A stretch of DNA of 46,266 nucleotides from Spirochaetales bacterium (GTDB taxonomy: Bacteria; Spirochaetota; Spirochaetia; Treponematales; UBA12059): contig JAFGJV010000022.1 in assembly GCA_016928955.1 (NCBI GenBank), positions 1 to 46,266 of the forward strand, written 5' to 3'. Made by a program: the position numbers and the translations under genes. The notes beneath the pieces are model-generated. The model was not told the DNA's origin and ran no database searches. It saw only the letters and a list, made by a program, of their open reading frames with translations. Every line of letters begins with the position of its first letter. Position 1 is the first letter of the stretch. Of this stretch, positions 1 to 46,266 are shown one piece after another.

Positions 1-297
1 ACGGCGGGGAGCCTTGCCGAGCAGTCGCGGCGGCTGATGGACGCCATATCGTTCTTCAAGCTGGGGGCTGCGGAGGCGCCGCGAGGTCGGGCTGAGGCAG
101 GCGAGGGCGGTCGACCCGCCCAGCAGCGGCCGGCCCAAGCGCGGCCCGAGCCGGCGCGGGAAGAGCCGGGCGCCCGAACTGCCGGCGTCGCGCAGGCACC
201 GGCAGCGCCGAAGCCAAGCAGGCCCCAGTCCCTGGCCATAGTTCCCCGGCGTGAGCAGAAGGCCGACGCCCGGGATGACGACTTTGTGGAATTCTGA
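1..297 (+). CDS. Methyl-accepting chemotaxis protein, C-terminal fragment (5' end outside window)
   Basis: Frame open from base 1 (TAGSLAEQSRRLMDAISFFKL, a typical MCP terminal helix), then a Pro/Ala-rich linker and terminal DFVEF resembling the NWETF CheR/CheB tether. Confidence 0.85.
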   Translation, partial: TAGSLAEQSRRLMDAISFFKLGAAEAPRGRAEAGEGGRPAQQRPAQARPEPAREEPGARTAGVAQAPAAPKPSRPQSLAIVPRREQKADARDDDFVEF

Positions 298-354
298 CGC
301 GGAGACCAACGGAGTTTTGGATCGGCGGGCTTGGCCCGGAGGTAGGAGGAACGA

Positions 355-1980
355 ATGAAAATTGGCGCGCGGTTGACCCTGGGCTTGAGCCTGCTGGGCT
401 TGGTGCTGGTGGCCATAACGGCCTACAGCCTGGTTGTCATGGCAGGCCTCAGTACTGATCTTGAGGAAGTGGTAGTTCGCTTCCTTCCGGCCATCGACTT
501 CCTTGAGCAGGCGGATAGGGATTTCTTCCAGCTCATAGAGGCTGAGCGTACGCAGATACTTGTAAGCCAAGCGGGCTGGACCGATACAAAATGGAAGGAC
601 GCCTGGGAAGAAAATCTACAGCAAGCGGACGAACGCATGGCGGGGTACATAGCTTTGGCAGATACCAGCCAGGAGAAGACGGTATACGCCGCTTTTCTGG
701 CCCGCCGCGGCGAGTGGTACGAATTGGCCAAGCGCGTGATGGATGGGGCCATGAGCCAGGATCCCGAGCGGCTGAACCAGGCGCGGGACCTTGCCTTGGG
801 CATGGCCAGCCAGGCATTCAACCTGATGCGTGAGGAGATCAACAAGCTGGAAGAGCTCGTGATGAACGAGGCGGACGCGCTTGAAGCCCAGGTGCTGGAG
901 CAGACGGCCAGCATACGCACCGCGTTCATCATTATTGCGGTGCTTGCCGTCATAGCCACGGTGGCCCTGTCCGTATTCCTGCAGATCAGCATTACGCGGC
1001 CCATCAAGGCAAGCGCCTATGTGGCCAACCATCTGGCGGACGGCGATTTGGACGTCGATATAGACGAACGCTGGCTCAGGTCCAGGGACGAGGCCGGCGA
1101 CTTGAGCCGCGCCATGGACCAAACGGTCAGGCGCTTGTCCGAGGTTGTAGCCAGCGTGAAGGGCGTCAGCGAGCAGGTGGCGGCCGGTTCGGCCGAGCTG
1201 TCCCAGTCGTCCCAGCAGATGTCGCGCGGCGTGGAAGAGGTCACTCGTTCGGCCCAGCAAATGGCCCAGGGCGCAACCGAACAGGCGGCCAGCGCGGAGG
1301 AAGTGTCCGCCAGCATAGAGCAGATGAGCGCCAACGTCCGCCAGAACGCCGAGAGCGCCACGCAGACGGAGCGCACGGCCACCCAGAGCGCCACGTCAGC
1401 CAGGGAGCGCGCAGACGCGGTGCGGAAGACGGTGGAGGCCATGCGGCAGATAGCCGAGCGGATCGCCATCATCGAGGAAATCGCGCGGCAAACCAACATG
1501 CTGTCCCTGAACGCGAGCATAGAGGCCGCAAGGGCCGGCGAGCACGGCAAGGGCTTTGCCGTGGTGGCCAGCGAGGTGGGCAAACTGGCCGAGCGTTCCA
1601 AGGTGGCCGCCGGCGAGATATCGGAGCTGTCGCGGGACACCATGGAGACGGCGGAGGACGCCGCCACCAAGTTGGAGGCCATGGTGCCCAACATCCAGAA
1701 GACGGCTGAACTGGTGCAGGAAATCAGCGTGGCGTCCAGGGAGCAGGACTCTGGCATCCAGCAGATAACCAAGGCCATCGCCCAGCTCGACTCCGTGATC
1801 CAGCACAACGCGTCGCTATCGGAGGAGCTGTCCGCCACGTCGGAGGAAATTTCCGGCCGGGCCACCATGGTGGCCGGAACGGCCGAGGAGTTGGCCTCCC
1901 AGGCGGGTTCGCTCAAGGAGGCGGTGGCATTTTTCAAGCTGAACCAGCGCGAGCGGCTGATAGGGGACGACAGGGCATAG
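355..1980 (+). CDS. Methyl-accepting chemotaxis protein (TM, periplasmic four-helix-bundle-like sensor, TM, HAMP, signalling domain)
   Basis: Two TM segments, HAMP (ITRPI...DEAGDL), hairpin tip [42 protein letters not shown] upstream. Confidence 0.97.
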
Positions 1981-2017
1981 CGGCCGGTTCGTCAAGCAAC
2001 CTGTAGAGGAGTTAACC

Positions 2018-2533
2018 ATGCGCCAGTATTTGACCTTTGAGCTTGACGGTAAGGCCTACGGCGTGGGCGTGGAGTTCGTCAACTCGGTACTGGATCCTCA
2101 GGACATCACGCCCCTGCCGCGCGCGGCCACCATAGTGACCGGACTGACCAACGTGCGCGGCAACGTGGTGCCGGTGTTCGATCCCCGGGGCATCCTGGCC
2201 CAGACGCTTGTCGACGAGGACATGGTTCCCCAGGGGCAGGATGTACAGGAAGGCTTGGATGTGGCCGAATCCGAGGACGGCGGCATCATCATTTTCGAGA
2301 TAGAGAACGGGACCCTATTGCCCTTTATCGGGCTGGAGGCCGACCGCATAGGGAAAGTCATCCTCCTTGAGGAAGGACAGCTGGCGGCGGTACCGGACTT
2401 TCTGCCGGACGCGGCCACCCGCTACTTTGAGGGTTTCTGCTTTGTGGGCGGCCGCCGCCACTCGATGCTCCGCCTGTCGGCGCTCGCGTCGCGCGAATCG
2501 CTCTTCCCCCAGGAAGGAGGCCGCCGTGCGTAA
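2018..2533 (+). CDS. cheW: Chemotaxis coupling protein CheW
   Basis: QYLTFELDGKAYGV...ITPLP...GLTNVRGNVVPVFD motifs; lies between an MCP and cheA; GAGGAG RBS. Confidence 0.92.
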   Translation: MRQYLTFELDGKAYGVGVEFVNSVLDPQDITPLPRAATIVTGLTNVRGNVVPVFDPRGILAQTLVDEDMVPQGQDVQEGLDVAESEDGGIIIFEIENGTLLPFIGLEADRIGKVILLEEGQLAAVPDFLPDAATRYFEGFCFVGGRRHSMLRLSALASRESLFPQEGGRRA

Positions 2534-2858
2534 ATTCGTCGTCAAAGCTCCGGCCGAGTGCAGGGTGGACGCCGCGGCGGGACTCAAGACCGAGCTACTG
2601 GCCGCGTTGGACCAAGCCGAGGGCAAGGCGCCGGTTACGCTCGACCTCTCAGGTGTCGAGCGAGCCGATTCGTCTCTTGCGCAACTGGTGCTGGCGTTCA
2701 TGAAAGAAGCCGAGGCGCGCGGCGCGGAAGCCGTGCTGGTCGGCGATACGGGCTTTCGCTCCGTTCCGTCGCTCCTGGGGTGCGACCAAGGTGTTTTTGC
2801 GGGCGCAAAAGCCCCGGCGGCCACGGGCAAGCGCGCGGGCAAGGAGGCGGCCAAATGA
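2526..2858 (+). CDS. STAS-domain protein (chemotaxis-associated anti-sigma-antagonist type)
   Basis: GTG start after AGGAGG overlapping the cheW end; VTLDLSGVERADSSLAQLVLA STAS motif; immediately upstream of cheA. Confidence 0.85.
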   Translation: MRKFVVKAPAECRVDAAAGLKTELLAALDQAEGKAPVTLDLSGVERADSSLAQLVLAFMKEAEARGAEAVLVGDTGFRSVPSLLGCDQGVFAGAKAPAATGKRAGKEAAK

Positions 2859-4918
2859 ACGACAGGCTGGTCGAGACCTTCCTGGACGAGGCCCGCGAGC
2901 TTCTGGACGGGCTTGAGGACCATCTCCTTGACCTGGAGAAGAACCCCGAGGACGCGGATGCCCTGAACGCGGCGTTCCGCGCCCTGCATTCGATCAAAGG
3001 TTCGGCGTCCATGTTCGGCTTTGACGACGCAGGCGCCTTTGCCCACGAGGTGGAGGCGGCGCTGGACCATTTCAGGACGGCGCACCTGCCGGTCACGCCG
3101 GAGCTGTCCGACGCCGTGCTGAGGTCCCGGGATTACCTCCGGGTGCTACTGTCCAACCCCGACGCGGTCGAGGATGACGAGCGTGAAGACCTGCTCGGCA
3201 TACTGGTCTCCCTGTCCGGCAAAAAAGTCGCGCCCGGGGGGGGCGCGGCAGCCGAGCTTCCCGAACGCCGGGATACCACGTACCGCGTTACGTACAAACC
3301 GTCAGCCGACTCGTACCGCAGGGGAGTGCGGCCGGAAACGTTGCTTTCGGAACTGCGCGCCCTGGGCAAATCCAGCGTGCGTTGCAGCCGCGAGGCCGTG
3401 CCCCGCCTGGCGGACCTTGAGCCCGACACCTCCTACCTGGCATGGGACGTGCTCCTGACCACGGACAAGCCGCAGAGCGCCATCAGGGACGTGTTCATTT
3501 TCGAGGAAGGCAGCTCAGACATCCATGTGAGCGCCATGGACGCGGCCGAATTCATGGACGGCGAGGAGGTCAAGCGCCTGGGCGAGATACTAGCCGAGAC
3601 TGTCCTGCCGGCGGCCAGCATTCAGGAAGCGCTGTCCAAACAGCGGCCCATAGGCGAGATCCTGGTGTCCGACCTGAACGCGCCGCCGGACGCCGTGGAA
3701 GACGCCTTGTTCAAACAGCGGCATGCGCGCACCGTGGTCCAGAACAACCGCGACGAGGTGGAACGCAAGACCATACGCATACGTTCGGAAAAGCTTGACG
3801 CCCTCCTTAACCTGGTCGGCGAGCTGGTGACCGTGCAGGCCCAGCTGTCCCAGGCCGTGCGCGATTCCGGCGACCGGCACCTGCACGGGATTACGGACTA
3901 CGTCAAGCGGCTGGCGTCCGAGCTCAGGGCCACCAGCATGGAGCTCCGGCTGATACCGGTGGACACGCTGTTCGGGAAATTCAAGCGCCTGGTGCGCGAC
4001 CTGGGCAAGAACCTGGGCAAGGACATAGAGCTGATGGTCGACGGCGGGGAAACCGAAATGGACAAGTCGGTAATCGACGCGCTGACCGACCCGCTGATGC
4101 ACCTGGTGCGCAATTCCGCGGACCACGGGATAGAAAAACCCGAGGAGCGGGAAAAGCGCGGAAAGCCGAGAACCGGCGTCATCAAGCTGTCGGCGTTGCA
4201 TGTCGGGGCCTTTGTCCGTATCTCCGTGGCCGACGACGGCGGCGGGCTCGACCGAGAGCGCATACTGCGGAAGGCAGTTGAGCGGGGGCTGGTAGCGGCG
4301 GATGCCCGCCCGAGCGACGAGGAGATAGATCAGTTCATCTTTGCGCCCGGCTTCTCCACGGCGGAAAGCGTGTCCAACCTGTCCGGACGAGGCGTGGGGC
4401 TGGACGTGGTCAAGACGGCGATAGACCAGCTGGGCGGCACGCTGAACGTCCATGGAGATACGGGCAAGGGAACCGAATTCACGCTGGACATACCGCTTAC
4501 CCTGGCCATCATAGACGGCTTCCTGGTGCGCTCGGGACGGCGCATGTTTGTCATCCCCCTGGCTTCGGTGGATTCATGCTTCGAGCGGGCGCGGCCGGAA
4601 GACCCCGAGCGCCTCATCACGCGGGGCGACGAATTCATACCGTACGCGTCATCCAGGGTCCTTTTTGGCTCGGACGGCGATGCGCCGGAGCGCGAGGAAA
4701 TCGTCATCGTCAGCGTGTTCGACTCGAAACTGGCCATAGGCTTTGACCAGGTGCTTGGAGGCTACCAAACGGTTATCAAGCCCATAGGCGAGGTGGCTCG
4801 CTACGCCATAGGCGTGTCGGGGGCGGCCATCCTGGCCGACGGCGGCATAGCCCTGATCCTGGACGTTGCGGCCCTGGCCAAGAAACTGAAGGATACATCG
4901 GTAAAATCGCAGAAATAA
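2855..4918 (+). CDS. cheA: Chemotaxis histidine kinase CheA
   Basis: ATG at 2855 after AGGAGG (ATGA overlap); Hpt FRALHSIKG, dimerisation LDALLNLVGELV, HATPase HLVRNSADHG/DDGGG/GFST/SGRGVGLDVV, C-terminal CheW-like domain. Confidence 0.97.
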   Translation: MNDRLVETFLDEARELLDGLEDHLLDLEKNPEDADALNAAFRALHSIKGSASMFGFDDAGAFAHEVEAALDHFRTAHLPVTPELSDAVLRSRDYLRVLLSNPDAVEDDEREDLLGILVSLSGKKVAPGGGAAAELPERRDTTYRVTYKPSADSYRRGVRPETLLSELRALGKSSVRCSREAVPRLADLEPDTSYLAWDVLLTTDKPQSAIRDVFIFEEGSSDIHVSAMDAAEFMDGEEVKRLGEILAETVLPAASIQEALSKQRPIGEILVSDLNAPPDAVEDALFKQRHARTVVQNNRDEVERKTIRIRSEKLDALLNLVGELVTVQAQLSQAVRDSGDRHLHGITDYVKRLASELRATSMELRLIPVDTLFGKFKRLVRDLGKNLGKDIELMVDGGETEMDKSVIDALTDPLMHLVRNSADHGIEKPEEREKRGKPRTGVIKLSALHVGAFVRISVADDGGGLDRERILRKAVERGLVAADARPSDEEIDQFIFAPGFSTAESVSNLSGRGVGLDVVKTAIDQLGGTLNVHGDTGKGTEFTLDIPLTLAIIDGFLVRSGRRMFVIPLASVDSCFERARPEDPERLITRGDEFIPYASSRVLFGSDGDAPEREEIVIVSVFDSKLAIGFDQVLGGYQTVIKPIGEVARYAIGVSGAAILADGGIALILDVAALAKKLKDTSVKSQK

Positions 4919-4963
4919 TTCTATGGACGCGGTCGACTCCGGCGTCCGGTCGCGATACAATAG

Positions 4964-5000
4964 ATCCATGGGCGGCATGTTCCGCCCATGGATTTTTGTT
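4964..5000 (+). terminator. Intrinsic terminator-like hairpin after cheA
   Basis: Perfect 12-bp stem ATCCATGGGCGG/CCGCCCATGGAT, 6-nt loop, followed by TTTTGTT. Confidence 0.65.
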
Positions 5001-5041
5001 GTCCGGGCCGGACCTGAAAAACCGGCCCCGTTGGAGGAAGC

Positions 5042-5680
5042 ATGCTCGACCTTATCGTCAAGGGCGGAGTCATATTGTGGATCATCATGGGCCTGGCCTT
5101 GGTGGCCGCCGCCGTCATCATAGAACGTCTTCTGTATTTCAGGCGCATAGGCACGGACGAGGATAAGCTGTTTGCGCGGGTGAAGGGCGCCGTCCAGAAA
5201 GGCTATTACGACGAAGCCCTTTCCATCTGCGACAACAACGAATCGCCCCTGTCCGGTCTGATCAAGGTCGGCATAGACAACCGCAACCAGCCGGAACTGG
5301 CGCAGAAGGAACTGCTCAAGGAAGCGGCCAACCAGGAAGTCCCGCGACTGGAGAAACACGTATCCACGCTGGGCACCATAGCCCACGTGGCGCCTCTCCT
5401 GGGGCTACTCGGCACCGTGACGGGTACCATGCAGGCGTTCGGCGTGCTGGGCAATTTCGGTTCGGTGGCCGATCCGTCCATCCTGGCCAAGGGCGTGTCC
5501 GAGGCGCTGATAACCACGGCGGGCGGCATCATAGTGGCCGTGCCGGCCGTGATGTTCTACAACTACCTGGTTGGCAAGATCAACTTGATCCTGATCCGGA
5601 TGGAAAGCCAGGTGAACAGCCTGATCCTTATGGTCAATTCGGGCAAGCGCCCGTCCTTTCCCCGGGAGGAAAAGCGATGA
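5042..5680 (+). CDS. exbB: MotA/TolQ/ExbB proton-channel family protein
   Basis: APLLGLLGTVTG and GVSEALITTAGG motifs, three TM segments; followed by exbD. Confidence 0.92.
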   Translation: MLDLIVKGGVILWIIMGLALVAAAVIIERLLYFRRIGTDEDKLFARVKGAVQKGYYDEALSICDNNESPLSGLIKVGIDNRNQPELAQKELLKEAANQEVPRLEKHVSTLGTIAHVAPLLGLLGTVTGTMQAFGVLGNFGSVADPSILAKGVSEALITTAGGIIVAVPAVMFYNYLVGKINLILIRMESQVNSLILMVNSGKRPSFPREEKR

Positions 5681-6093
5681 TCCTGGATCGGCGCCTGAAG
5701 GCCCGCATCAATATAGACCTGACGCCGCTCATAGACGTGGTGTTCCAGCTGGTTATTTTCTTCATGATATCCAGCACCTTCAAGACGACGCCCGGCATCG
5801 AGCTGGATCTCCCCTCTTCCACCAGCGCCGAGGCCGTCAGCGTGGCCGAGCTTGGCGTAATTGCGGTTTCAGAAGACGAGGTGTACGTCAACCAGGTTTT
5901 GACCTCGGCGGCCGGGGCCGAGACCGTGGTGCGCGACCAGCTGGAGGGGCTGGTGCCCGAGGACGTCAAGGCCACGCTTGAGGCGGGGGCTGACGCGCCC
6001 TACCAGCTGGTCGTTTCCCTGCTGGACGCGCTGAGGCGCAACGGCGTCGACGAGGTGGGTTTGTCGACGCTTCCATCCAGGAGCGGCCCGTGA
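5677..6093 (+). CDS. exbD: Biopolymer transporter ExbD/TolR
   Basis: INIDLTPLIDVVFQLVIFFMI motif, then IELDLPS; ATGA overlap with exbB. Confidence 0.92.
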   Translation: MILDRRLKARINIDLTPLIDVVFQLVIFFMISSTFKTTPGIELDLPSSTSAEAVSVAELGVIAVSEDEVYVNQVLTSAAGAETVVRDQLEGLVPEDVKATLEAGADAPYQLVVSLLDALRRNGVDEVGLSTLPSRSGP

Positions 6094-7013
6094 CGGATGC
6101 CCGCGAGCTGTGGCTGAGAGCCCAGGAACGCAAGCGGGCCATCACGTCGCTGGGTTTGGCCTGCGCCGGAGCGGCCCTGCTGTTTGTGGCTGCCCTCGTG
6201 CTTGATCTACTGACCGTGCGCGACTATGGCGACTTCTCCGGGCCGGTAACCGTACGGCTGGGCTCTCCCGAAGCGCCCGACCGGCCGGCCCCCGGACGTA
6301 CCGAACCGGACGCCGCGTTGACCGAACCCGTTACCGCCGAACCTGCCGAGCCACAGCCTCAGGTTTCCCGGCCGGAGCCGGTTCCAGAAGACGGCACAGC
6401 CGCACCCCAGCCAGCGCCAGCCAAGCCCTCCGAGCCGCGGGAGACGGTCCAGGCGCCCACCAAGCCCGCCTTTGCCGTCCAGAAGGGCAGCGAGTCGGGG
6501 AACGCGTACGAGCTGTCGTTTGACGCCGCCGACGGACAGGTCGGGCGGACCTTTGGGCCGCCGATATGGCTGTACATGCCCCTGCCGTACACGGTTCCGG
6601 ACGTGGTGTACCGCGACATTCCCGACTACCAGGGCATAGCCGGAACGGCTGCCCAGCGTAAGGAAGCCTTTGCCACGCTGTATTCCAGGCAAGCCGACGG
6701 CAGCTGGAAGCTGAAAGGCGGTTCCACTCCCGATTATCAGGAGCGTCCGGAGATATGGGCCATGCTTGAGGAAGCCGGCTACGATGTGGCCAACGCGGAC
6801 TACAAAGACGGGAAAAGCCTCCGGCCGGTGGTTATCCTGTTCCGCGTGTCGCCGCTTTCCAGGAGCGGAGAGGTCGTGCTTGAGGATGTTTTCATAGAAA
6901 GCTCGTCCGGATATTCGGACATAGACAAGGCCGTGCGCTACGGCTTTACCCAGGGCCAGTTCCGCAATTCCGGCGCCGTGCCCATCAACGGACGTTTTAC
7001 CTACCGTTTCTAG
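6090..7013 (+). CDS. TonB-like energy transducer
   Basis: N-terminal TM anchor, Pro/Glu-rich linker, C-terminal VFIESSSGYSDIDKAV TonB_C-like motif; GTGA overlap with exbD. Confidence 0.72.
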   Translation: MTDARELWLRAQERKRAITSLGLACAGAALLFVAALVLDLLTVRDYGDFSGPVTVRLGSPEAPDRPAPGRTEPDAALTEPVTAEPAEPQPQVSRPEPVPEDGTAAPQPAPAKPSEPRETVQAPTKPAFAVQKGSESGNAYELSFDAADGQVGRTFGPPIWLYMPLPYTVPDVVYRDIPDYQGIAGTAAQRKEAFATLYSRQADGSWKLKGGSTPDYQERPEIWAMLEEAGYDVANADYKDGKSLRPVVILFRVSPLSRSGEVVLEDVFIESSSGYSDIDKAVRYGFTQGQFRNSGAVPINGRFTYRF

Positions 7014-7025
7014 CTACCCGCCGCA

Positions 7026-7060
7026 ACGGCCCGCCTCGGCGTTCTGCCGAGGCGGGCCGT
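7026..7060. terminator. Hairpin between convergent genes (probably a bidirectional terminator)
   Basis: Perfect 15-bp stem ACGGCCCGCCTCGGC/GCCGAGGCGGGCCGT with a 5-nt loop, between the tonB-like and flotillin stop codons. Confidence 0.75.
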
Positions 7061-7078
7061 ATGTTTCCGTGTACAGGT

Positions 7079-8341
7079 TTATTTTTTGCCCTGGTCAACC
7101 AGGCCGCCGGGCTTGGTCATGCCTTCAAGGGCGGCAGCTATCATGTCGTTGCGGGCCGCCACCACGGCGTCCGGGTGGATGGCCGATATGGGCTCACGGT
7201 CGCCGCCAGCGCCTGTGAGCACGGACACGTGGCCGCTGGGGTAGAGGCTCAGGGTGTCGGCAAAGGGCTCGAACAGACGCTCGAAGTTGTCCAGTACCCA
7301 GGCGCGACGAGCCCCGGTGCCAGCGTCCTTCATGGTGGACAGCGTCACCTCGATCTGCTCAAGCTCGGCCTGGGCCGCCGACTGCCAGCCCGCCACCTCG
7401 GTCTTGGCGCCCAGGACCAGGTTTTCCCTCTGGGCGGCCGCGGGCGTCACGATCTCGGCCTGGAAGCGGCGGCGGAGCATTTCTATGTTCTGCTTCTCGG
7501 CTTCGAGCTCGGCCCTGATGCCAGACGCGCGGGCCCTGGCGTTGGCGCTCTCCTGCTCAACGCCCACCTTGCGGCGCTGGTCTTCCTGGGCAAGGCGGAC
7601 CCTGACGTCAGCCTTGAGCCTGTCCAGTTCGTTTTTGAGGTTTTTGACCTCGGTTTCCGCGCGGCGGGCTTCCGCCTGCTCGGTACTGGCCGAGCGCGCC
7701 TCCGCCTGGGCCTGCCTGGCCTTGGTCTCGGCGTTGGCTGACTGGATGCGCTTGAGCAGGGCCATGTACAGGTCCGGCTCCTCGACGCCGGGCAGGCGGT
7801 GGTCGTCTACGTCCGCTATGTTCATGGTGGTGATTTCAAGGCCGATGTTTTCCAGGTCGTGCTTGCACACGTTGATCATCTTGGCCACCAGGATGTCCTT
7901 GTCCTTCATCACCTGCTCGGGGGTCATGCTGGCTATGGAGTCGCGCAGGTGGCCTTCAATGATGTCCCCGGCTATGCGCGTCAGGTTCTGCCGGTCGGCG
8001 GCTATGTCCATGATGCGGGTCACGGCGTGCGAGCGGCCGGCGTCGTTACCAGCAATAGCAAAGGACACGGTGGCCTTGACGTTGAGCGGCACGATGCCCG
8101 CGGCTATGGCAGAGTCCACCACCACTTCTATGGTGATGGGCGTGAGGTCGAATTTGCTGAATTTCTGCAGGAGCGGGATGATGAACGCCCGCCCGCCGGA
8201 CAGGGTGCGGAAGCCTTTTGCTCCGCCGGCGCCTGAAATGACGCCTAGCTCGTTGCCGCCCACGATCTTCATGTTGGTGAGCAACTGTATCAGGATTGCC
8301 ACGGCCACAAGGCCGCCAAGTACCGCGACGAACGCTATCAT
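7079..8341 (-). CDS. Flotillin-like SPFH (band 7) protein
   Basis: N-terminal TM, GGRAFIIPLLQ, IIEGHLRDSIASMTPEQ, DLENIGLEITTMNIADV, Ala/Glu-rich coiled coil. Confidence 0.9.
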   Translation of the reverse strand: MIAFVAVLGGLVAVAILIQLLTNMKIVGGNELGVISGAGGAKGFRTLSGGRAFIIPLLQKFSKFDLTPITIEVVVDSAIAAGIVPLNVKATVSFAIAGNDAGRSHAVTRIMDIAADRQNLTRIAGDIIEGHLRDSIASMTPEQVMKDKDILVAKMINVCKHDLENIGLEITTMNIADVDDHRLPGVEEPDLYMALLKRIQSANAETKARQAQAEARSASTEQAEARRAETEVKNLKNELDRLKADVRVRLAQEDQRRKVGVEQESANARARASGIRAELEAEKQNIEMLRRRFQAEIVTPAAAQRENLVLGAKTEVAGWQSAAQAELEQIEVTLSTMKDAGTGARRAWVLDNFERLFEPFADTLSLYPSGHVSVLTGAGGDREPISAIHPDAVVAARNDMIAAALEGMTKPGGLVDQGKK

Positions 8342-9666
8342 CGGGTGCCTCCTTTGGCCGACTCGGGCATGGCCAGCGAACGGATATCCACGCCAAACGC
8401 CTCGGTGAACGTCTTGAGGAAGTCGGCAAAGGCCCGGGGACCGCGATTTACGGCGCCGGAGAAGCCTTCCTGGTCGTTCATGATGACCACGTTGTCCACC
8501 ACGCCGGACGCGGCAGCCGCCCGGTACGCCTCGAACAGGGCGGGCAGTTTTTGCTGGAGGAAGAGCACGCTGACGGCATCGTCGCCGAAACGGGCCAGGA
8601 GTCCCGTCTTGGTCTTGAGGATCTCGTTGCGGGCGCTCTGGCGCACGGCAACCGCCTCCCGCTCGCCCTCGGCCACTATGCGGGCCGCTTCCTCGCGGGC
8701 GGCAGCCTCCAGGGTCACGGACGACTGGTTGCGCAGTTTCTGGAGCTCGATGAGTTCCGCCTGAACGGCAGCCTCTCCCGAGTTCCTGGCCTCAGCTATG
8801 GCCTGGTCGGCCTTGAGCCGGGCTTCCTCTACCATGCCGGCGGATTCCCGGCGGTACACTTCCAGTTCCTCCCGAGTGGCGATGATGGCCTCGTCGGCCT
8901 GGCTCTTGGCCACCTCCATGCGCCTGCGCGAGTCGCTTTCCGCCTGGTCGGCTATGGCGCGGAGCCGCGATTCCTCGATCTCGACCTGGCGGCGTTTCTC
9001 CGCGAGGGTTTTCTGGGCCAGGTTGGCTATGTAGTTGGACGTGTCCCAGATTTTCTGGAGCGACACGGATACCACCTTCATGCCGAAGGAACGCAGGTCG
9101 GAGTTGATGTCCTCCAGCAGTTCGGCGCGGAACTGGGCGCGCTCGCCCACGTCGGACTGGCCGTCGTCGTTGCCAACGTCTTCCATGCCTATGGCCTGGA
9201 GCGGCGTGGCCTTGTTCAGTGCGCCCCGGAAGTTCCCTATCAGGGTCTGCTGCACCTGGTCGTGGATCTGGCGCGTGTCCTTGCCCATCAGGCGCTCGAC
9301 CGCGCTGTACAGCATGGCCTCGTCGTCGTCGTCAATGCACACGCAGGCAGTGGCATCGGCGCCCACCGTGATGCCGTTGGCGCTGTTCACGCCCTCAACG
9401 CGGACGTTGATGGGGAACACGCCAAGGTCCAGGGTGCCCACGGCCTGGAAGTAGGGCAGGACCACGGTACGGCCGCGGTCAACCGCGAAGCCGAACACCC
9501 GGCCGTGGCGTTTCGTCTTGCGGCCAGTGACCACCAGGATGCGGTCCGGGGCAGCCACGCGTATGGTCGCCTTGAGCAGGCCGATAAGCACCAGAAAGGC
9601 GACAATGCCGAGTCCGCCGTAGATGATGCCGGCTGTGTTGGAGAAAATCTCCTTCAGGATGTCCAT
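8338..9666 (-). CDS. Flotillin-like SPFH (band 7) protein
   Basis: TM, VAAPDRILVVTG, TLIGNFRG, DLRSFGMKVVSVSLQKIWD, EA-rich coiled coil; AGGAGG RBS; overlaps the start of the second flotillin. Confidence 0.9.
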   Translation of the reverse strand: MDILKEIFSNTAGIIYGGLGIVAFLVLIGLLKATIRVAAPDRILVVTGRKTKRHGRVFGFAVDRGRTVVLPYFQAVGTLDLGVFPINVRVEGVNSANGITVGADATACVCIDDDDEAMLYSAVERLMGKDTRQIHDQVQQTLIGNFRGALNKATPLQAIGMEDVGNDDGQSDVGERAQFRAELLEDINSDLRSFGMKVVSVSLQKIWDTSNYIANLAQKTLAEKRRQVEIEESRLRAIADQAESDSRRRMEVAKSQADEAIIATREELEVYRRESAGMVEEARLKADQAIAEARNSGEAAVQAELIELQKLRNQSSVTLEAAAREEAARIVAEGEREAVAVRQSARNEILKTKTGLLARFGDDAVSVLFLQQKLPALFEAYRAAAASGVVDNVVIMNDQEGFSGAVNRGPRAFADFLKTFTEAFGVDIRSLAMPESAKGGTR

Positions 9667-9775
9667 GCTCTGTAACTCCTCCTTGCTGTACGTTGCGTTA
9701 TCTTGGTTTTTAGTCTATCGCGCCGGCAATGGCCGGCCTAACGAGTGGCTGGCGGACATCGCCGCTGCCGGCCCG

Positions 9776-10498
9776 CTAACTTCTCCGTTCAACCCAGTAG
9801 CACTCGTCGTCCCAGTCGACGATCACCGCCTCGGTGCCTTTGGGGAGCGACGCCGCTGGGTCCTTGCACCTGACATACAGCTCCGTCTCCTTGCCGTAGC
9901 GCCTGACCACGGCCTTGCCCATGGCCCCCGGAGCCACGCTCACGCTGATAGTCGCCGTATCCATGAGGAATTCCTCTGGCTTGATGGACGAGTCCAGGTC
10001 CTTACGGATGAAGGATCGGAGCGACCGGGCGAGCACCGCGATGAAGGCGCCGGCCCCGGCGCTCCACGCCAAGGATGCGGCGGCGGGCACGCCCGTCCAC
10101 AGGGCAAAGAGGCCGGTGGGACCGGCGCCCAGGGAGAAGTACACGCCTGTCCTCAGCACGCCGATGGCCTTGGCGACCGCGCGCGTGCCGCGCTCGCCGG
10201 TCATCACCAGCGAGCCGCGCGCGGGCGCGTCGTGGTCTGACTCGTCATGTTGGTCAGCGGCCTGATCGTCGGCCTGGCCGGAATCGTCTCCCGAACCGTC
10301 ATCAACGTCAGCGCTGTCGTCGTCAGAGGCGTCCGAGCTGGCGTCGTCGCCATGGGCTCCGGTATCCGAGCCGCCGTCGTCGTCTGAGTCGGTGTCCTGC
10401 CCTTGGCCGGCATGGTCCAGGGCGCCGAAGAGGTCCACAACGGTCACGCCGAGGCCGAATACGGCAAGGGCCGAATAGAGAACAAACAAAGTGGTCAT
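9776..10498 (-). CDS. NfeD-like membrane protein with an Asp-rich linker
   Basis: N-terminal TM, long D/S/G-rich tract, two more TMs, C-terminal OB-fold-like segment (ATISVSVAPGAMGKAVV...LPKGTEAVIV); upstream of flotillins as in nfeD-flotillin loci. Confidence 0.8.
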   Translation of the reverse strand: MTTLFVLYSALAVFGLGVTVVDLFGALDHAGQGQDTDSDDDGGSDTGAHGDDASSDASDDDSADVDDGSGDDSGQADDQAADQHDESDHDAPARGSLVMTGERGTRAVAKAIGVLRTGVYFSLGAGPTGLFALWTGVPAAASLAWSAGAGAFIAVLARSLRSFIRKDLDSSIKPEEFLMDTATISVSVAPGAMGKAVVRRYGKETELYVRCKDPAASLPKGTEAVIVDWDDECYWVERRS

Positions 10499-10539
10499 GG
10501 CCCATCAGTATGGCCCTCAGGGGCGATAGAGCGCAAGCG

Positions 10540-11331
10540 TCAATGCGTGGCTTGCCCGAGTACCCGGACCCGCGCTTTGGATAACAGAGGGCGGGCGTCT
10601 TCAGCAGGGCGCCGTTCCAGGAAGAAGGCCGGAGACTCGTGACGATAGGCCTCCCTGAGCCGGGGCAAAAACTCGGAACGAGTAACGGGTCGCGCTCCCA
10701 GGGCCAGTTTGTACGGCATTTCCATGCCCAGGTCCCAGAGCTGTACGCCTTCACGGGCCAGGATGGCGGCCAGCGCGTACAGCTGTACGGTGCCCGCGCC
10801 GGACTCCGTGGTAAAGCCGGAAAGGCTGGCGTAGCATGAGCCGACAAGATAGCCGAACTCGCCTGCCACCAGTCCGCCGTTCCGGTACAGCTCGACCGAT
10901 ATCCAGCGGACGCTTCCGGTGGCGGACGAGGCGGCCAGGCTGGCGAACGCGTCGGTAAGCGGCGTGGTAAGCCACCCGTCACCGTGCGCCTTGACGCATT
11001 GGTCCAGCACGCTCCGGAACGACGTGTTCAGGGATACGCGGTACGGATCGGCAGCCCGCACGGCGCTCCTGGTCGGTTTGACGTGTGCAGGGTCGATAAG
11101 GCAGCGCTCAAGATGCAGTTTGGGGGAAAAGAGGATCATGCAGCCCGTACCCGTTGACACCCGCACGGACATGGGCATAAAGCCGGCCAGCGCGGCCCTC
11201 CGGACAGCCGCCGGGTCCACGCGCGGAAAAAGGATGAATTCGCCGCTGTAATCCATGGCCACAAGCTGGTCAGCGCATGCCGCGTAGTTGTCGTCGTCCC
11301 TCAGGGGCAAGCCCCTTTCGTCAAACAGCAC
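10540..11331 (-). CDS. aat: Leucyl/phenylalanyl-tRNA--protein transferase
   Basis: AGFMPM, NTSFRSVLDQC, ISVELYRNGGLVAGEFGYLVG, YASLSGF motifs of the Aat family. Confidence 0.88.
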   Translation of the reverse strand: MLFDERGLPLRDDDNYAACADQLVAMDYSGEFILFPRVDPAAVRRAALAGFMPMSVRVSTGTGCMILFSPKLHLERCLIDPAHVKPTRSAVRAADPYRVSLNTSFRSVLDQCVKAHGDGWLTTPLTDAFASLAASSATGSVRWISVELYRNGGLVAGEFGYLVGSCYASLSGFTTESGAGTVQLYALAAILAREGVQLWDLGMEMPYKLALGARPVTRSEFLPRLREAYRHESPAFFLERRPAEDARPLLSKARVRVLGQATH

Positions 11332-11356
11332 TGTCGTTTTCCCGTATACCCATTGC

Positions 11357-11386
11357 TTGACCCCTTGGGTGGCAAGGACCTATAGT
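11357..11386 (+). promoter_or_regulatory. Sigma70-type promoter for the BMP lipoprotein gene
   Basis: TTGACC-18 bp-TATAGT, about 50 bp upstream of ATG 11435. Confidence 0.55.
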
Positions 11387-11434
11387 CGGCTGGCGTTCCG
11401 CCGTCTGGCGCGCGGGCGTACGAAGGGACCGACC

Positions 11435-12529
11435 ATGACCATCCGAACAATCTGCGTGTTCGCCGCGCTTATGACTATCGCATCCTGCGGAGGGCCGGGC
11501 AAGGCCGACGATCCGTCAGACGTCACATCAAGGCTCATGACCGACGCCACGGGCATAGACGACGAGTCTTTCAGCGCGGCCGGCTGGAAGGGCATGCTGG
11601 CGTACTACGGCGACAGCTGGGACAATCCCGAGGGCAAGGGCCGGCTGTACGACTGGATCACTGTTCCGAGCCACGATCTCTTTGTGCCGTCGCTCAAGCA
11701 GGTGTCCGACCAGGGGTACGGCCTGGTGATCGTGTCCGGGTTTATGTGGGATACCGCCCTGGCCGAGGTTGCCCCGCTGTATCCCGGCCAGAAGTACCTG
11801 ATCATAGACGTCAAGTGGCTGGACGGTCCCAACATCATGCAGGCCAGCTTTGCGGAGCACGAGGGCTCGTATCTGGTCGGTCTGGCGGCGGCCCTGAAAG
11901 CAAGGGCGGACGGCATCGCCACTCCCAGATTCGGCTTTATTGGCGGGGTTCCCGGGCGGGTGATCACCAGGTTTGAGATGGGCTGGATCCAGGGGATTCG
12001 CTCGGTGTATCCGGACGCAGGCTTTGTGGACTATTACGCCAACGCCTGGAACAAGCCCGAGCTGGCCAAGGCCCAGGCGCGGGCCTGGTACGATTCGGGA
12101 GTATACGCCATCTTCAGCGCGGCCGGAGCCACGGGCAACGGAACCATAGCGCAGGCCAAGGAGTACAGGCTGTCGGGCCGCAATGTGTGGGCCGTCGGCG
12201 TGGACGGCGACCAGCATCGGGCCGGCGTGTACGCGGACGGAAAGTCGGCCGTTCTCACGTCCATGCTCAAGCGCGTGGACCGGGCCACCGAGTACGCCCT
12301 GCGTTCCGTGCGCGACGGAAGTTTTGAGGGCCGCGTGTACGAGTTCGGCGCGGCCAACGGAGGCGTGGATTTTGCCGTGTCCAATCCAGAGTTGGGCGAC
12401 GCTATCGTGGCCGCTGTGAACGCGGCCAAGGCCGGCATTATAGACGGCAGTGTTGTCGTGGTACCCGGGTACGCGGAAGCCAAGTCCCTGGGCCTGGCGC
12501 CAGACGGCCTCATGGCCCGAGACGACTGA
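11435..12529 (+). CDS. BMP family (TmpC/PnrA-like) nucleoside ABC transporter substrate-binding lipoprotein
   Basis: Signal peptide with lipobox (IASC); GIDDESFS, FAEHEGSYLVG, GFIGG, IFSAAGATGNG, GVDGDQ, TSMLKRVD motifs. Confidence 0.93.
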   Translation: MTIRTICVFAALMTIASCGGPGKADDPSDVTSRLMTDATGIDDESFSAAGWKGMLAYYGDSWDNPEGKGRLYDWITVPSHDLFVPSLKQVSDQGYGLVIVSGFMWDTALAEVAPLYPGQKYLIIDVKWLDGPNIMQASFAEHEGSYLVGLAAALKARADGIATPRFGFIGGVPGRVITRFEMGWIQGIRSVYPDAGFVDYYANAWNKPELAKAQARAWYDSGVYAIFSAAGATGNGTIAQAKEYRLSGRNVWAVGVDGDQHRAGVYADGKSAVLTSMLKRVDRATEYALRSVRDGSFEGRVYEFGAANGGVDFAVSNPELGDAIVAAVNAAKAGIIDGSVVVVPGYAEAKSLGLAPDGLMARDD

Positions 12530-12549
12530 GTCACCGCTGGGCTCGTCCG

Positions 12550-12558
12550 TGCTATACT
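12550..12558 (+). promoter_or_regulatory. Extended -10 promoter 6 nt before the permease ATG (likely leaderless)
   Basis: TGCTATACT followed by GCGGCC-ATG; no SD sequence. Confidence 0.55.
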
Positions 12559-12564
12559 GCGGCC

Positions 12565-13725
12565 ATGGACAGGCGCGCGGTGCCCGCCAAAATCGGGTGG
12601 GCCGTTTTTCTGGAACGGCTCACGGCAACGGACGCCCGCCTTGGCGTGGCCGTGGCGGGACTTGGGCTGCTAGCCGGGGGTTTGGTTGCCGCATTGGCCG
12701 GCGGAAGCCCCCTGGGCTTGTTCAGGGCCCTCCTGCAGGCGGCCACTGGCTGGGACGCGGCCAGGCAGGTGTGGAATATCCGCTATGTGGGTGAGTGGCT
12801 GGCTGTGGCCACGCCCCTCATTCTGACCGGCCTGTCCATGGGGTTTGCCGCCCGGGCCGGACTGTTCAACATAGGGGCCGAGGGGCAGTACATAGCCGGC
12901 CTGACAGCGGCGCAATTTGCCGCCCTGTACCTTCCGCCTGTTCCCGTTTTGCACGCTTTCCTATGCGTGGCGGCCGCCCTTGCCGCCGGGGCCGTGTGGG
13001 GCGGCCTGGCCGGCTGGCTCAAGGCGCGGTTTGGCGCCAGCGAGGTTGTGGCCACCATCATGCTCAACTACCTGGCTTTTTATCTGTCACGATGGCTGAC
13101 CCAGGCCATACCGGGCGCCACCACCTACCGCACACCCGCCATCCCCGCCAGCGCCCAGCTGGACGCGGGGTTTCTGAAAACCTTGAGTGGGGGCTCCAAC
13201 CTGGGTTGGGGGTTTTTTGCCGCCCTGGGAGCCGCGCTTCTGTTCTGGTGGCTGCTTGAGCGGACACGGATGGGATACGCGCTCAGGGCTTCCGGGCTGA
13301 ATCCGGACGCCGCCATGGCCGGCGGCATCAATCCCGGCAGGGTTGGGATCTTTGCCATGTGCCTGGCCGGGGCTTTTGCAGGTTTGGCGGGAGCGTCTGT
13401 GGCGCTGGGGTCGTTCAACCACGGAAGGGTCCTGTCGGAGTTCGACAACTACGGTTTCATGGGCATAGCGGTGGCCCTTGCCGGCGGGGCGCGCGGCTTT
13501 GGAGTTGCGGCGGCGGGGCTGTTCTTCGGGCTTTTGGCTAGCGCCCAGACTCTCATGCAAGGGCAGGGCATACCCAGGGAACTCGCCGTCATCGTGTCGG
13601 GCATAGTGGTCATCCTGCTCTCCATGAAGGCTGGCCTGGGCGCCCTGGCCGGAAGGCTCGGAGGAAGCGCAGTGGGGGCGCCATGTGACGCCCGGCCGGA
13701 ACCCGGGGAGGGCAACGGTGGCTGA
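12565..13725 (+). CDS. Nucleoside/sugar ABC transporter permease (BPD_transp_2)
   Basis: TPLILTGLS...GLFNIGAEGQ, EVVATIMLNY, GYALRASGLNPDAA motifs. Confidence 0.93.
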   Translation: MDRRAVPAKIGWAVFLERLTATDARLGVAVAGLGLLAGGLVAALAGGSPLGLFRALLQAATGWDAARQVWNIRYVGEWLAVATPLILTGLSMGFAARAGLFNIGAEGQYIAGLTAAQFAALYLPPVPVLHAFLCVAAALAAGAVWGGLAGWLKARFGASEVVATIMLNYLAFYLSRWLTQAIPGATTYRTPAIPASAQLDAGFLKTLSGGSNLGWGFFAALGAALLFWWLLERTRMGYALRASGLNPDAAMAGGINPGRVGIFAMCLAGAFAGLAGASVALGSFNHGRVLSEFDNYGFMGIAVALAGGARGFGVAAAGLFFGLLASAQTLMQGQGIPRELAVIVSGIVVILLSMKAGLGALAGRLGGSAVGAPCDARPEPGEGNGG

Positions 13726-14638
13726 GTTCCTGCCGTTTCTGCGAACCCTTGCCATGATGGCGGCTCCTCTGGCCATAGCGGGCATGGCGGGGCTGGTTTC
13801 GGAGCGTTCCGGCGTGGTCAACGTGGCTCTAGAGGGCTTGATGGGGGCGGGGGCCTTTGCGGCGGCTGCCGTCCATTACGCGCTGGAAGGTCCGGCGGGA
13901 GCGGCGTCCGCCTGGCTGGCCCTGGGAGCGGCCATGGCTTTTGGGATGGTCTTTGCCCTGCCCCACGCGGCGGCGACCGTTGGCCTTGGGGCAAACCAGG
14001 TGATTTCCGGCATGGGCATTAACCTGCTTTCCTCCGGGCTGACCGTGTTCTTGTGCAAGGCCCTGTTCGGCATGGAACGGACGCCCGTTTTCGGCCTGGG
14101 GCTACTCCCCGGGCTTTGGGGTTTTTATCCCACTCTATGGCTGGCGCTGGCCGTTGTGGCGCTCACCTGGTTCTGGCTGTACCGACTTCCTTCCGGACTC
14201 CGCCTTCGGGCCTGCGGCGAGCACCCGGAGGCCGCTGAGAGCGCGGGGGTGCCGGTACGTAGAGTAAGATGCCTGGCCGTGCTGGCGTCCGGGGCGTTGG
14301 CCGGCCTGGCGGGAGGCGGCATGGTCCTGACGCATACCATCCAGTTCACGCGCGGTACCATAGGAGGGGCCGGGTTCATGGCTTTGGCGGCCGTGTCCCT
14401 TGGCCGCTGGCGGCCGGGCGGCGTGGGTATGGCGGCCAGCCTGTTCGGTCTGGCCGTGGCCGCATCCGTGTATGCCGTCAACTTAGATGCCCTCAGGCGC
14501 TTGCCGCCGGATTTTTTCAGCATGCTCCCGTATGCCGTCAGCCTGCTGGTCCTTGTGGCCCTGCCGAACACGGGCTCATCTCCCCGGGCCGCGGGCTCTG
14601 CCTGGCCCATCCGCCGTGGGCCAGGAGGCTCGCGGTGA
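13718..14638 (+). CDS. Nucleoside/sugar ABC transporter permease (second subunit)
   Basis: SERSGVVNVALEGLM, GLRLRACGEHPEAAESAGV, GFMALAAV motifs; GTG start after GGAGG. Confidence 0.92.
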   Translation: MAEFLPFLRTLAMMAAPLAIAGMAGLVSERSGVVNVALEGLMGAGAFAAAAVHYALEGPAGAASAWLALGAAMAFGMVFALPHAAATVGLGANQVISGMGINLLSSGLTVFLCKALFGMERTPVFGLGLLPGLWGFYPTLWLALAVVALTWFWLYRLPSGLRLRACGEHPEAAESAGVPVRRVRCLAVLASGALAGLAGGGMVLTHTIQFTRGTIGGAGFMALAAVSLGRWRPGGVGMAASLFGLAVAASVYAVNLDALRRLPPDFFSMLPYAVSLLVLVALPNTGSSPRAAGSAWPIRRGPGGSR

Positions 14639-15831
14639 GCGCCGTTGTGTCCCTGTCCCGGGAAGACGCCGCACGGGTGGCTTTCTGGTCGTCTTTTATG
14701 CCAAGCACCAACGGCCTTGACGAGCGGGCAAGCGCACGGTCCCACCTGTGCAGGCTGGGCCATGTGCAGATAGACACCATATCGGTGGTCGAGCGGGCCC
14801 ACCATCACGTGCTGTGGAGCCGTGACTGCCGCTACAGCCCCCGGGTGCTGGCGTCGCTTGAGGAAACGCCACGGGCGGCCTTCGAGTACTGGGCGCACGC
14901 GGCGGCCTACCTGCCCATGGAAGATTACCGCTTCTGCCTGCCGCGGATGCGGCGCATAGTGGCGGAGGGCCATGAGTGGTTTCCCCACGACGGGCGCGCG
15001 GTACAGTGGGTCCTGGACAGGATCAAGGCGGAGGGGGCCCTGCGCTCCCAGGACTTTCAGAGCGAGGGCGCCCGCGGACCCTGGTGGGACTGGAAACCGG
15101 CCAAGGCGGCCCTGGAGTTCCTCTTTCACTCAGGCACGCTGATGGTGGTCGGCCGGCCGGGTTTCCAGAAGCTCTACGACCTGACCGAGCGCGTGCTGCC
15201 GCCGGAAACGGATACGAGGTATCCGGACCGAGCGGAGATGGCTGATTGGTACCTTGGCCGCGCGGTAACGGCCCTCGGGGTTTTTGCCGACTGCGACCTG
15301 GCCTATCTCCGCAAGGACGCCACAGACGGGCTCTCGGACGCCGTGGACAGGGCGCGCGAGAGGGGCGCGGTGCTGGAAGCCAAGGTTGAGGGCGACGAGG
15401 CCCGCCGGTACTGGATCGGCCAAGGCGCCATGGACAGCATGGCCGTCCCTGCCGATGGCCAAACCTCTGTGCGTATAGTGTCGCCTTTCGACAATCTGAT
15501 CATAGACCGGAGAAGGGCCAAACGGCTCTTGGGACTGGACTACACCGTGGAATGTTACGTGCCGGCGGCCAAGCGGCGCTTTGGCTACTTTGCCCTGCCC
15601 GTGCTGTACGGACACCGGCCCGTGGGCCTTGTGGACTGTAAAGCCGAGCGCAAGGATAAAATTCTCAGGATAGTGCGGTCCAGCGTGGCCATGCCCGGGG
15701 ACCGCAAAGCCCTTGCCCTGAGGCGCTCCTCGTTGGCCAGGAGAGGGGACGCCGCCCACGCTGCCTTGGCCCGGGCCCTTGACGAGTATGCCGCTTTCAA
15801 CGGTTGCTCTATCTGGGAGGCCCTGGGATAG
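14635..15831 (+). CDS. YcaQ/AlkZ-family (HTH_42) DNA glycosylase, YcaQ-like
   Basis: VQIDTISVVERAHH (QxD), FEYWAHAA, WWDWKPAK, YDLTERVLP, SPFDNL, ECYVPAAKRRFGYF; GTGA overlap with the permease stop. Confidence 0.9.
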   Translation: MSAVVSLSREDAARVAFWSSFMPSTNGLDERASARSHLCRLGHVQIDTISVVERAHHHVLWSRDCRYSPRVLASLEETPRAAFEYWAHAAAYLPMEDYRFCLPRMRRIVAEGHEWFPHDGRAVQWVLDRIKAEGALRSQDFQSEGARGPWWDWKPAKAALEFLFHSGTLMVVGRPGFQKLYDLTERVLPPETDTRYPDRAEMADWYLGRAVTALGVFADCDLAYLRKDATDGLSDAVDRARERGAVLEAKVEGDEARRYWIGQGAMDSMAVPADGQTSVRIVSPFDNLIIDRRRAKRLLGLDYTVECYVPAAKRRFGYFALPVLYGHRPVGLVDCKAERKDKILRIVRSSVAMPGDRKALALRRSSLARRGDAAHAALARALDEYAAFNGCSIWEALG

Positions 15832-15882
15832 GCAAGCTCTTGCGCGCGCGCGCGTGAAGCATTAGGGTTTTCCTGGTCGCCC

Positions 15883-16722
15883 ATGAAAACAAAAATCCGG
15901 AATTCAGCCGCCATTATCGCCGCCACCTACGCGATCGCGGCCACGGCATGGATCGTCCTGTCCGACAGATTGCTCAGCTTTCTTGCTGGAAATGTCGTTT
16001 CCTTGGCCTGGCTACAGACCCTGAAGGGCACGGGTTTTGTGGTGGCCACGGCGGTGATTCTCTTTTTTCACAGCAAATCCCTGATGACGGAACTTGTGCG
16101 AGCCCAGGTGGCCCGAGAGGCCGAGACCCTGGCCTCCCTGCGCGAGAAGGAAGCCCTGCTCAGGGAGATAGCCCATCGCGTCAAAAACAATCTCCAGCTG
16201 ATAGCGAGCATCATGTCTTTGCAGGGCGGCGACTCCTGCTCCCCCGTGCGCGACAAGGTGGCGGCCATGGCGCTGGTACACGAGCTCCTGTATTCATCCG
16301 ATAGCTTGAGCCGGGTGGATCCCGGGGAGCTGGCGGACGGCTTGGCCGTGATCATGAGAGAAAACCATGGCGGCGTGGAATTCCAGTCAGCCGGCGGAGG
16401 TTTCAGCCTGGATGCCGAGCGCGCCGTGCCCGTTGGAATTTTCGTGGCCGAGGCCTGCGACAACGCCGCGCGGCACGCCAAGACGACAGACGGATCCCCG
16501 CTATGCGTCCGCCTGAGCATGCATGCCGAAGACGGCAGGATACAGGTGACTGTGAGCGACAACGGCCATGGCCTTGCCGGGCAGGCGTCCGCTGGAAGCG
16601 CTACCGGCGTGGGCATGGCCCTGATGGATGCCATTGCCGATCAGTTGGGCGGGCGTGTCGACCGTACGGACAGCGGCGGTGCAGTGGTCAGTCTGAGCTT
16701 TCCCCTGAGTCCCAGCGTTTGA
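15883..16722 (+). CDS. Membrane-bound sensor histidine kinase (HisKA_2 type)
   Basis: Two TMs, LLREIAHRVKNNLQ H-box, VHELLY, DNGHG and GVGMALM ATPase motifs; TTGCGC-17-TAGGGT upstream. Confidence 0.9.
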   Translation: MKTKIRNSAAIIAATYAIAATAWIVLSDRLLSFLAGNVVSLAWLQTLKGTGFVVATAVILFFHSKSLMTELVRAQVAREAETLASLREKEALLREIAHRVKNNLQLIASIMSLQGGDSCSPVRDKVAAMALVHELLYSSDSLSRVDPGELADGLAVIMRENHGGVEFQSAGGGFSLDAERAVPVGIFVAEACDNAARHAKTTDGSPLCVRLSMHAEDGRIQVTVSDNGHGLAGQASAGSATGVGMALMDAIADQLGGRVDRTDSGGAVVSLSFPLSPSV

Positions 16723-17905
16723 CCCTGGCGCATAGCGAGATCCGCGCGGCTTCCAGTTCGACGCGGCCTTCGGCATAGTCATCCGTTATCTGGTTGACTT
16801 CCGCCTGGGCTTTGGCCACGTCCAAGGCTTCCGAGTTCATCTCCGCCGGCGCGTGAAGCTTGCGCGAGCGCCAGTAGTCCTCGGCCTGGGCGTTGCCTTC
16901 GTCAAAGGGGCAGCCGTTCCACAGAGGCGTAAAGGCGCCGCTCGTGAGCACGATGGGCTTGTAGAGGTTTCTGCATGGCCAGGGAGCGGCCGTGAACCAC
17001 ACAATGAGCCGGTTTCCGGTCCGCTCGACCAGGAGCGAGCCGGTGGCAGATGTTTTTTGGGGCCAGCCGACGTGCGGGCACACGTCCACGCCGCGTTTGG
17101 GCGAATCCTCCGTGGACAAACCGTGGGCCCGGAGCAGGGCAAAGGCCGCCTGCCTGCCGCCTTCGGCGGCTGAGGGCAGCACGGACAGGATGGCCTTGCC
17201 CAGGCCTTCGGCTTTTTTCACCGGCATGGGCGGACGGCCCTCCACGTAGCGCTTCCACGCCTCTTTTTCGGCTATCCGACCGGCGTCGGATTCGTCAAGG
17301 CACGCCATGCGCTCGTTGACCGGCGCTATGGCCTTGCGGGTGTCCGCGTCCACGCGCTTGTAGTCCACGCCGAGCGTGTAGGCACCCGACAGGGCGGCTC
17401 GCTCCGCGACGTTTGACCAAGCCCAGCGTCGCCCGGCCGTCTCGAGCAGGTAGGAGCCGTCCGCCGCTGTTATGAGGTACGACGAACTGGACGGCTTGTC
17501 GCGGGTATACGGGTCGCGCCAGCCTTGGTCCATGGTTTCAGTGAGCATAATCAAGGCATCGCGCGCCTCCTCGGCGCAGGCGGATGCCATGAGGGCGGCG
17601 CGGAGCAGGTCGGCTCCCGGTACCCCGTCCGCGGCGGCTTTGAAGCGGCTGTACACGGAACTTTGGGCTATTGCCACACCCGCGGAATTGACTCCGGCTT
17701 CCGCGCCGGCCATCCATGCCGGGCCCATGAGTACCATGGACAGGCCCTGGTCAGTCTGGCTGAAATCACGGCCCGAAAAGGAAACGGGTTCTCCTGCCGG
17801 CCGCGCCGGTATCAGGCGAAGGGACGACGCCTCGTCCGCGGGCCGGAGCGACGACGAACCGAGGAAACGAGTGTCGCCCGACAAGAAAAAAAAGGAAACG
17901 CCCAT
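16688..17905 (-). CDS. Peptidase C69/secernin-like Ntn-hydrolase homologue, apparently lacking the catalytic Cys
   Basis: PAWMAGAEAGVNSAGVAIA, DLLRAAL, YLLETAGRRWA, VWFTA..PC..LYKP motifs; ATG at 17905 after AAGGAG; N-terminus MGVSF instead of MCDT/MCTT. Confidence 0.78.
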   Translation of the reverse strand: MGVSFFFLSGDTRFLGSSSLRPADEASSLRLIPARPAGEPVSFSGRDFSQTDQGLSMVLMGPAWMAGAEAGVNSAGVAIAQSSVYSRFKAAADGVPGADLLRAALMASACAEEARDALIMLTETMDQGWRDPYTRDKPSSSSYLITAADGSYLLETAGRRWAWSNVAERAALSGAYTLGVDYKRVDADTRKAIAPVNERMACLDESDAGRIAEKEAWKRYVEGRPPMPVKKAEGLGKAILSVLPSAAEGGRQAAFALLRAHGLSTEDSPKRGVDVCPHVGWPQKTSATGSLLVERTGNRLIVWFTAAPWPCRNLYKPIVLTSGAFTPLWNGCPFDEGNAQAEDYWRSRKLHAPAEMNSEALDVAKAQAEVNQITDDYAEGRVELEAARISLCARVKRWDSGESSD

Positions 17906-18115
17906 GGTTGGCACTCCTTGGGAGTATAGTGTCGCCAGTTGTTATGCGGCCTGGAAACCTTTCCGCGCGTGAACGAACCGCCCGGCATAAAGGACACACG
18001 CATGGGATCCCGCCGCTTCCAGTATGGCGTTCCGGCAACCGGAGGGCAAGTAACTCCTCGGGATGCATGGCCGCGCCAGATTTGCCCCGGGACAGCACTT
18101 GGACCATAATGGACG

Positions 18116-19765
18116 ATGATGGGGAAAAAAGTCCGCTCGTCGACAAAACTGGATGCTCGCATAGCCCGCGCCTTATTCCTGGTGCTTGCCGGCCTGAACA
18201 TAGCGCAGCTTGGCCTGGTGGGGACGGGCGCCGGGCGAAAATTCTCCGCCGCTGAAGACGCCCTTTCCGGAGAAGATCTGGGCCGGGCCAAAGCTGTGCT
18301 CGTGTCGGAAGCGGAAAGCCTACTGGCCGTCAGCCGGGAGTTTGGCGCCTGGGACGAGACCAGGCAGTACACCCTGGGGCTGGACCCGTCCTACCCCGAG
18401 CGCAACTTCAACGACGAATGGCTGAAGGCGGCAGGCCTGGACATCATCGTGATCATCAACCCCGACATGGAGCCGGCCTATGTGTGGACCAGGGACGCCG
18501 CGTTTCCGGTGGACCCGGAGCCCGAGGTGTGCAAACTTGGGCAGGTGGACCTGAGCCAGCCGAGAACGTTCTATGAGCGCGTGGGCGGATCGCTTACGAT
18601 GATAGCGGTTTGGCCGGTAACCAATACAGCCATGGACCAGCAACCGGCGGGAGCGGTCATTTTTGGCATGGTTCTGGGCGAAAGGATGCTTGCGTCCATG
18701 GCGGAGAAAACGGGCCTGCCCGCGCGTGTGGCCGGTAGCGTTCCGGAAGACGCCCTGTGGAGGCAATTCGGCGGGCCTGATTCGAAGGATTATGTGTGGG
18801 ACAGGGGAGAGGAACGGGTGCTATCCCTGCCCATGTTCGGCTACGACGGCTCCGAAACGGCCAGGCTGGAAGTGTACCGCGAGCGGACCATACACGGCCT
18901 CTTGCGCTCGTATCTGCGGCAGCTTTCCCTCGCCTTGTTCGTTACCGTGGGTATAACCGCCCTGGTGTTGTTGTACCGGGTGCGACTGATCGTCGTGCGG
19001 CCCCTCGAGCGCGTCATCTCCCATTTATTGGCCTGCGAGCGCGAGGGCCGTGTGGTAGGAACGCTGGACCTGGGCAAGGCCGCGGGCAGGAACGACGAAA
19101 TAGGCAAGGCGGCCGACTGGATAGACGCTCTCCTCATGACCCTGGAGAAACGGCGCGCGGAACTAGAGGGAGCAAACGCCGAACTCAAGCGCCTTGCGTC
19201 CGTGGATCCCCTGACCGGGCTGGCGAACCGTCGCAGTTTCGAGCTCCATGCCCGCAAGGAATTCCGCCGGCTGGCCCGGGACCGCAGGGACAAGAGCCGC
19301 CGTTTCTGCACGTCGGCCTTGCTCTGCGACATCGACCACTTCAAGCCGTACAACGACCGCTATGGGCACCAGGCGGGCGACGCCTGCCTGCGGGCGGTGG
19401 CGTATGCCCTGGCTGGGGAGATCTTCCGGCCGGCGGACGTGGTGTGCCGTTACGGCGGCGAGGAGTTCATTCTCCTGCTACCCGGTACGGACGAGGCCGG
19501 AGCCAGGGTGGTGGCAGACAGGCTTCTGGAGGCGGTGCGCGCTTTGGGCATACCTCACGAGGCGTCGCCGGTGGCGTCCGTGGTGACCATAAGCATAGGT
19601 GCCGCGACCACCGGTTTTGAGGGCGAGGATGCTGATCTGCACGGACTCATTGGCCTGGCCGACAAGGCCCTGTACATGGCCAAGGCAGAAGGCAGGAACC
19701 GCATGGTATTCATGAAGGATCCGGCCGAGTGCAACGGAGACGCTGACGCTCCCGACCTGACCTGA
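18116..19765 (+). CDS. Diguanylate cyclase (CHASE4-like sensor, HAMP, GGDEF)
   Basis: GAWDETRQY (CHASE4-like), HAMP with NDEIG, DPLTGLANRR, DIDHFKPYND, RPAD I-site then RYGGEEF, ADKALYMAK. Confidence 0.93.
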   Translation: MMGKKVRSSTKLDARIARALFLVLAGLNIAQLGLVGTGAGRKFSAAEDALSGEDLGRAKAVLVSEAESLLAVSREFGAWDETRQYTLGLDPSYPERNFNDEWLKAAGLDIIVIINPDMEPAYVWTRDAAFPVDPEPEVCKLGQVDLSQPRTFYERVGGSLTMIAVWPVTNTAMDQQPAGAVIFGMVLGERMLASMAEKTGLPARVAGSVPEDALWRQFGGPDSKDYVWDRGEERVLSLPMFGYDGSETARLEVYRERTIHGLLRSYLRQLSLALFVTVGITALVLLYRVRLIVVRPLERVISHLLACEREGRVVGTLDLGKAAGRNDEIGKAADWIDALLMTLEKRRAELEGANAELKRLASVDPLTGLANRRSFELHARKEFRRLARDRRDKSRRFCTSALLCDIDHFKPYNDRYGHQAGDACLRAVAYALAGEIFRPADVVCRYGGEEFILLLPGTDEAGARVVADRLLEAVRALGIPHEASPVASVVTISIGAATTGFEGEDADLHGLIGLADKALYMAKAEGRNRMVFMKDPAECNGDADAPDLT

Positions 19766-19786
19766 CGGCAAACCGAGTGCGTCGCG

Positions 19787-20620
19787 TTATTCCACCCAAC
19801 TGGCTATGTACCTGATATCCGGCGCTTCCGGCGCTTCCGGCGGTCTCGGATCGACAAGCCAGCGTCCCGGCAAGGACAGGGAACTGGCGGCTGCCTCAAA
19901 ATGCCTGAGGGCTATGCCAGCGTCCATGTCCTGGAGCACTACCCCGGGAATGGCGTGGGTGTATACGGGATTCTCCTTGAGGAACAGATGGAACTCCGGT
20001 TTTCCCGTCGAGCCAGTCCTGAGGATACGCCAGGGTTGTTTGTTTGAAGCGGAGGGACCTCTGCGCACGGCCTCCAGGGGCAGGGCCCAGTCCCCGGCGT
20101 CAGCAAGCGGGGTATCCCAGCTGCCGTCAAAAAAAAGCTCTGATGGGGGCAGGCGCGACGACGAGCCGGCAGCCGCCCTGATTACGCGGTCGGCCAGCGT
20201 GGACCGCGCGGCGAGCATGCCCACGGGACTCACCGCCGGCACGATTTCTCCCGGCCGGAGATCCAGGGCCCGTCCCGCCCCTGTCCTGCCAAAGATGCCG
20301 CCGAGCCAGCAGGTGCCCAGACCCAGGGCGGTGGCCGCCAGGATGATGCCTTCCATCGCGTAGCCATAGTCGATGAAGGCCAGCGGGCATTCTGCAACGC
20401 AACCAACGACCCAGGCAGGAGCCTTGCGTATCACGCCGTAGGTGCCTATCCGGCCGCCGCCTATATCCGGGCCAATCAGCCTGAAGCGCGCTTCCGAGCC
20501 GAACACAACCGGCTGGTTAAGCGCCTGAACGAGCGCGGACTCCTCGGCTGGCATGAGCGGCTCGCCGCTGAAGGACCGTGTCGACGTTCTGGAAAAAATG
20601 TTTGCCAGTGTATCGTTCAC
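19787..20620 (-). CDS. Nitroreductase family protein (two-domain type)
   Basis: RTSTRSFS, GYAMEGIILAATALGLGTCWLGG, PSASNKQPWR; GTG start overlapping the upstream kinase stop (GTGA). Confidence 0.88.
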   Translation of the reverse strand: MNDTLANIFSRTSTRSFSGEPLMPAEESALVQALNQPVVFGSEARFRLIGPDIGGGRIGTYGVIRKAPAWVVGCVAECPLAFIDYGYAMEGIILAATALGLGTCWLGGIFGRTGAGRALDLRPGEIVPAVSPVGMLAARSTLADRVIRAAAGSSSRLPPSELFFDGSWDTPLADAGDWALPLEAVRRGPSASNKQPWRILRTGSTGKPEFHLFLKENPVYTHAIPGVVLQDMDAGIALRHFEAAASSLSLPGRWLVDPRPPEAPEAPDIRYIASWVE

Positions 20621-21915
20621 GCTGCCGGGTCCGTGCTGAAAACCACGCGGAACGTGCTTCCGGCTCGGGGTGTCGATTCCACCTCCAGCTGGGCGCCGTG
20701 CCGCCGTGCAAAAGCGTCGCATAGAATCAGCCCAAGGCCCGTGCCGTCCTCGCCGTTGGTCCCCTTGCGCCTTACCTTGAGGCCTGGCTTGAAGAGCCTG
20801 GCCGCCAGCTCGGCGTCCATTCCTATGCCCGAGTCCTTCACTTCCAGGACGGACTGCGTGCCATCCTGGCGTATGGAAACGTCCACCCTGCCGCCCGCGG
20901 GGGTGAATTTAATGGCGTTGGCGACAAGGTTCCTGGCCACCGTGTGGATCATGGACCGGTCGCACGAAACGCTGACCTGGCCGGACAGGTCGGCGCTCAG
21001 GCGCAGGCCCTTTGCGGCTGCCAGCGAACGAAGCGTTTCGAGCGCGTCTTCCACGATGCCGCCCAGGTCCTGGACCCGGGGCTGAAAGGGGATCTGGCCC
21101 TGCTGGTCCTGGGCCCAGGTCAGGAGGTTTTCCAGAAGCTCCCGCAGGGACCGTGCGGAGTGGAGGAGCATGCCCGTGTATTCCCGGCGTTCAGACTCGT
21201 TGAGGCCGTAGTTCGGATCGGCCAGCTGTTCCAGGATTCCAATGAACCCGGTCAGGGGGTTCTTGAGGTCGTGGGCTATCAGGCGGAGAAAGAGGTTTTT
21301 TGTGTCGACCAGACCCTGGAGCTGGCGTTCCCTCCGCGCCGCCTCGTATTGCATGACGATGACCAATAGAACGATGCTGAAAAAAATCACAAAAACAAAG
21401 GTCGCGCGCAGATATGGAACCCAGCCGGGCTCAAGGGGTAGCACGGGTTCGAATGGCCAGAAAAACTGGAAAAGGATAAAACTGCCTACGTTGAGCATGA
21501 AAAAAGCTAAAAAAAGAGGCCATTCATCCTTACCCCATACAAGAACGGGTACTAAAGAAAAAAGGAGAAGGAAGTATTGAAATCCTGTTTCCCGCCCAGT
21601 CGCGATGATCGCCACGCACGCCAATGTAACTATTCCAGAATTGAGTATCAGCCGGGCAGGTTTGTAGCGGCCTTTGGCCGAGTATGAGAAACCTAATAAA
21701 AACCACGGGACAAACGCCAGGGTGATGATGGTTAGGGGCAGGAGCCTTTTGGCGTCTTGAAGAAGGTAGAGTATCGGGTAGATAAGAATGCTGACCGTGG
21801 CTATGGACAGAGACGCGTTGAGCATTCTGATCTGGCGCGCCTCGGGGTTCGTGCTTTCATGGCTCGTTCCGAGGTGATAGATGGCTCGCCACAGGTCCGC
21901 GGGGCTTCGTGCCAT
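20617..21915 (-). CDS. Multi-TM sensor histidine kinase (HisKA, HATPase)
   Basis: About six TM segments; LIAHDLKNPL H-box, NLVANAIKFT, DSGIG, GTGLGL. Confidence 0.93.
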   Translation of the reverse strand: MARSPADLWRAIYHLGTSHESTNPEARQIRMLNASLSIATVSILIYPILYLLQDAKRLLPLTIITLAFVPWFLLGFSYSAKGRYKPARLILNSGIVTLACVAIIATGRETGFQYFLLLFSLVPVLVWGKDEWPLFLAFFMLNVGSFILFQFFWPFEPVLPLEPGWVPYLRATFVFVIFFSIVLLVIVMQYEAARRERQLQGLVDTKNLFLRLIAHDLKNPLTGFIGILEQLADPNYGLNESERREYTGMLLHSARSLRELLENLLTWAQDQQGQIPFQPRVQDLGGIVEDALETLRSLAAAKGLRLSADLSGQVSVSCDRSMIHTVARNLVANAIKFTPAGGRVDVSIRQDGTQSVLEVKDSGIGMDAELAARLFKPGLKVRRKGTNGEDGTGLGLILCDAFARRHGAQLEVESTPRAGSTFRVVFSTDPAA

Positions 21916-22001
21916 GCCTTAAGTATATGGCCGCTCGCGAGCCTGTCCATGTCCGCCTGTTTTTTGGGCTCGGGTGTCATCGGCGTGCTCGCGGGCACGG
22001 C

Positions 22002-22030
22002 TTGACGCCAATCAGCGCTTTGTCTATTCT
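22002..22030 (+). promoter_or_regulatory. Sigma70-type promoter for the riboswitch-permease transcript
   Basis: TTGACG-17 bp-TATTCT, ending just before the riboswitch. Confidence 0.65.
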
Positions 22031-22035
22031 CGTTT

Positions 22036-22130
22036 GGTCGATTGGGGAGTAGTCGAACCGTCCCTAGCCAACAACCGGCGCGTTGCGCCTGGCCGGACGG
22101 CCGCCCTGAGCGGGGAGACAAGACCTTTCG
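22036..22130 (+). ncRNA. yybP-ykoY (manganese) riboswitch
   Basis: 5' GGGGAGTAGTC and 3' GACAAGACCTTT signature strands; P3 CCGTCC/GGACGG enclosing GCCAACAA with an inner GGCGC/GCGCC stem; extra CCGC/GCGG hairpin; located between a promoter and a terminator in a transporter leader. Confidence 0.85.
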
Positions 22131-22179
22131 CGCGGCAGACCTGCCAGGATGCGGGTAGCTACGTGGAAGGTCTTTTTTT
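22121..22179 (+). terminator. Riboswitch expression-platform terminator
   Basis: AGACCTTTCGCG pairs with CGTGGAAGGTCT (some G-U pairs) and is followed by a T-run; the 5' arm overlaps the aptamer 3' strand. Confidence 0.75.
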
Positions 22180-22247
22180 GCAGCGTGTCGGGAACGATAC
22201 TAGCTGTGCGTGGCAAGGGCGGGACTGCCGGCCAAGGGAGGGTGGGA

Positions 22248-23522
22248 ATGAAATACGCGGTGCTTGGGATAGCGGTACTCATGTACGCCCTGGTCATAGC
22301 CCTGCCGCACCGCAAGGTGTGGTTTACGCTCGGAGCCGCCTTGTTGGTGACCGTGCTCGGGGTGGTGAGCCCCGCCCAGGTGTTCGGGGTCCTGATCAAC
22401 TGGAACGTGCTCCTGATTTACATCGGCAGCCTGGTCATAGCCGACCTCTTTATCTACTCCCGCGTGCCGTCCGCCCTGGCCGACAGGATCGTGGAGCGAT
22501 CGCCGTCGCTGGGCATGGGCGTGGTGTTCATCCTCATCATGACCGGGCTCCTGTCAGCCTTTGTGGAAAACGTGGCCACGGTCCTGGTCATGGCGCCCAT
22601 AGCCCTGGCCCTGGCCGACAAGGTCAAGATAGACGCCCGCTTCTTCCTTCTCGGCCTGGCGGTTATGTCCAATCTGCAGGGCACGGCTACCTTGGTAGGC
22701 GACCCGCCGTCAATGATTTTTGCCGGCTACGCGGGCTACTCGTTCAACGACTTTTTCTTCAAGGACGGCCGCCCGTCGATTTTCTTTGCCATCCAGGCGG
22801 CCATGATTGTCGGCGCTGTGTTCTTCTTCTGGTTCTACCGCAAGCACGGCAAGGTCAGGATAGACCTGCCCGCCGAGCGCATCGTGTCGTGGTTTCCCAC
22901 CATCCTTCTTGTGCTTCTTGTGGGCGGGCTGGCCTTGATATCCTTCTTCCACGAGGGCTTCTCGATACTGTCCGGGGCATTTGTGTTCGCGCTCGGGCTC
23001 GTCGGCCTGGCCTGGTACGCGTGGGTTCGCCGCGAGCCCAAGGACAAGGTGCTTGAGCTGGTCAAAAACCTGGACTGGGAGACCATCCTGTTCCTGGTGG
23101 GAATTTTCGTGGTCGTGGGGGCCGTGGCCCAGACCGGCCTTCTTGAGGACCTGTCCAGGGCCCTGGCCAATTTTGTGAACGGGAACGTGCTTCTGGGCTT
23201 TATAGCCATTGTGCTCCTGTCCGTGCTCCTGTCCGGATTTATAGACAACGTGCCGTACATTATCGTTATGCTGCCCGTGGCCGCGTCGCTGTCCTCAGCC
23301 CTCAACCTGAAGCCCGAGCTGTATATGTTCGGTCTCCTCATAGGCTCGTGCATAGGCGGCAACCTCACGCCCTTTGGCGCCAGCGCCAACGTGGTTGCGG
23401 CGGGCATTTTGAAAAAGCGGGGCGAACCGATGAACTTCGGGCGCTGGATAGCCGTGGCCGGCCCCTTTACGGTGCTGACCACGCTGACTGCCGCTGTTTT
23501 CATCTGGCTGGTATGGCGCTGA
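22248..23522 (+). CDS. ArsB/NhaD (CitMHS/SLC13-like) ion-transporter superfamily permease
   Basis: About 11-12 TMs; SAFVENVAT, SNLQGTATLVGDPPS, SGFIDNVPY, GGNLTPFGASAN motifs; GGAGG RBS. Confidence 0.9.
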   Translation: MKYAVLGIAVLMYALVIALPHRKVWFTLGAALLVTVLGVVSPAQVFGVLINWNVLLIYIGSLVIADLFIYSRVPSALADRIVERSPSLGMGVVFILIMTGLLSAFVENVATVLVMAPIALALADKVKIDARFFLLGLAVMSNLQGTATLVGDPPSMIFAGYAGYSFNDFFFKDGRPSIFFAIQAAMIVGAVFFFWFYRKHGKVRIDLPAERIVSWFPTILLVLLVGGLALISFFHEGFSILSGAFVFALGLVGLAWYAWVRREPKDKVLELVKNLDWETILFLVGIFVVVGAVAQTGLLEDLSRALANFVNGNVLLGFIAIVLLSVLLSGFIDNVPYIIVMLPVAASLSSALNLKPELYMFGLLIGSCIGGNLTPFGASANVVAAGILKKRGEPMNFGRWIAVAGPFTVLTTLTAAVFIWLVWR

Positions 23523-23544
23523 CGAAAAGCTGAACGTTGAAGAC

Positions 23545-23574
23545 AAGCCGTCTGCCCCGCAGGCGGCTTTTTTT
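23545..23574 (+). terminator. Intrinsic terminator after the permease
   Basis: AAGCCGTCTGC/GCAGGCGGCTT stem followed by a T-run. Confidence 0.8.
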
Positions 23575-23592
23575 GCCGGCGTGCTTTTTCTC

Positions 23593-23623
23593 TTGACCCT
23601 CACCTTGCGTGAGGGTTTATCGT
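23593..23623 (+). promoter_or_regulatory. MerR-type promoter/operator (19-bp spacer with dyad)
   Basis: TTGACC-19 bp-TATCGT; perfect dyad ACCCTCAC-N5-GTGAGGGT (23596-23616); ATG 6 nt after the -10. Confidence 0.85.
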
Positions 23624-23629
23624 ATGCGC

Positions 23630-24406
23630 ATGAAACGGGATGACGGCCAGTACACGGTAGGCGCGTTGGCCAAACTTGCGGGAGTGAGCGTCCGGACGCT
23701 CCATCTCTATGACGAACAGGGCTTGGTGGAGCCGTCTGGCCGGTCCGCGGCCGGGTATCGGCTATACGGCCGCGCCGACCTGTTGCGTCTCCAGCAGGTG
23801 CTGTTCTACCGCGAACTGGACGTTCCCCTGGAAGAAATCAAGCGCCTTGTGGACGCGCCGGGTTACGACAACGTGTCCGCCCTGCGCCGCCACCGGCGTT
23901 TGCTGGAACTGAAGGCGGAGCGGCTGTCGGGCCTGATGGTCACGATAGACCGGACCATCCGCGCGCTGAACGGAGAAAGCGATATGTTGAGCGACAAGGA
24001 ACTATATGAAGGTTTCGACGACGAGACCATCGAGCGCTACGAGCGCGAGGCCCAGGAAACCTGGGGCGGCACGGACGCCTACGAGCAGAGCAGGAAACGG
24101 GTCCGCGCCATGAGCAAGGAACAATGGGCGGCCGTGCGCGAGCGGGGGCAGGAAATAACCTTGGCTTTTGCCGACGCTTTCCGCTCGGGCAAGCCGGCCG
24201 ATGGACCTGACGCTTTGGCCGTGTGCAGCCGCTGGGCCGAGCACCTGCGGGCCTTTTACGAGCCCACGCCGGAAATGCTAGAAGGCCTTGGCGCCATGTA
24301 CGCCGACCACCCCGACTTCCGCGCCACCTATGAGGCCTACGCGGTCGGCCTGGCCGACTGGCTGAAGGCCGCCATGCTGGCATACGCGCGCTCGCTCAAG
24401 AAATAA
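23630..24406 (+). CDS. MerR-family transcriptional activator with a TipAS antibiotic-recognition domain (TipA/Mta-like)
   Basis: YTVGALAKLAGVSVRTLHLYDEQGL, GYRLY, LQQVLFYRELDVPLEEIK; C-terminal YEREAQETWG...LGAMYADHPDF TipAS motifs. Confidence 0.93.
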   Translation: MKRDDGQYTVGALAKLAGVSVRTLHLYDEQGLVEPSGRSAAGYRLYGRADLLRLQQVLFYRELDVPLEEIKRLVDAPGYDNVSALRRHRRLLELKAERLSGLMVTIDRTIRALNGESDMLSDKELYEGFDDETIERYEREAQETWGGTDAYEQSRKRVRAMSKEQWAAVRERGQEITLAFADAFRSGKPADGPDALAVCSRWAEHLRAFYEPTPEMLEGLGAMYADHPDFRATYEAYAVGLADWLKAAMLAYARSLKK

Positions 24407-24418
24407 CAACGACGATGG

Positions 24419-24449
24419 GAGCGCGGCCGGCCTGCGGCCGGCCGCGCTC
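24419..24449 (+). terminator. GC-rich hairpin after the MerR gene
   Basis: 14-bp stem GAGCGCGGCCGGCC/GGCCGGCCGCGCTC with a 3-nt loop; weak T-tract. Confidence 0.55.
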
Positions 24450-24486
24450 TTGCTGCGCCGCGCCGCGGTGGGCTAGGCTTAAGCCT

Positions 24487-25704
24487 ATGGATAGCAAACC
24501 TGTCATCACGCTCAAGCCCCGGGAGGAAGACCGCCTTATGCGGGGCCACCCGTGGGTATACGACAACGAGATCGCGGCCGCAGACGGCGCGCCCGTGCCC
24601 GGAGGCGAGGTGTTGCTGAAGAGCGCCAGGGGAAAGTTCCTGGGCTCCGCCCTGTGGAGCCCAGCGTCCAAGATACGGGCCCGGCGCTATTCCAGGCTGG
24701 ACGAGCCGTTCGACCGTAGCTACGTGGTAAAGCGGCTCCGTGAAGCCCTGGCCTGCCGCCTCCGCCACAGAAACCTGGAAATAGATTCCATGCGCGCCGT
24801 TTTTGCCGAGGCCGACGGGCTGCCCGGCCTGATCGTGGATCGCTTTGTCGGGAGCCACGGTTCCGAGAGAGGTTCTTGGCTGTCGGTGCAACTCTTGTCC
24901 AGGGGCGTGGACGAGCGGCGGGCCGATATTCTCCTGGCCTTGGACGAGGTGTTCGCGCCGGACGGAATCATGGAGCGGAGCGACGCTCCCGTGCGGGCGC
25001 TGGAGGGACTGGCTCCTCGATCGGGCGTGGCCGCCGGCTCGGTGCCGGACAGCGTCGTCATACGGGAGAACGGGCTGGACTTTGCGGCCCATATCGGCTC
25101 GGGCCAGAAAACCGGCTGGTTCCTGGACCAGCGGGAAAACCGTGCCGCCGCGGCCAGCTACGCGCATGGGCGCTCGGTGCTGGACGTGTTCTGCAATCAA
25201 GGCGGCTTTTCCCTGGCGTGCGCGGCCAGCGGCGCGTCGGCCGTGCTGGCCGTGGACTCGTCCGCCGACGCGCTGGCGTCGGTCGAGGAGAACGCCAGCC
25301 TGAATGGCCTACAAGCCGTCGTGCGCGCCAAGGAAGCCAACGCGTTTGATTTCCTGCGGGAGGAGGAGAAGAGCGGCAGGCGTTATGGCCTGGTTGTCCT
25401 TGATCCTCCGGCTTTTGCCAAAAACAAGGCATCCCTTGAAGGCGCGGTACGGGGCTACAAGGAAATAAACCTGCGCGCGCTCAAGCTGCTCGAGCCAGGC
25501 GGCGTGCTGGCCACGTTCTCGTGCTCGTTCTGGCTGTCGCGCGAACGTTTTCTGGACGTGCTCGACAGCGCCGCCGCCGACGCTGGGCTCACGCTCAGGT
25601 ACCTTGAGGAACTCAGGCAGGCTCCTGACCACCCGGTCATCTCCGGTTACGCGGAGTCGCGCTATCTCAAAGGCTGTATCGTGGAGGTCGTCGGGCCCCG
25701 CTGA
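24487..25704 (+). CDS. rlmI: Class I SAM-dependent rRNA methyltransferase (RlmI/YccW-like, PUA domain)
   Basis: GHPWVYDNEI, EADGLPGLIVD, GQKTGWFLDQRENR, VLDVFCNQGGF, LDPPAFAK, FSCS, YLK motifs. Confidence 0.88.
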   Translation: MDSKPVITLKPREEDRLMRGHPWVYDNEIAAADGAPVPGGEVLLKSARGKFLGSALWSPASKIRARRYSRLDEPFDRSYVVKRLREALACRLRHRNLEIDSMRAVFAEADGLPGLIVDRFVGSHGSERGSWLSVQLLSRGVDERRADILLALDEVFAPDGIMERSDAPVRALEGLAPRSGVAAGSVPDSVVIRENGLDFAAHIGSGQKTGWFLDQRENRAAAASYAHGRSVLDVFCNQGGFSLACAASGASAVLAVDSSADALASVEENASLNGLQAVVRAKEANAFDFLREEEKSGRRYGLVVLDPPAFAKNKASLEGAVRGYKEINLRALKLLEPGGVLATFSCSFWLSRERFLDVLDSAAADAGLTLRYLEELRQAPDHPVISGYAESRYLKGCIVEVVGPR

Positions 25705-25721
25705 GGCCCGGGCGCTCGGCG

Positions 25722-25750
25722 TTGACGCAGTCCGGCGCTGGGTTTACCCT
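25722..25750 (+). promoter_or_regulatory. Sigma70-type promoter 7 nt before the pepP ATG (likely leaderless)
   Basis: TTGACG-17 bp-TACCCT-GAGTGCC-ATG. Confidence 0.55.
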
Positions 25751-25757
25751 GAGTGCC

Positions 25758-27158
25758 ATGTTTGACCCACAGGTATACGCGGCCAGGCGGGCCGCCCTGA
25801 TCCGTAAGCTTGCGGAGCGCGGCGCGCGCGGCGGCCTGGTTGTTTTTCCCGGCAACCATGAAGCCCCCATGAATTATCCGGACAACACCTACCGTTTCCG
25901 CCAGGACTCCAGTTTCCTGTATTTCTTCGGCCTTGCCGAGCCGGACCTGGCGGCTACGCTGGACCTGGATTCCGGTGCGGCGACGCTGTACTGCGGCGAG
26001 CTGTCCCAGGACGACCTGGTGTGGACGGGGCCGCGCCCTAATCGGGCGGAACGTGCCCGGCTGTGCGCAGCGGACGCCCATGCAGATACGGACAGGTTGG
26101 CCTCAGACCTGGCCGCGGCCACAACGGCCGGGCGACCCATTCTCTACCTGCCGCCCTACCGGGCGGACACCCGAGCAGAACTCGCGTCCCTTTTGGGCTT
26201 GCCGCTTGAAGCCGTGAACGGAAAGGCGTCCATGGACCTAATCCGCGCGGCCATCGCCCTGCGTGAGATCAAGGATTCGGGAGAAGTGGCCCAGATCGAG
26301 CTGGCCGTGGACCGCAGCATAGCCATGCACAAGGCGGTGATCCGGGCCGCCAGGCCGGGCGTCACGGAGGCCGATCTCATGGCCCTTGCCTACCGCGAGG
26401 CTCTGGCCGGCGGCGGCATGCCGTCTTTCCCGCCCATAGCCACCACGCGCGGCGACGTGCTCCATAACCACGGGTACGGGCATACGCTAGAGTCCGGAGG
26501 GCTCTTTCTTCTGGACGCTGGGGCGGAAACAGGCTCGGGCTACGCCGGAGACCTGACAAGCACCTTTCCGGTGGATGCCCGGTACAACGAGCGGCAGCGC
26601 GCCGTGTACGAGATAGTCCTGGCGGCCGGCCGCGCCGCGTCGTCGCTTATACGGCCGGGAGTGCCTTACCGGGACGCCCACCTGGCGGCCGCAGGCGTCA
26701 TAGCCCGGGGGCTTGCGGACCTGGGCATCCTGAAGGGCAATCCCGACGACGCCGTGGCCAGGGGCGCCCATGCCTTGTTTTTCCCGCACGGCGTGGGCCA
26801 CCAGATGGGCCTGGACGTCCACGACTGCGAGGCCCTGGGCGAGCTCAACGTGGGCTATGCCGAGGGCGAGACCAAGAGCGCGCAGTTCGGGCTCAAAAGC
26901 CTGCGGATGGCCAAACCTGTCAAGCCTGGCATGGTCCTGACCGTGGAGCCGGGAGTTTACTTTATCGGGGGCTTGATCGCCGCCTGGAAGACGGAAGGCA
27001 GGTTTGCCGATTGCATAGACTACGAAGAGGCCGAGCGCTGGGTCGGCTTTGGCGGCGTGCGCAACGAGGAAGACTGGCTGGTGACGGAATCGGGCGCGCG
27101 GAAGCTGGGCGGAGACTTTGACAAGTCCATAGAAGCCATGGAGTCGCTCAGGGCCTGA
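25758..27158 (+). CDS. pepP: Xaa-Pro aminopeptidase (M24B)
   Basis: YRFRQDSSFLYFFG, LLDAGAE...YAGDLT, FFPHGVGHQMGLDVHD, TVEPGVYF, GGVRNEED motifs. Confidence 0.93.
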   Translation: MFDPQVYAARRAALIRKLAERGARGGLVVFPGNHEAPMNYPDNTYRFRQDSSFLYFFGLAEPDLAATLDLDSGAATLYCGELSQDDLVWTGPRPNRAERARLCAADAHADTDRLASDLAAATTAGRPILYLPPYRADTRAELASLLGLPLEAVNGKASMDLIRAAIALREIKDSGEVAQIELAVDRSIAMHKAVIRAARPGVTEADLMALAYREALAGGGMPSFPPIATTRGDVLHNHGYGHTLESGGLFLLDAGAETGSGYAGDLTSTFPVDARYNERQRAVYEIVLAAGRAASSLIRPGVPYRDAHLAAAGVIARGLADLGILKGNPDDAVARGAHALFFPHGVGHQMGLDVHDCEALGELNVGYAEGETKSAQFGLKSLRMAKPVKPGMVLTVEPGVYFIGGLIAAWKTEGRFADCIDYEEAERWVGFGGVRNEEDWLVTESGARKLGGDFDKSIEAMESLRA

Positions 27159-27162
27159 AAAC

Positions 27163-27507
27163 TCAGGCCTGTCCGCCGCCGCGTATCAGTTCCAGGTACA
27201 CCTGGTCGGCCAGGCCAAAGCCTGCGTTTTTGGCCATGGACTTTGCCCGTTCCTCGTACAGCATGTCCTCGAACACGTCTTGGGCAAAGCCGCCGTCCAG
27301 CAGGTCGGTTTTGCCCACCGTGGCCCGCATTTCCTTGAGCATCATCTGCACGAACAGCGACTCGAATTCCACGCACTGCTCGTACAGCTTGCCCGAGCGG
27401 TCTATGTTTTTGGGTTGGATTACGTCGGTTCCCGAACCCTGGAGGGCCGAGGGAACCTTTATGGGCTGGTAGCGCCAGGCGGCTGACGCGCTCGTGTCCA
27501 CGGTCAC
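27163..27507 (-). CDS. flgJ: FlgJ-like rod-binding protein (no muramidase domain)
   Basis: EFESLFVQMMLKEMRATV...FEDMLYEE...GLADQVYLEL; 114 aa; downstream of flgG. Confidence 0.85.
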   Translation of the reverse strand: MTVDTSASAAWRYQPIKVPSALQGSGTDVIQPKNIDRSGKLYEQCVEFESLFVQMMLKEMRATVGKTDLLDGGFAQDVFEDMLYEERAKSMAKNAGFGLADQVYLELIRGGGQA

Positions 27508-27519
27508 TCAGGCCACCCC

Positions 27520-28314
27520 TTAGCGTTTCAGGTTCGTGGCCGTACCCAGCATGTTGTCGCTGGTCTGTATGGCCTTGGAATTGAATTCGTAAGCGCGCTG
27601 GGCGGTGATCATGTTGACCATCTCCCGCACAACCGACACGTTGGACATTTCCAGGAAACGGTGGATGGTCTTGCCCATGCCGTCAAAGCCCGGGCGCCCG
27701 GGTATGGGATCCCCGGAGGCGTTGCTCAGCTTGAACAGGTTCTCGCCCACGGCGGTCAGGCCCACGGGGTTGGGGAAGCGGTACAGCTCGATGCGGCCCA
27801 CGTCTATAGGGTCGTCCAGGCCGGGCACCTTGACGCTGATGCGGCCGTCCTGGCTGACGTTCAGGCTTTCAGGTATGAAGTTTTCCGGCAGGACCACTTC
27901 CGGCATCAGCTTGTAGCCGTTGGACGTCACGATCTGGCCGTTTGCGTCTATCTTGAAGGAGCCGTCCCTGGTGTAGCCGTAACTGCCGTCGTACAGCATG
28001 ACGCGGAAAAACCCGTCGCCCATGATGGCAATGTCCGACACGTTTTCCGTGTTCTGGAGGGCGCCCTGGGTGAACTGCCTCTGGGTGGCCGCCAGCTTGA
28101 CGCCGTGGCCCATCTGAACCGGCACGGGCACCACAGTGTCCTCGGTGGCCGGAGTCCCCGCCACGCGCACCGTCTGGTATATCAGGTCCTCAAAATCGGC
28201 CCGCATACGCTTATAGCCCGACGTGTTCACGTTGGCCAGGTTGTTGGATATCGTGTCTATGCTGGCCTGTTGGCCTATCATGCCGCTGGCCGCAGTCCAC
28301 AAGCTTCGTACCAT
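27520..28314 (-). CDS. flgG: Flagellar basal-body rod protein FlgG
   Basis: MVRSLWTAASGM...ISNNLANVNTSGYK, YTRDGSF, LEMSNVSVVREMVNMITAQRAYEFNSKAIQTSD. Confidence 0.97.
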   Translation of the reverse strand: MVRSLWTAASGMIGQQASIDTISNNLANVNTSGYKRMRADFEDLIYQTVRVAGTPATEDTVVPVPVQMGHGVKLAATQRQFTQGALQNTENVSDIAIMGDGFFRVMLYDGSYGYTRDGSFKIDANGQIVTSNGYKLMPEVVLPENFIPESLNVSQDGRISVKVPGLDDPIDVGRIELYRFPNPVGLTAVGENLFKLSNASGDPIPGRPGFDGMGKTIHRFLEMSNVSVVREMVNMITAQRAYEFNSKAIQTSDNMLGTATNLKR

Positions 28315-28546
28315 GAGCTCTCCCCGGGGCGAGCGCGCCCCATCCTTACTATGGTCGGCGCGTCTATGCTCAACATTGAGCGACGCTTTTTGCGTCGAGC
28401 GCCGCGTCGTTAGCCAAGCGCGCGGACGGGGGCCTGGGCGGTCGCCGTACTTGAATGAAGATTCGTTATCGCGCGCGCAAATGATTGAAAAAACAAGGCG
28501 CGGCGAAGCACGGGCCGATTCTATTTGAGCGTCTTCCCCGTAATAA

Positions 28547-28654
28547 GGGAGCCTCGAAAAATTTCAGGTTTTCGAGGGTTACCTTAGAAAACCTAGCGTT
28601 TTCGGCCGAAAACGCAGGGAACCTCTAATAACCATGGGGTTTTTAGAGGTTCCC
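28547..28654. repeat. AT-rich multi-palindromic element with imperfect terminal inverted repeats (REP/MITE-like)
   Basis: Ends GGGAGCCTCGAAAAA and TTTTTAGAGGTTCCC (13/15 inverted match); three internal palindromes at 28552-28577, 28596-28615 (perfect 20-mer) and 28617-28654. Confidence 0.65.
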
Positions 28655-28688
28655 ATAATTAGTAAACGATAAATTCCGCGAGAAAAAT

Positions 28689-28717
28689 TTGACAGATCCA
28701 ATAAGCCGTTGTAGCGT
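28689..28717 (+). promoter_or_regulatory. Candidate sigma70 promoter of the PKS-NRPS operon
   Basis: TTGACA-17 bp-TAGCGT preceded by an A-rich tract, about 180 bp upstream of the PKS start. Confidence 0.55.
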
Positions 28718-28894
28718 GACTCTCTGCGGCGTTACGTTTCTATTCCGCTCGGGAATACCAAGCCGTGCTCCGCGGTCCGGTTATTAATTCATAGCCCATA
28801 GATCTCGTATAGGAAGTCTTCCGCCGGGAGTTTCGTCGTCTCCGGAGGAACCGGGGCTTCTTCTACCCCGCACGCTTCCGAGATGGAGGATGGA

Positions 28895-31800
28895 ATGAAG
28901 TCCAAGGCGGCCAGGGAACCCATCGTCATAGCGGGTATTGGATGCGCGTTCCCGGGAGGGGCGGATTGTCCCGACGCGTTCTGGAAACTGCTCCTTGACG
29001 GCAGGGATACGGTGACCACCGTGCCGCCCAGCCGTTGGGACGCCGATGCCTTCTACCACCCGGACTGGACCGTGTACGGCAAGATACACAGCAAGTACGG
29101 GTCCTTCCTTTCGGACGAGCAGCTGGAAACCTTTGACCCCCTGTTCTTCGGAATTCCCCCGCTGGCCGCCCAGAAGATGGACGTGCAGCAGCGCTGGCTC
29201 CTGGAGGCGTCGTTCCGGGCGCTTGAGGACGCGGGCGTAGGGTTGGAAACCGTGGACGGCTCCAACTGCGGTGTCTACATAGGCGTATCCGCCAAGGAAT
29301 ACGGCGAGCTGGTCATGAGCGACCATGTCCGCGACGTCATAGACGGCAACAGCATAGTGGGCAACTCGGCCGCCATTTGCTCCAACCGCATATCGTACAT
29401 CTTCAACCTGAAGGGTCCCAGCATCACCATGGACACGGCCTGCTCGTCGTCCTTGGTCGCCCTGCACACGGCCTGCCAAGCTATCTGGAACGGGGATATA
29501 GACGCGGCCCTGGTGGGCGGCGTCAACGCCATATTGTCGCCTGAAGTGTCATTGGCCTTTTCCACCGGCGGCTACCTGTCGCCGGACGGGCGCTGCAAGG
29601 CCTTTGACCACAGGGCCAACGGCTATGTGCGCGCTGAGGGCGTGGGCGTGGTGTACCTTCTGCCGGCGTCCAAGGCGCGCGACGCGTACGCGTCCATATT
29701 GGGCACGGCCCTGACCCAGGACGGCTTTACCGTGGGTATCAGCCAGCCTGATCCCGAAGCCCAGGCTCGGGTCATCCGGAACGCGTGCGCGTCGGCCGGC
29801 GTGGATCCGGCCGAGCTGTCGTACGTGGAGGCGCACGGCACGGGCACCGCCGTGGGCGATGTAGTGGAAGCCCAGTCCATAGGCCGGGCGGTGGGGCAGG
29901 CGCGCGGAGACGCGGGGCCGATCCTTGTCGGTTCGGTAAAAACAAACATAGGCCACTGCGAGCCTGCCTCCGGCATGGCGGGCCTTGTCAAAGTGGCGCT
30001 CAGCCTGAAGGAAGGCGTCATTCCCGGCAACCTGCATTTCCAGAAACCCAACCCCGGTGTGGATTTTGACCAGCTCAATATAGAAGTGGCTGTGGGACAG
30101 AGAGCCTGGCCGAACGGCCGGCGGCTGGCCGGCGTCAATTCCTTTGGCTTTGGCGGCACCAACGCTCATGTGGTGCTCGGAGAGGCGCAGGATGTTCCGG
30201 CGCCCAAGAAAACCGCCGCGGCCGCCCCTCGGCCGCTGTTTACCCTGAGCGCCAGGTCCAAGAAGGCGCTCTCCGCTTCCATGCTGAGGTACGCCGACTG
30301 GCTGGACGAGCATCCCGACCTGAACATGAACGACGTATGCGCCACCCAGGCCTTGCACCGCTCGGCCTTTCCCTGGCGCTTTGCGTTAGGCGTGCGCGAC
30401 CGGGAAAGCCTGTCCGCACTGCTCAGGCAGGCGGCCACGGGCGACGCGCCCCAGGGCTCGGCGCTGGGACGGGCGGAAGATGCCAGACCGGGCGTGGCTT
30501 TTGTGTTCTCGGGCCAGGGCGGCCAGTGGTGGGGTATGGCCCGGGACCTGATGGACGGCAGTCCCTCCTTTATGGAAACGCTCCGGCTGTGCGCGATCAC
30601 GATACAGTCCTTCACGGGCAGGGATCTTGAAGCGGAGCTACGCAAAGACGAGGAAAGCTCGATAATCGGCACATCGTTCGGGCAACTGGCATTGCTGGCC
30701 GTGCAGATGGCCTCGGTGAGCCACTGGGCGTCCCTGGGCGTCAGGCCGGCAGCCGTGGTTGGCCACAGCATAGGCGAGGTGGCCGCGGCCTGGACTTCCG
30801 GCGTCATCGGGCTGGAAGACGCCATACGCATCGTGTACCAGCGCATGCTGGTTTTGGACGAGATATCCGGTTTTGGAACCATGTTGGCCGTTGGCCTGTC
30901 GGAGAAAGACGCCGAACGCTATCTGGCAGACTCCGGCCTGAGCTCGGAGATAGGCACGGTCAACGGGCCGTCCTTGGTCACCTTCTCAGGCGCCAGGGAC
31001 GAGCTGGAACGGGCGGCCGCCGATCTGGAAGCCAAGGGCGTGTACGCAAAATTCCTCAAGGTTACCGGCCCCTTCCACAGCCGCCACATAGAGCGCTACC
31101 GGGAACGAATCGTGGGGGAATTCGCCTATCTCAGGCCCGCATCCCCGACTGTACCCTACTATTCGAGCGTTAGCGGCTCGTTGCTGTCCGGTCCCATCTT
31201 TGACGCGGACTACACCTACCGCAACCTCAGACAGCGGGTGCGGTTCGCCCAGGCTATAGAGCGCATGATAGACGACGGCTGGACCAGCTTTGTGGAAATC
31301 GGGCCGCATCCCAGCCTGGTGCCCTACGTGGCCGAGACGGCTACGGCTAGGCGCCGGCCCTGCCAGGTGTTGCCGACCATGCGGCGCAAGGAAAACGACT
31401 GGGACGTATGCCTGGCCACGCTGGCCGCCCTCCATGTCCAGGGTTGTGACGTGGACATAGGCGCGCCCTGGAAGGACGGGACCTATGTCCGCCAGAGGCC
31501 GCCGGCCTATCCCTTCCAGAAGGAACGCTACTGGTTCGAGAAAGCCGCGTCCAGGGCGTCGCGCATGGGCCGCCGCGTCCATCCCCTGGTCGCGTCGCGC
31601 TCCGACCTGCCCGGCAGGGAGGGCACCCATGCCTGGAAGCTGATGCTGTCCAAGCGTGTGGTGCCGTGGATAGCCCAGCATGTGGTGCAGGGCGGCATCA
31701 TCTTCCCGGCCGCGGGTATATGCGAAACGGCCCTGGGCTGCGCCCAGGACGCCTTTGGCGAGCGCTTCGTCGCCCTGGAGGATCTCAGGTTCATGCAGGG

Positions 31801-34800
31801 CGTGTACCTTCCCAAGGGCGACGAGGAGGAGCCGGAGATCGTGCTGTCCGTGTCGGGCGACGACGGGTCCTTCAGCGTGGCGTCCCGGCCGGCTGACGCG
31901 TCCGGGGCCTGGACCACGCACTGCGCCGGCCGCATGACCCACCGGGGCCGGGCACCGGACCGCGACATACCCGATGTGGCCGTGGCGCGAGCGTCGTTCA
32001 CGGAGGCGGACCGGGACGATTTTGAGCCCATCTACCGCAAGATGGCGGAGAACGGCCTTGAGCTCGGTCCGTCGTTCCGCGCAATCAGGCGTATATGGAT
32101 ACGGGCAGGCGGGCAGTGGCTGGGCGAGGCTTACGGCGAGGTGGAGGCGGACGAGCGCGACGGCTTTGACCTGGACTCGTACAACATACACCCGGCCGTG
32201 CTGGACTCCTGCTGGCAGATTCTCATCCCGGTGATCGTGCGTCACACGGGTGACGACGACATGCTGTGCCTGCCCGTGTCCGTGGGCAGTTTCAGGTTGT
32301 TGCGGGCGCCTCGAGGGGTCCTCTCCTGTTACGGGCGCCTGCGCTCCACGGACGGCCGGTCCTTTGTGACCGACGTGTGGGTATACGACGCCGAGGGCCG
32401 GCCCTGCCTGGAAATCCTGGGCTTTACCGTGCGGCACATAGAAGGCACCGGCCATGACGCGGCCGCGCGCGTGGCCGCCATAAGCTACCGCCCCAGCTGG
32501 AACGACTCTCCCCTGGTGCTGGCCGAGGGCGCCGTGAAAACGCTGCCGTCGGACATGAGGCCGGGAGGAACCTGGCTGGTGTTCATGGACGCCGCGCAGT
32601 CGCTTGGCGGCGTGGTGGTCGGCCTTAGGGAACTCGGTGAACGCGTGGTGGTGGCGCTGCCGGGCGTTTCCTATGACCTGCGTGGCGACGAGGCGACTCT
32701 GGCGCGGCAAGACGCCGGGGATATGGCCCGGCTCGTGGCCGAAATGGGTCCCGGGAGCGTTCGCGGCCTGGTGTACGGCTGGAGCCTGGACCGCGCGACG
32801 GCCGCCGGACAGGCCTTTGGCGACGGGTCCGCGGCCGCCCTGGAGACGCTTGCCCTGCTCCGGCCGCTGTGCGCGCTTCCCCAGCCGCCGCGGACCTGGG
32901 TGCTGACGCGTCAGGCTTCAGACGCGGGCCCCGATCCCGATCCCGCCCTTGCCGGAGCTGTGGGCGTGGCCCGGGTGGCCATGCATGAGCATCCGGCTTT
33001 GGCGCTGACCCTGGTGGATATGGACTCGGATGGCGCTCCGCCCTTGGACGAATTCCTGCGCCGAGAGAACGACGAGGAAGTGGCCTGGCTGGGAGACAGG
33101 CGCGTGGCCCGCGTGATTGTCCACACGGACCCAGACCGGGAGCGCCTGGACGCCCTGAAGCCGCTGGACAAAAATACGGTCTTTGGCCTGGCTCTGGACA
33201 GGCAGTCCGGTTCCGATACGGCTGTCCTTCGGGCCGTCCAGGCTCCGGTCCCCGGACCCGGGGAGGTTGAAGTTCTGGTGTCGCATGTGGCACTGGACAC
33301 CAAAGGACGGCTGTCCGGCCCGGCGGATGCCTACCCGGCCCGGGCTTTTTCCGGAGTGGTCGGTAGGGTGGGGCCCGGCGTGGCGGGATTCTCGGAAGGC
33401 GACGCGGTGGCCGGTGTCCTGGCGGCCGCGCCAGCCAATAGGCTGCGTGTGGACGCGCGGTGCCTGCGCGTTTTGAAACCTGGCGCGGACCCGGCCCAGG
33501 CAGCGGCCGCTGAATGGAACGGGCTCGTGGCAGCCTCCGTGCGCGGCACGCTCGCGGGGCTTGCCGCTGATGCGTCCGTTGTGGTGGTGGCCAGCCCTTC
33601 GTCGCCCTGGCGTGAACTTGTGGCGGCCCTGGGCACCCGGCCCGTGTCAGTGGCTCCCGTGGGCGGCCTGGATTCGGCGGAGCTTGAGCGCGCTGGCGCC
33701 GTGGCCGTTCCGGAAGGCGCCGAACTGGGCGCGGATGCCGTGGTGTGCCTGGCGGCGGAAGCCAATCTGTACCTGGCGTCCCGATCCTTGCGCCACGGAG
33801 GCCTGATCGTGGTGGCCGACCGCGCCTGCCTGGACGCGGGGGGACAGGTGCCCGCGTCGGTATTGTCGCGCTGTTCGAGTGTGACCACGGTGGATGAAAC
33901 GGCACTGGATGGAAATCACGAGGCATTGCCGGGTCCGTTCCGGCTGTTCACGCTTGCCCAGGCTTCCGATGCCTTGTCCGCGCGCCGGGCGGGGCCCTGC
34001 GCCGTGCTTGACCTGGGCGCCACTGAAGGCGCTAGTTTGTCTCCGGCACGGAGTCTGGCCGAGCTGGTCAGGGCGGACGCCACGTACGTGGTTACGGGAG
34101 GCCTAAAAGGACTCGGCCTGGCCATCAGCGAATTCCTGTGCACAAGCGGCGCGCGTCACCTGGTGCTGGTCGGGCGGAGCGGCGCGGACAGCGACGAGGC
34201 CCGCGCCGGGCTGGTAAAACTGGAAGACGCGGGCGCGGTCGTGCGGGTGGTCAGGGGAGACGTCAGCGACCCGAGCGTTGCGGAATCCTTGTTCCGACAG
34301 GACGGATTCCCACCGGTGCGCGGCGTGGTGCACTGCGCCGCCGTGTTTGATGACGCCCTGCTGGCCGATATGGACGCGGAGCGCTTCCTTGGCGTATACG
34401 GCCCAAAGGCACGGGGTGCTTTCAACCTGCACAGGGCGGCCGGTCCCATGGATTTCTTCCTCTGTTTCAGCTCAGTGTCCGCCGCCTACGGCAATCCCTC
34501 GCAGGCCAATTACGCGGCCGCCAACGCCTATCTGGATTCCCTGTGCCTGAGTCGTCGTGTCCGCGGGCTTGGCGGCCTGGCTTTGGCCTGGGGCGTGATA
34601 GGCGGCGCAGGGTACGTGGCCCGGAACGGCAAGGTGGCCGACATGCTGGGCGCCCAGGGCTGGAAACCCCTGTCCTTGCGCGACATAGGGGAGACCCTGG
34701 ATGCCTACCTGCCGGCCGACCCGGGCTACCGCCTGGTCATGGACCTGGATTGGGCCAAGCTCGGGCAGATCAACCCAGCCGACCGGAGCAGCGCCCGCTT

Positions 34801-37800
34801 TGGCGCCCTGACAGGCGCAGGGTCGGGCCCGTCGGAATTGTCCGATAGCCTGGCCGACCGTCTGGCCACATTGGATCCCACGGAAGCCAAAGCTGTTCTT
34901 GAGGCCGAGTTGTCCGCCCAGGTGGCGCGCATAGCCGGCCTGGCCCTGGACGACGTGGATCCGGACGAGCCCATCACGGCGCTCGGGCTGGACTCCCTCA
35001 TGGTCAACCAGCTGCGCAACTGGATCATGGCGGCGCTCAAGACCCAGGTAACCATGATGAAGCTGATGATGGGGCCCAGCGTCAGGGCCCTGGCGGGTTC
35101 CCTGCTGGACGGCAGCTCGGACGCCGCTACCGAGGGCAATGAAACCAATCCCTTCTCCAAGCCCATACCGGCGGCTCCGGACGCGGACAGCTATCCGGTG
35201 ACGTCCAGCCAGCGCCGCGTGCTCCTGTTGTCGCACCTGGACCCGTCCAGCGTCAACTACAACATACCCGTGGCCGTGCGCATACGCGCGGACGTGGACC
35301 CCGAGCGGGCCCTGGCGGCCTTCCGTACCCTGGTGCAGTCCTACGAGACCCTCCGCACGTCCTTTGTGTTCGAGGGCGGCGAATTCCGCCAGCGCGTGCA
35401 CAGCCGTGTGGACATAGAGGCGGCCTACGACGAGTTTCCGGAAACGGAGGTGGATCTCCGCCTGGCCGCGTTCTTCAAGCCGTTTGACCTCGGCAAGGCT
35501 CCGCTCTGCCGGGCCCTGGTGGCCAAGCTGGCCGAACGCGACTACCTCCTGGTCATCGAGATGCACCATTCCATCATAGACGCCAATTCGGGCGGCATAC
35601 TTCTGGACGCCTTTTTCAGGATTTACTCGGGCGCGGAACCCGAGCCCGAGCGCGTCCGCTACCGCGACTACGCCGTGTGGGAGGCGGGCCTCCGCGCGGA
35701 CGGGGCCTACGCGGGAAGCGAGGCGTTCTGGCTGGACAGGCTGAAGGGTCCGCTGCCGTCCCTGGACTTGCCCACCGATTTCCCGCGGCCACGGCGGCAG
35801 AGCTTTGAGGGTGACGAGGTGCGCTTCAGGCTCGGTCCCGCCCGCGTGGGCCAGCTGAAGGACCTGGCCGCCAAGACGGGCGCCACCCTGTCCATGGTGC
35901 TCCTGGCCGCGTTCAAGACCCTCCTCCACCGCTACTCGGGCCAGGAGGACATGATCGTGGGCCTGCCGGCTTCAGCCAGGCGGCACGCCGACCTGGAGCG
36001 GCTCATGGGCATGCTGGTCAGCACCATACCCCTGCGGAGCGCGCCGGCGTCGCGCAAGCGCTTTGTGGACTACCTGACCGAGCTCAAGGGCATAGCCATA
36101 GAGTCATACGAGAACCAGGACTATCCCTTTGACGACCTCTTTGAGCGCCTGGTGGTGGACCGCGAGCTGAGCCGCAATCCCCTGTACGACGTGTCCTTCA
36201 CCTTCCAGGACGTGGACCTGTCCTTCTCCGCTCTGGCCGCCGACGGATCGGTGGATGCGTACCGCCTGCCCAGGCGGGCGGTGCGTTTTGACCTGGGCCT
36301 GGAGTGCTTTGAGCGCGACGAGGGCGTGGACGTGGCCCTGTGCTACGCAACCAGGCTGTTCCGTCCGGAAAGCGCCCGGCGCATGGCTTCCAGCCTTGAG
36401 CGCATCCTGGACGCCGTGTCGGAAGATCCCAAGCTGAAAATAGGCGAACTGCCCGTGCTCTCGGAAGCCGAACGGGCCATGCTGGCAAGCGGCATGGAAC
36501 GCCGCGCGGACATTCCGGACGGCTCGTGGTTCGGGCTGTTCGAGATGGCGGCCGCCGCACACGCGGACAAGCCGGCTCTGGTCGGAACCGCTGGCGTTGT
36601 CCTTTCGTACGGCGCCCTTCTGGACCGGGCCCTGAGGGTGGCCGGCGCCGTGCTCGGCGCAGGGGCAACACCGGGGCAGAGGGTGGCCGTGCTGGCCGAG
36701 CGCCATGAGGACACGGTGGCGGCCATCCTCGGGGTGCTGGCGGCCGGCTGTTCCTTTGTTCCCTTTGACCCGGCGTATCCGGACGCCCGCCTTGCGGACA
36801 TGGCCGGGGACGCGGGCATTCGTCTGTGCCTCGGCCGGGCGGCCTTGAAGGATAGGGCCAGCGCGGTCGGCCTGGGCTTTGTCGATTCCCAGGGAGGCGA
36901 TCGGGCCGCCACCGCCACGCCCAGTTCAGGCGGGGACGAGGCCTACGTCATCTTTACCTCCGGTTCCACAGGCCGGCCCAAGGGCATAGCCGTCAGCCAC
37001 CGGAGCCTGCTCAACTACTGCTCATGGCACAACCGCCACTACGGGCTGGGGCCGGGCGAGGTGTGCTCCAAGTACGCGTCGTTCTCCTTTGACGGCGGCC
37101 TCAAGGAATTCCTGCCGCCTCTCCTGGCGGGAGCCGCCGTGGCGGTTGTACCGGACGACCCGGACCTGCTCCTGGACACGGAAAACCTGGCGCCCTGGCT
37201 GAAAGAACGTTCGGTCACTTGCGCGTACTTCCCCACGCCGGTGGCCGAGGAATTCATGAAAGGCGACCATGACCTGCCGGCCCTGAAGGCCGTCATTGCC
37301 GGCGGCGACAGGCTGCACGGGTACCGGCCGCTGAGCTATGCCCTGTACAACCACTACGGACCGGCCGAGTGCACCATATCGTCCACGGTCCACAGGGTGG
37401 AGCGGGGCGGGCCGTCCGTGCCCATAGGCCGGCCGATAGACAACACGGCCGTCTATGTGCTGGACGGGGATTCCACCCTGGTCCCTCCCGGCGTTTACGG
37501 GGAGATATGCATAGCGGGAGCCGGCGTTGCCCTTGGGTACGTGGACGGCGACGACCGGGGCCGCTTCAGGCAGGATCCCTTCTATCCCGGCCGCCTCATG
37601 TACCGCACCGGAGACTACGGCCGCTGGTCGGGCGGCGGTGACCAGGTCCTGGAATTCGCCGGCCGCAGGGACGGCCAGGTCAAGGTGCGGGGGCACCGCG
37701 TGGAAACGGCCGACGTGGAAGCGGCCATGGGCGGACTGCAGGGCGCCGGCCGCGTGCGCGTGCTGGCCCTGGGCGACAATTTGGCCGGCTGTTGGGACGG

Positions 37801-39580
37801 CCTCCCGGCTGAGGCGGCCATGCGGGCCCACCTGTCCCGGTTCCTGCCCGCGTACATGGTCCCGACTATTCTGCGCCGGGTGGACTCCTTCCCGCTGACC
37901 GTGCACGGCAAGGTCGACGACGACGCCTTGAGGGCTGTCTGCGCCTCCCGGCCGGACGACGGCGCGCCGAGCGCCGAGTTGACCGAGGACGAGCGTCGCC
38001 TGGCTGATATTTGGGAAGGGGTGCTTGGCTCAAGGCCGCGCTCGCCAGATGACGGGTTCTTTGAGCTGGGCGGCAACTCGGTGAGCGCCATGCGCCTGAT
38101 CCACGCCATCCGCGGGGAACTGGGCGTGGACCTGCCCATGCGCGACGTGTTCTCCGCCAACGACCTGGGAGAGATGGCCAGGGCCATAGCGTCCCGGGGC
38201 ACGGCATCCGGCGACGCGGTGCCTGCCGCTTCTCCCTCCGCCGACTATCCGGTGAGCCGGTCTCAGGAAGCCATTCTGTTGATGGGCGACGCCTATGGAG
38301 CGAGCGCCGCGTACAACGAGGCGGGCGCGGTGATAGTGCCCTATCGCGTCGACCCTGGCCGCCTGTCCGCCGCCCTCCGCGTCCTTCAGGACCGCCATGA
38401 CGCGCTTCGCATGTATTTCCGGAGAAACGGCGCCGAGTACCGGCAGATCCTGGCTGACGGCATGGAGCCGCCCGTGTTCGAACTGGGCGCGCTTGCCGGG
38501 CTTGATCCCGCCCAGGCCGCCAGCGCGGCGGTCAAACCCTTTGACCCGACTCGGGCGCCCTTGTACCGGGTGTCTCACGGTCGCCTGGACGGAGGCAAAA
38601 GCCTCCTGGTCTTCGATTTCCACCACGCCATCATGGACGGCGCGTCCATAGGTGTTTTTGCGTCCGAGCTTGGGGCCTTGCTGGATGGCCGGGACCTGCC
38701 CCCGGCGCCGGCGCGAACCTTCCGGGATTTCAGCTCTTGGTTCGCGTCCCGGGGCGACGTGGAGACGGACCGGGCCTGGTGGCTGACCACCTTCTCTCCG
38801 CTGGCCGGACCCTTCCTCCTGCCCGTGGACCGGCCCCGCTCTCCGGTACCCGATTACCGCTCGGCGGAGTACGCCATGGAGCTGGACGCGGACACGGTGG
38901 CCAGGGCGGCCGTCACGGCGGCCGCGGCCAAGGCCAGCCTCTTCTCGTACTTCCTGGCCTGCATGGCCGTTGTCCAGTCGCGGTACGCCGGCACGGCCAG
39001 CTGCGTCATCGGCACGGTGGACGAGGGGCGCGGTCGGCCCGAATCGGCCGGGGTCCTGGGACCCTTCATGCGCACCTTGCCCATACTCTGCGAGGTGGAC
39101 GGCCGGGCCGGTTTCCTGGACGTGCTGTCCGGCGTGGCCGCCAATCTGGCCAACGCTATTGACCACGACGGCTACGCCTACGAGCGCCTGGCCGAGGAAC
39201 TTGGCCTCAAGCGCGTGCCGGGAACGCATCCTTTGTTCCAGACCATTTTCGCGTGGCAGAACGGCGAGGAAGGCCGCTCCGTGGTCGAGGCCATGGGCCA
39301 CGACGCCGTGAGGGCCGACTCGGGGGCGGCCAAGTTCGAGATTCTGGTTGACGGGACGCCCACGGCGGATGGCCGGGCGGAGTTCAGGTTTGAGTACCGG
39401 GCTGCCGTGTACGACGAGTCGAGCATCAGGCGCCTGGCTGAGGATTTTGCATCGGTGTGCGCCCACGCCGCCCGCGAGCCGCGCTGTCCGGCGGCCGAGC
39501 TCGGGCTTGAGCCGGCCGCGCAGGGTGCCGGGGAGCTGACCGAGGGCGGCTTTGACTTCAACGGGGGAGCCGAGGCATGA
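28895..39580 (+). CDS. Hybrid type I PKS-NRPS: KS-AT-DH-ER0-KR-ACP-C-A-T-C
   Basis: KS DTACSSS/HGTGT/NIGH; AT GHSIG and GPFHS; DH HVVQGGIIFP and HPAVLD; ER remnant PGPGEVEV without a NADPH motif; KR TGGLKGLG/VFDD/YAAAN; ACP LGLDSL; C HHSIIDA; A FTSGSTGRPKG/YGPAE/YRTGD; T LGGNSV; terminal C HHAIMDG. ATG 28895 follows GGAGG (28883 is an alternative start). Confidence 0.96.
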   Translation: MKSKAAREPIVIAGIGCAFPGGADCPDAFWKLLLDGRDTVTTVPPSRWDADAFYHPDWTVYGKIHSKYGSFLSDEQLETFDPLFFGIPPLAAQKMDVQQRWLLEASFRALEDAGVGLETVDGSNCGVYIGVSAKEYGELVMSDHVRDVIDGNSIVGNSAAICSNRISYIFNLKGPSITMDTACSSSLVALHTACQAIWNGDIDAALVGGVNAILSPEVSLAFSTGGYLSPDGRCKAFDHRANGYVRAEGVGVVYLLPASKARDAYASILGTALTQDGFTVGISQPDPEAQARVIRNACASAGVDPAELSYVEAHGTGTAVGDVVEAQSIGRAVGQARGDAGPILVGSVKTNIGHCEPASGMAGLVKVALSLKEGVIPGNLHFQKPNPGVDFDQLNIEVAVGQRAWPNGRRLAGVNSFGFGGTNAHVVLGEAQDVPAPKKTAAAAPRPLFTLSARSKKALSASMLRYADWLDEHPDLNMNDVCATQALHRSAFPWRFALGVRDRESLSALLRQAATGDAPQGSALGRAEDARPGVAFVFSGQGGQWWGMARDLMDGSPSFMETLRLCAITIQSFTGRDLEAELRKDEESSIIGTSFGQLALLAVQMASVSHWASLGVRPAAVVGHSIGEVAAAWTSGVIGLEDAIRIVYQRMLVLDEISGFGTMLAVGLSEKDAERYLADSGLSSEIGTVNGPSLVTFSGARDELERAAADLEAKGVYAKFLKVTGPFHSRHIERYRERIVGEFAYLRPASPTVPYYSSVSGSLLSGPIFDADYTYRNLRQRVRFAQAIERMIDDGWTSFVEIGPHPSLVPYVAETATARRRPCQVLPTMRRKENDWDVCLATLAALHVQGCDVDIGAPWKDGTYVRQRPPAYPFQKERYWFEKAASRASRMGRRVHPLVASRSDLPGREGTHAWKLMLSKRVVPWIAQHVVQGGIIFPAAGICETALGCAQDAFGERFVALEDLRFMQGVYLPKGDEEEPEIVLSVSGDDGSFSVASRPADASGAWTTHCAGRMTHRGRAPDRDIPDVAVARASFTEADRDDFEPIYRKMAENGLELGPSFRAIRRIWIRAGGQWLGEAYGEVEADERDGFDLDSYNIHPAVLDSCWQILIPVIVRHTGDDDMLCLPVSVGSFRLLRAPRGVLSCYGRLRSTDGRSFVTDVWVYDAEGRPCLEILGFTVRHIEGTGHDAAARVAAISYRPSWNDSPLVLAEGAVKTLPSDMRPGGTWLVFMDAAQSLGGVVVGLRELGERVVVALPGVSYDLRGDEATLARQDAGDMARLVAEMGPGSVRGLVYGWSLDRATAAGQAFGDGSAAALETLALLRPLCALPQPPRTWVLTRQASDAGPDPDPALAGAVGVARVAMHEHPALALTLVDMDSDGAPPLDEFLRRENDEEVAWLGDRRVARVIVHTDPDRERLDALKPLDKNTVFGLALDRQSGSDTAVLRAVQAPVPGPGEVEVLVSHVALDTKGRLSGPADAYPARAFSGVVGRVGPGVAGFSEGDAVAGVLAAAPANRLRVDARCLRVLKPGADPAQAAAAEWNGLVAASVRGTLAGLAADASVVVVASPSSPWRELVAALGTRPVSVAPVGGLDSAELERAGAVAVPEGAELGADAVVCLAAEANLYLASRSLRHGGLIVVADRACLDAGGQVPASVLSRCSSVTTVDETALDGNHEALPGPFRLFTLAQASDALSARRAGPCAVLDLGATEGASLSPARSLAELVRADATYVVTGGLKGLGLAISEFLCTSGARHLVLVGRSGADSDEARAGLVKLEDAGAVVRVVRGDVSDPSVAESLFRQDGFPPVRGVVHCAAVFDDALLADMDAERFLGVYGPKARGAFNLHRAAGPMDFFLCFSSVSAAYGNPSQANYAAANAYLDSLCLSRRVRGLGGLALAWGVIGGAGYVARNGKVADMLGAQGWKPLSLRDIGETLDAYLPADPGYRLVMDLDWAKLGQINPADRSSARFGALTGAGSGPSELSDSLADRLATLDPTEAKAVLEAELSAQVARIAGLALDDVDPDEPITALGLDSLMVNQLRNWIMAALKTQVTMMKLMMGPSVRALAGSLLDGSSDAATEGNETNPFSKPIPAAPDADSYPVTSSQRRVLLLSHLDPSSVNYNIPVAVRIRADVDPERALAAFRTLVQSYETLRTSFVFEGGEFRQRVHSRVDIEAAYDEFPETEVDLRLAAFFKPFDLGKAPLCRALVAKLAERDYLLVIEMHHSIIDANSGGILLDAFFRIYSGAEPEPERVRYRDYAVWEAGLRADGAYAGSEAFWLDRLKGPLPSLDLPTDFPRPRRQSFEGDEVRFRLGPARVGQLKDLAAKTGATLSMVLLAAFKTLLHRYSGQEDMIVGLPASARRHADLERLMGMLVSTIPLRSAPASRKRFVDYLTELKGIAIESYENQDYPFDDLFERLVVDRELSRNPLYDVSFTFQDVDLSFSALAADGSVDAYRLPRRAVRFDLGLECFERDEGVDVALCYATRLFRPESARRMASSLERILDAVSEDPKLKIGELPVLSEAERAMLASGMERRADIPDGSWFGLFEMAAAAHADKPALVGTAGVVLSYGALLDRALRVAGAVLGAGATPGQRVAVLAERHEDTVAAILGVLAAGCSFVPFDPAYPDARLADMAGDAGIRLCLGRAALKDRASAVGLGFVDSQGGDRAATATPSSGGDEAYVIFTSGSTGRPKGIAVSHRSLLNYCSWHNRHYGLGPGEVCSKYASFSFDGGLKEFLPPLLAGAAVAVVPDDPDLLLDTENLAPWLKERSVTCAYFPTPVAEEFMKGDHDLPALKAVIAGGDRLHGYRPLSYALYNHYGPAECTISSTVHRVERGGPSVPIGRPIDNTAVYVLDGDSTLVPPGVYGEICIAGAGVALGYVDGDDRGRFRQDPFYPGRLMYRTGDYGRWSGGGDQVLEFAGRRDGQVKVRGHRVETADVEAAMGGLQGAGRVRVLALGDNLAGCWDGLPAEAAMRAHLSRFLPAYMVPTILRRVDSFPLTVHGKVDDDALRAVCASRPDDGAPSAELTEDERRLADIWEGVLGSRPRSPDDGFFELGGNSVSAMRLIHAIRGELGVDLPMRDVFSANDLGEMARAIASRGTASGDAVPAASPSADYPVSRSQEAILLMGDAYGASAAYNEAGAVIVPYRVDPGRLSAALRVLQDRHDALRMYFRRNGAEYRQILADGMEPPVFELGALAGLDPAQAASAAVKPFDPTRAPLYRVSHGRLDGGKSLLVFDFHHAIMDGASIGVFASELGALLDGRDLPPAPARTFRDFSSWFASRGDVETDRAWWLTTFSPLAGPFLLPVDRPRSPVPDYRSAEYAMELDADTVARAAVTAAAAKASLFSYFLACMAVVQSRYAGTASCVIGTVDEGRGRPESAGVLGPFMRTLPILCEVDGRAGFLDVLSGVAANLANAIDHDGYAYERLAEELGLKRVPGTHPLFQTIFAWQNGEEGRSVVEAMGHDAVRADSGAAKFEILVDGTPTADGRAEFRFEYRAAVYDESSIRRLAEDFASVCAHAAREPRCPAAELGLEPAAQGAGELTEGGFDFNGGAEA

Positions 39581-42500
39581 ACGCGTTCGAGCGGGAGCTA
39601 TTCAGGGAAAACGAGCGGTATGCCGGAGCGCGGGAATTTTTCCGCCCCATGCTTGAAGCAGGCGCGGGCGGGCCGTGGTCCACCGTTTCCGAGACGCGGG
39701 TGACCAGGACGGACGCGCTGTCCGACGAAGCGGCGGGCCTGGCCCTGCGCGTCGCCCGGGGAGACGACGTGTCCCTCCTGGCCTTGTTCGCGCAATCGCT
39801 GGGCCTGATCCTGGGCCGCTGCTTCATGGTGGACGGCCTGACAGCCTGGCTGGATCTTGAGGAGCGGAGCGGCGGCCGCCCCTCCCTGCCGCTGCGCTTT
39901 CCCGTACGCTCGGGCGGCTTTGCCAAAAACCTGGTGGAAGCGCGCGGCCTGATCGTCAGGGCAGGCGCTTTTGGGGATTTTGACGCGGCTGCCTTGCTTG
40001 ACGGAGCGGCATCCTTCCGCGCGCTCGAGTTGTGCGTGGGGAAGGCGCGACAGGCCCCAGACCGGGCCCCGGCCGACGTGTCGGCCGCCCTGCTACGGAC
40101 AGACAAGGGCCTTGCGCTGGAGTTGTCGTATAAGCCGTCCTGCCTGCCGGACGCCCTGGCAACGGCCATGGCGGGCTACCTGTCCAAGCTGTGGGCAAAC
40201 GCGTTGGCCGATCCGCAAGCGTCGCCGGAGGAACCGGATTTTATTCCTGCCGCCGAAACCGAGCGCATCCTGGACCAGTGGTCGCGTAGGGGGCGGACGG
40301 ACGACTGGTCGTATCCGGAAAAAAACCTGGCCACCCTGTTCGAGGAAACGGCGCGCGCCCACGCGGACAGGGTGGCTATCAAGGCCGACGGCCGCTCCCT
40401 AACCTACGCCGAGCTTGAACGGGCCAGCGCCGTCCTGGCCACCCGGATCATCAAGGTGGCTGGAGGCCCGGGCAAGCGCATAGGCCTGTTGGCCGACCGC
40501 TCGGCCGGAGCCGTGGTCGCCCTGCTCGGCGCGATCCGGGCGGGTTGCGCCTACGTGCCGCTGGATCCCGACCACCCGGCGGAACGGACGGTCTTCATGG
40601 CCAAGGACGCGTCCCTGTCGGCCATACTGCATCCGGGTTCCCTGGCCGAAGCGGCCGGGAACATAGCGGCGGCGTCTGGCGTCCCTGCGCTGTTGGACTA
40701 TGACGGTCCCGAGCGGCACGAACGCGCTGAGCTGCCCGTTCCTTCGCTGGACGACGCGGCATACGTCATATACACGTCCGGAACCACGGGAGCGCCCAAG
40801 GGCTGCGAGCTCAGCCACCGGAACGTGGCGCGGCTCATGAAGGCTCGCGCTCTGCCTTTTTCCTTCACCGAGCGGGACGTGTGGTCCCTTTTCCATTCGT
40901 TCTGTTTTGATTTCTCCGTGTGGGAAATCTGGGGAGCCCTGCTGTACGGCGGCACGCTGGCCGTGGCCGGGGATGCCGAGCGGGCCGACCCGTCGGTTTT
41001 CCGGTCTTTCCTGGAGGCGGAGGGCGTGACCGTGCTCAGCCAGACTCCCACGGCTTTCTACCGCCTGGCCGAGGCGTGCCGCGACAAGCCGCTTCCCTCC
41101 GTGCGCGAGGTGGTGTTCGGCGGCGAGGCGCTCAAGTCCCGTCTGCTGGCTGCCTGGTCGGCCTCCCACCCCGGGGCGCGCCTGGTCAACATGTACGGCA
41201 TCACCGAAACCACGGTCCATGTCACCTGGAAGGTCCTTGGGCCCGACGACCTGGCCCGCGGTTCGCGTTCCGTGGGCACGGCCCTGCCCACGCTCAGGGT
41301 ATTTCTCCTGGATGCCGCCGGCAGGGTTCAGCCAGCGGGGGCCGTTGGCGAGATATGCGTGGAGGGGCTAGGTTTGGCAACGGGCTATATCAACCAGCCT
41401 GAGCTGACGGCAACCCGCTTTGCCCCCAATCCCCACACCGGCGAGCGCCTGTACCGCTCGGGCGACCTGGGCCGCTGGACGGTGGACGGTGAGATCGAGT
41501 ATCTGGGACGCCGCGATTCCCAGGTGAAAATCCGGGGGCACCGGATAGAGCGCGGCGAGGTAGAGTCAGCGGCGGCCAGGCACGACGCCGTGAGTTCGGC
41601 GGCATGCGCCGCGCGGACTGACAAGGACGGCGACAGCTATCTGGCTCTGTGGTACGCAGCGTCGCGGCCCGTGTCCTTTTCGGAAATGCGCGCGCACCTG
41701 GCCGAGCTCCTGCCCGCGTACATGGTGCCCTCGGCCATGGTCCAGGTAGACGCCCTGCCCTGCACGGCCAACGGCAAGGTGGACCTTTCAGCCCTGCCCG
41801 ACCCCGAGCGGCGTTCTGGTAGCCACGGCAGGAAGCCCGACGGCGAGCTGGAGGAAGCCATGGCGCGCGCCTGGGGAGAGGTGCTTGGCGTCGAGTCGCC
41901 CGGTATGGACGACAACTTCTTCGAGTGCGGCGGCGACTCCATCAAGGCCATGCAGATAGCCGCCCGCCTGAACGACCACGGCCTGTCCCTGGACGTAAAG
42001 GAGCTGTTCCGGCATCCAACGCTGGACGAGCTCAAACCTTACGTCAGGCCCCTGTCTAGGATACCTCCGCAGGAAGCGGCGTCCGGGCCTTGTCCGTTGT
42101 CGCCCATTCAGGAGCGCTTTTTCAGCCTGGGCGAGGCGGGCATGGATGTAGACAACCAGGCCATGGTCCTCCGCGCGCCCGGCGGCTTTGACCGTGAGGC
42201 CTTGGCATCAGCCCTGAACGCCGTTTTTGAGCGTCATGACGCCTTCCGTCTCCGTTTCACAAAGGGCGACGGCGGCGTATGGTCTTCCGCCTATGCCGAC
42301 GCCCGGGCGCCGGCCATCCAGGAATTCCCCAAGGCTGATGACGCCGGGCAGGCTCTGCTGGACGCCGGCCGGGAGCTGAACCGGCCCTTTGACCTGGGGT
42401 CGGGACCCTTGCTCAGGTTCGGGCTTGTGCCCGCGGAGGACGGCGACTACCTGGCCATCGTTGCCCACCACCTGGTCATGGACGGCGTGTCCTGGCGCAT

Positions 42501-43452
42501 CGTGCTTGAGGACCTGGGCGTGGCCTACGCCCAGGCCGTCAAGGGCACGGCAGCATCCTTCCCGCTCCGGAGCGACAGCTACGCCGCCTGGGCGGGATGG
42601 CTGAGAGGGCCAGGCGCAGAGCAGGCCGGGGACACCGCGGACGCATGGCTGGCCATCGGGCAGGACCGGGATCCGTGGCCGGCTGCGGATGGTGCCGCCG
42701 GCTCGCGCTCGGACGCCCGCCTGAAGGCCTTCTCCCTGGACCCTGCACGGACCGAGGAGCTTCTGACCCGCGCATGGAAAGCCTATTACGCGGAGCCGCG
42801 GGACCTGATCCTGGCGGCCCTGGAACTGTCCCTGCCCCCTGAGGCCGGTGAGGGTTCGCTGGTCATAGACATGGAGGGGCACGGCCGCGACGTTCCCTCC
42901 GACCAGCTGGACGTGTCGCGCACGGTCGGCTGGTTCACGTCCATCTATCCGGTGCGCCTGCCGCGCTCCGGCGGCCAGCCAGGGGTGGCGGTCCGAGAGG
43001 CCAAAGAAGCACAGAGGGGCCTGCCTCCGCATCAAAGCTGGGGCGTGCTCAAATATATACTGGGCCATCCGGCCGCCCAAAAGCGCAGGTCCGGCATACT
43101 CTTCAATTTCCACGGGGAGGTGGACGGTTCCGGGCGTTCGGGGGATTTTGAGGTTGCCGACCTGCCCCTGGGGGCCCTCCAGTCGCCGGAACGCCCGCTG
43201 GACTATCCCCTGGAACTCAACCTGATCGTGCGCTCGGGACGCCTGCACTGCGTGCTCAAGTACGATTCAACGCGCCTGGAACGGGCCGTGGTGGACAATA
43301 TGTCGGCCGCCTTCCGCAAAAACCTGGACGCCGTAATCGGGCACTGCCTGTCCCTGCCCGAGGCCGTGCACACGCCCAGCGATTTTGGCCTGTCAGGCGG
43401 CGTGGATAGCGACGACCTGGCCGTGCTTGCCAAGGTGGCGGCGGACCTGTGA
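39577..43452 (+). CDS. NRPS: degenerate half-C, A (Thr-type), T, E
   Basis: A YTSGTTGAPKG, FDFSVWEI, NMYGITETTVH (code DFWSVGMVH read by eye); T GGDSI; E HHLVMDGVSW, EGHGR, RTVGWFT; terminal TPSDF COM motif; ATGA overlap. Confidence 0.95.
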   Translation: MNAFERELFRENERYAGAREFFRPMLEAGAGGPWSTVSETRVTRTDALSDEAAGLALRVARGDDVSLLALFAQSLGLILGRCFMVDGLTAWLDLEERSGGRPSLPLRFPVRSGGFAKNLVEARGLIVRAGAFGDFDAAALLDGAASFRALELCVGKARQAPDRAPADVSAALLRTDKGLALELSYKPSCLPDALATAMAGYLSKLWANALADPQASPEEPDFIPAAETERILDQWSRRGRTDDWSYPEKNLATLFEETARAHADRVAIKADGRSLTYAELERASAVLATRIIKVAGGPGKRIGLLADRSAGAVVALLGAIRAGCAYVPLDPDHPAERTVFMAKDASLSAILHPGSLAEAAGNIAAASGVPALLDYDGPERHERAELPVPSLDDAAYVIYTSGTTGAPKGCELSHRNVARLMKARALPFSFTERDVWSLFHSFCFDFSVWEIWGALLYGGTLAVAGDAERADPSVFRSFLEAEGVTVLSQTPTAFYRLAEACRDKPLPSVREVVFGGEALKSRLLAAWSASHPGARLVNMYGITETTVHVTWKVLGPDDLARGSRSVGTALPTLRVFLLDAAGRVQPAGAVGEICVEGLGLATGYINQPELTATRFAPNPHTGERLYRSGDLGRWTVDGEIEYLGRRDSQVKIRGHRIERGEVESAAARHDAVSSAACAARTDKDGDSYLALWYAASRPVSFSEMRAHLAELLPAYMVPSAMVQVDALPCTANGKVDLSALPDPERRSGSHGRKPDGELEEAMARAWGEVLGVESPGMDDNFFECGGDSIKAMQIAARLNDHGLSLDVKELFRHPTLDELKPYVRPLSRIPPQEAASGPCPLSPIQERFFSLGEAGMDVDNQAMVLRAPGGFDREALASALNAVFERHDAFRLRFTKGDGGVWSSAYADARAPAIQEFPKADDAGQALLDAGRELNRPFDLGSGPLLRFGLVPAEDGDYLAIVAHHLVMDGVSWRIVLEDLGVAYAQAVKGTAASFPLRSDSYAAWAGWLRGPGAEQAGDTADAWLAIGQDRDPWPAADGAAGSRSDARLKAFSLDPARTEELLTRAWKAYYAEPRDLILAALELSLPPEAGEGSLVIDMEGHGRDVPSDQLDVSRTVGWFTSIYPVRLPRSGGQPGVAVREAKEAQRGLPPHQSWGVLKYILGHPAAQKRRSGILFNFHGEVDGSGRSGDFEVADLPLGALQSPERPLDYPLELNLIVRSGRLHCVLKYDSTRLERAVVDNMSAAFRKNLDAVIGHCLSLPEAVHTPSDFGLSGGVDSDDLAVLAKVAADL

Positions 43453-43477
43453 TGGACCATACAAAGGACATTGCGCC

Positions 43478-46266
43478 ATGAAGGAATCCGCGGTTCTGGA
43501 CGCGTATCCGCTCAGTCCCCTGCAGGAGGGCATGCTCTTCCACTACCTGGCGGAAGGACGCGGCGACCTGTACGTGGAACAAAGCTGCCTGCAGGTGGAC
43601 GGCAACCTGGACGAGGACCTTCTGGCCCGGGCCATAGGCCAGACCTGCGCCCGCCATGACTGCCTGCATGCCATTTTCCCGCACGAGGGACTCAAGCGCC
43701 CCCTGCAGGTGCTCGTGAAGGCGCGACCGTTCTCCTTTGAGGCCAGGCGTGACATCAGCCGCATGAGCCAGGCCGAGCGCGGCGCCTTGCTGGCGGGCTA
43801 CCTGGAGAGCGACCGCGCCAGGGGCTTTGATCTTGCTTCAGGGCCTCTCCTGCGCGTGGCAACTTTCAGGGAAGGCCCTGGCCGCGTCACCCTGGTGTGG
43901 ACCTTCCATCACATCATCATGGACGGCTGGTCCCTGGGCGTGTTCCTTGGCGACCTGTTTTCCGTCTACGGTTCCCTGGCGTCCGGGAGCCCCCTGCCCA
44001 GGCCTCCGGCCTTCCGGTATCGCTCGTACATAGAGTGGCTTGCCGCGCGCGACCAGGCCGCGGACAAGGAGTTCTGGGCGGCGCGGCTCGGGGACCTGCC
44101 CGACGGCTCTTATTTGAAACCCTGGGGCGGAACCCCAGAACGCGCCGGCCGCCTGGGCAAGGCCGAGGCCGCTGTTGGCCAGGCGGACTATGACGCCCTG
44201 TGCGCCCTGGCCGCGTCATGGAACGTAACGCCGGGCCACCTGTGCCAGGCCGCATGGGCCCTGGTGCTCGGAAGGTATTCCGGCTTCCAGGACGTGTGCT
44301 TTGGCGTTGTCGTGGCAGGCAGGCCGGCAAGCCTCCCGGGCGCGGAAACGGCCGTTGGCTTGTTCATCAACACCGTGGCCCGCAGGCTGGCCTGGTCCGA
44401 CGCCGAGGGCATGCGCCATCTGGCCGAACGCGCCCGCGACTCCGCCGCCGAGGAGGCGGCGCACGAAAATTCGTCGTTATCCTCGGTTCAGGAAGCCGCC
44501 GGACGGTCGTCGCTCTTTGACACGCTGTTCATATACGAGAATTACCCTGGCGAGCGGCGCTACGGCGATTGCGTGGTGCGCCAGCTGGATAGCTACGAAC
44601 GCACCAACTATCCGGCCGCCCTGGTCCTGGTTCCCGGAAGCGGGCTCAAGCTGATCCTCAAGTATGACCAGGGCTTCTATGACCAGCGTTTTTCCCAGGC
44701 GGTGTTGGACGCCTACGCGTCGTTCCTGCGCAGGCTGGTAGCCGCTGGGGACGCTCCCGCGGATTCGTTCCGCCTGCCTGTTCCGGCCAGGCCGGATTCC
44801 GCCGGGGTTGGCGACGACGAATGGTCGGCCACGGTGCTGGATCCTATCCAGACGAGCGTGGATCGGGTTCCGGACGCCATTGCCGCGTCCGACCCGTCAG
44901 GCAGCCTGAGCTACAGGTCGTTGTGGGACGCGGCCGGACGCGCGGCCGCCAGGCTCCGCGTGGCTGGCGTAGGCCCGGGCAACGTGGTCGGCGTGTCGCT
45001 CGGGCACGGCACGGACGCCCTGGCCTGCGTGCTCGGCGTGCTCCGGTCCGGGGCCGCCTACCTGCCGCTCGATCCGGGCCTTCCGTCCGCCAGGGTCGGC
45101 TACATCCTCCGAGATTCGGGCGCGTCCTGCCTGGTTGCCAGCGGCGGCCTGGCCGCGGCCGACTGGGGCGTTTCCCTGTTGTCGCCAGAAGTCCTGCTTG
45201 CCCCCGGTGCCGCGCCGGAAGCGCCGGAGACAAGCCCGGGCGCGGACGATCCGGCCTACGTCATCTATACCTCCGGCTCCACGGGCGAGCCAAAGGGCGT
45301 GGAAATCAGCCACCGTAATCTGGCGTCGTATCTAGCATGCGCGGCCCGTGAGTACGCGGATGGCAGTCCGGTGTCCATGCCCTTCATCACGAGCATATCG
45401 TTCGACCTCACGGTCACGTCCATGTTCCTGCCCCTGGCCACGGGCGGGGCTGTCATAAGCCCGGACGGAAACGACGTGGGCGAGAAACTGGTCCGCGCGT
45501 TGGGGAATCCGGACATCAACGTCATCAAGCTCACGCCTGCCCATTTGCGTCTGCTGGCGGGCATGGCTCGCGCGACGCCCGCGCGCCGGCGGCTGTTCAT
45601 AGTAGGCGGCGAGGCCCTGTCCGTGGACGCCTGCCGCGGCCTGATTTCGGCCCTTGGCCCGGATACCGGCATTGTCAACGAGTACGGCCCAACAGAGGCC
45701 ACCGTGGGCTGCATAGTCCATCGCTTTGATCCTGAGCGCGACAAGGGCGCCTGGGTGCCCATCGGGCGGCCGCTGCCGAACGCGCTGGTCCGGGTGGTGG
45801 ACGACCAGGGTCGGATCCTGCCCCCGGGAGCTGTGGGCGAGCTCGAGCTGGGCGGCTCAGGTCTTGCGCGGGGCTACCGCGGAAAACCCGAACTGAGCGC
45901 GGAGCGCTTTGTTGAGCGCGACGGCCGGCGCTGGTACCGCTCCGGCGACTACGGGCGCCTGGGTCCGGACGGGCTGGTCGAGTACCTGGGCCGGCGCGAC
46001 GGGCAGGTGAAGATACGCGGCCACCGGGTGGAGCCGGCCGAGCTTGAGCGCGCGCTCGGGGAGTGTCCCGGGGTGGCCGAGGCGGCGGTCAGCGTGCGCC
46101 GGGACGCGGGCGGAGAACCCTACCTGAGCGCCTTTGTGTCGCCCGCCGGGCTGGACGCGGTGGCCGTGCTTGCCTGGCTCCGGGGTCGCCTGCCTGGGTA
46201 CCTGGTGCCGGCGCGCCTTACGGTGCTGGAGCGCCTGCCGGTGAACCGCAACGGCAAGGTGGACGT
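43478..46266 (+). CDS. NRPS (3'-truncated by the window): C(DCL)-A (Asn-type)...
   Basis: Not in the ORF track (no stop in window). My translation gives MKESAVLDAYPLSPLQEGMLFH, HHIIMDGWS, YTSGSTGEPKG, FDLTVT, VIKLTP, NEYGPTEATVG (code DLTKIGEVG), YRSGD and NGKVD at the window end, all in one frame; AAGGA RBS. Confidence 0.93.
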   Translation, partial: MKESAVLDAYPLSPLQEGMLFHYLAEGRGDLYVEQSCLQVDGNLDEDLLARAIGQTCARHDCLHAIFPHEGLKRPLQVLVKARPFSFEARRDISRMSQAERGALLAGYLESDRARGFDLASGPLLRVATFREGPGRVTLVWTFHHIIMDGWSLGVFLGDLFSVYGSLASGSPLPRPPAFRYRSYIEWLAARDQAADKEFWAARLGDLPDGSYLKPWGGTPERAGRLGKAEAAVGQADYDALCALAASWNVTPGHLCQAAWALVLGRYSGFQDVCFGVVVAGRPASLPGAETAVGLFINTVARRLAWSDAEGMRHLAERARDSAAEEAAHENSSLSSVQEAAGRSSLFDTLFIYENYPGERRYGDCVVRQLDSYERTNYPAALVLVPGSGLKLILKYDQGFYDQRFSQAVLDAYASFLRRLVAAGDAPADSFRLPVPARPDSAGVGDDEWSATVLDPIQTSVDRVPDAIAASDPSGSLSYRSLWDAAGRAAARLRVAGVGPGNVVGVSLGHGTDALACVLGVLRSGAAYLPLDPGLPSARVGYILRDSGASCLVASGGLAAADWGVSLLSPEVLLAPGAAPEAPETSPGADDPAYVIYTSGSTGEPKGVEISHRNLASYLACAAREYADGSPVSMPFITSISFDLTVTSMFLPLATGGAVISPDGNDVGEKLVRALGNPDINVIKLTPAHLRLLAGMARATPARRRLFIVGGEALSVDACRGLISALGPDTGIVNEYGPTEATVGCIVHRFDPERDKGAWVPIGRPLPNALVRVVDDQGRILPPGAVGELELGGSGLARGYRGKPELSAERFVERDGRRWYRSGDYGRLGPDGLVEYLGRRDGQVKIRGHRVEPAELERALGECPGVAEAAVSVRRDAGGEPYLSAFVSPAGLDAVAVLAWLRGRLPGYLVPARLTVLERLPVNRNGKVD

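Follow-up and report, generated by a model that had tools for sequence, protein, structure and literature searches.

Gene content of the locus

The window analysed here, the whole 46,266-nt stretch of contig C34, contains at positions 28883–46266 three megasynthase open reading frames, which are intact and co-directional (plus strand, as are all domains and the repeat described below), with the third running open to the contig end. The domain order is KS-AT-DH-(degenerate ER)-KR-ACP-C-A-T-C / half-C-A-T-E / C-A, after which the contig ends. A Pfam scan retrieved KS, AT, DH, KR, ACP, C, A, T and C in the first frame, A, T and a C-type domain (the E domain) in the second, and C and A in the third, all far over the cut-offs, and motif reading found the catalytic motifs complete across the 17.4 kb of open frames. 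The three genes and this order, including the inactive ER and the half-C, had been proposed in a first-pass annotation and are borne out by Pfam, hhalign and the motifs.

Immediately upstream, and both on the minus strand, lie flgG (27520–28314; Pfam FlgE/F/G domains), the native left flank, and a gene for a rod-binding, FlgJ-like protein. The earlier statement that only flagellar genes precede the cluster holds for these two nearest neighbors, but not farther out, where non-flagellar genes (aminopeptidase P, methyltransferase, MerR/TipAS and a transporter) are found. The first megasynthase gene starts 568 nt from flgG, and nothing precedes its KS domain. The divergent intergenic region (28315–28882, 54% GC) includes a hairpin-rich 141-nt segment (28516–28656), which is replaced by 28 nt in contigs of four out of four runs. 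A candidate promoter had been suggested here; a perfect TTGACA at 28689 is followed, 17 nt further on, by a weak TAGCGT, and a sigma-70 consensus scan of 28200–29000 returned no promoter-like site (0.4 expected), leaving the suggestion unsupported. At about 28195–28466, the RNA-library run X9 is without cover, where DNA runs have cover. Contigs from one run deposited as a metatranscriptome map to the island, which is not by itself evidence of transcription.

Domain organization of the first megasynthase

Gene 1 (28883–39580) encodes 3565 amino acids with the order KS-AT-DH-psiKR/ER0-KR-ACP-C-A1-T-C. Its polyketide part comprises the KS with linker (28916–30379; Cys184 and both His motifs), the AT (30500–31450; GHSIGE, plus GPFHS, a motif shared without change by the three orthologues), the DH (31580–32446; HxxxGxxxxP at His933, DxxxQ at Asp1108), the KR (34079–34600; Tyr1877) and the ACP (34895–35107; Ser2038 in LGLDSL). 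The catalytic residues of KS (Cys/His/His), AT (Ser) and ACP (Ser) are thus present, and C, A and T domains stand in collinear modules directly after the ACP, features that mark a hybrid type I PKS-NRPS line.

Between DH and KR lie a structural KR part and a degenerate ER (32468–34087). Within this stretch of 530 aa, only the ER N-lobe is recognizable (aa 1445–1571, nt 33215–33595; hhalign probability 96%, E 1e-9); the match stops where the NADPH motif is expected, the Rossmann half is unrecognizable, and Pfam ADH_N reaches only E 0.03. The ER region is also the least conserved part of gene 1 (57% to orthologue P0004 vs 69–86% for nine other domains compared), and the other island genes scanned gave no ER-family match. 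With its NADPH-binding half unrecognizable, the ER is presumably not acting.

The NRPS part consists of C1 (35186–36484; HHSIID), the predicted acceptor of the polyketide acyl chain from the ACP, A1 (36539–37918), T1 (37997–38188; Ser3066) and a complete C-terminal condensation domain, C2 (38243–39514; HHAIMDG); the orthologues P0004 and P0006 likewise end in a C domain. The ten-residue codes of the A domains were read on a MAFFT alignment. The code of A1, DGKYIGHISK, is identical in P0004, and a PDB sequence search with A1 gave LgrA as best match, which is uninformative on specificity. A search of literature and supplements found no match for the codes of A1 and A4; some supplement tables of PMC12283262 are perhaps image files and may hold one.

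The second gene and its half-condensation domain

Gene 2 (39577–43452, 1291 aa), whose start overlaps the stop of gene 1, encodes half-C, A2 (40339–41778; code DFWSVGMVHK), T2 (41863–42033; Ser788) and E (42091–43383; HHLVMDGVSW; Pfam Condensation 2.8e-59). The half-C (39604–40248) corresponds to the acceptor-side, C-terminal half of a C domain and lacks the catalytic His motif: by hhalign, the first 224 aa of gene 2 correspond to columns 176–432 of 450 of the C-domain profile (probability 89%, E 2e-6), HHxxxD is absent from gene 2 ahead of the E domain, and a Pfam scan of the half-C gave no match at E ≤ 1. An AF2 model of it has a mean pLDDT of 51.9, a low confidence that is too low for the model to stand alone; with this model in Foldseek, the best 40 of 51 matches (E ≤ 0.001) are all condensation-fold domains, mostly NRPS C domains.

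The half-C is kept in three lineages at 100, 53 and 35% identity, each time followed by A-T-E, and the gene 2 orthologues P0124 (71%) and P0160 (45%) have the same layout, half-C included. A profile search against 1.84 billion representatives gave 15 matches at E ≤ 0.001, among which only P0160 matches at its N-terminus; 11 others match only the query end (from about residue 105), at internal sites of long proteins, and the remaining three align elsewhere on the query. Because the half-C comes after the complete C2 of the preceding protein, the junction between genes 1 and 2 carries 1.5 C domains. Our literature search found no description of a natural protein split between a complete C domain and a half-C-A protein. 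As in the XUC exchange unit of NRPS engineering, which in the accessible text of PMC11546977 joins an acceptor half-C with A, T and the following C domain's donor half, gene 2 begins at approximately the boundary between donor and acceptor subdomains, and its A domain retains the acceptor half. Unlike an XUC, gene 2 is natural and is preceded by a complete C domain on the previous protein.

The third gene and its continuation on other contigs

Gene 3 (43478–46266, open at the contig end) starts at ATG 43478, with an upstream TTG at 43385 also open, and encodes a C domain following the E domain, C3 (43499–44776; HHIIMDGWS), and A3 (44849–46258; code DLTKIGEVGK). The N-terminal and HHxxxDGWS motifs of C3 would fit the DCL subtype, and the first reading of the sequence had named an E domain followed by a DCL-type C domain as the pair that installs a D-residue. 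C3 and the post-E C domain of contig C11, which derives from the same metagenome-assembled genome (MAG), are reciprocal best matches (31%, E 2e-47). The strings DFWSVGMVH and DLTKIGEVG, earlier taken to resemble Thr- and Asn-activating domains, are read exactly in A2 and A3; in the accessible part of a survey of bacterial A-domain signatures (PMC12283262), DFWSVGMVHK stands among Thr/Dhb domains and DLTKIGEVGK in the Glu/Gln-Asp/Asn section. From this exact code match to characterized domains, A2 is predicted to activate Thr and A3 Asn.

The contig ends at 46266 because of an intra-cluster repeat of about 650 nt, of which the first 482 nt (45785–46266; A-domain end, linker and T-domain start) lie in the window; contigs of runs X3, X4 and X9 stop at 45782–45787. 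Contigs C34, C11 and C5 come from one MAG, and their ends share no overlap of at least 15 nt. A contig at about double depth leads from this repeat across a 39-nt gap to C5:1–129 in frame, a 650-nt contig at about 1.75x depth spans exactly this unit, and a 2164-nt contig covers window positions 45753–46266 and C5:3–129 with 41 letters between them and the frame kept. More than two repeat copies may exist, given an X3 repeat contig at double depth over 1482 further letters. In this MAG, C11 carries A4-T-E followed by a C domain on the next protein, and C5 starts with a T-R unit (C5:2–1483) including a thioester reductase domain. Since at least 3.4 kb of the line (T3–C4 with the start of A4, and most of A5) are unassembled, the number of modules is a lower bound and the contig order (C34-C11-C5) is presumed; from these pieces we infer a minimal model of five NRPS modules, in which the line from gene 3 onward would read C-A3-T-C-A4-T-E / C-A5-T-R and the 650-nt repeat would fall in modules 3 and 5.

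The R domain matches Pfam NAD_binding_4 over the cut-off (3e-39, 135 bits) and has GATGWVG and YxxxK motifs, and scores 182.3 bits against TIGR01746, under the cut-off of 213.35. By its positive domain match and motifs it would work like a thioester reductase, while its score leaves it outside TIGR01746. Like MxcG (myxochelin) and AusA (aureusimine), the line ends in T-R with the Rossmann motif and YxxxK. The best equivalog matches of the T-R unit are NCBIfam NF038078 (E 1.5e-38) and NF047350 (E 5e-25), and with 132 bits vs a cut-off of 2300 it is not a member of the MxcG/AusA families, having the release chemistry alone in common with them. A search with the T-R fragment for longer proteins gave 35 matches, the best at 31–33% identity, and no orthologue.

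The tail of C5 encodes a GT1 glycosyltransferase, a type II thioesterase, a radical SAM enzyme and an Sfp-type phosphopantetheinyl transferase (PPTase), as well as a transport-like set of FtsX permeases, a LolA-like protein, LolD-like and DrrA-like ATPases and two exported or outer-membrane-like proteins. The PPTase gene (C5:12991–13728) directly follows flgF. PPTase, type II thioesterase and exporter genes are intact, and no MbtH-like gene was found in the assembly. The view that the window holds the start of a pathway is thus confirmed by the further modules, R domain, PPTase and transporters on C11 and C5.

Relationship to known systems

Metagenomic orthologues of gene 1 are P0004 (73%, full length) and P0006 (48%); a further one, P0005 (97%, partial), is labelled Spirochaetales bacterium. 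Among the matches listed, none of the named proteins exceeds 43%, a value reached over only part of gene 1, and the closest named PKS matches are modular cis-AT PKSs of myxobacteria and actinomycetes (32–43%). A gene 1 search of genome contigs, with its own genome left out, gave 20 loci at 30–39%, mostly in alphaproteobacterial MAGs. The first-pass annotation had not recognized a characterized pathway here, and our protein and contig searches likewise found no close characterized relative.

The myxochromide synthetase MchA-MchB-MchC of myxobacteria was reportedly first worked out by Wenzel et al. in 2005; MchA is not among the best 120 matches listed for gene 1. In the accessible text of PMC6180311, its type I PKS module is described as iterative and makes a polyunsaturated acyl chain, and the subunit domains named are KS, AT, DH, ER, KR and a carrier domain. 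Likened by this description, gene 1 and MchA share a single KS-AT-DH-ER-KR-ACP module without a loader, which hands its chain to a multimodular NRPS for a lipopeptide (predicted here). In the myxochromide system the PKS forms a protein of its own and a TE releases the product (PMC6180311, as far as accessible). Here, in contrast, the PKS and the first NRPS module share one polypeptide, an R domain would carry out release, the residues are different ones and the organism is a spirochaete. Fungal fused iterative PKS-NRPSs (e.g. PsoA) and bacterial polycyclic tetramate macrolactam synthases contain KS-AT-DH-(inactive ER)-KR-ACP-C-A-T in one polypeptide and have the domain order, the N-terminal KS and the absence of a loader in common with gene 1. 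These synthases stop after one amino acid, with R/DKC or TE release, whereas the present line continues with no fewer than four additional NRPS modules on separate proteins. The likeness to PsoA (PDB 9x2c) is a generic A-domain match to A1 (128 bits).

Proposed biosynthesis and product

On balance, we favor the interpretation that the final 17.4 kb of the window form the beginning of a hybrid PKS-NRPS island inserted between flgF and flgG, which is predicted to produce a peptide with five or more residues and an N-acyl (likely polyenoyl) group and to release it reductively as an aldehyde or alcohol. As a lone module with no loader and a dead ER, the PKS would likely act iteratively like MchA and pass a conjugated enoyl or polyenoyl chain to C1. 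The chain would then be extended by A1 (possibly with an acidic residue), A2 (Thr, epimerized by E) and A3 (Asn), followed by A4, whose residue would be epimerized, and a fifth module. The complete C2 of gene 1 may act in trans on the Thr loaded by gene 2, with the acceptor-side half-C serving as a putative docking or structural platform, and the R domain would release the chain reductively. The predicted product is likely a polyenoyl Xaa-D-Thr-Asn-D-Xaa-Xaa aldehyde or alcohol. It may be glycosylated by the glycosyltransferase, and its export or insertion into the outer membrane may fall to the Lol/MacB-like and DrrAB-like sets. As a separate candidate, an N-acyl-D-Asn prodrug motif was ruled out, the Asn module being third and without a following E in the minimal model.

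A possible but clearly less likely alternative is that the PKS is non-iterative: primed with a fatty acyl group drawn from primary metabolism, it would add one malonate with reduction and dehydration, giving an ordinary 2-enoyl tail. The number of cycles cannot be read from sequence, KS-AT-DH-KR-ACP amounts to one normal reducing module, and the modular cis-AT PKSs are the best named relatives among the matches listed. Against this stand the absence from the island of a loading module, FAAL, acyl-CoA ligase or free-standing ACP (the sole extra AMP-binding gene lies on C32, outside it) and the catalytic Cys retained by the N-terminal KS. Furthermore, MchA, the bacterial example of a single module whose ER goes unused, is iterative (accessible text of PMC6180311).

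Taking the preferred iterative polyenoyl pathway further, one could imagine an envelope-bound glycosylated polyene lipopeptide, a spirochaete counterpart of outer-membrane pigments such as aryl polyenes or flexirubins, which a dedicated Lol-like system (two FtsX permeases, LolD-like ATPase, LolA-like carrier, barrel-like proteins) would carry to the outer membrane. In this proposal, which we regard as a long shot, the PPTase standing where flgG once followed flgF would wire synthetase activation to expression of the flagellar rod operon.

We know of no product of a multimodular NRPS or type I PKS cluster from Spirochaetota, where such genes are rare. The cluster is real, uncharacterized and of known kind, an ordinary genome-mining lead rather than a surprise; it overturns no current view, and its value is that of a natural-product discovery lead in anaerobes. 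With both borders defined and its own PPTase and exporters, it is complete enough to try. Of more general interest are the C / half-C-A protein split, which is natural and conserved and lies at the point where NRPS engineers recombine domains, and the drop of a cluster of at least 36 kb into a 13-nt spacer of a flagellar operon.

Conservation of the cluster

Near-identical copies of the cluster occur in four public runs from four studies, whose contigs show no indels inside genes. A gene 3 query against JGI metagenomes kept 80 loci, of which only L045 is close; this independent contig lies inside the window and is 99.3% identical over 41401–43754, with 14 synonymous vs 2 non-synonymous changes, a ratio suggesting that the cluster is under purifying selection. 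These data bear on the idea of a decaying relic, in which half-C and dead ER are scars and the interrupted line makes no product. Two degenerate domains, a 1-nt deletion at 43107 in one JGI metagenome contig and the partly unassembled line would fit such decay; the 17.4 kb of open frames with all catalytic motifs, the excess of synonymous changes, the layout kept with its half-C in orthologues at 71% and 45%, the intact PPTase, type II thioesterase and exporters and the indel-free genes of the four runs make it highly improbable.

Genomic position and host

In relatives, flgF and flgG are adjacent in all cases found (4/4 genomes fetched and 5/5 loci, together six different genomes, 6/6), and the 13-nt spacer between them is the site of cluster insertion in the flagellar operon. 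In this genome, at least 36 kb of cluster lie between the two genes, with the flgF homologue at C5:13735–14583 forming the other flank. Since flgF and flgG are neighbors in relatives and the cluster stands between them here, the contig is not chimeric and both cluster ends are defined. The join at about 28.5 kb, raised at the outset as a possible artifact, is shown to be real by single contigs of runs X4 and X5 (two other studies) that bridge the junction from flgG to the PKS start, and synteny with relatives holds on both flanks. That the megasynthase genes are foreign to the spirochaete, through a chimeric join or a binning error, merits almost no credence: the GC content of the island (0.654–0.677 vs 0.635 for the genome) and the joining of C11 and C5 to C34 by deduction would allow it, but the bridging contigs, the flanking genes on C34 and C5 that are direct neighbors in six relatives and the 97% partial orthologue filed under Spirochaetales all speak against it.

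Large PKS-NRPS clusters had been called uncommon in spirochaetes, in line with our sample of 401 Spirochaetota genomes, where 27 have multimodular NRPS and 16 have type I PKS genes; within the same order, this sample has no type I PKS. The assembly contains no 16S rRNA. A spirochaete host, as first assumed, is supported by the flagellar sheath protein FlaA (PF04620; three matches in the genome vs 0/14 control genomes) and by FlgG, which is 86–95% identical to same-family relatives and 66–84% in other families of the order. The non-cluster genes of the contig track the kinship of the clade.

Three intact megasynthase genes

The window comprises all of contig C34 of a metagenome-assembled genome of 2.87 Mb in 59 contigs (completeness 99.5%, contamination 0.35%). 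From position 28883 to the contig end, three open frames of 3565, 1291 and at least 930 residues follow each other in the same direction, namely gene 1 (28883–39580), gene 2 (39577–43452), whose start overlaps the gene 1 stop, and gene 3 (43478–46266), which is open at the contig end. Far over the cut-offs, Pfam assigns KS, AT, DH, KR, ACP, C, A, T and C domains to gene 1, A, T and a C-type domain to gene 2, and C and A domains to gene 3. The catalytic motifs are complete across the line: Cys184 and both His motifs of the KS, GHSIGE of the AT, His933 and Asp1108 of the DH, Tyr1877 of the KR, serines 2038, 3066 and 788 of the carrier domains, and HHxxxD in each C and E domain. With frames, domains and motifs intact, the PKS-NRPS genes that the first-pass annotation had read at the end of the window are real.

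An independent JGI metagenome contig (L045) matches positions 41401–43754 at 99.3% identity, with 14 synonymous and two non-synonymous changes among 16 substitutions. Its 1-nt deletion at 43107, within the E domain, was seen in none of four public metagenome runs compared (0/4) and is either an assembly error or the mark of a frameshifted strain. The genes look to be under selection.

The interval between DH and KR in gene 1 measures 530 residues, and its sole ADH_N match in Pfam is sub-threshold (E 0.03). An enoylreductase profile built from PKS matches aligns to residues 1445–1571 (probability 96%, E 1e-9) and stops exactly at the expected NADPH-binding motif, the Rossmann half being unrecognisable. 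This region is also the least conserved stretch of gene 1, with 57% identity to the orthologue P0004 versus 69–86% in the nine other domains compared, and 32% to the orthologue P0006. The earlier call of a dead ER (ER0) is thereby upheld; the tail genes scanned on contig C5 gave no ER-family match.

The remaining pathway on two further contigs

A tblastn search with all domains as queries located NRPS sequence elsewhere in the genome only on contigs C11 and C5. C11 (4196 nt, both ends open) carries an incomplete A4 followed by T and E, and then a new gene that opens with a C domain and breaks off a few residues into an A domain. At the start of C5 stand a T domain and a thioester-reductase (R) domain; the latter matches Pfam NAD_binding_4 (3e-39), contains the GATGWVG and YxxxK motifs and scores 182 bits against TIGR01746, below the cut-off of 213. 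Downstream lie, in gene order, a DUF3108-like exported protein and a weakly Omp85-like protein, two FtsX permeases and a LolA-like protein, a barrel-like protein (a protein-atlas lead only), a DrrA-like ATPase with its membrane partner, a GT1 glycosyltransferase of macrolide-GT type (TIGR01426 2e-33, below cut-off), a type II thioesterase, a LolD/DarD-like ATPase, a radical SAM enzyme and, on the opposite strand, an Sfp-type PPTase gene starting 6 nt past the flgF stop. Downstream modules, PPTase and exporter-like genes, which the first-pass annotation had left to be recovered, are thus at hand; no MbtH gene was found in the assembly.

The end of contig C34 is explained by a repeat. Contigs of three public runs (X3, X4 and X9) all end at 45782–45787, and 45753–46266 is covered by a second contig at about 95.5% identity and roughly double depth. 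This X3 contig (2164 nt) also aligns to C5:3–129, with 41 letters between the two alignments, corresponding to a 39-nt gap across which the frame of gene 3 continues into the T-R frame of C5; a 650-nt X4 contig spans exactly from 45785 to C5:129. Since the X3 contig matches both the window end and the C5 start and then diverges, running 1482 letters past C5:129 unlike C5, a repeat some 650 nt long, made up of an A-domain end, a linker and a T-domain start, is present at least twice. Module 3 contains one copy, with about 1.5 kb behind it, a length that suits the remainder of T3 and a C domain; the second copy directly precedes the T-R of C5. The most compact model that accommodates all pieces reads C-A1-T-C, half-C-A2-T-E, C-A3-T-C-A4-T-E and C-A5-T-R. 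This minimal model has five residues and at least 3.4 kb unassembled, its module count being a minimum.

An acquired island in a flagellar rod operon

The FlgG search gave a match in 23 of 25 genomes, including this one. In all four relatives fetched, the neighbour of flgG is a homologue (72–83%) of C5:13735–14583, which is flgF (TIGR02490 2.8e-51). A flgF-like gene also directly precedes flgG at five of five further loci, four of which have a rod-binding gene after flgG and aminopeptidase P beyond. In total, flgF stands beside flgG in six different genomes, with a spacer of 13 nt in the relative G002. In the present genome, this place holds a cluster of at least 35.8 kb (17.9 on C34, 4.2 on C11 and 13.7 on C5), with a GC content of 0.654–0.677 versus 0.635 for the genome. 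Moreover, single contigs that cover flgG and reach 800 nt into the PKS gene exist in X4 and X5, which belong to two further studies. From these bridging contigs and the flgF-flgG adjacency in relatives, it follows that the contig is not chimeric, that the PKS start in the window is the true start of the cluster, as had been proposed, and that the cluster is an acquired island. A chimeric join at about 28.5 kb, a concern of the earlier reading, is thereby excluded.

The island separates flgG from the flgF promoter. On C5 (12991–14583, reverse strand), the PPTase gene and flgF lie together, the PPTase occupying the place of flgG in relatives, and the two are probably co-transcribed. The assignment to a spirochaete host held as well: the genome has three FlaA genes (PF04620; matches in 0/14 control genomes), its FlgG is 86–95% identical to those of same-family genomes and 66–84% to those of the order's other families, and a partial gene 1 copy at 97% identity is filed in NCBI as 'Spirochaetales bacterium'.

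Between flgG and the PKS gene, positions 28516–28656 form a hairpin-rich 141-nt segment with three inverted repeats. Contigs of all four public runs compared have in its place 28 different letters, identical among the runs; the segment may represent a small strain-specific insertion of mobile or regulatory nature. The native flank contains a MerR-family regulator with a TipAS antibiotic-recognition domain (23609–24406, forward strand; 2.8e-32) 4.5 kb from the island. The left part of the contig has ordinary genes at 355–4918 and 5042–6093, namely a chemotaxis set (MCP, CheW, CheA) and an ExbB/ExbD pair.

A conserved split at a condensation domain

Pfam gives no match at E ≤ 1 for the initial 250 residues of gene 2. 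The N-terminus aligns with columns 176–432 of the 450-column C-domain profile (probability 89%, E 2e-6), and all 40 Foldseek matches listed, of 51 at E ≤ 0.001, for its low-confidence AF2 model (pLDDT 52) have the condensation fold, mostly NRPS C domains. Gene 2 therefore opens with half a C domain, the acceptor side, lacking the catalytic histidines; the C domain that closes gene 1 is complete. The half-C-A-T-E layout recurs in the gene 2 orthologues P0124 (71% identity) and P0160 (45%), both over full length, P0124 being encoded with P0004 on one 18.9-kb contig, and both P0004 and P0006 have a C-terminal C domain. By this recurrence, the split is no accident confined to this genome. XUC exchange units are cut at the donor/acceptor subdomain boundary of the C domain, to which the break point here corresponds (PMC11546977). 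The half-C is probably retained for the A domain as a platform with a structural or docking role. Both the conserved split and the insertion in a flagellar rod operon are oddities worth a note, if not very surprising. P0006 carries an additional A-like domain (residues 2592–3058) between C and the working A domain; with neither the conserved Asp235 nor Lys517, and ARGHVSLLAT at the code positions, this domain seems to have lost its function.

Predicted substrates and product

Substrate codes, taken from a MAFFT alignment anchored on the core motifs, are DGKYIGHISK for A1 (identical in P0004), DFWSVGMVHK for A2 (identical in P0124), DLTKIGEVGK for A3 and DVTNIALIYK for A4. Glu and Asp codes feature Lys at position 239 and His at position 322, from which an acidic residue may, at a weak guess, be proposed for A1. 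The Thr-like and Asn-like codes of the first-pass annotation both recur in the matching sections of a survey of 2051 bacterial A domains, that of A2 among Thr/Dhb-activating domains and that of A3 in the Glu/Gln-Asp/Asn section (PMC12283262). The A1 and A4 codes were not found in the literature searched nor in the text-form supplement of that survey. An E domain follows A2 and another follows A4. The two post-E C domains are mutual best matches (31% identity) and share HHxxxDGWS, which presumably fits D-specific C domains.

The myxochromide PKS MchA is described as an iterative type I module and the source of a polyunsaturated chain (PMC6180311), and methyl-terminated polyene acyl chains are termed rare outside the myxochromide family (PMC10204066). 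The island likewise has a lone KS-AT-DH-ER0-KR-ACP module, with neither a loader nor an acyl-activating enzyme. Since such a loader-less module resembles MchA, iteration yielding a polyenoyl acyl tail would be the most likely reading, held with slightly more confidence than doubt; its main rival, a fatty primer extended a single time by the module, seems to us rather unlikely. Read from the tail genes, the product is predicted to be released reductively, possibly glycosylated, and exported or placed in the outer membrane.

Distribution and relatives of the island

An evenly drawn sample of 400 genomes of the phylum, with this one added, has C domains (E ≤ 1e-20) in 27/401 genomes (22/336 of high quality; 21/152 genera) and type I KS-AT (E ≤ 1e-60) in 16/401, with a best identity of 43% and none in the same order, which bears out the remark that large PKS-NRPS clusters are uncommon in spirochaetes. 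Among 40 closer relatives, only G003 (37%) and G029 (32%) gave strong NRPS module matches. Within a set of 5.8 billion proteins, the close relatives of gene 1 are only P0004 (73%), P0005 (97%, partial) and P0006 (48%), and named proteins reach at most 43% over one quarter of its length. The stretch from flgG to the PKS gene is found, whole or in part, in 20 rows from 12 studies; the four public runs compared, labelled wastewater, digester or sludge metagenomes, contain it as long pieces at 95 to over 99% identity. Altogether, this PKS-NRPS island of a spirochaete is genuine and apparently functional and, by comparison at the protein level, uncharacterised.

The nearest PKS in the phylum sample (G238:C3:218900–221512 and G228:C4:89258–91870) lie in two genomes of another family, which hold a 2841-residue frame whose KS-AT is 43% identical to that of gene 1. 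G003, of the same family (C42:8751–20275), and G029, of the same order (C90 and C171), possess their own multimodular NRPS at other loci, 32–37% identical to gene 2.
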